Part shown: positions 1 through 64,000 of the stretch, piece after piece | Layout: every line of letters starts with the position of its first letter | How positions within the stretch are numbered: position 1 is the stretch's first letter | NCBI GenBank assembly: GCA_028023455.1 | Contig: JAQFVV010000002.1 | Coordinates: 12,958,001 to 13,022,000 of the forward strand | DNA: 64,000 nucleotides | Reading direction: 5' to 3' | From: Epiperipatus broadwayi | Lineage: Eukaryota > Animalia > Onychophora | The notes under the pieces: generated by a model | The model's input: only the letters and a program-made list of their open reading frames with translations | The model's database searches: none | Told to the model about the DNA's origin: nothing | Program-made: the position numbers and the translations under genes

Positions 1-922
1 AACATGGTAACCAACAAGAAAAAAGCATAATATTTGGAGTTTATTTTTTTGAGCTAACAACTAATAATTACTAGTAAGGTATTGTGCTGTATTAATCCTT
101 TATTGATTATTACCATGTTAGAAATTATCATGCACAATGTAATTTAAAAAAGTAAAAATATATATTATTTCATAAAATAAATATTGAAAAGATAACATGA
201 TTACTAAAACAAAAATGAACACTTAAAATCAGATAGCTAATAAATACAGAAAGGGTGGAAAAAGTTTTTTATTTAAAAAGAAAACAAATATTACTTTTAA
301 AAAAACATTGCATGTAGAAAGGGGGGGGGTAAGATAAAGTTGACAAGAATGAAATAAATTCTAGCTTATCGAAATCAAAATCAATTGGAACTAATAGTGA
401 AAAATTACACAGTGAAATAGAAATAATGATGAGAATGTGAAAAGTATTATGGCATACAAATAGTATGAAGATATTATTGATATTTTTACTATAATTTTTT
501 TTACATATTGTATTGTTATAGTTAAAAATAAAGTGAATCATTAAAATGTGATGATTATTTTCAATAATAAGTCAATTTTAGATGTAGTGAAAATCCTGGC
601 TTATGTAATTAATAGAGAATATTATAAGAGTAAACTTTACTTTCTGCTACTCTAATGTCACCTATTATAAATTTTAATAATCATTATTTACTAGATGATA
701 ATGGGCTGCATGGTTTAATGTAGTAATAAAGTCTCAGACTCTTGAATGTAACCCTCATATCAATTTTAGTTTTTACATTTCTCATAAAATATAAACACAT
801 TTTATATTACCAGATAATATTACAATTTAATCAATAAGGATTGCCAATTCCTCAACAAGCTTTGTGATAAATGCTTAGCCAGAACCAGCATTTAAAATAT
901 CTCTGTCAAGACCCTCCCCCCA

Positions 923-965
923 ACCTTTGACCATGGTTTTGTGCTTTGGCACTCCTTAGAGAGGT
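923..965 (-). ncRNA. Type I hammerhead ribozyme, family D copy 1 (decayed: G5A, G12A)
   Basis: Minus strand ACCUCU-CUAAGGA-GUGC CAAA GCAC-AAAA-CCAUGG-UC-AAAGGU. Confidence 0.65.
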
Positions 966-1342
966 GCTAGGGTAGGTTCAGACACTAGATCTAAAAATAC
1001 CAACCCAAAGTTAGAATTTATCTAAAAGTTATCTATTGAGTGAAAATCTGAAATTTTCAGACACCCACATGTCTTCAAACCCAGCTATCCGACTCAAATA
1101 GCTATATGGGGCTGATAGATTGTCACCCATACCATATATTAGTAGTCTTAGCAATATAAAATTGCATAAGACTTAAGGCAGAGACTATAAATAGTCCAAA
1201 TAAGAGTCATAGATCATATGACCCTATTCTCTTAAGCTTGTAAGTTATAAACAATGAAGATTGCCAATTCCTCAACAAGCTTTGTGATAAATGCTTAGCC
1301 AGAGCCAGCATTTAAAATATCTCTGTCAGGACCCTCCCCCCA

Positions 1343-1385
1343 ACCTTTGACCATGGTTTTGTGCTTTGGCACTCCTCAGAGAGGT
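1343..1385 (-). ncRNA. Type I hammerhead ribozyme, family D copy 2 (G12A)
   Basis: Minus strand ACCUCU-CUGAGGA-GUGC CAAA GCAC-AAAA-CCAUGG-UC-AAAGGU. Stem I 5/6 bp, stem II 4 bp, palindromic stem III ACCAUGGU, GUC site. Confidence 0.75.
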
Positions 1386-2099
1386 GCTAGGGTAGGTTCA
1401 GACACTAGATCTAAAAATACCAACCCAAAGGCAGCATTTATCTAGAAATTATCTATTGAGGGGAAAATCTGAAATTTTCAGACACCTATATGTCTTCAAA
1501 CCCAACTATCCAACTCAAATAGCTATAAGGGGCTGAGAGGTCTTCAGCCATACTATATATTACAATTTAATTTCTATTTCCAAAAAGCATTTGGCTTTAA
1601 TTTATATGACAGAAAAAAATCAAGCTATGATGCTATGTTGGCATTAGCAAGTCTATTTTTTTACTAATGACTTGAATCAAAATTAGAATTAGGAAAATAA
1701 AGTGATATTTTAAAAATTATTGTTGCAAAATATATAAAAAGAGAAATATGTGTTGAAAAATTTTATATATAAAAAAGTACTTGATGCAATTTCTTTGATT
1801 AAACTAATATAACGTTCATTTTGGAAAAAAGTTATTGGTTGAAAAAAAGATAATTTATACATGGCCCAAAAAAAATTTAATAAAACAAGTTTTGAAAATT
1901 TTCTTAACAATCAGAAAAAAAAATATTGTTGCATATTTTGTGAAACTGGACCCAAACTGATTGTGAATAATAATATTTACTTTATGATGAACTTGAACTT
2001 ATGTTTTTTTTGGAAAAGGCTGTGTTTGTTTACATTATAAACACTATCTCAAAACACTTTAGTATAAGTGATATTAGATTACTTTCATTTAAAGAATAT

Positions 2100-4400
2100 G
2101 ACCAGATACAAAAAAATGGAGATACAATTAGATAAAATGTTTAAAATTTTTATAAGAAAAAGTTCACTGTAAAAGAGATTAAATAAATAGCAGTACAAAA
2201 TGTCATATAAATAGTCCTGTTTGTGATTATTCTTTTTAAGCATTGATGGCAGTGAATGCTATAGATACTATATATCGCCCTTATTGCAAAGGCCATTTCT
2301 TTCTTTATGGTATGGTTTCTGGTTTCAACCAAGCAACATCATATTTTAGCAAACTCGAGCATTTATCTGGATCTGATTGCATAATTCTAGCTCTTTACCA
2401 GCATGGTTAAAGTTTTCCAGCCACTCATGGTAAATAGTCTTCTGCTAGCCTATGTCATCACACCTTGTGGTGGATGAAGTATTGAAAAGTACTTTAAGAC
2501 AGTCAGCAAGGTACATCTATCAAAATTATTATGAGAGAAATTATTTTCACCAGTTGTTTTTCTTACCTTAATGGAGTCAATCTGTATTGCTTTCTTCTTG
2601 AGCAAGACATAAACTAGATTACTGTCATTTTTCTTTTCAGACCTTTTACATGTTTTTACAACATAAGTTTTTTAACATCTAACATGTAATCAAGTCTATA
2701 TTTATTTATATCAAGATGTTTATCAGAAACATATTTATCAAGACTTAATTACAAGATATAATTATTTTCTTCATTTTTTAAATATTCATAAATATTGTTT
2801 TGTCAATATAAAAATACACAAAAATACAATACACATGCCCCTGACTTTACTGTTCAGAGATTTGTTTGACCTTAAACTGTAAAAAGAATGGATTGAATCT
2901 CACAACTCTAGGATTCATAAAAAAAGTTCAACTATTGGATATTAAGATATATAATGAAATATGAACACTAGAAGAATTATTTCAGTTTAAATACTGATCA
3001 ACTACTCACAATACATAAATAATCAAATATAATATATGAAGCCTTTCTCTTTTATGAGTATTAGGGGCTGATAAATACAACATTTGAAAGTTATGCCTTT
3101 CTTCCTTAAAGTCACATCTTCTTCTGAGTCTTACAAGTGGGTGAGTAGACTACTTGAAAAAACATGTAGCAACACTAGAGATATATATACTCCAAAATAT
3201 CACGTGGCAGCATATTGTCTCACATATATGACCAAGTCTGTATTCATTATAGAAATTGAACATATCTAAACAAACAATAACAGAAAAATTTTCCCGATCT
3301 CTGCTGAAATTAATAGTATTAACCTGATCATTTGTTTCATATTTATTGACACTATATACATTTTTATCAATATAATCATTCTTGTTTTCTAGCAAGAAGT
3401 CAGTCTATCATTTTGTAATAAATTTGTCTATATTTTGTTATTTTTAATAGTTACTTTTGCTATTGTCATTCATTTTTAAATTTTGTTATTTTATAAATAA
3501 TTTTATCCTTAAATCATTCATCCTTTAAACAGATCCTTGATCATCAGAAAACTGACTATTCTTTATTTTTTCCACTCATGTTAATCATTGTACCAATACA
3601 GGTGCTTTTGTAGCAGTGGTGATGTCTATTCTTGTAAATTTTTTACATAACTGTTCTATTACCAGGATCACTACTAATGTCTTCATGCTGATTCAGATCC
3701 CATTCTTTTTATTTTTTGGGTCTAATCCTATATTTTTCTATTTCTATTTTAGTTCCTGTATGTGGTAAACTCTCTAATAATATTTCTGGAGAGTCTGTTT
3801 TTATTGCACTTGGATAATTTTTAGAGTTACATACTACTATTCATGTTTTGTCTCTGCTAACAGAGATTCTTTTCTTTTGACACTGCTTATAAGATCAGAA
3901 TCTATAGTCACTTTTATTCTAATACAACTAATAGATACCTCACTAATTTTTTATTTGATTGCCTGTTTGATGTGGCAAAACTGACTTCACCATTGCCTAT
4001 ATATTCCTGATTCTGGAGTTTCATGTCAATGAGGTTTAAAAACTCAGCCATTTTTTCTATGGTTTTTTTATTTACGTTGACAATCATCTGAATGATTTTA
4101 AAAGGTAAATTATGTCAAATAATCCCAATGATTTGACTTTTATCATGCAACATGCAGACAAGGTTCTTAATTTTGAAGTTGCTCTTGAACAACTTAGATA
4201 TAGCTTTCACCATCTCTTATGTAAATCTTTTTTGCACAACTTAATACCTGATTCCTTCTTAGTGCTTTTCTGATCAAAAGTTATTTAAAAATTTGATCTC
4301 TATCTCTAAAATATGAAGATAATTTTTCAATTAATGAGTTTCACCATTCTGCCTTGCAAAGCATTATAGGCAATGACCACATGTTCTCTTTCCATTAACT
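2100..4400 (-). pseudogene. Heavily decayed L1/Tx1-like LINE relic
   Basis: A-rich minus strand. Fragmentary translations YFRDRDQIL (ORF1-like, about 4300), SDPDK..W and KILNILSN (RT-like, about 2130-2370). Many stops; boundaries approximate. Confidence 0.3.
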
Positions 4401-5344
4401 GGATTAATTGGAAATAATTCTCCAAACAACTGAGATGTTCCATGGGAGACTCTCCTGCCTCATCTCTAAACATCTGAATTTTGAGGAATTGATTAATACA
4501 AGTAAAGGCTTTCAGTATGATTGTTATATTTTTATAATTTTATTTTGTTTTCATCATTCTCAGGGTATCTCTTTTGTAATCTTTTTTAGATTCTTTTGTC
4601 CATTCTGCAAATCAGTTTCAAGTATTTATTTTTGATCTTACCATAATCTATTTTTATGTTATTTATAATGCTGACTACATCTTTCTGAGTTTTTTGCATC
4701 TTCTCTCAAGTCTCTTGCAATTTTTTTTTTAGTAATGAATTTTGAATTTGGTCATGATCATCTCTTCACTTTTTGTCTCATTTCCAATTTTTCTATTTTT
4801 TCTACTATACTTTTCATGATTTGCTGCAATTTGTTTCTGCTAGATACAATAAATTTTTGGACCATTTCCTTTATATTAGTATATATTTTTTCATATCAAC
4901 TCCATTTGGGTTGTATTTGACTTGCTGTTTCATAACTCATGCTGCTTATAGTTTTGTTTTTGTTTTTCTGATGAATTTGAATTTTTTTTTACCATAAATA
5001 TAAAATAAAATTAATTTTATTATGATTGAAATCAATTTATAATTTAAAAACAAGACATAATTTTAATGATTTATCATGTAAAGCAATCATAGTTAAAGTA
5101 ATAGAGTATGGAAGCAAACAAATGTCTAAGCTATCAGTTGATGGAAAGAGTACAATACGGCCACATTATGTTAATGTTATTTATTTGAAAGTTATTTTAT
5201 CAATAGTCATTGAAAATTCACCCATTTATTGTGTTTGGGAGCTATGTGACATAGAGGGAAAAGGTTAAATGCTTGTTTTCCTGATGTCCTTAAGAAATCT
5301 AACTACAGCTTTGTATATGTGTAAATCATATCTTCCCAGTTAAT

Positions 5345-5427
5345 GCTTAAAATAAACCAACAAAATATCAGTATTTGAGTGTTGCCTTGACAACATATTG
5401 CTGATATTTTATTGGTTTATTTTAAGC
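5345..5427. repeat. 83-bp hairpin (29-bp inverted arms)
   Basis: GCTTAAAATAAACCAACAAAATATCAGTA versus TGCTGATATTTTATTGGTTTATTTTAAGC (2 mismatches); TTAA near both ends. Confidence 0.8.
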
Positions 5428-7229
5428 TTTGGCTGTGGTGATAAGATCTATATATTATAATCAGCTAGCTAGGGGTACTTATGATTTAATAAATATATAT
5501 ATGTGTGTGTGTATTTGATAAATTCAAATATTTTTAATGATTGTATTGATAAAAATTATAAATATTCTTTAACATTAAATGATTGGCAAATATGTTTGGA
5601 GCAAATAGTACTATTGCACATATATTAAATGATGCATAATTAATATAATCATTATAATATAAATAACATAATTATAGACAATGTTGTTTGATTCATTTTT
5701 ACAAATTATTTTATGAAAATAACTTTTTTATATTTAATTTTGAATAATTAATAACTACAATTGAAGGTAGAGATTAAAATAAAGCTAGATCATAATAATG
5801 TTCTAAATAATGTTAATTTTATTTCATTTATATTAATTATCTTACACAAGATTATTTAGAGAATTATAATTCTTGGTTACATGTTTTTTAATTATTGTTA
5901 ATATTTTTTAAAATTAAATTCTCTATTTCGAATTTATGTATCATATTAATCAGTAATGATTGGGAATTATACATATTATTAACACTTTTAATAAACTAAA
6001 TTTTTCATTTTTATTGTTTATATTCTTTAAAGTTTTAAATGATAATTTATAAAGCCTGCTAATTATAATATTCAGGTTTTTACATTTAATTGTAACATAT
6101 ATATTGTATCCTTTTATATTGGTACATTTCATTATAAATTAAATTGGAAGTAAATCTTAGAAGGTATAATTCTAAATTTTATAAAGTAAATATATTTAGT
6201 TATTAAACCAAGAAAGATAACGTTTATTTGGTTGTTTGGGGTTTAAACCTAAGGTTAGTTAACTTGAAGTAATACAAATTCTCCAAGTTTTGATTAAAGT
6301 ATTTATTTTAAAAGTATATAAGAAATAAAATAATAAAATATTACTTAATAGTATTTGTTAATAATTAATTGTTTAATAATATTTAAAATTGTAGTGAAAT
6401 TTAAATATAATCTTATAAATAAAAATATGCGCTAAAATAAAAATATGCGCTATAGTGCTATAAATATAAGTATTTGTGTTTGTGCACATCTAATATTATA
6501 AAGTAATGGCGATTTCCAGTGAAATCATAATTTATTGTTAAAAATGAATAAAATAATATTTATTAATTTTGTGTTGAAAATTTATAAAATTAATTTAGTA
6601 TTTAGTCTGTATGAAATAAAATTAAAATAATCTAAATTGTTTTAGAATTAATTGTATTTTTTTATTCAGTTTATTAAAGGTATTATTTTTTTAGCAAATA
6701 TTTTGTACAGATAATATTTGTTTTAAAAGATAATAAAGCTGTATATAACTAATTAAGTAGTTATAACAAAAGAAATAAAATTAACCAATGAGAGAGCGTG
6801 ATTTGGAATAGATTAAAAACCAGCAGACTATGTTTTTGAAAAAAAAAAAAGTATTACAGATCAGAAGAAAAGTAATTTCATTCTTCTCTAAAATTTTGTT
6901 TAAACTATTTTAAATATTACTATTAGTAGATTAAAAAGTAACTAATGATGATCTATTTGATAATCTAAAACTATATTATAAAGTTTTTCTGTTAAAATAA
7001 TGGAATGAAGGATGGTTAAATCTCTATTGTTGAAATCAACATTTAATAATTTGAAAATATCTTAGAATCATTATATTGCAAAAATTGCTAAAATAATGGA
7101 AGGAAAAAGCTGTGAATTCATGCACAAATGCTATCAGTTAACATAGTAATTCAATAAAACAACAGTGAATATTATAACCAAGCTGAGGTACTTATATATC
7201 TCGTGGTTATAATAAAATTTATAAAAGAT

Positions 7230-7900
7230 TAAGTTGGAATTTATGGATGAACCAAAAGAAAATTATTTATCACAAAGTGGATTGTAAGTATTTTAATATA
7301 GTAAAAATTAAATCAGTAAATAATGATAATAGAAATATTTGCTTAAGGAAAATTGGTCTTAATATTAAATATTAAAAGAGAGCATGCAGAAGTGTATCTG
7401 ACTAATAATTTAAATTGTATAAAATATACGAAAAGATAGTTTATTATTTTTAGTAAATTCTGTGATGTATAATGAACTTTAAAGATGGATTTTACATGGT
7501 AGATGAAAGATAGAAAATTCAAAGGAGGTATTGATATTGTACAAGGTAAAAGAAAAAAAATTAAAGAAAGATTTTATCTACAGTTGTGATAAGACTGTAG
7601 CGGTTTGTTATGAAAATGCATGAATTATTTATTGATAAAGTGAAATGGAAAAGCAAGATAAATATGACAAAATTAAATAAATACTGAGGACAAATAATAA
7701 GTAAATATAGATTTTAATAGAAAGAGTTGGAAAAACTGGTGAAATAAACATTATATGGTTTAAAGTATGCACCTACATTGAGGATAATACCAATCTACAT
7801 TAAAAGAGAATGTGTGAAATATTATATTCAAATGATAACATTTGTAAGGAATACTTAGAGAATAATGCGAATATTGAAAGTGTTGGATCTGAGACATTTT
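7230..7900 (+). pseudogene. Decayed L1/Tx1-like RT relic
   Basis: Translated pieces HKVDCKYF (like DRVDW.YL) and GEINIIWFKVCTYIEDNT (like I..KVSLYADDT), in the expected order. Many stops. Confidence 0.3.
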
Positions 7901-8361
7901 AATGTGATAATAAACGCAAGAAGTTTACGATAAAAATGTATTATGCAAGTTGAAAATAATTTTTAGTTGTCAAGGGAAAAAAAATGTTAAATTGTAAATA
8001 ATCTGTTTGCGGTGGAATTTTGCATTTTATATTATTATGAGAACAAGAAGAGCAGAAGTGGGTGGGGGCACGCTAACGCTAAAGTGTTTGAAACGATTTG
8101 GTTACCATAAAAATTAAAGCTCTTCCAAGATGAACTGGGTAAAAAAATTGTACTATGTTTTAAAAGAAAAAAAAAATTAACATAGTATTTGAATGTTGTT
8201 TAATGTTACAAATTAAGTAATTGTTATCAATATAGTGGAATAAATGAATTAAAACAGACAAAACTCTTTATACGTATTGCCACTCAGTGCAAGCCAGAGT
8301 AATCAATGGTTTCCAGAAGTCTTGTCCATAAAATCCCCATCTAATGCGTATTCATCCAATA

Positions 8362-8403
8362 TCCCCAGACTAGTTTCTGGCTTGTGGCCTTCATCAGTAA
8401 GGA
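8362..8403 (-). ncRNA. Type I hammerhead ribozyme, family A
   Basis: UCCUUA-CUGAUGA-A GGC CACAA GCC A-GAAA-CUAG-UC-UGGGGA. Confidence 0.75.
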
Positions 8404-8460
8404 ACCTTGAATCTGAGAGCACTGCATCTAGATCTTAGGATCTAATGCAACCCTCCAGCA

Positions 8461-8502
8461 GCCACACTGATGAAGGTCACAAGCCAGAAACTAGTCTGGC
8501 GA
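8461..8502 (+). ncRNA. Family A hammerhead, stem I disrupted by the inversion junction
   Basis: CUGAUGA-AGGUCACAAGCCA-GAAA-CUAG-UC-UGGCGA. The 5' strand of stem I is replaced by junction sequence. Confidence 0.6.
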
Positions 8503-11299
8503 TATTGGATGACTAGATGTGGATTTAATCCACAAGCCTTCTGGCATCCATTGATTACTCTGGCTTGCACTGAGTGGGCAATACGTATAGAGGGTTTTGC
8601 CTGTTTTAATAACAGTTAAGAGCAAGCATAAGAAATGGTGATCATGTGATGTTTATTGTAATAAATTAATGTATAAAAATTAATAATTTGTTTTATTTAC
8701 TTATCTGTGTAAATAATTGTTTTAATTTTTTATTTTATTAAACGTTATTAAATGACTATAATAAATGGGGATGAATAATAAGCTAGGAAAATATACATAT
8801 AAAAGTAATTATTACATTTATTATAAGAGGATAAAGTATGTTTGGGTTCAAATATAATATTGAAATGATATATTGTGATATTTAAATTTTGAACTTGTAT
8901 TTAGCTATAGATAATTCAATATAATTATAGTGGAGTCATATCTAATCCTGATTTGTAATTCTGTTTAGTTTATTATTAATAAGAAATGTAAGAAACAAGT
9001 ATAGATTGGAAATAAAAGGAAGGAAAATTGCATTGGTAAATTGGAAATAGGGAGTTAGTATCTGAGTTGTTTAGATAAAACAAATATAGGGATTTCTTAT
9101 TTTACGATGTACCCAAAATGTATTATATCAATATTTGGGATAATAGAATAAATTTTAAATTTAAATTAGTTCAGGATAAGATAACTTTCTTTTATTTTAA
9201 AATATATAGTATTTTTTTTTTTTATTTAGACACAGAGTTTAGTAGCAAGGCTATTACAAAACTGAATGTGAAATAAAAAATAAAAAACAATGGTTCAATA
9301 ATTATTAAATTACCATTTTATTGGCTTAAGGTAAAAAAAAAAGATCAAATGATAAATGTCATGAGATATAAAAAAAGATGAATATTTAATATTTCATAAT
9401 ATTAAAATAAGATTATTTTGTTTAAGAAAAAACAATAGTACATATTTTTTTAATCTTATATCTTTGAAATTATTAAGATTGTATTTGTTAATAGAATCTA
9501 TAAAGGGCAATGGGTATAAATAGGAATATATAAAATGGATTATATGTTATAGCATAATAAATGTATATAATTTTATTATCTAAAAAACTAAAGTTGAGTA
9601 TAACAATAAAACCATATCTTATTAAAATGGGGTATTTCATTTTAGTTATTGGGTAATTATAATTAAGGAGAAATACAAATGTTTGAATGTTGGGGTATTT
9701 TATTATATGTTATTATTATATAATATTTTTATGTTATTTGTTGAGTTATTTACTATTTTAAAAATAATTATTCAAATATTTTGTAAATAATATGTTAATA
9801 AAATTAATGTTTATAAATCGAACTAAGTATTTAGAGTTGCATTTCTTTGATTAGGGTCATCATCACTAATTGTACTATACACATTAATTAAAGTATATAA
9901 TTTGAAATTTAAATAAGAAATCACTTAAATATTAGCTAATGTATAACAATTATAAAAGAATAACAACTTGTACAATATATATTAATTTGTTATAAACTAT
10001 TATGATCACACAAGGCATCAATGAATTAGCATTTTCTTAATTAGTACACTATCTATAGAATTAAGTAAAATCCCTCTTTATATCTTATAGGTTAAATAAA
10101 TGGTTAATTAAAAATCAGTGATAATTCTGAGATCTTCTTATTATAATATTGTTATTATTATTAATTATAGCAATATAAGATTACTAATGATTGGAAATAA
10201 TAAATTTACAATAAAATGACATTATAAACTTGTTAATTAATTTACATTAAAGTTAATGATTATAGATGTTTATTATATTTATGTAGTATTATTGTTAGTC
10301 ATGGGAATATTTGGATACTTAATAAGGAGGAGTATCTCAGTATTCTTATGCCATTGAAAAAATATTTTGGTGTGGGTTTAATGTTAACGGGAATGCGATC
10401 TTGTTTAGTAGGATAGTGGACATCATAATTGCTGGCATAAATTAAAGATAATTTCAAAATAATAAAAGTATAAAATTGTATCTGGAGAAAATAAAAAGTA
10501 TAGCCTAATTTATGGACTTGTAATGTTTTCTAGGGGATCATCATTCTATTGGCAGGGTACAATATATAATATATGACTTTATTTTTTTAGGTTATATTTG
10601 ATATGTATGTGTAGAACGTGTGTGCATGAATGGGTATAGTATTAAAAAAATCTAATTAAAATATATTAAGTTTGTATTAAATAGACATAGCTGACGCTAA
10701 ATATGTATTTAAAAAATGATGACTCAACAGAATACAAGCAATCAATATAATGGAAAATGTGAATCAGATTTTGACAAAGATGAATAAGCAAATTATACAT
10801 TGATTTAAATATCAATATTTTTTTTTTTTTAAAAAAAAAAAACAACTTATCTGTTTTTGGAAATATTTTAATAATTTTTAAATATTGTTCAAAGTAAATA
10901 AAAACATTTTGTACAAATAATTTTATTTACAATATTTTTAAAATTATTATCATAAATATAAAAATCAATTTTAACACTTAAAAATATTAATATTTGCATT
11001 TTTATAAAAATAGAAATTGTTGATGAACATGTGAAATGAAAAAGAAAAATTGTTTGAAATATCAATTATTTAAAAAAATAAAATAAAGCAAAGAAAAATA
11101 GTAAGTGCACTCATTAACTTCGTTCAGCCAAAGCTGCTCCCCCCAAGTATGTAAAAAAAAAACAACTCTGAAAAACAAGAGTGAAATTTTAAAAAAAAAA
11201 CTAAAAAATAAGATTTAAATATATATAATAATTAATATTATATCTTTATTATTAAAAATTTATGGATTCTGACATAATTACTTGCTTAAAAATTCTTTT

Positions 11300-11690
11300 A
11301 ATACTAAGGATGTGGGGGGTGTAAGTGGAATTGTGTATAATATTTAGTATAAATTTGTTATCTTTTAGTCCTTTATACTTGGGAAGTATGCTTGTAGCAA
11401 TGAATCCATTAGTTATTATTTAGAGTTTATTTTCTTTGGCTCGTCTGGTTTAGTTGTGAATTTGGGGGTCATTTTGATTATTTTATTGATTAGTTTAGCT
11501 TTAAGCCTTTAATATTTATATACCAGTTTATAGTCATTTAGAGAAGTTAATACAGTGGCTTTCCGTTGAGTTCTATATCACAGTTCTAATTAACTTTGAA
11601 AGCTTTTGATTTCATTTATATGTAATTGGTGAATGAGTGTTTAAATATTACCGAATGTGATTACATTAATTTACTAATAAACTAAAGATC
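11300..11690 (-). pseudogene. Possible decayed PLE RT C-terminal (thumb) relic
   Basis: Minus-strand pieces LNTHSPITY (like LNS.HP.I.F), QRKAT (like YRKPT) and SILPKYKGL (like .LPY..GL), in order, across frameshifts. Confidence 0.3.
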
Positions 11691-11701
11691 AGCCTTTCAA
11701 T

Positions 11702-11863
11702 CTAACGTACATACGCTTTTTATGAATATTAATACTAATAAATGAATACCTTCACTTCCAACACAAGATAAAGTCTTTTCGACTAATGTACATGCGCTTT
11801 TTATGAATATTAATACTAATAAATGAATACCTTCACTTCCAACACAAGATAAAGTCTTTTCGA
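11702..11863. repeat. 81-bp tandem duplication
   Basis: Two near-identical copies starting 11702 and 11783. Explains the repeated 27-aa peptide in ORF 11697..11882. Confidence 0.9.
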
Positions 11864-13929
11864 AAGAATAGAATGAATCCATCTATTCTTTCAACCCAAA
11901 TGCTTATATATGGGCAAATCTTAGGTACTGGAAATAAAAGCATGAGGATAAACCACTCACTTTAAATTACTTTTTACTATGTCTGAATGAATGACGCCCA
12001 TGAAATTATCTAGAATTTACGAAACATCATATTGGGACTTGCAATGTTTTAACTAGCATTATTATACCACTTATATATCACTTTATATCCATTAATGATG
12101 CTACTTTTATTCTCGGACTTATATTCAGATGTTCTTTTTATTTACAATCATTCATTATCCTATAACAGTAATAAAACAAAATAATTTAATTTTTATTTTA
12201 AATAAAACACACACAAGAAATTGACATATATTAGCAATTTTTTTAATGCCGTCCATAAATCAACATAATATTACTCACACACATGGAAACAAGAGTTAAT
12301 GTCAATTTCTGAAATGGCAATAAATAAATACATATATATTATAGTAAATGTTTAAAACTATAAAAAAAACTCACTGATTAGATTATGTCAATGATGTTCA
12401 AGTAATCAAACATGATTTATCAGTAGATCATTGCATGTTTTTAGTATAATTTCTTTAAACACATTATGATAAAATATTGTATATAAAATATCTTGCTTGG
12501 TTTTTAAGTATTTAGGAAGTCAGAACTTTTTAATATAAATATTATTACATTAAAAAGTCTTGAAACGTTGAACCTTTTGTGATAATTCATTTTCTTTTAT
12601 AATCCCGATTTTAAAAATATTGCTAAGACAGCACAATATTAAATTTTGTTTCTACTTCATTATAGATATTCACATTTAGATATATTTAGCAAATATTGAA
12701 ATTAGATTCCAACATTGTATTTTTTTCCCCTCAGAATATGAATAGATTGAAAAATTACTCAACTAAAAAAAAAAAAAGTATTTCACATTAAGAAAAAGTT
12801 TAAATATCCTTGGACTATACTGCATAATATATTGATTGCCTCAAAAATATTAAAATATTAAGTGACACTTAGTGAAATAAAAAAAATATTAGAACTAGAG
12901 CAGAAGATGAAATGTTTTAAATGTTTCTCATAGATAGTGTGCTTTTTTCCGCTAGTTCTTTACAATATTACATATTGGAGTGCAGGTGTGAAAAAGCTTG
13001 TACTGTAGAGAAAAAATTTATAACTTTCATGCAGAATTTTAAAAAAAAAAAAAATTAAATGAGTAAACGGATACTAAAGAAAGATCCAATTTTCCTAAAA
13101 AAAAAAAACTAATAATAATAATAAAGGAAAGAAATAATTTTCAAGAAAATATCAAAAAGAAGAGTCACTGCTATTTTAGAAGACTGTTTCTGCTAAGACA
13201 AATAATAAAAACTATATTAAATAAAATACATAAAACTATTAAAGTCACAAGACTATTAATTGGAAAGAAAGGAATATAAATAAAAAAAAGTATTATTCAC
13301 TTTATGCAATGCATCTCTTTATTTATCACAATGGCAAAATATCTGACAGTTTCATTTATTTAACAATCTTTCTCTGATCCCCTTCTAATATTTACAAAAT
13401 GTTAAAGTAAAAAAATAGAGATTTAAAATATATCTGATAGTCTACTGAAAATAAGTGAGCTAACAGAACATCTAACTGCATAAATAATATTTTCTGTACT
13501 GTAATTTTTATTACACCACTCTCACACAAAGTAGACTGTTTTTAGCTGATTTTAATGCTTTATGGAGGATGTAAACATAGACCTATAACCAAATATAACT
13601 GGATAGTTTTAAACACAAATCAAATAAAAAAATTAATTATTCACAAAAAAATATCCATATCATTGACATAATCTTATGAATAAGAAATTAGTTTATTCTT
13701 GAAAAAAAATCTTAAAAAAATAGTAATAGAAACAAAATAAAGAAATTGATTGAGACTTAAAAGAAATGATTTTCACTGAAATTGACTCTTTTAATCAGAA
13801 ATGTGATCTAAAAATATATGTATATGTAGGAAAATATATATGGAAAATTAAAATAATTAACTTATAAATATGGGAATACTGGGGGAAAAAATAATGAAAA
13901 TGGAAATTGCAATACTTAAAAAAACTTAG

Positions 13930-14290
13930 TTTCTAGAAGTTTGGACAGTTAGATAAAGAAAGACAAAATAATTACAGGCATTTGAATGAAAGAAAAGTTA
14001 TATGATTAATATCAAAATAATACTTAAAGTGTTAGTTGAAAGTTATTTATTGAGGAAAATGAGTAAAAAAAAAAATTGAATTGAGTATATTTTTAATGAT
14101 AGAAAAAATATATTTGAGAAAACTATAAGAAAAAAAAAGTATAAAATTAATAGAAGTTATTCAAAAGGAAAATACTCTGGATTATTTAAAAAATAAAAGG
14201 AAGTGGCCTGGGATTATGTATGGAACTTACATAATGATAATTAGCAATGAAATTATATACAGATGATCATATATTAAAACAATTTTTGTA
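13930..14290 (+). pseudogene. Decayed CR1/L2-like RT relic
   Basis: Ordered pieces LEVWT, *IEYIFNDRK (like WI..FL.DR.Q), KGSGLG (like QGSVLG) and KLYTDD (like KLFADD). Confidence 0.45.
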
Positions 14291-14980
14291 ATTTTCTATG
14301 CATTTTTTGTTAATAATATACAAATCTCATTCTAATAGTTCTTAATATCACATGGAATGGGTATTAAATGATTTTAAATGTAAAATGTTTCATGAAATAC
14401 TTTTTAAAAAGTTTATGAAAGTGAAAATTGTTTTTTGAGATAACCAATTATGTAATTAACAATTTACAGAGATTATATTTTATGAGGGACAGCATTAATG
14501 TATCCTTTACTATCACATTATTAGATCTTAGATAAATAATGAGTTAAAAGGGAGTGCTTAAATGCTCTCATTCATTATAGTTCTTAAACTTATTTATATC
14601 AACTTAGAACATATAAGCAAGGTAATTTAAGGAGTTTATGATAAAACAACCTTTAAATAGTGTTCAATTTTTTAAAAAGGCTTTTCCAACAATCCTCCAA
14701 AGTGAAGAAGAAAGCATTACTTGATAGGGTAGCCAATTTAAGATTTTCCCCTTTATTTTTATCTTCCAGTTTATCTAAAAATCTTTGAAGATTTCATCTA
14801 ATCTAATTCTAAACTCCAGAATATCATTATGACAGACAGATGTACTAACCACTACATCAAAAGTATTCTTTAATTAATATATGGTTGTGAGAAAGAGTTT
14901 TCAGGCTTACAGTACTGATTCATATCTATTCATGGTCCTTTTTTAAAATTTTAAACAATTCTTTTTACTTAAACATTTTA

Positions 14981-15288
14981 TGTATAGGGGATTTGAATTC
15001 AGATTTTTAAGTACTCTCCATTTATACACACTATCTCATACAACTGATACACATGACCACACACATGTAGAAAAGATAAATAATCACCAATATACGTATT
15101 TTGTGCTAAACCAGCACTCATCAGTTGGTCCAGATTATATTCTCCCACACACATATATAATCAATGTTCAGTGTATCAGTTGTATAAGATAGTGTGGATA
15201 GATGGAGGGTACTTAAAAATCTGAGTTCAAATCCCCTATACTTACAATTAAGCTCCAGGTCTGTGAAGAGTGCCTGGTTTTCAAATAT
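14981..15288. mobile_element. Family C HHR element inserted as an asymmetric palindrome
   Basis: Arms 14982-15052 and 15171-15241. Spacer holds the minus-strand HHR. Tail 15242-15288. 12-bp TSD TTAAACATTTTA at 14969-14980 and 15289-15300. Confidence 0.85.
15086..15129 (-). ncRNA. Type I hammerhead ribozyme, family C (G12A)
   Basis: ACCAA-CUGAUGA-GUGCU GGUUU AGCAC-AAAA-UACGUA-UA-UUGGU. Confidence 0.75.
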
Positions 15289-15819
15289 TTAAACATTTTA
15301 CCTATTTTGAATAACCAGGCTCTTACTTATGTCCAAACATGAACATCTATAGTATCACATTTATTAGAGATAAACTAAAGATAAAACTCATTTTTCCAGA
15401 GTGATTAATCATTTGCAAACAAAAAAAAAAAATTGTGAAGTATTTTGAAAGCTAATACAAATAATTTATAAATGTCAAAAAATGTAAAGGTCGGATATAA
15501 ATATAGAATGAGTGCCTAAACTTTTTATCTCTATGTGAAAAAATTAGATATCACTACTGTATTTTAAAAGATTTCAAATTGATTTTAAAAATTTTATGAA
15601 TATCAAAAAATATTTGAGCTTTTAATATAGTGGGACTTTTCTAAAATCATTAACAAATTATTATATCATTACATGTGATCATAATTTCAAGCTTTAAAAT
15701 TTAAAAAAAAAACTGCATATATTAAAAAAATAAATATCATAAAACGAACTAAGCAACTTGAAAAGTATAAATAAAATACAACCATGGACAAAGAAAAAAA
15801 ATCTTGAATTGAATAAAAC

Positions 15820-16583
15820 TAGCAAGCATCACATGATCACATCTCCAATACTAGCACCTAATTGTTTATAAACAAAGCAAAGCAAAACTCCATATAGTAG
15901 TGCCACCTGTGCTAAACAGAGTAATCAATGGATGCCAGAAGGCTTGTGCATAAAATCCCTATCTAATGCCTACTCATCCAATATCCCCAGACTAGTTTCT
16001 GGCTTGTGGCCTTCGTCAGTGAGGAGCTTTGGATCTGAGAGCACTGCATCTAGATCTTAGGATCTAATGCAATCTTCTAGCAAACACCTTTTATCTCTAC
16101 TTAACTACAAAACTATGAGCATGAAATTGAAAACACAAAAAATATTTTCAATCTAAGCTCAATAGCTTATATAGTCATATGGGTCTGAACTCAGTTCAGC
16201 ACCCATACATTTTGGTGTCTTTGGCTCTTTAACAACCATAGCCACCACTACCCTATTAGGCAGGATTGGTGTTAAACCAGCAAGCGTCACATGATCACAT
16301 CTCCAATACTAGCATATAATTGTTTATAAACAAAGCAAAGGAAAACTCCATATAGTAGTCCCACCTGTGCTAAACAGAGTAATCAATGGATGCCAGAAGG
16401 CTTGTGCATAAAATCCTTATCTAATGCCTACTCATCCAATACAAGCCAGAAACTAGTCTGGGGATATTGGATGAGTAGGCATTAGATAGGGATTTTATGC
16501 ACAAGCCTTCTGGCATCCATTGATTACTCTGTTTAGCACAGGTGGCACTACTATATGGAGTTTTGCTTTGCTTTGTTTACATT
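15820..16583. mobile_element. Family A: full 458-nt monomer + partial tandem copy + inverted copy
   Basis: AGCAAGC..CACATGATCAC at 15821 and 16279 (period 458). 16466-16579 is the reverse complement of 16327-16440. TSD AATAAAAC at 15812-15819 and 16584-16591. Confidence 0.85.
15984..16025 (-). ncRNA. Type I hammerhead ribozyme, family A
   Basis: UCCUCA-CUGACGA-A GGC CACAA GCC A-GAAA-CUAG-UC-UGGGGA; 6-bp stem I, GUC site. Confidence 0.8.
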
Positions 16584-17449
16584 AATAAAACAGAAAAACA
16601 GATGTAATTACTAAAACCCAAAAGCATAGTCTAGTAGTAAAAAGAATATAACAAAGGTTTATTAAATACTTTAGAATAATGTTATTTACTAATATCAAGA
16701 AATTTAGATATAGCAATTTATCTATTAAGTTAAGAGATATCAATAATATATATAATGGCTTGATCAATCACTTGGAAAATCAAGTTACATTTAACACAGA
16801 AGTGATAGGCTATACATAACAGACCCACTCAGTTAATTAAGCAGAATTTGTTGTTTACTTTCTTCAGATGAGAAATTATCCAAAAAGATTTCACTCTACC
16901 ACTTTCATCTTACACTAAATCTCATAAAATTCTTAATGTGTAAAATATAATATATAAAATATCCTCATTGAGTTAACTTTAAAATATTTTAAATAAGTGC
17001 TACTAAAATACTAAATAAATTTTGAAACTTTAAAATGTACATGCTTTTAAATTTGTGAGAATTAGCACATTATTTCTATAAATAAAAAAATATTAATAAG
17101 CAACATCCTAATTAATGATGTCAATAAACTTATTATATTTATGATTTACATTCAAGTTACATGAATAAAGATCAATTTTTTATATGTTTTAAAATTGTCA
17201 AGTCATCTCAGTTTCTTCCAAAAAGCTAGCCTATATCTAACAATATGTGTCATCCATCATTTTGTTTTTTTCTAAACACTCCATTCAAGTTAGTATGGAT
17301 ATGGTTTTATCTATTTGCCATGGATTAAAGTTTGATTTACTGCAAGACTCATTCTCTTTTTAAATTTTTGTATTATTTAAATAAATAATATTTTTCTGCT
17401 ACATTCAATACAGTCCACAATTATTTTGATGACTGACAGGACTTTGAAT

Positions 17450-19450
17450 TCTAACTTTTAAATATTAGGCTTTTTCTTCTGCTGTGTTCAGCCAAAAAAT
17501 CTGTTTAATATTTTCACCAAGAGGTGATCTCTAAAAGAAAACCCACTGAATCTAATTCTTTCAAAGTCTATAAAAAATGGTGCTTAACTAATCTAATTCT
17601 TCAAAAACAATCCAAACTCACTATATTGAATATTTCTTTTTCCAGCGATCTCTCATTACATGATAATAAATACTCTTTCTTTATCATCAAAGTTGCTTTT
17701 CAGAATGTTTCTCTTTCAGTTAAAATTAAAAATTACTGTATTGCTTTTTAAAAATCTTATATAAAATTTAAATTCATTGTGTCATTGAATATCATTCTTA
17801 TATTTTAAATAAATAATATCTCTACATCTATCATCTCCTATCCAAAATATACAATTGTATTAATTAAAGAGTCATCTCTTACTTCTCTTTAATATCTTTC
17901 TTTTTCTTCACTGTTTTTCCTCTAATATCTCTTCTTTAGGTATAACCTTTGTCATTGTTTTCTTTTTGAATTTGCTTTATTAATTCATCCTACTTTGCTT
18001 ACATTATTTTTTCCCTGCACTATTGTTTTCGGTGATCATTATACTTCTTATTCTGTACCATTTTATCAAAAAAATATTTTTTAAAATATAATAATTAATT
18101 CTCTAAAAAAATTTTACTAGTTTTTTTTTCTAGGTTGATTGATATCTAAATAATTTTTTCACTCTTTTTGTTTTACTTTTTAGCATTCATTATTTTTTGA
18201 ATTATAAATTTGTTCTCTGTGATTTTCTTTAAAGCTAGTTATTTTACTGAAGTTACAACTCTGTCTAATTCCTAATTGAGAAACATGACTCAGGAAATCG
18301 GTAATATGTACATTCAAAAATTAGTTTCAAAGATGCCAAAGATGACAATTATAACAACATACAGACTTTATTGAATTTAAAAGATTTAGAACCTCATTAT
18401 AAACAATTGTAAGTAATCATGATTATATGATTATAAGACTTCATTTTTTTTCTTTTTTTATATATCTCTTAAGCAGCAATATAAGCATATGCAATCTATT
18501 TTAGCTGAGTATCTTTCTACTAAAAAAGCCAAAATCTTCTTGACTCAATCTCATAAGTGGTCCAAAGGGTACATTCACTGGGCTCTGTCTTATAAAGTAA
18601 AAAATCCATCCCTTCACCAATTTTAGTAGATAAATATTTCTGCACAGGACTCACTCAAAATGTTACCTTCTTTTTTTATCACTTTAAATCTAAGTTGCAA
18701 ACTTTCAGCCATTCCAAGAACTACCAGTCTTTGCTTTTGGTGAAAATCAAGGTCATAATATTACAAAATCTTGTATTATGCTTAAGCTGAAATTTTTATC
18801 TGATAGCATTCACTTTGGTTCTCATGTGATTCTTAAATATCTTCTCTTACATATTCATTTTTTTACAGTATCAATTATTATGAACTTGCTTGACTTTCTT
18901 TCTAAACAAATGTATTATACCCAGTTTTCTTAATTCCATTTCTCAAGCAAAATATTCTGCAAAATTATACAGCACACTATAAACTTTAGTTTAACCATAA
19001 TAAGTCATCCACATGGAATATACTCTTTGATAATAGTATTTCCTGCTCCCCCTCATAACCTTCTTGAATTTCCCATTTAGAAATCTATGAATGCTATGAG
19101 AATATTTATTCAAAACACGATCCTCATATCTGTTGAAAATGTAACTAACATCTTGTCTACAGCATACCTTTCTCTTCATGTAAAAATCTCTTACTAACAT
19201 TCTGATTTTTTCTGAAGATGACTTACTATATGCCAATTATTAACTATGCTAATGCTTTCAAGAAGACGATTAATTTGTTTTGCTCCAAATTGAGTTGGAA
19301 TAAAAGAGCTGTTGCAATCAGTATTAAAACCTTACAGAAGCATGCCAAAGCCAATGGTCTCTCCACTCAATCCTTACCTTTTATTTTCAGTGGTCATTTA
19401 TTACTATTTTTAAATTTGTCTTTGCTAATCCTAATGCTGTGAAATTTATT
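17450..19450 (-). pseudogene. Decayed non-LTR RT relics (probably more than one element)
   Basis: Minus-strand pieces ILIAFIDF (about 19085), DLDF..LVVL..AESLQ (about 18740), GIRQSC (about 18260) and RS..EIFN...HHF-FIDFE (about 17560). Order is not collinear, so several fragments are likely. Confidence 0.35.
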
Positions 19451-21049
19451 CTAGTCACCCTGACTGATATGTATCCACTCAATACAATTTTTTTTTTCAA
19501 TTCTTAATCAAATCCATTGCTGTTTATAATGATCTTAGTAATCACACACTCTTTAATAAAATACTTTTTTGAAAGGCATACAACATGATTCAGAGTGCTA
19601 GACAATCTCAACCATTCCTATCTCTCCTTACTATTACCAATAAACAGATAATCATAATTCAAATTATTGTATCTGGAACCAAAATACCTCAATTTCCTTA
19701 TCAGAATTAATTTAGAAGTTCTCCTTACTAGTAATTTCTTATCACAGATAATAGTGCATGCTGACATTGATCCCCCTTTGTTCTATTTGTCATAAGTTGG
19801 AAGAAACAAGAAATTATTTTCAATTCCAGAGTCCTACTCTTCTTACCTTTAGAAATATCATTGAGTCAATTACTAAATTGTTTACTTTCCTTTATTTTTA
19901 CTCTCATTGATTGCATGGAACATGGCCTTTCTTTATGCTTGCCCTTTTGTTCCAGTGTTATCATTTTTGCTTAATTAACCCTGTATCTAGAAAATTACGA
20001 TCATGATTTTACAATAAAATTTAAAAAATTTCAGAGACAAATGCACTTGTCCCTCCAGACATTGTTGATGTTACATAGAGTCTGATCTCTTTTCCAACCC
20101 CATTATAACTAGATAATTTTTTTTTATGTATTTACAAAATGTATCTTTTGTAATTTATACATCACTGTATTTGTCTCTTTGATGATAAACTTAAAAATAT
20201 CCACTTGAATTTCAAATCATCTTTTTCAAGTTTGTAAAAAAAAATGTTGCCTAATAAAAATTGTTTGTTTTAATAAATGGATAAATATGGGGGTAGAAAA
20301 ACAATGTTTAGAAAGTTAAAATAAAATCATTTAAGTTTATAAATAAAATATAAAATACTATGGAAGCCAAAAAATAATAATGAAAAACATATTAATTAGC
20401 AGCATAAAGATGCTTACAAAACACTATAAAAACTAAGATCAAAAAATTAATATAACAAATATAATAGCATAATAGGAAGCAAACGAATTACTATTACATA
20501 ACTGAAAATTTATCTAAATATTTATTACTCTAACAATAACTATAATTTTGGATGTAAATGGAAATAAAAGCAATCTCCTGAAATAGCTATAAACTAGAGA
20601 AATTACTCTCACATTTTTAATTCTGTAAGAAAATATTCTTTTAATCATTTTTTATTATTGATAAAAGTTAATTGTAATGGTTATTATTATATAAACTAAA
20701 ATCAATGGATATGAATCTACTTCTACTGTATCAAAATTTATGTGAATATGCTTTTAATGATATAACTTAATTATTTGAGTCTTTCATATTTTCAAATATG
20801 AAAGATTGATTTCTTTTAAACTATTATTTGAATTTAGTTTACAAACACTTTAAATGATTATTGTTCATCTCATAAGCTGATAATAACAATGATGAAACTA
20901 CAATATATGTATCATGTGTTGTAATTTTGTTACTGATGCTCTTAATCTTTTAGTAAGTTATTAAAAACACAAAATAGTTCCTCTCTCCTCTGAAATATTT
21001 GGTTTTAAATCTCAGTAAAGTTATCAAAAATTGTGGACAGTAGAGAAGA

Positions 21050-21090
21050 ATATATATATATAGTATATATATATATATATATATATATAT

Positions 21091-21123
<33 letters not shown>
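21050..21123. repeat. (TA)n microsatellite
   Basis: Direct reading; two interruptions. Confidence 0.95.
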
Positions 21124-21126
<3 letters not shown>

Positions 21127-22989
21127 AACCTCAACTTTCCTCAGCACAATCTTTAACTTATTTAATCTCCACCCACTCTCATTTATTTCAAGTAGCTAGT
21201 CAATTGAATTTAATATTAATTTTTAGGATCAAACAAGGGATGGCTAGTGTGTTTATGTATTAATATTAACAAGATCAAGTATACCCGGGTGCCAAATTGC
21301 AACTATAAATCATAATACCCACCAGAGATCATCATCATTAGACACGTTTAGGACTATAGAAGATAATGGAGAAAGTAACTAAATCGTCTCTTAAAAAAAA
21401 TAGTATTGATAAAACCATTCAATCTATGTGATCCTAATTTCAAACCTGGCATTAGTCATGCAAATATTTCATGATAAATTTATTATTAAATTCATAATAA
21501 TGTAATAACTTTCTTTCACAACTTTATTATAAATATCTGATCTCGAGTGGTAACTATGGAAAATATTATATACATTTCTCATTTATATATGACTGGAAAT
21601 AAATCAGTAATCGATGCAGAGAACTCATAATTTATGTTCATCATACAAAATTATTATTTTATTTAATACAAGATAAAAATTATCATAAATAGATCCTCCC
21701 CATTTAATTCCATTACTTTATTTTTCGTTCTCAGTATCTATCACTTTTAATAGCTACAATTATATAACACGGAATGTCTGTGTTATGTTTTCTAATCTGA
21801 GAATCCCTAATCTTATTTCTCTAAACACACATATATCTTTTGATCAACTATCAATTCATGATTCCTATGTTAATAATAGTATAATAATTTTATTATAATA
21901 TGCTACTTGACTTCCAAACTAGCTCTTAGACTAATAATCGAACTGCTCTTTCTCAAGGTCTAGATCTGCCAAGAGGTGCCCTTATAAACGATTACATTGT
22001 AATGGATAAGATTCCAAATATGTTAAAATAAATTTTAATATGAGTTTACTAGTGGGAATCACTCTAAACACCCAGAGCAGGAAAGGGATTTTATGTCTGC
22101 TCCCAATATTCACAACATTACAACGAACCAAAAGATTAAATTTATTAAACTTAACTTAACTATTCCCTATCATTTTATTCTATTATATCTAATCTATTGA
22201 CCAAATTTTAATTAATAATTTTAAATCTATCATATTTTGCCAAAGTAAACTATGGAAGTAAAACATGGACATTAATCCTATAAATCGATCAAAAATTACT
22301 TATGAAAGTAAAATACAGAAATGAATCATAAAAATTAGATTATGCAAATTAACTATGAAAATAAATTATGTGAAAATGAATTATATAAAAGTGACTTATA
22401 CAAAAATGAATTATGTGAATCGAATATGGAAACAATATAATAATGACTACTGCAAATCGATCGTGGAAATAAATTATCAATATAAAAATGAATAATTAAA
22501 TTTAAATATGAACTAATATTAATTTAGATATAGGTGCTGGATGTAGATTCTGGAGATCTTTGAAACATCAAAACACAAGACGCAATGTAATTTTATAACA
22601 ATAAATTTTTATTACATTAACAATAATGATGAAAATAAAAATAAAACCACTTAAATATAATATTGTTACACTCAAATATATGATTCAGATCTAATAAAGA
22701 CTAATATTTATAATACCAATACATATCGAAATTAACCAATTTCTGAATGACTTATTCATTGTTTTGACCCATTTATTTATCAAAATAAATAAAAATTACA
22801 AACGCTTATGCACGGAATCAGAATTCCGTATTTAACTTTAAGAAAACCTATAAATTCCTACTCCCCCCTTTTTATGGTAAAGATTATCCATTGGACTATT
22901 CCAAAATAATTTATTCATTTCAGTTATTCTAACCAGCAATGATAAATAATCATCAATTTCTAAATCATTTCAACAAGCAATAACTTTTA

Positions 22990-23560
22990 CATTTCTTATG
23001 AAGAAGTATGATATGCCATGAAAAATCCCCTACTGATCTTGCAGATGGGTTTAAATTCAAAACCCACACTTTTACGTTCATGCCTGTCAGATATTCACGT
23101 TTTTTGACCGTATATATTTTGGTAGGTCAGCATGCTGCCCTAGCTTGACGACCCTCAATTTACCTTTTTTTCACAAAAATTGACCATAGATCGGTTAGCT
23201 TCTAAATTAAAATCTTTGTCATTCCCCATCAACACATATTCATCTGACTGAATTCTCATCCTGTCAGGGCAACTTTTATTCTGTCCTACATAAGAAAAAC
23301 AACTCTTCATATTCCACACTACCATGCAGTATTTTATACGTGCACACATCAGCGTCTTGGTATGGGAAATTAAAAAACAACAACTCCAAACTTCAAATGT
23401 TTGCTTTAGCCAGCAAGAGAGATCTCCTCTAAGACCTAGAATCATGTTAAGAACTCTTGTCTATACACTTATTCAATATAGGCATGCACAACATTTTCTA
23501 CAACTTGAACAATAACTCTGTTAATAATTCCCTATCTTAACAAAATAAATGGAGTGAAAA
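22990..23560 (-). pseudogene. Decayed piggyBac-like transposase fragment
   Basis: Ordered minus-strand motifs VYRQEFLT (like Y.P...LT before the catalytic DE), MILGLRGDLS..LKQ (like MI.F.GR.S.LKQ), KFGV, VWNM..YVGQ, NRS, LTY and KKRE..VG. These follow the piggyBac DDD core order. Stops and frameshifts present. Confidence 0.45.
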
Positions 23561-23838
23561 TCAGTCATCTCCTGCTGCCATGGCAAATAAATCATGAGAC
23601 AGCCATTTCCCATCTATGGGGTGGTAGGATAACTTTATCTCAGTAATGATAAGCATTTATAGCTTTATATATGCCCACACATACATCGATTACAGTCTAG
23701 ATAAATGACAAAGACTAATCAGATCCCGAATCAAAACATATATGAATTATTTCAATTTTAAACAGTCAAGCCAACAACATACACCTAATAAATATAATTT
23801 ATCCAAACTTCAAACACTTTTAGCAAACTTTATTTGTA

Positions 23839-23884
23839 CATACATCTACGTTTCAACTGACCTGCAGTCTTCTTCAGAGCTATG
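23839..23884 (-). ncRNA. Type I hammerhead ribozyme, family B
   Basis: CAUAGCU-CUGAAGA-A-GACUG CAGGU CAGUU-GAAA-CG-UA-GAUGUAUG. Confidence 0.65.
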
Positions 23885-23988
23885 ATATAATGAACAAAAT
23901 AAAAAAACAACTATATAATAACACCATAAAAAAAATTTTAAACAATAAAAAAAAAAAAACTAAAAACAACATAAAATATATATATTAA

Positions 23989-24734
23989 CCTTTTAACCGC
24001 TAATTATATTATTGGTTGTATGAGGTAAAAATCAAATCTTTTAATTGGCCAACTCACAAACTGAAGACAAAGCCTATTGTTAAAACATATTCGCCTATAA
24101 TATTAAATTCAACTCAGATACGTTTATAAAAAGTATATTACTAATTTTTCAGGTTATGAAGAGAACGAATGTTCTTTCAAAAATAAATTGCTATTTATTT
24201 ATTCTAAAATATTCAATTTCGGCAACATAAAAGCTATAATATAAACAAAAAGGTCGACTTTTACGTTATAGAAAAGTAAATATTTCTTTTAAATATTTCT
24301 TTAATATTTTTACTAAAATCTTCAATATTTTTCGAAAATAATTTTGTTTTTTTAGTTTTTTTTTTAAAAAACTAGTTTAATTTCTGAAATTATATTTTTT
24401 TAATACTTAAAATTGCATTCGAAATGAAAATCTCAGCGTTTTTCTTTATTTTCTTTGATCAGGCAGTTTCTTTGTTCTTTCCAGCCAATCAGAATGTCTT
24501 TTTCGGCTGAGAGCATGCTAAGAACCAATAACAAGTAATGTTCTTTCTTTGTTTAGGTTTAAATGCGTTTTTTTTTATTTTTTACTTGTAAAATAAATCG
24601 GAAGAGGGCACCATCTTACAGAACTTTTAAAAACCTATTCAAAACCTATCAAACGAATTTTTTAGCATAAGAACTGGCAGAGTTAGAGTGACGTCAGATG
24701 TCTACGAGGAGCCTCGTAGGAGGCGGGAAAAGGG
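23989..24734. mobile_element. Non-autonomous piggyBac-type element (746 bp)
   Basis: TTAA at 23985-23988 and 24735-24738. Ends CCTTTTAACCGC... and ...GCGGGAAAAGGG. The opposite palindrome arm shows the empty site with a single TTAA (about 26292). No ORF. Confidence 0.9.
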
Positions 24735-26398
24735 TTAAAAACCTGAAATAAATAATCAAACCCAAATAAAACAATTAATATAAAATAAAATGTACTACAT
24801 AAATGAAAAATAAATATAAATTATACATGTGTATTCTTAACTTTATACATATATACATTCAAGGACAACTATTAATCTAAATATTATCTATTTTATTATT
24901 ATTAACAATCTACTAATTATCTATATTCTTCATAAACTTAAACTTTATGATTAGTAACTAAAATTCTTTTAATTTTAAATCATATTTATTATTTTCTTAC
25001 TCATTCTTTTTTTAAAATTAATATTTTATATTTATTATTGCTGAATATTTAAAACCTATAAACTTTATAATCTTTACACTTACTAAGGCTATTCTGATCT
25101 TCAAAATAAAATAATGAAAAATCGTTTTTTTTTCAAAAAATTATCTTATACCCTAGCTCCCTCTATTACATATTATTTAAACTAAATATATATCCGCTAC
25201 AACTCTTTATTTATATTTTTACACTTTAACTTTTATTATATAATACTCATAAATTTATATTATACTTCTTTATATGTTTTTATATATATAAACCCTACAA
25301 CTTTATTTGCATATATATTTTTTTATTTTATATATTTTAACTTTTATCATTATTTTTATATAATTCTTATAAAAAAAATTTATACTGTTTTATATGTAAA
25401 TATTATGCTAAGTTTATTAATTTATTTATTTATTATTATTTTTTATTATTTAATATCTATAAATATACCCAAATTTATACTCGTATTTAACCTAACCATT
25501 TTTATCATCCCCAACTTATTTATTAGCAATTATCTGGTTAGGTTAAATACGAGTATAAATTTGGGTATATTTATAGATATTAAATAATAAAAAATAATAA
25601 TAAATAAATAAATTAATAAACTTAGCATAATATTTACATATAAAATAGTATAAAAAATTTTTATAAGAATTATATAAAAATAATGATAAAAGTTAAAATA
25701 TATAAAATAAAAAAATATATATGCAAATAAAGTTGTAGGGTTTATATATATAAAAACATATAAAGAAGTATAATATAAATTTATGAGTATTATATAATAA
25801 AAGTTAAAGTGTAAAAATATAAATAAAGAGTTGTAGTGGATATATATTTAGTTTAAATAATATGTAATAGAGGGAGCTAGGGTATAAGATAATTTTTTGA
25901 AAAAAACGATTTTTCATTATTTTATTTTGAAGATCAGAATAACCTTAGTAAGTGTAACGATTATAAAGTTTATAGGTTTTAAATATTCAGCAATAATAAA
26001 TATAAAATATTAATTTTAAAAGAAGAATGAGTAAGAAAATAATAAATATGATTTAAAATTAAAAGAATTTTAGTTACTAATCATAAAGTTTAAGTTTATG
26101 AAGAATACAGATAATTAGTAGATTGTTAATAATAATAAAATAGATAATATTTAGATTAATAGTTGTCCTTGAATGTATATATGTATAAAGTTAAGAATAC
26201 ACATGTATAATTTATATTTATTTTTCATTTATGTAGTACATTTTATTTTATATTAATTGTTTTATTTGGGTTTGATTATTTATTTCAGGTTTTTAATATA
26301 TATATTTTATGTTGTTTTTAGTTGTTGTTTTTTTTATTGTTTAAAAAAATTTTTATGGTGTTATTATATAGTTGTTTTTTTTATTTTGTTCATTATAT

Positions 26399-26444
26399 CA
26401 TAGCTCTGAAGAAGACTGCAGGTCAGTCGAAACGTAGGTGTATG
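26399..26444 (+). ncRNA. Type I hammerhead ribozyme, family B (best-preserved copy)
   Basis: CAUAGCU-CUGAAGA-A-GACUG CAGGU CAGUC-GAAA-CG-UA-GGUGUAUG; palindromic stem III ACGU, GUA site. Confidence 0.8.
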
Positions 26445-26813
26445 TACAAATAAAGTTTGCTAAAAGTGTTTGAAGTTTGGATAAATTATATTTATATGAT
26501 ATTACGGCAAACATAAAGAAAAGTGTGATTTTGGTAATACACCTAATATTTATATTAATAACAGATCATCAACACTTATAGCATAATTATGGTTTTTCAC
26601 ACGACCATCCAATCACTCTTCATGTCTAATATTAAGCACAAATAAAAAATTTTGTTAAGAATAAAAAAAATATTTTATATCACTTCTCACTTTTCTTTTT
26701 TAAATTTACGTAAGCATTTATACTTCAATGGGATCAAAATCATTTTCCCTTCTTTCCTTTAAACATTTTAAAAACATAAATAAATAAAAATATAATCTAG
26801 TGGTTAAACATGC

Positions 26814-26887
26814 GACATATTATATAAACAAAATGAAATAAAGAATAAATGACATATTATATAAACAAAATGAAATAAAGAATAAAT
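26814..26887. repeat. 37-bp tandem duplication
   Basis: GACATATTATATAAACAAAATGAAATAAAGAATAAAT twice. Confidence 0.9.
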
Positions 26888-29288
26888 ATCAAACATTACG
26901 ATAGTCTCTTTCCAATGTCTTTTCCTTTGATTGTCCATCAATTAATTACTGTATTCAGTTCATTTTATTTGGAGATAGCTATATAGACACACAGCACACA
27001 GTTATTATACTCAAAGGCATATAAAAATGCACAGACAGTTTTTGAATCAAAATAGATAAAAATGTACACAGTTATTTTAAATCAAAATGTAGCTACAGGA
27101 TAATTAATAAATTTTAAAAGAGTTCTGTTGATTACCTTCCACTTTGACGAGTTTTTTCCTGGGTTTAAATTCATTTGTTTCCTCTTTCTTCTTTTCCATT
27201 TTAAGGCTCAAAATATAGACAGCTAGTAGATTCGTATTATCAAACATGAATTAGCTCTTAAACATCATACAGAGGTTTGCTGCAATTTCTTCAAATGAAT
27301 TTTAACCAGCCAAATAATTATTGCAATGTAAATTGGTCTTTCAATATCATACAAAAGTTTGATAGTTCTCTCTTTACATGAATTTTTAATTAGCCAAATA
27401 GACAGATTGTGACATTCAGCATAGAATATCTTATTAAAAGTTGATTTTTTCATAATTGACTTGAGGGAGAAAAATGCACACCACTTATATATGAATTAGA
27501 AATTCATATTTTGGTTATACTGTAAACTTAAATACATTATTAAACTCTGAGAAAGAAAATTTAAAAAAAATTCAGAGTAACCTTCGGAGATAAATTATTT
27601 GAGTTAGCCAGTTGGTTCTGAATTAGTAAAAGTCCCCTTATTCATTTTCTCCTTCCCCTTTTATATTCACAAGGAGGGGGAAGAAAAAACATGTTAACCC
27701 CTTCCTCTCCAGGTGCTTCCTCTCAAATCTTAATCAAAATTTCCCTCTCAGAATGAACAATTGAACCATTTATTACTTTTTAATTTTGACAACTTTTCTT
27801 ATCTTAAACCATATCTTTTGGTTAACACATTATCGGTTAATTTATGGAAAAGCAATCAAAAGAAAATCTAATCAAAAGATAAGCTTACTGACACTTTTTT
27901 GGTAAAACAAATGTTACATTCTTTTTTTACTTAAATAATTTCTTATTTGGATTTACATTTTTGAGTTAGAAATAATAAATTAAAACAGATTCATTTATTT
28001 TTTCCTTTCCCTTTTCCACACTTATCATGAAATAATATAGAAAATTATGTCAATTTCTATAAAGGAAAGAAAAAAAATCAAACCCATATATCTGTATTCA
28101 CACACACCCACATATGCAGAGCATGAAACAGAAAACTGCTTATTCAGATCCCATGAACATAAAATATCCACTATAATTTCTTATAATTACAAGCATAATA
28201 TCAATTATAATTTCTTATAATTTTAAACCTATTCTCCTGAAAAGAAAATGTCAAACTAAAGCCACTGATAATTAATTCAATTTCAATTCTCACCAACTTT
28301 TTAGTAATAGATATTAAAATTCATAAACACTTTATCTTAGCCATATAAATATTTTTTTCTCAATTATCATATTCATAAATTATTATAGCAGCGTACAAAA
28401 AAATCAATCATCCCCCCTGCATTAAATAATGCTAGCTATATTTTATACAAACACAAACTGTATCTCTATATATGTTACATTTGAGCTATATAGTTATTGA
28501 TTTCTCAAATAAAACTTTTTTAACTTTTCTTACATTAAAAAAAAATTTTGCCTACAATTATTTCCTTTTCTTACAGTTGGTTTATAGATGAAATAAACCA
28601 AAGGCTACAATATATTGTGCATGTGTATATGCACTTATTCAATATACATGCTAAAAACATGTATAACATACATTTACATAAATAGATATACATACTATAT
28701 TGCATGTGAACTAACTATTTAAAATATAAAAAAAAAATTGCACTTTCTAATTTATTTTTTATTAATTTTTTTTAAAAATTGTGGGTAGTTGATAATGTGT
28801 TATAAAATCATGGTTTTCGGAGATTTTTGTGTTCAGAATATGTAAAATCTTTAGTACTTTCATATCTTTGCATAAAATGATGTTTTTAAAGAAAGAAAGA
28901 TTTATCTTGATATCATGTTTTCTAGGTTGTTTAAATTGGTGGCTTTAATCAGGCTATTATTAATCACATTATATACTGAATATTAGTCAAAAAAATATTA
29001 ACTTTATAAAGAATTGCAATGTATTCAAATTAGGCTTCTAATAAAAAAAAAACAAGATTTAATTAAGAATCAGCATTATTAATAAAAGAAGAGAGGTAAT
29101 TTGATTGGGCATCTGCAAGATAAAAATAAAATATAGTATAAACAAAAAAATATAAAATAGAAATGGTTTCAAAAGATTCTTGGAATTCAGAAATTTTACA
29201 AAATATAATTTTTGAATAAAGGCATTGATATATTAAGTACAAACATTATTTAAAATGTGTAGAGAAATTTACATGGATAATGAGTAAT

Positions 29289-29640
29289 TACTATTATGAG
29301 TTGAGAGTTCCACATGCAGTCATTATTACATCTGATTTTTAAAGAGCATATGTCAAAGGTTTTAGCTTTTCACATTATTATTATTATTATTATGAGGTTC
29401 ACTATTATGAGTTGAGAGTTCCATATGCAGTCGTTATTATATCTGATTAACTGTCACATAAGCATTTTTAAAAAGCATATGTAGAAAGTTTTAGACATTC
29501 ACATTATTATTATGAGGTTTACTATTATGAGTTGAGAGTTCCATGTGCAGTCATTATTACATCTGATTGGCTGTCACATAGGCATTTTTAAAGAGCATAT
29601 GTCGAAGGTTTTAGCCCTTCACATTATTATTATTATGAGG
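29289..29640. repeat. Tandem repeat, three units of about 111-120 bp, each ending in (ATT)n
   Basis: ACTATTATGAGTTGAGAGTTCCA recurs near 29290, 29401 and 29521. Confidence 0.9.
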
Positions 29641-29816
29641 TATAATGTTTTATTTTAATATCCCAATCAGAATAAATAAATTAAACATATTTATAACAGT
29701 AATAGCTGCATTTCTAAATATCGTCAAAAATGTTTAATATTTGACATAAAACATTGAAAGGATTATGATGACTGATTTAGGATTTAAATGAGATAATGTA
29801 ACTTCTCAGCATAACA

Positions 29817-30093
29817 TTACATATCATACAGATTTATAACTTTCTTAAACACTTTATCAATACTATATTTTATATCAAAACTTTATTGTAACAATTTCAA
29901 CTGTCCTGCAGTCATCATCAGAGCTAAAATATGTAAATATACAATTATACAATCAATAAATTTTATACACATATTCATATATATAATTAATCTGATGATG
30001 ACTGCAGAACATCAAAACTGTTAGAATAAAGTTTTGATATAAAAAATAGTATTGTTAAGTGTTTAAGAAAGTTGTAAATGGTATGATATGTAA
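29817..30093. mobile_element. Family B-related diverged palindrome with decayed HHRs in both arms
   Basis: Arms 29817-29922 and 29991-30093. CUGAUGA-U-GACUGCAG on both strands; GAAA kept only in the minus copy. TSD uncertain (TATAATGTTTTATT at 29641 and 30135). Confidence 0.75.
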
Positions 30094-30300
30094 AAGTAGC
30101 AATCAATACACAAGAAAATGAAGAAGAAGAAAGTTATAATGTTTTATTCATAATATTGACAATTTATTATAAATCTTTTTACTTAAGTTGTATGTAATAT
30201 AGGGTATATGAGCACAGACTTTCCCATCACCCACCTCTCTCCACTCTATCTAATAACACTGATACACCTAAACACATATATGCTGAAAAGATAAATAATC

Positions 30301-30344
30301 ACCAATATACGTATTTCATGCTAAACCAGCAATCATCAGTTGGT
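30301..30344 (-). ncRNA. Type I hammerhead ribozyme, family C second copy
   Basis: ACCAA-CUGAUGA-UUGCU GGUUU AGCAU-GAAA-UACGUA-UA-UUGGU. Flanks about 30250-30375 are homologous to 15040-15160. Confidence 0.75.
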
Positions 30345-30629
30345 CCAGACTATCATCTTTACACACATATATAGTATAAGTGCTCAGATATATATTAAGA
30401 TAGACTATCCTCATAGTATAATGGACAGGCTTCAATCCACTCCACACTCCAACTCTTCAACCGTCCATCCAATTGAAAATCTGATGATGGAATGCTCAAA
30501 GGCCACCCTGAGGCCGAGATTATTGTCACACCCATGTTGACCTAAAGTCAATCTGAACCCCACATGTACAGGACATAATCCATTTAATACATATGCAAGG
30601 ATGGGCAGACATCTCTATAATGAAAAAAT

Positions 30630-30900
30630 TTATTAATTCTAATATTAATTCCATCATAGGTGCTGTGAATAGAATACAAAATTTCACTTAAGTCAATTAT
30701 TAATTCTAATGTAATTCCATCATAGGAGCTGTGTTCAGAATATACAAATTTTACTCAAATCAATTATTAATTCAATATAATTCCATCAGAGGAGTTGTGT
30801 TCAGATTATAAAAATTTCACTCAAATCAATTATTAATTCCAATATAATTTTGTCATAGGAACTGTGTTCAGATTATAAACATTTCACTCAAATCTATTTA
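30630..30900. repeat. Minisatellite, four units of 66-67 bp
   Basis: TTATTAATTC recurs at 30630, 30697, 30764 and 30830. Confidence 0.85.
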
Positions 30901-33900
30901 TAAATTTTAAATTTCTAATGAATTATTTAAAAAAAATAGCTGTCATGAATAAAAAATTACAAAGTTATTATTTTTTATCGTTTAATATTAAATAATAAAA
31001 AAAAAAAAAGTAAAAATGAATTGTAGTTGAAATGATAAAAGAATTACCATAGAAAAAAATACACCCTTCTACAATTTTTCTTATGTTTAAGTTAATCTTG
31101 CAAAGTATCTAATAGTGCAGTTAATACACACTTATTTATTCATAAAGATCTCAAAAAAAAAATCTGGTTATTTAAAAATAGTCAAAAACCTATTATTAAA
31201 TTCAGTGGTGATAATAATCCTAGAATCAAGACTCTTTAGCTAATAAACTAACACCTGTTTTCTAACAGGTTATGGATGGTTAGCATTCATTAGCTGTCTT
31301 CTAAGATAAGACTCACTTAATTTGGTTAAAATAACTAACTCTTTCTACATTTTATATTTGATAGCGAAATTGATTATGAAATCTTAATAACTATGGTAAG
31401 TATATATACGTGTGTGTAGATAAATAATTAGTCTCTTTTATAATTATTTATATATCATTACTTATTTTATCATTATTTTCCATCATTGATAGTCTTAAGC
31501 TGGTAAAGACATTTCAAATAAGTCTCCTCAAAGATTCTTCACGTGCTTTCTCTTTTCATAATCCTCCATAAAATTTCTTTACTTCTTTCCATTTCTGATA
31601 AGGCGTGTCTTTTAATATCCAGATACGTATTCAATGTTAAACACATTCACACTTTGTGTAAAATGATAAAATAGATTATTTTCATAGCACTAACAAAACT
31701 GAAATACTATTGCAAAAAAAAAAACAACAACAAAAAAAAAAAAAAACAGGGAAAATATTATTAAAAAGTATTGAATTAATAAATAAATGAGAATTTAGGG
31801 AATATAACTTTATATATCGTTCAATATTTTTATTATCTCTTTATAATTTATGTAATGCATTAACATACCTTCTTTTTTTTTCTTCCTTTTATAAACAATT
31901 TTATTTTGTTTGTTTTTTTCTAATTATTATGGTTTGAACTTATAACCTTCATCAGAGATCTGCAAATATTTTATAATATTCCCATTATAAGTCGTTAAAT
32001 AAATATCAACTTCAATATATTTTTCTTTTTCTTTTAAACGATTACTTTTGTATATGCGCATATTTTTTAACAATTTAAAAAATAAAAAAACCTCAAAATG
32101 TTGTATATTAAAAAAATCACTCAATCATTAATTTATACTTTCATAGTCTTTTTACACACCTACATATATCCCTCATTATCATGTATAAGAAAGCAAAGGA
32201 TTTTTATTTTGATAAATTAGAACAAAAATAGAACAAATGCCTATGCATTATAATGTTTCCCATATTCCTAAGCTAAATATAAATATTTAAATTTTGTTTT
32301 AATAATTTTTAATTTTATTTTAATTTCACCTTATTCAAAATATATATTTTTGTATTAAATAAACAATTACAAAAATAGTATTGTTAGAAAAACATTAACA
32401 ATTGTGACTAAATGAGTTGAAATAATTATTGCATCTGGCATTTTAATCCAATTATGGTCACTGATTAAAAAAGTTATGTGATTATACACACTGTTTTAAT
32501 GTCTATGTGATAGACGAAATAATCATGTCATAAAAATACTTAAAATTTATGTTTAAACTTCAACATACAAAAAAAAAAAAAATTGTACTATTTATTTTTA
32601 TTACTTTATACATATAACCAACTTATTTTTATAAAAGCAATCATTTGATACATTATATTTTATCAAAGAGAGAGGAAAAAATTAGAATGTCCTAATAATG
32701 ATGCAGAGACTTTCTGCATATAGAAGGGATGTAGAATTAATCATGCTGGTTATTGTACATCTACATTCTGGAAAAAAAAAAAAAATACATAAATAATAAA
32801 TTGAATTTCATAAAAGAAAGTTATCAAATTATAATAAATTTATATTTTAAAAGTATGTTTGTGAGTAAATAAGATTTGTCAGCTCTGATCTGTTGGCAAA
32901 ATGAAAATTTGAAGGTTACGTAGATTAATTCTCAATTAAGAAAATTTTAACTTCATCTAATGTTCTATTTATAACTATGATGTGTAAGTTTTTCCCTTGA
33001 TCTATAAATTTCAACTATATTTGTATAAAAATATATAAAATAAAAAGACAATATATTTAAGACATCTTATCTGTATTAAAATCTACATGGTAGTGTTTCC
33101 TATTAGTTGTTATTTTAATATTCTACATTAAAATTCTTTAGATATTTATTGTATAAATTTGATTTCACTTATTAAGATTATAACCCCCAATGTAATTTTC
33201 CCAGATGTTCCATTACTTTTTGTTTCCATTTTTTCTCTATTCTTTATCTGTTCATTTATTTTTTAAATTTTGGTTTTTATGATTTAATTTACATCATTTA
33301 ATTTCTTTATTTAATGTTTGTTATAGCATAGATTCTTCTTGTTAATTGTGATTATGCTAGAATCATATTATTATAACATTGCTACATCTTTTTATTCCTG
33401 AGACTTTAGATAGGTTAAATGTAAATAATTCAAACCCTGTTTTACTTTGTCTAGTGCAGTGAAAAAGTTATGGACTCAAGAATTAAAGATTGTTGATTAA
33501 AGTTTTTCTCTATTAGTTGCAGTGTTCAAACATTATACATACTTATGAGTAAAAAATAATTTGATTATTTTTTTATTAATTTAAAATCTCAAAAAATTTA
33601 AAACTATGAACTCTAGAATTTAGCTTTCTTTATTATTCAAATCATTACTAAATATTAAATTAATTATAGTTATAGGTTAGTGGTAGTACAGAGATTGACT
33701 CTGGAGCTCAATGTTTATGGGCCATGATGCTCAAACTCTTTATGAACTCCTAAACAATAACCATATTATTTTTAATGAATTATTGGAAATCAGACAAAAT
33801 ATTTCTAGCTGGAGATAAAATATAAAAATATCAGAAAACATTTTGAGAAAGGTTATAGATTAGGTTCTGTATAAATTATAGCAACACAATGCTAATCCGA

Positions 33901-34329
33901 TTAAAAAAGGAAGATTTGCAGGTTTATAAAAAAATAAAATATTAAAAAATTAGATTTGCTTTATGTATATTATACATTTTGATATTGAGATATTGTGTAT
34001 TTAAATACTTCCTTTTTAAATAAGTTAGCATTAAAAACATTGTTGAAAATTAAAAATGGATAAAGTAACTTGCAAATTTATTTTGTCTGACAAAAAATTT
34101 TACATGTAAAAATCTAAATAAATTAACAAAAAATAATAATAAATATAAGTATTGTGTTTGACTAAAAGTTTGTTATGATGGCATTTTATACATTGATTAT
34201 TTCCATAATCTAATACTAATCATTAGATATTTTTAGAAAAATTCAAATTTAATTAAACTTTCCAAACATATTTCACTGTTAATAATATCACATAGGTTGT
34301 TTGGAGTAGTACTATTTGTCTCTCCTTCA

Positions 34330-34500
34330 GAAGTTAGTGATCTGACCAGAGAAATGAGAATTAAACAAGATACTTTTAGACTTGTGAATATTAAATTTAA
34401 AATGATGCTCTAACCAATTAGGCTCTTCTATCAAAGACAAGAATCAATGAAAAATTTGAAGGTCCTCATGATTTCTCCATTTTTCTAAAAGGCAAAAACA
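34330..34500 (-). mobile_element. Dispersed repeat with tRNA-like A/B boxes (SINE-like)
   Basis: Minus strand AGCCTAATTGGTTAGAGCATC ... GTTTAATTCTC. Homologous to 40120-40280 (-) and 40655-40770 (+). Confidence 0.4.
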
Positions 34501-35913
34501 GGTTGTTGTTGAACATTGTACATTATCATTGTCATGTGAGCAGTTTCCTTTAATTTTATTTTATTTTCTCTCTGTCCAATATTCTTTCCTTTTCTCAATT
34601 AAATATTTGTTCCTTGGAACAAGCATGTACCAGTGGATAAACATTGTACAATAAATACTGTACAATAAATGAAAATACCAAATAAACAAAATCTTATTTT
34701 AATAATTGTCATTGGATCAACATTCATAAACTTTTTCTATATCAGTATTTAAATTAATTATAATACTTTTTCATGAGCATAATATAAATTATTATGGTGT
34801 TTTTTTTATTTCTTCTCATATCATAACTTTATTTTTAAGAATTTAATCAACTGCTGCTGAGTGATATGGACTTAACTTACTTATTTCAGAATAAAATATG
34901 CCTTGCTTATTAAGTTCCATTAAATCAGACTTACTTTGCAAGAGAACTTTATAAATTGTTTCTGCCTTAATACCAGTATGTATAGGATCCATTAGAAATA
35001 TGTACATTAAAGCACAAACATTAAATTGCTTTATTCTATAGAAGTAATACTTAAAAAGAATGTGTATTTCAGCTTATAAGAATTTCATTTAAAAATTATT
35101 AACTATATTTTTCAAAAAACAAATATATTACTCTTTAATTGAGGTTTAAAGTTTATATCTGAGCTAGAGATAATCTCTAGTTTAGTAAATGATTAATAAT
35201 AATCATTACTATATTTATCTGGAATGGGTGGTGTCAAAGTTGTGGGTGGAATAAGTTTGACACTTGTAATTCAAAATGTAACAATTTATTAACTATATCT
35301 TTATGTTATCTGATGGTAATTTTATTTTAAAAGAAGTTGAAATCAAAAAAGATTGACTACTATTAATAATCATAAAAATAAGTAGAGCACAAATACTACT
35401 TATTGTAATAGTAAATCTTTGCCATAGTAGATGAATTTGAATCTAAACCAAAGATATATAATAATATATTTAATATGCACCATAAATTTTGATTCAAATT
35501 GAATATAAAAGTTGAATAGTTAGTAAAATTTAAATACATAAAATGATTCAATTCAAATATCTAATAATATTAATCAATATGATGATGATGATTTATAATC
35601 TTAAAATACAAATACTCCCAAAAATATTTTATTTGTTTTTCAGTTTTAATGCAAATGAAACTTAAAGGTGCCAAATCTTCTAAAAAAGAAAAATTATTTT
35701 TGGAAAACTTTTAAAGGAATGATCATTACCAATTATAAATTATCACCACCACCTTTGTGTGTTCCCTGGTGGATTGCATGATTTCTCAAGGCTGTATTAA
35801 CTAGCACATGGGTGTTAAAAACATCATGTTTGGATTGAAATTACAAACATAAACTATGGACTAATTAAAAATTCAAACGCATTTGCATAATCATAACAAT
35901 CGTTAGTTACAAA

Positions 35914-35958
35914 GCTATGAGTATGAGATTCAAACATGAAATCTCGAAAGCGCTTAGC
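35914..35958 (+). ncRNA. Hammerhead variant with A3-U8 core pair (family E)
   Basis: GCU-AUGAGUA-U-GAGAUU CAAACAUGA AAUCUC-GAAA-GCGC-UU-AGC. Confidence 0.65.
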
Positions 35959-36199
35959 AAAGCTATTATAAATTAGAGTAAAATTATAGCTTCACTATTT
36001 AATGCGAAAAAAAAAGTCGCATACTTATAATTACAATTTTACTAGTGAAGAGAAAAACAATTTAAAACATAAACTAAATGGATTAATAAAAAAAAAAAAT
36101 TATTAACACTGAATAGATAAAACTGTTAAGTATATATTATGCAAAAATATTAAATATCATAATAGTAAACCATATTTTTAATTTAAGTTTAGGTTTAAG

Positions 36200-36560
36200 T
36201 TTACCACATTAAATATTGAAACAGTTAGAAACCATGTTTTTTGCAGATATTGTTCTTTTAATATTTTTTAGTTGTTTTAATTAGTTCCTTTGTTGGTGAT
36301 TGTAGTTTTTTTCCTTGGACACTGGTGATGTTAGAGAGTAAATATAGAAGTATTGGTAACATTGTATAATATCAGTAGGTCTTGGGTAGTTTGTATGGCA
36401 TTGTTCATTTAGTTCTTCATGCATTATAGAGACATTACACAGATTGATTTTGCAAACTTCAATGTCAGTTTCTGGATTCAACTGTGTTTTCCGGGCATAT
36501 TAGCTAGTATAGTTTTTCTTTTGCCTAATAATATATTATAGATAGTTTTCTGCTAGATAG
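36200..36560 (-). pseudogene. Possible decayed PLE thumb-to-endonuclease relic
   Basis: KINLCNVSIMHEELNEQCHTNYPR (like RA..IC....EEL......NGYP), followed by KNMV..C..*CGK (like NVVY.I.C..C). Confidence 0.3.
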
Positions 36561-37326
36561 AGTTATCATATTGGCTGATAGGACTAGAGTATTGAAAAAT
36601 GTTTTAAAAACAGTAAAATATGGCTATTCAAGTTATGGTAGAAAATACTTTAAACCAGTGGATGTTTCTCTTCTTGGAATGGAACACTGCAACCCTGCTT
36701 CAAAAGTATCCTTGTTTGGAGTGCAAAGAAATATGACATCTGAATACCTAGTTTCTTGTTTCAGATCTATTTATACCTATTTGATGTTGTTCAAACAATG
36801 TATACATTACCAGCTAGTGAAAATCTGATCTTTGCATTGTTACAACAACATAATTTTTGAAAATCATGTCATGGAAACAAATTCCCAGGTGTTTTAAAAT
36901 TGTATCATGATTTGATATATAGATGAATAAAGAAAAAAAAATTTTTTTCATCTCTTTATTTACATTAGTTAATGGTTTATGAAGAAAAAATCATTCCCTG
37001 CATTTAAATATAGTTCAATAATTTGCAAAATATTTTTAACTCCAAAATTTTAATATATATTTAGTTTTGCCATCCAGTTTTATTATATAAATATGGAAAA
37101 TTCTATTTAAAACTCAGATCAGAAATGGCAAACTAAAAAAGGTTCAAATTTAGATTTTTAGAAACTACACAATTCAAATTCTTTTATGTATCAAGACTAC
37201 TTTTTTTTCTTTCCTTTGCATTGCAATTTATCATTATTTAACTCTTATTACAAAACAATTTTATATAGTATTTAATAATATGCATAAAATAACATTTATT
37301 TTTATTTTTTAGGCATTCTAAATATT

Positions 37327-37605
37327 AAAATTTCTTTCCACTTCTCCTTATTTGCATTGATTAATTATATATATATAATATACCATATAGTCCTTAATTA
37401 ACACTTTTACAATGAAATTTTAACATATAATTTATTTCTTTTTGCTTACAGTTTCAACTGCCCTGCAGTCATCATCAGATCTATAGTAAAGTTTAAAAGA
37501 GCTCTGATGATGACTGCAGAGCAGTTGAAACTGTAAGCAAGAAGAAATAAATATGTTAAAATTGCATTGTAAAATTGTTAATTAAGGAGTATATGGTATA
37601 TTATA
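37327..37605. mobile_element. Family B-related asymmetric palindrome
   Basis: Arms 37374-37479 and 37503-37605. Tail 37327-37373 on the left. 13-bp TSD CATTCTAAATATT at 37314-37326 and 37606-37618. Confidence 0.85.
37501..37538 (+). ncRNA. Type I hammerhead ribozyme, family B
   Basis: GCU-CUGAUGA-U-GACUGC AGA GCAGUU-GAAA-CUG-UA-AGC. The mirror copy at 37444-37481 (-) has a broken stem I. Confidence 0.7.
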
Positions 37606-40119
37606 CATTCTAAATATTCACTACTCAATTTTGATGAGTATTTATTAAGCTTTTTTTTTTCATGCAACTTTGTAATATAACCATTTTTGAGCTGCTTTCA
37701 GATTTATTATAGTAACAATATGTTTTATAATTACAATCATAGCTATGAAAACTGTAGTATTACATTGTTATAATTAAAATAATTACAATTGTTTCAGTAT
37801 AAACAGAAAGTAAGTACCAGTACAATATTAATAATATAAAAGCAAATAAATTCAAAAAAACATTGCTAATTATTTCTTTTCAAAAATTAAATGAAAAAAA
37901 AGTTGCATAAAATTGGAATCATAAAAGGTTAAGTAAAATCAGATAAAAAAATAATGTAAATAATTATATGAAATTTTGATTATAATATAAATCAGTTAAA
38001 AGAATCTAGAGTCGGAAACCAATTGGATTTTTATTCTTTTTTGAAGCAAAAAAATTAAACTTACTTATTTTTAATAATAATAAGTTATTTATTTATATTT
38101 TATAAATTTTTTTTTTGACCATTTAAATATATTCTTTTATATTTTGGCTTATATATATATATACTAGAAATTTAAATAACTGTATAATGTTTTTAACTTT
38201 ATCTGTGGGAAGAAATAACCATGACAACTAATGTCATCATATCAATAATCATGTTGAAACTTAGTATTAGATGCTAACAATAAATGAAAAGTTATACATG
38301 ACTAAGTCACAATTCTATCATTGATGAAGAAACGAAAAAATCAATTGGAAATAATGCTTCAAATTTTAAGATGTATATTAAAAGAAAGGTTAAATAATGA
38401 TTAATTTAGAAGTGAAAAGGCACTTTTCAATTATGTCTGATAACCAACAGGACTGATTTCTAAGTTTAATAGATTGAGATTTTAATAGAATAAAAAGGAA
38501 AAAATAATTATGTTTGATGACTCAAAAATATGGTTGTATGCTAAGACTTAATAGATATTCGGTTTAATTCTGTTAATGGTATTGTAATATATAAAAGTAA
38601 TGAATAGGATTTCATTATCTAATGGCTTATTGAAACCTTATTTAAAAATAATTATGTGGAAAAAAGCTGAACTTAATATTGAGGAAGATGTTAGTATATC
38701 ATAAGTCGTGCAATTATTAATTGGATTACAAATATAAATTTGATTTGTGCTATTTCAGAAAAAAACAAAGTGCTTGAAAAATTATTCTTTTAAAAAAAAG
38801 GAATTATATTTTTCAGAGAGACATATGCAATCTATTATATATTTTTTGACATTTATTTTTAAAATTATTTTAAAAGGATCTGTTTAAAATGGATAAGATA
38901 CATATGGTCACTTTATGACTAACTCCAATTAATTAGAAACCTTTTGCCTATACATAATTATTTCAAAAATATAAGTAAAGTGGATTATAAGTGGATGAAA
39001 TATTGATTTATACATTAAATTTGGGGTAAAACTTTTATTTAGTTAGTTATCTTTTAAATAATATGCAGAAACAATGATTTTTAGCTAATTCTCTGAATAT
39101 TATCTTTTTTCAATTCAAATATTGTCATCAATAAACTATTCAAGTTTTAATATATTTTGTTCTTCATTTTGTGTGTGTGTGTGTTATTTTTTTATCTATT
39201 TTTAATTTCTAATTGCATTTAAATATGTAAACCAAGTTTGTGTGAATTATAATTAAATAGACCAGTTTATGGATTTTGCATTCAAAGACAAAAGTAACGA
39301 TCTTATACATATAACAGTCACTTTTTATTTCTTTATATTATTCAACTAATATCCTATAATTAAAAAAAAACCCTAAAGTTTTGAATCTAAACTAATTTTC
39401 ATTTGCATAACTTTATAGATTTGATAGAGACTTCTTATGTCAGCTGTAGGTTTTTTTCTACCTATGACTAAGAAGGTTAACACCGACAACAATATTATAT
39501 GACTTTTTCATGTGCTTACTCATATGCTCCAAGTGCAATTATCTTCAGTTTAATCTAAATCCATTTACTATAATCTTGACTAATCAATGAATACTAGGTA
39601 ATACAGTGTCAAAAAATTCTCATCTCAAGAGTCAAAAGCAGTTTTTGGCTTTTGCCTTCTACACTGAAAAATATGATTTAACTCTGGATCTAATGTTTGT
39701 GTATATCTAAAAATCATCTTTGCACTAATGAAGGCAAATCTAGAAGTTGATCTACGATAGGAATATTATTGCATTATATAAATCATTGACCATTGATACT
39801 CAAGGTTTCAGGATATTGCTGTAGAGTAAGTAGAAGATAAATGCTTTTAAAAGTTTATGAATAAACATATAATAAAGTTAAATGAATTTTACTTTTTTCA
39901 AAAATGTTTTTTTAGTCAAATTTAAAATATATTCTAATCTTTAATAACAACATATATTTGTAAATATATATTGAACTATTTCCATTATCTAGTTTAATTG
40001 TCAAATGTTTTTCAAAATTCAAATTTTATTCAAGTAATAACACACGGGTTTGTATGCTATATAACATTTCAAGTTGTATTATTCACTCTCATTTTTAGAT
40101 GTTTGCTCAACCAATAATA

Positions 40120-40770
40120 ATACAATTGTGGGAATTAAACTGGTGATATTTAGATGTGCTAATACTAAAAGGCTGCTCTAACCAATTAAGCTATTCTGTC
40201 AAAAGTTAATTATCACTAGAAATTTTATGTTTATCTATGAAGATCCTTCTGATTTTTTCATTTTTTCTTAAGGGCAAGGTTAATGAATGATATTGATATA
40301 CTATGAATTATAGTAATAATTTGGCTTATAGAATCATTTACTAGTGTCATGTAAACAAATTTTTTTTATTTTTTCTCTCTGCCTAATAGTCTTATTTTTT
40401 TCTATTTGAATATATGTTTATTGATACATGCATGGTCTGCTAATTTAAATCCTTCTACTTTTCCTTTTTAATCATTTTTTGCGCTATTACATATTACAGT
40501 CGTATCTCAGTTTGCAGGACTTACAATAAAGATATGTTTGGCCTGGGAAATTACAAGAATATTGGGCAAAGAGGAAAAAGTAAAAAGGAAAAAATGTAAA
40601 GAGGTTCTCACATAGTGTGGTGATTTATAATATTTGAAAACCACTAATTAATCTTGCTCTTAAAAAAAAAAATAGAGAAATTAGGACCATCTTAGATAAG
40701 CTTATAAAATTTCTACTGACTATTTATTGCCTTTGACAGAATAGCCTAATTGGTTTGATCATGATTTTAA
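40120..40770. mobile_element. Two inverted, diverged copies of the tRNA-box SINE-like repeat
   Basis: GCTCTAACCAATTAAGCTATTCTGTCAAAAG (about 40175-40205) versus CTTTGACAGAATAGCCTAATTGG (about 40731-40753). Similarity extends about 80 bp upstream of the A box. Confidence 0.45.
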
Positions 40771-43700
40771 GTTAAATTGTTGGAAATAATTCAATATATA
40801 ATTACAAATAAACTCCCATCATCACAAACAGTCAGAAAAAACAATATGCATATGTAATCAAAACAATATCTTTATGTAGGAAAATTATAATGAATGTAAA
40901 AACTGAGAAAAACTTGAATTCAGATGGAGGAAATTATCTAATTAGTAAATATATATATATATAAAAATGTTGATAGAAGATCAATCCAAGATCAGGCCAA
41001 AGATAAATTGTCAATGTTATTTTAAAATTTATATGAAAGAATTATGAAAAATTATAAGTAGATTTTAGAAAAATGAGTAATTATAATAGATGCAATCTGA
41101 ATTTATTAAGAAAAAATTATTATTTATAATTTATATAAAAACATCACACTATATAAATAAAAAATATTTACATATGTTTAACTTTCTATCTAATAATGAC
41201 GTATTGTAAATTGTTAAAATTTCATAACTGTCATTAATTAAATCATATGACTAGTAATTTAAAGTGATTAATTAAAATCTTCATGCTCTCAATTCCAAAT
41301 GCTTCAACTTTGCCCATACATATAGCTTGGGTGAAAAAAGATAGAGTGCCCATTCTATCTTTTAAAAAGACTTTATCTTATGTTTGAAAAGGAGAGTATT
41401 CAGTTTAAATAGTGTTCCATCTGTGGCTAAAGTGCACGTGCCATGGTTTAAGCTACGTTATTATTTATAATTTAAGAAAAAAATGTAAAAGAAGAAATAC
41501 CTCTGGAAATGTATCTCAACTTCAAAAAAAATTTAAAAATTAAAATTTAAAAAATGGTGATCATGTGATGTTTGGTGGTTTAATTTCAAATAAAGTGAAA
41601 GGGGCTCACTAAAATTGATTGGTGTAAGATTCTGAGACACAACAAAATTTGAATATAATTGATATTAGGGTATGATAATGAACAAAAAATAAATGAAATG
41701 AAAACAAAGTACTCAAATAAATAAAAATACTTATAGTAAAAAAATTGTAAAAAGAAGGAATATAAAGCTGGATCAGCCAAAGAATCATGCAGTATTTTAA
41801 GAGTTGACCCAATGAATGCTTTCATTAGATTTAAGTAATCAAATTAAATATTGATATTTCTTTCTCAAAATGAAAGATGTAAGAAGAATGTATATCTTAA
41901 AATTGGCATTCAAATGATATTAACAAAGAAAAAATATGAAATGGGAACACAAAGATTGAGTAAGTAGGAAAAATAATGTAATTTTAGAATAAATAAAAAA
42001 TATAAAAATCAATGCAAAATAGAAAAATTAATAAAAAAAGTTTAAATAAAAGCTACTAATAATAATAAGATAGCATCTTACTTACTAAAAACCATTATCA
42101 TGGAATGAAGTCAAAAATTGTTGGAAATGTATAAAATAATTTTAAAATTTTTAAGGCTTCTCACCAAGTTAAATCTTTCTATGGAGTGTATAACTTTTCT
42201 AAAATATTATATCTGACAAGCTTGAGTTAGATTAGAAAATCTTTATATGACTAATTAAAAAGAAATAAAATGTATTCTACCATGAAGTATTTAATAAAAT
42301 TAATACCATGTAGAAATTTGTTCAACAAAAATATCTACATTTATTTGAGCTATCATTCTTAGATATGTTTTGGAGTGTTTGGAAAAAACAGTATAAAAAC
42401 TATTTATATACAACTGAATTCTGCAGAGGGGCTCTGAATAAAATGAAAATAGAGTATTTCACATTAGAAAGGAATGTTCTGACTATTCTGGAGAGTTTAA
42501 TATTCTTTATGGAAAACTAGTCAAATTAGAATCTAACCATCTACATTTGAGTCACACTGGAAAACTAAAAGATAAGCTTGCTTTTATGTTGAAATAGAAT
42601 CTCATGTTGTAAAATGATAATTTAAAATGTTTATGTGGCTAATCAAAAAACTGTAGTTGGAAATATTGTTTCATATCAACCTAATTCTAAAACAATAGAA
42701 AATACTTCTATAATAAGATTGGAAAATGGGGAACAAACAAATGAAAGATATGGAAGATATTAAAGTAGTCAAATGAATAAAATATGAAAGAAATAAATAT
42801 TTTTTTAAAAATCAAGGTATTATAGATAATAAAAAAAAACAGCTCTAACATGTGTGTAATATGGTATCTAAAATTTTAAGACTAAGATGAGTAAGTGTGA
42901 ATATTCAAATAAAAAAGCAAGCATTTTGTATAGAATAAAACTTTTGGCATAATGAAGAATATAAAAGATGTAACACTTCTAAAGAATCAAAAGATGAGTT
43001 TTCCTAACAGTGCTAGAGATAAAGTATTTAATGCTTAAAAAATTAACTTAAAAGATTTTTATTGATGTAATCATTTTTCTCATACCAGAAGGGGAAATAA
43101 AAATATATGATTATCTGAAAGTTACTTGAAGTTATATGTTAAACTATCACTATCATCTAGTTGAATTGTTAAATCCTTTTATAGAAATTTAAACTTTATT
43201 GACATTTTTCTAAATACATCCAATTGTTAATAATAGTATGTTAATATTACTAGTTTGATCTATTTGGAAAGTAATAAAGTTTGCATTTGTAAAGAAACGT
43301 TTAACAATTCAAAAGATGGTGGAAGTAATTTAACATATAGTTACAAATATCTTTATACGCATTTCTAATCAGCCATTCCAATTGTAAATTTAAAAAAAAA
43401 AAAAAAAACATCCTGACTAGATCTATTATCAAGAAAATTTTATATGAGTTACTTAGGATTCATGAATTTTATATATTCTAAAATTAACTAGAAGTTGTGA
43501 TAATTAAATTTGTAAAGCGCATACTCGTTATGTAAAGTGCGCCTGAAAAACGACAGAAGGGATCTCTGCAAATCTTTAAAACAAGAGAATTTTACAATAT
43601 TGTAGAGAAATTGAATGAGAAACTATCAGAAATGTTAAGTGAATTCATTTTTAGTTACCAATACTTTGCATAAATTGTTACTTTGAAACTTTTTATGTTC

Positions 43701-44648
43701 TTCAATGGTTTTTTGGACAATTTTTGCTACAATGTTTAACAATTGTAGTACTGTATTCTATAATTTTTATCACACCGTAATTTTTTTTACTTTTTTATAT
43801 ATTGAAGTATACAACTAAAAACGTATGTGTGAACTCAAGTAAATTATATATAATTTTTTTTCTACAAAATATCATTTAATTAAATAACATGTTTACAGAT
43901 AATTAAACCAAAATTAATATTTTAACGAAGTCTGTTCATTTTTATATATATTTTCTATTTAAGATTAACACAATAACTTTGATTTCCTCTCCTCCCCAAC
44001 TTGGTTTTTAACATTTAACCTACACGTTTGATCTTTTGTTTTTGATTAGTTGAAGTTAAAGGATTATATGGCATGTAATGAATGACATTTAGGAATTGTA
44101 ACTTCACAATAAACTACTGAATAAAATTATTAATTAAAAACAATATTTTATTACATCTGTTTATACTGAATGTACATGTAATCAAACAATCAAGTTCAAT
44201 GTTTAATCATTTAAAATTTTGGAACTAATTCTTCTAGAATAAATTTCAAATTTAATGATAATGTTGTAAATTAAAAAAATTTTAAACTGTAGTAAAATAT
44301 AAAAAAAAAACTTCCACAAATGTATGTAGACAATTAATATATAATATAGCAATAAACTTCAAAATATTGCTGTTAAGCTTGATCAAAGCTAGACTATAAA
44401 TTATTATAACAAACTGAAATATATATATATACCCATTGCAGAATGAAACACTAGTTTTTGTTAAGAAGAATATTAGTGGCTGTAACATTAAAGGAATTTT
44501 TTGAATTAATTATATGCCAATCTTTTTTTATTTTATGTTTATTATTATTTCTTCTTGATAAATAAATTACAGCATCAGCAGATTTAAACAAAGGAATGAC
44601 TTTTTTTCATGTTCAAAAAATATGCAATTGTATGCACTATTGTGAATC

Positions 44649-44988
44649 TCCATAATATCAGCATTACAAATCTGGTAATACATGGCATAAATCAACTATA
44701 TTTTATTATTATGTTCAAGCTTATCCTTAAAATTGTTAATTAAAGATAATAAAACATAAAAAGTTTATATTAAACTCTATTTATAATAGAATTTCTTTTT
44801 CAGTGTAAATTAAATGTCTAGAATGCATCATTAATAGACATTTTATCACTTGTATTTCATATTTTTTATTTGATTACCATATTTAAATAAATTAATTAAC
44901 AATTATGAGAATATGCTTGAAAATAATGATAAAATATAGTTTGTTTAGTCATGTATTACCAGATTTGTAATGCTAAATTATTATGGGA
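44649..44988. mobile_element. Foldback/MITE-like element with about 95-bp diverged inverted arms
   Basis: TCCCATAATATCAGCATTACAAATCTGGTAATACATG versus CATGTATTACCAGATTTGTAATGCTAAATTATTATGGGA. Pairing continues to about 44743/44892. No clear TSD. Confidence 0.65.
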
Positions 44989-45038
44989 AAATATGAGACA
45001 ATTTAAAATCAAAAATTATACAGAATGTTCATTTACAT

Positions 45039-45357
45039 CAGGGGTCACCAAACTTTTTTGATCATAGACCCCTATATAATTTTTCTAAATCTCCATCGAC
45101 CCCCAAAAAAGTAATTTTCAGTTAATTAAAATAAAACTATCTATTAGGTACTGTGTTTGTACATTTATTTTATGATTTTAAACATTTATTAAAGTAATTT
45201 TACATTGTGTAACAATAGTTTTATGAAAAATATGTGTGATTTGCGTATTAAAAATTGTTTTTCCTTCAACCCCCAATCGACCCCCTGGCTCAGATCGCCC
45301 CCTACTTTTGTTAAATAGACCCCTGGGGGTCTATATAGACCACTTTGGCGACCTCTG
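45039..45357. mobile_element. hAT (Buster/Charlie-type) MITE, 319 bp
   Basis: TIRs CAGGGGTCACCAAA and TTTGGCGACCTCTG. 8-bp TSD ATTTACAT at 45031-45038 and 45358-45365 with central TA. Repeated AT(A/C)GACCCC subterminal motifs. Confidence 0.9.
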
Positions 45358-47304
45358 ATTTACATAGTAAAGCTAAAAGCAATAATGTATACAATTCTAT
45401 ACTTTTTGAATATGAGAAGAAAACTGATCATTTATTGAAATCTGCATAAAGAAAAATAATGAAAAATGTAAAATAAAAGGTTAGCATATAATTAATTTTA
45501 CAAATTCTATTATTATAAGAACCAGTAACATTTTTAAAACAAGAACTGATGTTTCAATTTAGGTAGGGTATGTAATTAATTCATAAAATTCACTTAATGT
45601 TAGAGCCAATAAAATTCCTCTTAACAAAATTTAATGTTCCAATTTAAGCTTACTGCAATTAAATAACAATATCACAAAATATCAAATAAAGAGAATAAAT
45701 GACCAGCTTGTTGAATATATGGATATATTAGTGTTTCATGGATTGGTTTGTATAGCCATTCGAAAATTTATCTTTAGGGTACTATTACTATTATTCTTTT
45801 CACCTCGGAGTTGGAATGACCATAGTCATTTGCAAATACTGATGATGATAATAACTGTAAATAAATACTTTTAATTTCTTTTAGTGTTTTTTTTAATCCA
45901 GTTTTTTTATAAAAAAAACTGTTTTGTAAATCTTATACTATTTTAATTTTAAAATTTAATAAAAGTCTGTGTACATTTAGAAATCAATCTTTTTTTTTAA
46001 GCTTAGATAAAAAGTTGTTGCCAAATGTTTTTTTTATATAAGCAATGTATGCAAATACATTATATAAATGGTGAATTAGTAAAATGTGAATTGCAAGAAT
46101 TTTTGTAAAATAAAATTCTTGTAGTTAAAAGATAATTTAAAATAATATAATTCTCATCATTAAGTTGATAATAACTCTGATATTTTAATAAATAGAATTT
46201 ATAATATTCTCAAGAATGGTCAGGTTCTTTGGAGCATAATAGAATATTTCTGTCTTATTGCTGGATATCTTATTGTTGTAGTTTCCCCCTCACCAACATA
46301 TTTCTAAATATTACAAAATTTTTAATAAATTCTATAAGTTACAATGCAAACGAAGTCAAATGACTTCAATTTGGATAAACAATCAAAAATGTCCTAATTT
46401 TTATTAAATGATGTAATAATGTATATTGAATTATTATAATGTAGAGATACATTTTTTAAAAATTTAATATGGACATGGATTAAATAATGTATTACTGCTA
46501 TGTATAAATGTATTGCACATATCATTTATATATAGATAGATATATCAGTTTACATTATCTAAATTGCAAGGGCTTTTTAAACTTTGTGATGTAGCTCTAA
46601 AATTGAGACACTAGCTAACTAATGTTAAGAAGATAGTTTCTAATTACTTTATTTATCTTTAAGTAATATATATTAAGGCTATAACCTTAAAACTATGCAC
46701 CTAAAATGTGACAGTAGGGACCTCTACAAATCTAAACACAAGATTAACGACTTTAAAAGACAAGACAAGAGCGGCATCATCTCTCATCTTAGACCTAATT
46801 TCTAAATATATAGGTGAATCTAAAGCATTTTGATTTGAGAGTGTGAAGCTATTAACTACACTGATTAAGTCCACAATTTCTATACAAACAAACATATGCG
46901 AAATCTTTCGATTTACAACGAGTCAGTATGAAGTTCTTATAATTAGAAATCTTTTAAAACAATTTAAAGTTGTAATTAATAATTTGTACAGCACATATTC
47001 ATTACTAACTAATATATATTGAGGTTATTGTGGAAGTGAACTTAAAATGACAATATTGTATTTACTTCAACAAAAATCAATAAATTAAAAATTAACTGTG
47101 ATAAAACACAGTTGCTGAAGCTTTAAACATAAAATTATAACAATAACATTGAGTGCTTTCGGGGGACTTAAGCCTCCATAATCATAGTTCAATACAAAAT
47201 AAATACAAAATATAAACACTTATTCACAAGCAAAATGCGTATCTCAAATAAAATGTAAACTAAATCTAAATAAATAAATAAAATACAATATAAATAAATA
47301 AATA

Positions 47305-47813
47305 TTATAACGTCCATATTTTAGAAATATTAAAACAAGAATCCTTTCTATTAATAGCATTGGGATTACCAGCTACAAAACAAGCTTCTTTAATCTTACG
47401 CTTTACGTCATTCTTCTCCGTACACACTAATTTTGCCTCTACTGGTTGACATAAGTGTCCAGCTTTATTTTCATATTCCACAAACACTGAATTTCCCAAA
47501 AATTTAGTTTTAGTACGATGATATAAATATTTATGCTGTGAAACTCTATTTAAAATATTGGTTTTAGTTTCACCATAATAAATACAACCACAATCTTTAT
47601 GAGGACAAGAAACACTATAAACCACATGCTGAGTTAAATTAGATTCAATTTTAAATTTTGAATTGTTAATCAATCTATTCGTATTTGGAGGTGAATGAAA
47701 AATTACTTGAAAATCTGGAGATAACTTATTAATTAACTGTTTTGCAATAGAATGAATAAATGGTAAAACTATACGAGGTTTTTCAATCTTGTCAGGTGTA
47801 AACTGCAAATTAT
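47305..47813 (-). CDS. 5'-truncated PLE ORF: GIY-YIG endonuclease C-terminus (open frame, no native start)
   Basis: VVYSVSCPHKDCGCIYYGETKTNILNRVSQH ... RKIKEACFV..NPNAINRKD matches the PLE GIY-YIG pattern. The ORF-track N-terminus (to 47940) is only antisense spacer. Confidence 0.85.
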
Positions 47814-48423
47814 TTGAGGCACATAGGAAAGAAAATCTTATTTGTTTTATTGAGGACTTAGTCAAACTTGGACATAAACGTTCAATTATCAACAATAGAG
47901 TTGTAAAATTTTTACATAATTTGCAGTTTAAACCTGACAAGATTGAAAAACCTCGTATAGTTTTACCATTTATTCATTCTATTGCAAAACAGTTAATTAA
48001 CAAGTTATCTCCAGATTTTCAAGTAATTTTTCATTCATCTCCAAATATGAATAGATTGATTAACAATTCAAAATTTAAAATTGAATCTAATTTAACTCAG
48101 CATGTGATTTATAGTGTTTCTTGTCCTCATAAAGATTGTGGTTGTATTTATTATGGTGAAATTAAAACCAATATTTTAAATAGAGTTTCACAGCATAAAT
48201 TTTTATATCATCTACTAAAACTAAATTTTTGGGAAATTCAGTGTTTGTGGAACATGAAAATAAGGCTGGACACTTATGTCAACCAGTAGAGGCAAAATTA
48301 GTGTGTACGGAGAAGAATGACGTAAAGCGTAAGATTAAAGAAGCTTGTTTTATAGCTGGTAATCCCAATGCTATTAATAGAAAGGATTCTTGTTTTAATA
48401 TTTCTAAAATATTGACGTTATAA
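47814..48423 (+). pseudogene. PLE thumb + GIY-YIG fragment with a 1-nt frameshift
   Basis: ENLICFIEDLVKLGHKRSII (thumb-like), then the same endonuclease. CATCTACT versus CATCGTACT in the other arm gives a frameshift near 48212, splitting ORFs 47789..48289 and 48229..48423. Confidence 0.85.
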
Positions 48424-48538
48424 TATTTATTTATTTATATTGTATTTTATTTATTTATTTAGATTTAGTTTACATTTTATTTGAGATACGCATTTTGCTT
48501 GTAAATAAGTGTTTATATTTTGTATTTATTTTGTATTG

Positions 48539-48581
48539 AGCTATGATTATGGAGGCTTAAGTCCCCCGAAAGCGCTCAGCT
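48539..48581 (+). ncRNA. Hammerhead variant with A3-U8 core pair in the PLE 3' region (family E)
   Basis: AGCU-AUGAUUA-U-GGAGGC UUAA GUCCCCC-GAAA-GCGC-UC-AGCU, about 115 nt after the ORF stop. The mirror copy at 47147-47189 (-) is damaged in stems I and III. Confidence 0.7.
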
Positions 48582-50577
48582 TTATTGTTATAATTTTTAT
48601 GTTTAAAGCTTCAGCAACTGTGTTTTATCACAGTTAATTTTTAATATTGTATTAAAACTTTCTAGTTGTTTTTTTTATTATTAAGAAATAGAAAAATAAA
48701 ACATAGATTAAAAATTATATTGACTAATTTCTGATTATCAATAAAACTTTAGAGCATTGAACGAAAAGTTTGAGTAAAATGCCCATCATCATTTAATTTA
48801 TGTTGCGTCCAGGTTTCTGTAAATAGTTTCTCTGGCGCTAGTTGTTATTCTGGTTTTTTTTTTTGTTGTTTATATAAAATCTAATAATGTTTAACTTAAT
48901 CTAATTCTATTCACTTTTAAAAATGTCATATGCAATAATTAATTGTAAGATGATACTTTTCTAATTACTAATATTTTTCCCCCCTCTCTTTGATAAATAA
49001 TAGTGTATTTATAAAATAAAAAATAATTGTTTGTTTAAAGTAACTTTATATAAAAAGGCTATTTTCAAGAGTCTCAACTTCATAAAAAGATCAGTGCAAC
49101 CCAAATAGACTAGAAAGATAAAGACATATTTCTTAGAAATAATACAGTAGTCGCATCAGTACTATCAATTTTGGAAGTGCAAAAAATATTCTTCTATTAT
49201 ATAGCTAAATGGCAATTGCTATTTTGAAATAAAAATACTTTAACGTAATCTTAATCAGCAACGATCATGTGACTATTCCCACTTTATATTGCACTATTTG
49301 TTTCAAAAATAACAATTATAATTTTTTTAGTAGAAAGACCATGATTTTAATATCTTTTGCATTTTCCAAAATAGACTGTATATAATGTAGCACTGGTATA
49401 AGGGTATTATCTATAAGGAATATGTGTTTTATGATCCGAGCCCGACTAATGAAGAAATGTAGTAAGAGAATTTATTTTTTTCTATACTGTATGACTCTAA
49501 GAAACAGCCTTTTATAGAAGGCTATTTTGTCTTTGTAGCACAATTAACATTATTAAATAATATTCTTCCAACTTATATATGTTTTAGTGTATAAACCTCT
49601 ATTTTATAAATATATATGCCTTGCAAGTTTTAAATAAAAAGATCTTTTTCTTTTTTCTTTTTTTGTTAATAACACTGCTTTATTTATTCCAAACAAAATT
49701 AATAGGCTTATCTTAGAGTTTTAAAAATCCTAATGTTGAATCTCAATTTGAAACACTTCTTCATCCCACTTGAGTCCTTGAAAGTGTCACAGCAATCTGT
49801 AGAATTTTAACATCTCAAGAAAGACTTTAAAATTTATCTAGAGCATCTGTTAATATTGTCTTTCCTATAAGTGTCTGTAGAATTTATTTTGCGTTTTATT
49901 CTCTGTTTTATAAAAATGCGTTAATTTTTTTTGGTAAAAAGTAAATAATTTGTTAATAAAATAAGAATATGAATTTCTTTAAAAAATATGAAACATATTT
50001 AACAATTATAAAAATCTCAAACGATAATTAGTGTTTGTGAGATGCTTTTGGAAGCATTTAAACACAGCGTTTTATTTATAATTGGACAGTTTCTTATTTG
50101 ATAAAGATAATATTTACTTGAATCACATCTTATAAACAATATTACTTCATAATGCAAAATTTTACAAAATATTGTAATGAACAAAAAATAATATTTCAGA
50201 ACATTTACGCACAGATATTTTTATTATGTTTGCTTACATACACAACATTTTATAGGCATGAAAACATGAGAGTATAAAAATATTTTTATCATTATTACTT
50301 ACTAAGTGGCATTGACTCCTAACTAAACATTTTATTTTAATGGCATATCATCTGATTGGATTTTAGCTCCTCAGTGGGTATTCATTTATTCTGGTGATGG
50401 AAGCTATATGTTTTATTCTTGAGAAAGTTAATCAAATCATCTTTCTAAGCAATATATATTGTTAAATAAATAAATTATTTTCAAATATGATTAACATAAG
50501 ATAATATTTCTTCTTAGTATATATATATATATATTCATATTATTAGCAATAGCAAATTCTATGATAATATTTGAAGT

Positions 50578-50578
<1 letters not shown>

Positions 50579-50656
<78 letters not shown>

Positions 50657-51055
50657 GTAGGTAGGTAGGTAGGTAGGTAGGTAGGTAGGTAGGTAGGTAG
50701 GTAGGTAGGTAGGTAGGTAGGTAGGTAGGTAGGTAGGTAGGTAGGTAGGTAGGTAGGTAGGTAGGTAGGTAGGTAGGTAGGTAGGTAGGTAGGTAGGTAG
50801 GTAGGTAGGTAGGTAGGTAGGTAGGTAGGTAGGTAGGTAGGTAGGTAGGTAGGTAGGTAGGTAGGTAGGTAGGTAGGTAGGTAGGTAGGTAGGTAGGTAG
50901 GTAGGTAGGTAGGTAGGTAGGTAGGTAGGTAGGTAGGTAGGTAGGTAGGTAGGTAGGTAGGTAGGTAGGTAGGTAGGTGGGTGGGTGGATGGATGGAGGG
51001 AGAGAGGGATGGACGGATAGATAGACAATCCGACAGACAGACAACTAGTCAGACA
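50579..51055. repeat. Compound tetranucleotide microsatellite: (AGAT)n, (AGGT)n, then degenerate GGAT/AGAC
   Basis: Direct reading. Accounts for the LPTY-repeat ORFs. Confidence 0.97.
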
Positions 51056-52272
51056 GATAAATAGATCAGCTTTACAAATACTTTTACTGATAATGCGGTA
51101 GCCTTTTTGTCTAACTGATCAGCAAATGTAAAATGGCTGTTTTCTTATGCTATTGCATAATTTGTAGAGATGATGTTTGACAAAAAGTATTACAACAATC
51201 TCTTTCATTGTTGCTAAATGCTAAACATCACGCGAAGTGATAATGTTTACTCATTTTCAAATCATTTTTAATTAATAATTTATAGTTGAATATGGAATAA
51301 GTAATCAATACATTTTAAATTTATATGCAAAAAAATAAAATTACCAACTTTCCAAATGTTGTTAATATCAAGGATTTTTTTATCAAGTAATACATCAAAA
51401 GTAAAATGATCGTTTATACCTGCTACATCTTATGTTATAGAGATGTCAAGTTTGAGAAATGATATTAATTAGGCCAAATCTCAAATCAAACATAGATGTA
51501 AAATAGCCTCTTTCAATAAGGCAAACAATAAATTATACAAGATATAGAGATAATTCACTAAATGGAGATAATTTCTATTCATTTTAAAATCTTATAAATT
51601 AAATCACAATGGATTAAATTAGTATAAAATACTTTTAGTGGGCATGTTTATAATAAAAAAAGATATCCAGTAAAATGATGTAATAAAAAGTAGTACACTA
51701 ATTTAAGAGATAATCATATTAGTCTGATTACAGCATCTCTGCAATGTATTTTTCAGGCTTAAACACAATTAGCCTTACTTTTTAAAGCCCTAGAAGAGAG
51801 TGTATCACTTTTTAAAAGTTCCAATTGCAACATGTTGCTTAGCAACAGCAGTCTTTTTTTTTTTTTGGCATAAAAGAAAATTTTCTCTTATTTACTTATG
51901 TTACATTTCATAGCTCTTTTTATGTAACAACTGTTAATTTGTGAAGCAAAACTTTATATATTTTGTGTCATGATTATTGTCTTAATAAACATAAACGTGT
52001 TTGTGTTTATTTAACTGCATTTTCTAGCTGCAAAACTTATGCAATAGGCTTGAAGATCTGAAGTAACAACCTGATTTCTGACTTGTACAATTGGTGAAAG
52101 TTTATGATTCAAGAGTTAAAGTTTTTTCAATTTACTGCATGCCCAAGAAAATTTTAAAAAGTCTCAGTTTGATTAACTACCTGTAACTTTAGTGCTTGAA
52201 TGTCTCATGACTTTTCTTGCATACAGCTTGATTTTATTTATTTAAAAAGCTTTTTGGACTGGTAAATATCTT

Positions 52273-52675
52273 GGACACTTAATATAAGAGCAATGTAGAG
52301 ATTTCAGATCACTCAAAGATGTATGGAGAGATGCATGTTAGGAGTATCAAGAAGAGATCGAAAACACAATATATGGGTAAGAGAACAAACAGATGTTACT
52401 GACGTCATTGAAAAAAATTAAAAGACTGAAGTGGAGTTGGGCTGCACATATTGCTAGAAGAGATGATAATATATGGACAATTGAAATCTTAAACTGGATT
52501 CCAAAAATGTAAAAGACCCAGAAAGAGACCACATGTGAGATGGTATGGATGAAATAAGAAAGTATTCAGGGGTGATGTGAAGAAGAGAAGCTAAAGATTG
52601 GAAAATATGGATTGAACTTGGAGAGACCTTCATCCTGCAGTGGATTGATAATGGTTGATGATAATGATGATGATG
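52273..52675 (+). mobile_element. RTE-clade LINE 3' end (5'-truncated, decayed)
   Basis: Translates as WTL..FQITQRCMERCMLGVSRRDR..LKWSWAAHIARRDDN.WT..IL.WIP..ETFILQW. (TGA)n tail. 9-bp TSD AAATATCTT at 52264-52272 and 52676-52684. Confidence 0.9.
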
Positions 52676-54063
52676 AAATATCTTAAACTGCACTGTGACG
52701 TTTTTGATTTTTTTCCCTTTCAAACTAGTACTGAAGTCTTAATTATTTTACCTATTTTCATTATCACCTATAGTGATTAGTTCATCACCTCAGTAAATTA
52801 TTTAATATTGATTAACATATTGATTACATTAAACATTTTTTTTATAATTTTTATTTTTTAATAAATAACATTTTTAATAAGAAATTTAAACTATAAGGAT
52901 TATCGATAATGATTATTAAAGCTCTATCTATTGATGAATCATGAAAATTAATATTAAGACATTAATAAAAGTACCAGAGTAGCAGATGAAAGACAAGTCG
53001 TTAATTTGAATACAATACTTGCATCTCTAATAGTCAATAACAACAAAAATAATTGATTTGTTAAAAATCACAAATGTTAAAATGGCATTTATAATAAACA
53101 AACACAATTGAGAATTAAATCACTGTTTTTAAATCTGAAGAAAAGAATGCTAAAGTCTTTTGCATGGTCTAAAATTAAGTAGATTGTAAAGAAATATGGA
53201 AGCCCTATAATTTACTCAAATCAAAATAACTCTTCTGAAACAAATCAGAAATAGAAGATTCAAATGATATTCATGAAAAAAAAAGAATGGACAGAAAGCA
53301 AAGAATACAACCTTTATGTAATATAGTGACACAATTAAATGAAAGACCAGAAAATAAAATAGTACAATGAATTTAAGAATTAAGAAAAAAAATAGAAAAT
53401 TTGATAATGAATTCTTCAAGATTCATTATTCATTCTACAATCCTTATTCATATTGAAGTTAAAATGATAGGATTTGCCTTTTTTCTATATTATGTTGAAT
53501 AACTTATTGATAAATTGTTGCCTGATAATTTCATCACTAGTTTTTTCATGCATACCTTTTTGTGATAATCAAAAGGTTTTGTATTAGCTTTTGTATTTTT
53601 TTTCATAATAAATAAAACAAATAATAATAAAAGCTGATTTACTTTAAATAAAGATGAACTAAAATGACTGACAAAATTGAAATTTTAGAATAGAAAAATT
53701 ACTTATAAAAGATCTTTCGGTCATACTAATTTAATTTTGCTTAATTAAATTAGATTAGGTTTTATTATTTTTCTTATTTGTTTGAAGTAAATTTTCTTTT
53801 TGTGCATGTATGTGTTCATAACATTAGTGTGTGAATCCAGAACACTATTGCCCTTGCATTTTAAAACAAAATTAAATTTATGTACTACTACTACCGCTAC
53901 CACTGCTTCTGTTGCTACTACTATTATTATTGTTATTAATATTATTATTGTTGTTATTATTATTCAAATTTTTTTCTTTTAACAATGCATTTTATTATTC
54001 AATATAAAATTAAATATTTGCTATTAACTTTTATTTTTTGCAATATATAAAATTTTGCTAATG

Positions 54064-54100
54064 TCTGATGTTTTGATTGCATAACAATCTTCTTCAGAAA
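54064..54100 (-). ncRNA. Decayed solitary hammerhead (G12A)
   Basis: UUU-CUGAAGA-A-GAUUG UUAUG CAAUC-AAAA-CA-UC-AGA. Confidence 0.5.
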
Positions 54101-54856
54101 TTCTTTTTTTTTTTTTGCAATGTGTAATTTTTTCTTTATTAAATAAAAGAAGAAAGATATCTGAAAAATATTACTAGCAATTTGAATGTCAGAAATTAAT
54201 AAATTTTACATATTGTAAAAAATATATGGTAATATTTAATATTATATTGAGAACATTATTTTCAGTAAAGTAAGTGTCTTGAGATTAATATCTCGGCTTG
54301 AATGAAAATTTTCTTTGACTGCATTAACCATATGCTGTCCTATTAGAGGAGTTTTGTACTTTTAACCTTCCTCTGCTTAATTCAGAAATATGAAGTTTAT
54401 GCATATGCACTCATTAACAATTAAATAATAATGATTAAAAAGAATTGATAAATTGTATTTGACTTTTCATATGACCTGGATATTTTATCACATGAGGTTC
54501 ATTAGTTTTATAGAATAAGATAAAAACTAATCATGAAATAATAATGAATACTCAGAATTAGGAGATTTTTTTAATATGTAACAAAAGATTATTTAATTTA
54601 GTATTCTGCACATTTTTGTGTTGATAAGAAAATGTTTTTAACAAAAAATAAATGAAGTTGAACTGTAACAAAAAACTAATTCATAGTAGTCATTGGTATT
54701 CGATTGCCAGTGGGTAGGCATGCAACAAAACAAACTGTTTTACTAAATAGATTACGGACTCATTAAGAATGTCATTGCAAAAATTTTGAAAGATAAAATC
54801 TAAAGGTGCGAGTTCAACTTCTAAGCGAATATTGTAACTGTGCATATAGGTCAGCA

Positions 54857-54901
54857 ACACCTGAAGAAGAGTGGAGATTAATACTACTCGAAACATTGTG
54901 T
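54857..54901 (+). ncRNA. Solitary type I hammerhead with intact core
   Basis: ACAC-CUGAAGA-A-GAGUGG AGAUUAAUA CUACUC-GAAA-CA-UU-GUGU. Confidence 0.65.
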
Positions 54902-55714
54902 AATTACTAACCTGTATTGTCTATTTGTGTGTTATTACTAACAAGTTGTTTGTATTTGGAAAGTTTAAATAAAGTAAAAGAAAAATGTTTTAAATATAAG
55001 GAAATATTTCAAAAGAAAAAAAATGTCACTAATTTTTGTTTGATTGCCTTGGTTATTAGTATAATGTTGAAACAGACACAGAATATAAGTTGTGGTTATG
55101 GTATACCAAGACACAAAATAATCTTTTAATGAGTTTGGAAACCAAGTGATACCATTATTTCAGTTATAGAGGAAACATCTAATCATTAAACAAACAATCA
55201 TGCATACAGTATTGTTATCATCTGAGCTGAAAAATTTAAAACAATCAGTTGGGCTAATATGAATTAAACTTCAAAGAATAAATGCAGATTTAATTAATGT
55301 AAGCAACTCCAAAGACAAATAAATGTAAATCAAGGATAACTACAAAAAAATAATGTTCAAAATAAATAAATATGGTGATTATATTTGACCTTATTCAACA
55401 TACTAAATAAATGTTTATTGACAAGTTATAAATTGCATAACCAAGTAAATAAATAAATAATTGAATGAATTTATTGCTCAGGAATTAATAAAAAGTTGGA
55501 GTACCAAACATGCTAGAACTGAAATTGATTCAAGGACTTTACATTCCAGAATCTGAAACACTACCACTGTACAAAACTATGAAGCTCAAAATAATCCGAT
55601 GGCTTTTTTTCTTGGGACTTCATAAGAAGTTTAAGGATTGAAACCAAAAAGAATATTATAAACTTTATTAAGCACTTTACATCTTTACAATATAATATCA
55701 TTCTAAACCATACC

Positions 55715-56030
55715 AAACTCTCCATATAATAATGTCACTCAGTGTAAACTTTAGTAATCAATGGGTGCAAGAAGTTTTGTGCATAAGATCTCTATCTAAT
55801 GCCTACTCATCCAATATCCCCAACTAGTTTCTAACTTTTGATTTTCATCAGTGCTTAGGATTGACAGTACTGCACCTAAAACAAAATCTAATGCAACCCT
55901 TTACCAGCCATCTTTTATCTATTCAGTTAACTATGAAGCCGTGAGTCCAAGATAAAAAAAAAAATAATGTTTTCAATCCAAACTTATTTATTTGTTTAGT
56001 TATATAGATCTGAAGTCAGTTCAATATCTA
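55715..56030 (-). mobile_element. Family A diverged copy with decayed HHR (about 55817-55852)
   Basis: AGTAATCAATGG...TCTAATGCCTACTCATCCAATATCCCCAACTAGTTTCT...TCATCAGT homologous to 15920-16190. Confidence 0.75.
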
Positions 56031-57488
56031 TGCATTTTGGGGGGTCATACTTTTATGATATTTGGGCCCATAGTTTGACTTTATTTTTTTTGCTGTTACT
56101 CTACCTATTTTTAGGCAAAAAACTAAAGATACATAACATGAAAGTTTATGATAGTGGCATTTTTCATATTATTATGTGCTAGACTATTTCCATTATTTAG
56201 AATTAATTATTAGATATCTTGAGAAAAATTTGAATCTTATTTAATTTTTTTTATTCAACTGTTAGTTGCAGCTTGCATATTAGTATATAACACAATGATT
56301 TGAGTAATATTTCTCTTCTCTCACCTTTAGGTGTTCCTAACCTGATCACTAACAATAGTAGATATTTTGATATGGCACTCTAACTAACTAGGGATATTCC
56401 GTTAGAGGCAAAATCAGTAGAAATTTCATATATTTGTCTATGATGGTTCTTTTGGTCTCTCCAGTTTTTCCATAATTATTTTTAGGGAAAAGTTAATGAG
56501 TAAATTCCAAACATTTGAATTACTATAGATTGACTTATGAAGCTATGTATCATTAATCATACAAATAGGTTTTTTAAATATTCTTTTTTTCTGTCCAATA
56601 CTCTTGCCTATTCTCAACTAAATATAAATTCACTCGTGCATGCATGGTCTGCTCTTCAGAACATCTGTTTTTCCTCTCTGATAATCTATTTATGCTCTTT
56701 AATTATTCTTCAATGGAGCAACTGATTTTATCAATATATCTCTTTCCACATTTACATGGTATTTCATAGATGCAATTTTTTAGCAGTTCCAGTTTAGATA
56801 TTGATTGCAATATTTCTTTAATTTATTTGGCATTTCCAGTATGTATGATCACCTATAATTGTTTTTCTTTAATCATTTTATTTCATTATCAATTTAAGAT
56901 TTTCTTAATGGAATAATTGATGAATAACCAACCATTCTTGATATTTGTTCTATGAAAGAATTTTCTTTTTTCAAATCATTATATCAAATGATAGGACAAC
57001 TACAACTCCACTTTTCATCACTATTAAATGTTAAATTTTTCCTCTATGTGTGTGTGCATGTATGGGAGTTTTCTGTAAATTGTAGTTTTGATTTTCACAC
57101 TAGAGAATGTGACAAGAATATCTAAAAATACCAATTTTTGTTCTTATTCCAATTCTATTGTGAACTTAATTTAAGGGAATATTTTAGCAATAGTTGTTCA
57201 TCATATGGTCATATAAAAAATGTATCATCAAAATATTGAAGCCAGATTTTTTTATCAAAATATAATAGTTTTCTTGATGTAACTTCATGTATTTTTTATA
57301 TAAATGATATTGATCAGGGGTTACAATGATAAAATTATAGCCATCCCTTGATTTTGTTAGAAGGATTCTGTGTTCTATTTAATAAAGTATATCATTGTTA
57401 TGTGGAATGTTAATAAATGCATTATATTATTAAAAAGAAAAAAATCTTCTGCTTTGTTATTATTTTAAAATAAGAATAAAAGCAAATT

Positions 57489-57581
57489 GTCAAGCATTGG
57501 TGGTCGAGAGGTCAGCGACGGTTGCTTTACAAGCAGTTGTCCCGAGTTAGCGGATTCGCTTCCCGGCTGATGCTATGACAC
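57489..57581 (+). pseudogene. Retroposed tRNA-Gly(TCC)-derived sequence, anticodon now TAC
   Basis: Cloverleaf 57494-57573: acceptor GCATTGG/CTGATGC, D arm GTCG/CGAC, anticodon arm GTTGC-TTTACAA-GCAGT, T region CCGAG..CCCGG with an insertion. Perfect 19-bp TSD ATAAGAATAAAAGCAAATT at 57470-57488 and 57582-57600. Confidence 0.75.
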
Positions 57582-57697
57582 ATAAGAATAAAAGCAAATT
57601 CATCAAAAAAAACCTTATATTCAACATATTAGTGCACAATTGGGTAATAAATTCTATCATGATTAGTTTAAAAAAAGGAGAAATACCAATATAAATA

Positions 57698-57905
57698 GGA
57701 ATTATTTAAACGGAAGTCAATCTCCGATAATGTGCTATTTCTTAAATATTATAAATCTATGCGCACTCTCCCGTTGGTAAGAGTTTAAAAAACTTAAGTG
57801 AATCACTTACGTTTTTTAAACTTTTACGTGCGGGAGAGTGCACTAGATGTATAATATTTAAGAAATAGCATATTATCGGAGATTGACTTCCGTTTGAATA
57901 ATTTC
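57698..57905. mobile_element. Near-perfect 208-bp palindrome (MITE-like)
   Basis: AAACGGAAGTCAATCTCCGATAATGTGCTATTTCTTAAATATTATA versus TATAATATTTAAGAAATAGCATATTATCGGAGATTGACTTCCGTTT. Centre near 57801. Possible TA TSD. Confidence 0.8.
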
Positions 57906-58864
57906 AAAGTTATCAGCGCTTTATAATAATAGGTTTACAATATAAATATGTTATTTATTATAAAAAGAAAAATGTGTCAGTTCTTTATACATTAAAATAA
58001 AAGTGATATAAGTCAAGACAGCTTACACTAGAATATATTAAAAAAGAAAAGTAGTGGAAACATAAAGGAGCTTCCATTGGAATATTTTAAAAAATATATT
58101 ATCCTTCATTAAAGGAATAAACATTATAAAAGTGAATTTGATTAAGTATTTTAATGATAGCTGCCTATACTTAAAATATTAATAGTTTAATGGATCCAAA
58201 AAAGGGCAAACTGGTAAAGAAGTATACCAAAACCTGTAATATTATATTTAACAAGAAGAAAGTTTAATATTCATTTATGTCATTTTGAAAAATAATTCAG
58301 TAATATAATATATAGCTGTATTTATGTTTGCATTGTTATCAAAACTAAAGCAATATACTTTGGGGGAAATATTATTGATAGACTAATAATTTATATGCAT
58401 ATACAAATTGTAAAATTTATTTATTTTATTCATTTATGCCTATAGATGAATAAAGTAATTTCTACTCAATTATGATCATTATTGGTACCACTTTTTATGA
58501 TTTAAAGTTTGAATAATATTATCATCTAAGTTCTATTCCTGGAATTTAGAGTTATGGAATTATTTTCACTATTTATATACATATAATTTGTTGGTTTTTC
58601 TTAATCATTTGAATTGTCTATTAAAAGAATTTGGATTTAAAAATAGATTTGCATTTGATCTCTCTTTTTATTATGTCCTCGTGTTATAAAAGTGTTTTTT
58701 TTTTTAATTTTCATAATCCAAATATTTAGTTTACATCCAAATTATATCTCACCTACTATATTAGCTGATTTTTTTCCTACTGATTGCATAAATTACCAAT
58801 AAATTGTTAACTGCTGAAGGCTTAAAAATCATTATTTTCATAATTTTACATATGGTCTAAAGTA

Positions 58865-59256
58865 GGCAAAACTCACTATATATATTGCCACACACAGCAA
58901 GCTAGAGTAATCAATGGATGCCAGAAGGCTTATGCATAAAATCCCCATTTAGTACCTATTGATCCAATATCCCCAGACTAGTTTCTGGCTTATGGTCTTC
59001 GTCAGTGAGGAGCCTTGGATCTGAGAGCACTGCACCTAGATCTTAGGATCTAATGCAACCCTCCAGAAACCATCTTTTATCTCCATTTAACTACAAAACT
59101 ATGAGTCTTAAACTGAAAACACCTTAATGTTTTCAATCCAAGCCCATTAGCTTATACAGTCATATGGTGATGCTGTGTGTGACAATATATATAGTGAGTT
59201 TTGCCTGTTTTAACAACAGTTATACACAAGCATAAGAGGTGGTAGTCATGTGATGT
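58865..59256. mobile_element. Family A asymmetric palindrome
   Basis: Arms 58864-58899 and 59171-59206. Long spacer continues the minus copy. Tail 59207-59256. 9-bp TSD TCTAAAGTA at 58856-58864 and 59257-59265. Confidence 0.85.
58970..59011 (-). ncRNA. Type I hammerhead ribozyme, family A (stem II mutated)
   Basis: UCCUCA-CUGACGA-AGACCAUAAGCCA-GAAA-CUAG-UC-UGGGGA. Confidence 0.65.
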
Positions 59257-61479
59257 TCTAAAGTAATGATTTTGTAAGTGGAATTTAGTAGCGCCAGGCC
59301 ACTAAAATATATTTTTAAACATTCATACTATAAAGTGTATTTGACTCTATTCGTTAAAGAAAGAAATGAGTTTGTGAATAATAATTAAGTAGTGATGTTA
59401 TACCTCATACAAGAAAATATGGTATAATTTGTTGCTGGAGAAATCTTCCTGATATTCTTATAACCAACAATCCAAGAGGGCATTTTCTCTTTCTTTATTA
59501 ATTTTATTTACCACATCCTCTGATTATTATAATGTTCTATTTATTTGTTCCAGAGGACATCAAATTTGTTTGATAATATGAATCAGTATAATTGTATTTT
59601 GGCTTTGAATACAGTTTAGCCTTATGATTAGAATTACCCTTGTTTAAATGAAAGAATAACAACTTTCTGTAATACTGTCTTATCTTAAGACATTTGAGTA
59701 GTAAGTTGGTTGAATCCATTGTCATTATACATGGATACATATTTTTAGGGTTGTGCCATCACATAGCTGATTGTGCTATTTCCCTTTAAAATATCATTTG
59801 AATTTTATAATAAAGATTTGATCCAGGTAAATCCAATCACTATATTACATTTTAATTTGATTTCTTAACAGGGATTTAATTAAATAATATGTCATTAGAG
59901 CAAGAAATTGAATAAATCATTTGCTGTTAAATAGAGATTCAAAAAACAAAGTTGTGCATTTGAATACCATTAAAATTATTAGAATTAGGATAAATCAAGT
60001 CTATTAATTAAACACTATAACAATTAAGCACAAAAGATTTCAAAAATAAAAGGCACACAACTAGGCAAATAAAGTAAACTTGCATTAACCAAATAATGTA
60101 GAGGAAGACAAAGCATTATCATAATAACATGATATTAATAAGTACTTTGGATGTGGAGAGTAGTTTCTGGTATGATTTATCTTATCTCATAATACTCAAA
60201 AAAGGAAATACAGTTATTACTATTTCTTATAATATGTTATTGAATCACAAATTTGGAGAAGAATAATCACCTTATAAACAGATTATTAATGAAATTCAAA
60301 TGCATGGAAAAAAATATGAAAAAAAAAATTAGTTGTGTAAGTATGAAAGAAAATTACTAGAAAAATAAGGAACAAAGTCAACTAAATATAATGACAAAGA
60401 AGAAAAATTGAAAAAGAAAATTTAAAATATAAGGAAAATCAAGTTTAAATCAAAGTATGTAACAAATATAAAGCAGAATAATATTCATGTGGAGAAAAAG
60501 ATGAAAGAAAGCATAAAACATTACCAAGTAAATATATGGCTAGAAATTTAAAATTATAAACAAGAAGATGTAAAGAAAATTTTGAGAATATGGAAAAAAA
60601 TTGAGAGCAGAAAATAATATGGTGTTTAAAAATAAAAAATTAAGAGATTCAAGTATGTGAAAAGGGGGGGGGGGGTAAGAAGTTGAAATGTAAAATTTTA
60701 AAAAATGATAGGTCACCATAAATAAAATCTCCAAAATGTGGACTTTGAATTAAAGAATGTGCAAGGAAACATGCAAATTGTAAGTGGAATAATCAAGACT
60801 CAAAAACCAAAAAATGTTCAAAAATTTAAAAAAAACAAAAAAACATAATAATATAAAGAAAAACTGGAAAGATTAAAAAAATAGTGTCATGACTAAACAA
60901 AAGAAGAAAAGATCAGCATTGCTCAGGGATAATTAAATATGAATAAGTTAATCAAGAAAGTATTGATGATAGAGATTGAATGAACCAAGAACTTTTAAAT
61001 TTAAAGCAAAATCTCAATATTTTATGTTTTAATGAAAGTCAAGTAAAAGAAACATCGGCAACTAAAGAAAAACTTCACAAACATTTTAATTTGTTGTTGG
61101 AAGAGAAAGCACTTTTGAAACATTGTCACTCAATATAATGGATAAACTTCAAGAAGTTACTATTAAAATTCAAAAAGAAAACCAAAGTTATTTTCAGAAA
61201 TAACATCATGAAGTTTGGTACTAGGGAGGTAAAAGTAAAGATATAGGTTTCACTTGTCTCAAGTTAATCAATTTCCTATAAATCTGGAACAAATTAACCT
61301 AAGAACTACTGACTCTGGGAAAAGTACAAAGTTAACTAATAAGTTTCATTAGCATTATGAAATTCTAGGGTGAAGTATGGAAAATCCTCATACAATATCT
61401 GGGAAGTTTAGAGCAATTTTTCTCTCTAAGTATGCTTGGAAATAAAGAGAAAATTTTAATGGTTTTAATCTCCTTCAAG

Positions 61480-61900
61480 GAGCTGTCAAAAACTGCTGGT
61501 CATTATTTAACAGGCCCAATACATATGAAGATTTCTATCATATGACCTGAAGAATTATTGGAAGAAAAAACCAAGTTAACAATACAAGGTATCCTAGTGA
61601 AGTTATCATCCAGGTCAACTTTTTCTCTACCAGATATCAAATTTGAGAACTATTGTGTTCTTTGTCTGAACAAACAAATAGGATAATGTCAAAAATACCC
61701 AGATACTCCAATAAATTTTAGAAATATCAAAATATAAAATTTAAGAATTCACAAATAAAAGATATGAAAATGTTAAAAGTAAGATTTTTTTTTTTAAATA
61801 GTAGGAAAATGGTACATGATTCAGCAATATAGCATCAACTGTGATACTAGCAGTGAGACTAAAATCAATAACTACTGATTATAGATATGAATAATATGTC
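61480..61900 (+). pseudogene. Decayed L1/Tx1-like RT relic
   Basis: Ordered pieces KTAG, DFYHMT*RIIG (like EFY..FW.IIG), FENYCVLCLN (like NYRPISLLN) and VILAVRLKSI (like KILA.RLK). Confidence 0.45.
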
Positions 61901-62419
61901 ATAATAAGTTAAATGATAGAATCTCACTAAGATTGTCAGGTAAATTAATGAATAGTATAGGGAGATTCTCTAATCAAACAAATAAGTAGTATTATTTTAG
62001 AATATGACAAGGATATTATATCTTATTGTGGACAACATTGCTCAAAAATTATAATTCGATAGAAAGAACAGATTTCAATGCATTAATAATCTCAGGGAAT
62101 TATATTTCAGAGTTGAAAGAAAGAATCTGGAAGGAAAATATAGAAAAAAGTCTGCATATATCTGTTTTGACAAACATATATATCTTTAGTAAATGATAGG
62201 AAAGCAAAGATGAGCAAAATTATTAAGTGTATTTGAAGTTATTTATTAAAGAAAAACTACGATGTGTGGTTAATAGTTATTTGTATGGATATTAACTTTC
62301 ATTAAAAAAGAATATGCAGGAAACTGCTATAGCATCACATCTGTTAACACCCTTGCAATTTTCATTATGGATTCATAGCTTTATAGTTAGTTGAAAAAAT
62401 AAAATGCAGTTTCTGTAGG

Positions 62420-62600
62420 GATGAATTAGATTCAAAGATCTCGATGAAGTGCTCTCACATACAAGATTCCTCATTGATGAACACTTTAAACTAGTCTGGG
62501 AATATTTGATGACTAGGCATTAGATAGAAATTTTGATGCACTAATCTTTTAGCATCCATTGATTACTATGGCTTGCACTAAGTGGCAATGTTGTTTGGAG
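62420..62600 (+). mobile_element. Family A diverged copy, HHR stem II deleted
   Basis: TCCTCA-TTGATGA-ACACT-TTAAA-CTAGTC-TGGGAATATT...GCATCCATTGATTACT. Confidence 0.7.
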
Positions 62601-63004
62601 AAAATTGATGCTGTGTTATGAATATGTATGATTTGATTCTGGACTAATCTTCCTATATCATCTATCCAAAATAGCATTCTTTCTCTTAATTTTATTGGTC
62701 ACATCCTCTGGTGATTATATTGTTGTTATTTATTGATTTTTGAAAACTTAATTATGTATTTATTGTCTATGAGCTTAGTTTGGCTTTATAATTAGGGTCA
62801 TCTATCTTATTGTTTAGATCAGGCATATCGATTTTATAGAATAATACCACATCTAGAGTTGATCATGCAATATACGTGGGTGAATCCATAGTCAGTACAC
62901 CTAGATATATTATATCTCATATGAGTTTAAAATTAATATTGTTTGATTTAGATAATCCTGATTATATCAGTGCAATATATATATATATATGTGGAGGGGG
63001 AGTA

Positions 63005-63480
63005 TGTGATTGACTAATCAAAAGGGATATCCTTTGGTTAGTGGTAGCTTGGACAGATTTGCTATTGTTTTCATTTGGCCTGCAGAATTGTGTCTGATTG
63101 GTTATTGCACATCAATACACTTTGGCTGTGAATTTAACCTCCCATATATATAATGGTTATCCCATTAATATTTAATTTACACCTATATTAGCCATTAAAA
63201 ATATTAAATTTAAATACATGACTTACTGATGGGAGAAACTTAATTTTTGTTAAGATGTAAGAAATGTTGCTATATATTGCATCTCAACTCTTATAGCTAT
63301 AATATCCAGCTACTATATCATCACATAACAACATGAGTGACTGATTGAAAGAGGCTTCCTTTTGATTAATGGTATCTTGGACAAGTTTGCTATTGTTTTT
63401 ATTTAGCCTAACGAACCATGTCTAATTGGTTGCTGTACATTAATACACCTTTGTTTTAAATTTAACTTCATATACATACT
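63005..63480. repeat. Diverged direct repeat of about 145 bp at about 330-bp spacing
   Basis: CTTGGACAGATTTGCTATTGTTTTCATTTGGCC versus CTTGGACAAGTTTGCTATTGTTTTTATTTAGCC. Confidence 0.7.
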
Positions 63481-64000
63481 GGCCTTTCCATTTACTAATT
63501 AATTTACATATATATGCAGTCAATTATACTGTTTAGTTACTGGTCTCTCGGGACTTATAAAATCTGTTTTGATATTATGAACTACATAATTGTTTACTGG
63601 TTCTGAACTTAGGTTTGCTGTATGCATTTACATTGTAACTGAATTAGTTACTTCCTTATTTTCAATTAGTGAATTATTCTGAAAATATTGGATCCTTTTT
63701 TTAAAAGTTTGTAATTTATTTTTTTGGGTGTGAAATACATAATTTTATATTTAAAATGTCGTCTAGAAAAGCTGTAACTTAATTTAAAAATCACTTCAAA
63801 AACATATTAAATTACCTAATGAAAATAGAAATGTCATAAATCTAATGTAAAAAATCAAAAATGTCTTTTAAGATATCTTTATTCATATATTTTAAAAAGA
63901 ATGTAATATGGAAGTTATTAAGTATATTTATAAAAGATATTACATTTAGGAAAAGATAAATGAAGATGAATTACTCCAAGTGTGTGTGTGTGTGTGTTTA

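Follow-up and report, generated by a model that had tools for sequence, protein, structure and literature searches.

PLE insertions are known to comprise an inverted, 5'-truncated copy and to carry a tail at one end only, and the combination of inverted pseudo-LTRs with a short tail, for which the initial annotation of the DNA described here invoked Drosophila virilis Penelope, is indeed a known layout, but one known for PLEs generally (PMC8557442, PMC3846280). Working in vitro with the Poseidon PLE of Anolis, Frangieh et al. (2024) found that both strands are nicked and extended, and that two neighbouring internal sites, with the tail lying between them, serve as starts for reverse transcription; the start sites had no homology to the cut DNA, neither start showed a strand preference and ATT was preferred for cutting (PMC11167929). 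Metazoan non-LTR retrozymes (Cervera and de la Pena 2020) are described with long target duplications and are probably mobilised by PLEs (PMC7229834). Only the outline of PLE integration has been established so far, and published studies in vitro stop short of second-strand synthesis. The genome studied here possesses very large and young families whose insertions record both ends of each event. The window, by which we mean the whole stretch of DNA analysed, comprises 64,000 nt from Epiperipatus broadwayi (assembly GCA_028023455.1, contig JAQFVV010000002.1, positions 12,958,001-13,022,000) and has a GC content of about 25%.

Results

Anatomy of the insertions

The seven palindromic HHR/PLE insertions claimed in the initial annotation, at 8250, 14981, 15820, 23791, 37327, 47063 and 58865, are all present in the sequence. 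At 7/7 sites there are two divergent copies with their 3' ends outward, the left arm always on the minus strand and the right arm always on the plus strand. Pointing outward are hammerhead-like boxes (CUGAnGA...GAAA), to which family C adds a GIY-YIG-like reading frame. As claimed, a single arm carries an extra tail, which measures 47, 45, 49, 41, 44, 21 and 50 nt at the seven sites in the order given.

The insertion at 8250 (8239-8668) belongs to an old subfamily of family A and consists of a tail-less arm from 8248 to about 8462 (-) and a tailed arm from about 8463 to 8611 (+), with the tail at 8612-8658, between imperfect target duplications at 8239-8247 and 8660-8668 (AATAAATGA versus AATAAATTA). 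That at 14981 (14969-15300), of family B, joins a full-length tail-less arm (14982-15176, -) to a 5'-truncated arm (15171-15243, +) with its tail at 15244-15288; the 12-bp sequence TTAAACATTTTA is repeated at 14969-14980 and 15289-15300. In the young family A insertion at 15820 (15812-16591), the tailed side (15820-16441, -) holds 1.36 tandem units and has its tail at 15820-15868, and the tail-less arm (16441-16579, +) is followed at the right end by 4 extra bases (16580-16583); the 8-bp repeat AATAAAAC occupies 15812-15819 and 16584-16591. The family E insertion at 23791 (23779-26548), flanked by the 12-bp ATACACCTAATA at 23779-23790 and 26537-26548, has a tail-less arm (23791-25534, -) that contains a 36-nt spacer (25499-25534) and is split by an unrelated insertion (23990-24733), and a tailed arm (25535-26495, +) with its tail at 26496-26536. 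At 37327 (37314-37618, family E-like), a tail (37327-37370) and a tailed arm that owns the spacer (37371-37497, -) stand beside a tail-less arm (37500-37605, +), within the 13-bp repeat CATTCTAAATATT (37314-37326 and 37606-37618). The family C insertion at 47063 (47052-48653) corresponds to the 3' portion of a coding PLE and has a GIY-YIG-like frame; its tail (47063-47083) and tailed arm (47084-47813, -) adjoin a tail-less arm (47814-48645, +) that includes a 102-nt spacer, and 3 bp of its 11-bp repeat AATATTGTATT (47052-47062 and 48643-48653) overlap the element end. The insertion at 58865 (58856-59265), from a family A subfamily, is made up of a tail-less arm (58858-59167, -), a short plus-strand arm (59171-59206) and a tail (59207-59256); 7 bp of its 9-bp direct repeat TCTAAAGTA (58856-58864 and 59257-59265) overlap the element's own end. 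An eighth insertion with like geometry, absent from the initial list, lies at 57687-57948, where a palindrome (57700-57903) and tail (57904-57937) are enclosed by the target duplication CAATATAAATA (57687-57697 and 57938-57948). At the palindrome at 29822-30098 a target duplication was looked for and none was detectable.

The claim that target duplications of 8-13 bp enclose the seven sites is thus borne out by six exact repeats and the imperfect one at 8250. To set the chance level of such repeats, 400 random position pairs were searched identically; the probabilities of repeats of at least 8, 9 and 11 bp were 0.11, 0.03 and 0.01, and 12 bp was reached in none of the pairs. The repeats of the whole site set far exceed chance, and those at 15820, 58865 and 8250 are weak when taken singly. 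An empty allele of 14981 or 15820 was sought in the whole-genome runs of one sample, where the insertions are present and no skipping joint occurs among those listed, and a search of the assembly for a paralogous empty site of 15820 gave none, the flank at 15310-15819 being unique. Since no empty site was found, we infer target duplication from the flanking repeats only.

A palindromic shape with flanking duplications might also be expected of fold-back DNA transposons or MITEs, and palindromes are hard to assemble, which brings assembly artefacts to mind. Both origins appear very improbable. The duplications vary in length from 8 to 16 bp (median 13), one end is asymmetric, and the arms are either 5'-truncated or tandemly multimeric forms of a unit that is also found alone. 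A transposon is further contradicted by the putative retroelement nuclease frame of family C. As for an artefact, the outer junctions at 14981 and 15820 are spanned, at single-copy depth, by independent short-read contigs that come from the same sample, and 23 loci on different contigs show like geometry.

Coding capacity and hammerhead-like motifs

The family C ORF at 47305-47940 (-) matched PF01541 with E = 0.0033 and 18.1 bits, below the 22.6-bit cut-off. The nearest atlas clusters of this frame are eukaryotic proteins with GIY-YIG and HTH_animal domains (score 0.96), and a comparison with solved structures returned no match. A PLE reverse transcriptase frame was not found within the window, where just 4 ORFs reach 130 aa. 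An Rfam search of 8200-16700, at the gathering score and at E <= 10, gave no hammerhead, the only matches being sub-threshold and microRNA-like, on the palindromes. The family E motif, as we read it, is CUGAnGA with one bulged base, a helix II of 5-6 bp and then GAAAC, and that of family A is GAAA-CUAG-UC, where helix III has 1 bp and the loop is palindromic. Each motif agrees with the descriptors given in PMC4209133, and the putative ribozyme label derives from motif reading. We consider it quite likely that these insertions are PLEs, a single coding family being accompanied by several short passengers that lack coding capacity and carry hammerhead-like motifs.

Palindromes that probably spread as whole units

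The initial annotation treated the seven insertions as sharing one insertion geometry. Genome searches, in each of which the best 40 candidates were scored, suggest that most palindromes in the window are probably copies of pre-formed palindromic elements, so that their geometry was inherited from few founder events. For 8250, 40/40 top genome matches are colinear over 8248-8658 with 80-86% identity, their flanks are unshared, and in every one of them the family boundaries lie at query 87 and 497. About 35 copies of 37327, among the best 40 candidates, span query 1-279; at least 15 copies of 58865 span 58858-59257 and there are at least 25 copies of the palindrome at 57700. The whole palindrome, junction and tail included, therefore recurs at many loci in these four families, which have sharp ends and unshared flanks. 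Among the best 40 candidates in each case, 7 copies extend across the junction of 14981, 2 sister copies (94-96%) share the junction of 15820 and 47063 has 1 sister copy. At least 3/7 sites (8250, 37327 and 58865) thus copy whole-palindrome families, and 14981, 47063 and 15820 have few sisters; the seven sites do not represent seven independent priming events. Inheritance is not the whole account, however, because the 24 different junctions in young family A loci indicate that new formation is also frequent.

Which arm reaches further 5'

A stricter element of the initial proposal was a fixed order, with the tail-less cDNA, primed internally, in every case extending further 5' than the tailed one, as was claimed for all seven sites. 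With genome copies as references, this holds at 5/7 window sites (8250, 14981, 23791, 47063 and 58865). It is contradicted at 37327, where single-arm copies continue from the tailed arm across the spacer (query 1-171 versus 174-279), and at 15820 it is true in the local register only; there the tail-less arm is ahead by 24 nt, but the tailed side measures 624 nt and the tail-less side 139 nt. A larger sample, which the initial annotation had itself named as the place where its rule might fail, was provided by 23 family A loci. The rule was followed in 15/23 of these by phase (p = 0.21) and in 8/23 by length, in a sample that was selected by the search and is biased. Old family A copies in the locus flanks, which are unselected, agree with the rule in 2/3 cases. 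These data suggest that ownership of the spacer is random in the larger, biased sample, and we regard an invariant order as improbable.

Family A across the genome

Our genome sample consisted of 30 selected loci together with search tables. The search favours the complete tailed unit, and composites with two tail-less ends may be under-sampled. The family A unit is 458 nt long, its copies are 97-99% alike and arrays contain up to 3.4 tandem units. Inverted composites make up 24/28 distinct loci, and in 23 of them both outer ends lie within the locus. The pairing of ends is the same in 23/23, one falling at unit 397-420 (tail-less) and the other at 444-464 (tailed), with direct repeats of 8-16 bp (median 13) at 21/23. 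The inversion junctions are scattered along the unit and have overlaps of 0-4 nt. In family B, solo copies terminate at one or the other of the two sites, about half at each.

In the microhomology test that had been called for in the initial annotation, the mean target-template match over both ends was 2.02 nt, compared with 0.98 nt in re-paired controls, and 0/20000 resamples reached the observed value, the ends and duplications having been read by hand from the locus sequences with no independent pipeline. In addition, GT lies just outside the duplication at 17/42 boundaries, where 4.5% would be expected (p ~1e-10).

These observations bear on a further possibility, that the cDNA primed at a single nick folds back and copies itself, after which its far end is joined to the opposite side of the target. 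Self-priming was inferred from palindromes at inverted junctions of rotifer Penelope elements (PMC3846280), and the palindromic centre common to both arms of the 57700 family would suit it, as would the short junction overlaps. It requires, however, that the first, tailed arm be the longer and own the spacer, and the tail-less arm is the longer at 8250, 14981, 23791, 47063 and 58865 and in 8/23 family A loci. Moreover, the tail-less ends cluster within 5 nt and show primer-like microhomology, which would be expected if they were initiation sites but not if they arose by random joining. Since the longer arm in family A can be either the tailed or the tail-less one, simple fold-back copying of a single cDNA is excluded; as a general mechanism self-priming is already contradicted, and we give it little credence.

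The divergence between arms within an insertion (2.4%) equals that between loci (2.6%) and is therefore uninformative as to a shared template. In RNA folding, the family A and family B tail regions did no better than shuffled sequences (z = -0.9 and -0.2). An earlier notion, in which the tail was a terminal redundancy that recurred at the 5' end, was abandoned, as the short hits at unit 409-460 and 1-52 proved to be search-window cut-offs. Assembled contigs of presumed RNA runs contain family A and family B words.

Discussion

A model for insertion

What we observed comprises the anatomy of the insertions, two zones in which the ends fall, target duplications, microhomology, a GT bias and families made of whole palindromes; from these we infer the priming of both ends on RNA in a single event and the manner in which whole palindromes are copied. 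The PLE enzyme (reverse transcriptase plus GIY-YIG nuclease) would make all the insertions, those of the passengers included. Nicks would fall on both target strands some 13 bp apart, in many cases immediately ahead of GT, and each 3' end, with 2-5 nt of microhomology as a guide, would then prime a cDNA on the element RNA. One cDNA would start in an inner zone (family A unit 404-408), yielding the tail-less end, and the other about 40-55 nt further 3' (444-464), yielding the tailed end. The inward-growing cDNAs may be joined at no fixed position, either overlapping by 0-4 nt or with a few filler bases between them, to give a head-to-head palindrome within one target duplication. Such a palindrome might later serve as template as a whole, giving rise to palindromic families with a fixed junction and a one-sided tail.

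The initial proposal that both nicks prime reverse transcription from two start points fits our data as well as the Poseidon results, by which it was largely anticipated (PMC11167929). Its placement of the outer start at the RNA 3' end is unsupported. In family A the tailed ends run 1-6 nt into the following tandem unit, and both starts would therefore be internal on a longer or multimeric template.

We tentatively advance a more specific possibility, which at present we hold to be rather doubtful. In double insertions the two start zones might invariably be paired, each used at one of the nicks, although solo copies start in either zone with roughly equal frequency, if a single complex, probably a dimer cutting N^GT about 13 bp apart, started both cDNAs on one stretch of RNA, on either side of the tail; the palindrome might then perpetuate itself when a read-through cDNA anneals to the cDNA of the other nick, rebuilding fresh, sharp ends. 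If this were true, coupled starts and palindrome rebuilding would explain hairpin-shaped non-coding families of thousands of copies.

Palindromic products are able to found new families, which is relevant to repeat annotation since those families look like fold-back transposons or microRNA hairpins. A full catalogue in this genome could reveal whether use of the two start sites is coupled, by what route the cDNAs are joined and which cut sites the nuclease favours.

Comparison with known systems

In L1 twin priming, reportedly described by Ostertag and Kazazian in 2001, the second strand is said to prime inside the same RNA, and the two segments do not overlap, only one of them having the 3' end. 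The insertions described here are similar in that a second strand would prime a second cDNA, an inverted segment lies within one target duplication and the junction shows microhomology. The distinction drawn in the initial annotation is upheld, since each arm begins in the 3' region and the two share tens to hundreds of nt.

Family A agrees with the description of retrozymes (tandem repeats of 150-450 bp, a type I hammerhead, low GC), having a 458-nt unit, lying in a window of about 25% GC and carrying a putative hammerhead assigned by motif reading; paired inverted arms with a tail on one side, as found here, have no counterpart in that description (PMC7229834).

The resemblance to published PLEs extends to the inverted 5'-truncated copy beside a direct copy or partial tandem, the variable target duplication and the putative hammerhead motifs in the repeats. 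Pseudo-LTR partial tandems with an adjacent inverted 5'-truncated copy, 3' ends outward, occur at seven window sites and 23 family A loci, and the tail is confined to one end at eight window sites (21-50 nt) and in 23/23 family A composites; in published PLEs it is 30-40 bp long and also at one end only, compared with the 21-50 nt seen here. Unlike published PLEs, the carriers here are mostly short and non-coding, and several palindromes are families of their own. With Poseidon the insertions would share the cutting and extension of both strands, a spacing of starts that equals the tail and a multi-copy RNA template. They differ from Poseidon in possessing one site of each kind per double insertion, 2-5 nt of microhomology at the ends and GT after the nick. 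Set against these systems, our finding is the known PLE signature in new families, with one proposed rule corrected.

Geometry of the palindromic insertions

The window has a G+C content of about 25% and sits in a 5.6-Gb assembly at C2:12958001-13022000. The initial annotation had described seven palindromic insertions, named here by their start positions, as pairs of inverted arms with 3' ends outward and a tail, an extra 3' stretch, on one arm only. An inverted-repeat scan and self-BLAST of the window recovered every site and bore out this description for families A (8250, 15820 and 58865), B (14981), C (47063) and E (23791; 37327 is E-like) of Penelope-like elements. At each site the left arm is on the minus strand and the right arm on the plus strand, with the 5' parts meeting at the centre. 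The orientation of the arms was read from hammerhead-like boxes (CUGAnGA...GAAA) that face outward in both arms, from tandem continuation in family A, and from the family C frame, which carries a GIY-YIG-like motif and runs outward in both arms. The tails at the seven sites measure 47, 45, 49, 41, 44, 21 and 50 nt, and the same layout recurs in an eighth insertion at 57687-57948.

Several other features of the window were recorded. A further family E-like palindrome, at 29822-30098, shows about 81% similarity between its arms and has hammerhead boxes that have decayed; neither a target duplication nor a one-sided tail was detectable there. In the 23791 palindrome, a 744-bp insertion (23990-24733) splits the left arm at a TTAA, which is duplicated on both sides. 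The ends of this insertion, CCTTTTAACCGC and GCGGGAAAAGGG, resemble the inverted ends of piggyBac-type elements, and the intact right arm provides its empty site at about 26280-26300. Two overlapping 161-aa reading frames occupy 50543-51044 on the minus strand, and around them, over 50-52 kb, there is a strong skew of G over C (0.34), with a similar skew at 6-10 kb.

Target duplications of 8-13 bp had been claimed for all seven sites. Exact flanking direct repeats of this length were found at six, and the 8250 repeat is, as stated, an imperfect 9-mer. When the same generous repeat search was applied to 400 random position pairs, repeats of at least 8 bp were found in 11%, at least 9 in 3%, at least 11 in 1% and at least 12 in none, and the set taken together is far beyond chance. 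Individually, however, three sites are weak: 15820, with a repeat of only 8 bp; 8250, where the repeat is imperfect; and 58865, where the family boundary at 58858 means that 7 of the 9 repeat bases also belong to the end of the element itself. The search for an empty site was negative. The whole-genome runs, from one sample, show the insertions present, and no paralogous empty site exists for the one flank tested, which is unique in the assembly.

Pairing of end types

A larger sample was obtained by searching the genome with the family A unit, which gave 30 loci, 28 of them distinct. Inverted composites were present at 24 of the 28, in 23 cases with both outer ends inside the locus. In each of the 23 the tail is confined to one end: the tail-less end falls at unit position 397-420 (most often 404-408), the tailed one at 444-464. 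Direct repeats flank 21 composites and measure 8-16 bp, with a median of 13. Independent choice of the two ends would predict many same-type pairs, and solo family B copies do end at either site, about half at each. Because the search behind this sample selects for complete tailed units, the lack of tailed/tailed pairs is robust and that of tail-less/tail-less pairs less so. Some tailed ends extend 1-6 nt into the next unit, and the outer start is therefore also internal, on a longer template. Three double insertions of an older family A type, with about 80-90% identity to the young unit, were seen in locus flanks (L028:2682-3360, L003:2897-3158 and L019:2560-3078); each pairs a tailed with a tail-less end.

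The initial annotation also held that the tail-less arm reaches further 5' at the junction. With genome copies as references, the tail-less arm owns the spacer at 8250, 14981, 23791, 47063 and 58865, and the tailed arm at 37327, where the rule fails. At 15820 the tail-less arm leads by 24 nt in local register, with 624 nt on the tailed side versus 139 nt. In family A the tail-less arm is further 5' in unit phase at 15 of the 23 loci (p = 0.21) and longer at 8 of 23; among the three older, unselected copies it is the longer arm in two and the shorter in the third. At best, the rule reflects a weak trend. Because either arm can be longer, fold-back copying of a single cDNA is excluded as a general route.

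Microhomology, cut site and junctions

Microhomology between the target end and the priming site, the check proposed along with the double-priming mechanism, was found. We read the end positions and duplications of the family A composites ourselves and counted the boundary bases that fit both target and template beyond the start. The mean was 2.02 nt over 41 ends versus 0.98 nt with ends and targets re-paired; 2.02 nt was reached in none of 20000 resamples, and both start zones behaved alike. Just beyond the duplication, where the nicked strand continues past the cut, GT stands at 17 of 42 family A boundaries (4.5% expected) and at 4 of 16 in the window, on either side regardless of which arm is tailed. 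Arm junctions are scattered along the family A unit, and the arms overlap by 0-4 nt or leave a few bases unmatched, a pattern that fits the joining of two separately made cDNAs.

Palindromes with many copies

The genome was searched with whole insertions plus flanks, copies being counted among the best 40 candidates of each search and sister copies judged by coordinates and identities only. For 8250, all 40 align colinearly between 8248 and about 8658 with 80-86% identity, span junction and tail, and end at the insertion boundaries. Whole-palindrome copies number about 35 for 37327, at least 25 for 57700, at least 15 for 58865 and seven for 14981; the 15820 junction has two sister copies (94-96%) and 47063 one, and none was seen among the best matches for 23791. 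From these alignments the palindromes appear to propagate as units. Given the copies across the genome, the seven sites are therefore not seven independent events. Each palindromic family has a tail-less end at one boundary and a tailed end at the other, which suggests that the ends are rebuilt by double priming and the junction is inherited.

Nature of the elements

Family A is a non-coding 458-nt unit, often in tandem arrays, with copies 97-99% alike, as are those of families C and E; family B is a unit of about 195 nt with or without a 45-nt tail. In short-read contigs from the source sample, the word depth of families A and B is about five orders of magnitude above that of single-copy flanks. 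Family C carries the 3' portion of a coding element; its frame matches GIY-YIG weakly and has eukaryotic GIY-YIG/HTH_animal proteins as its nearest protein clusters. Rfam found no hammerhead; motifs read by eye agree with the minimal Penelope-type hammerheads described by Cervera and de la Pena (PMC4209133), and the elements may be so labelled on this motif reading. At a lax Rfam threshold, 16401-16505 in a family A palindrome gave mir-3927-like and other microRNA-precursor matches (54 bits versus a gathering score of 90); these retroelement palindromes look like microRNA hairpins and are a possible trap for annotation. Family A and B sequence (15003-15336 and 15838-16672) reached depths of thousands, with almost no coverage of unique flanks, in a pair of small runs whose identification as RNA is a guess; one of these runs is labelled as the same organism and the other as a different one. 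Families A and B are either expressed or, as abundant DNA, common to related species.

Relation to known Penelope-like elements

As a whole, the observation is real and represents a known insertion signature in new families. We consider the strict pairing of end types, the microhomology, the GT bias and the whole-palindrome families, the last of these unexpected, to be modest new leads. The double-priming reading is well supported and is largely published already. We found no relevant literature linking Penelope with the term "twin priming", and an earlier proposal for Penelope elements was self-priming (PMC3846280). The literature describes a general signature for Penelope-like elements that carry an endonuclease: the main copy is accompanied by an inverted one truncated at its 5' end, the target duplication varies, and a tail of 30-40 bp is found at one end only (PMC8557442, PMC3846280). 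Frangieh et al. 2024 (PMC11167929) report that a purified Anolis element cuts and extends both target strands, that reverse transcription begins at two adjacent sites within a multi-copy RNA, and that the tail is the stretch between these start sites. Together, this biochemistry and the published signature largely anticipate the mechanism of the initial annotation, in which both target nicks prime synthesis.
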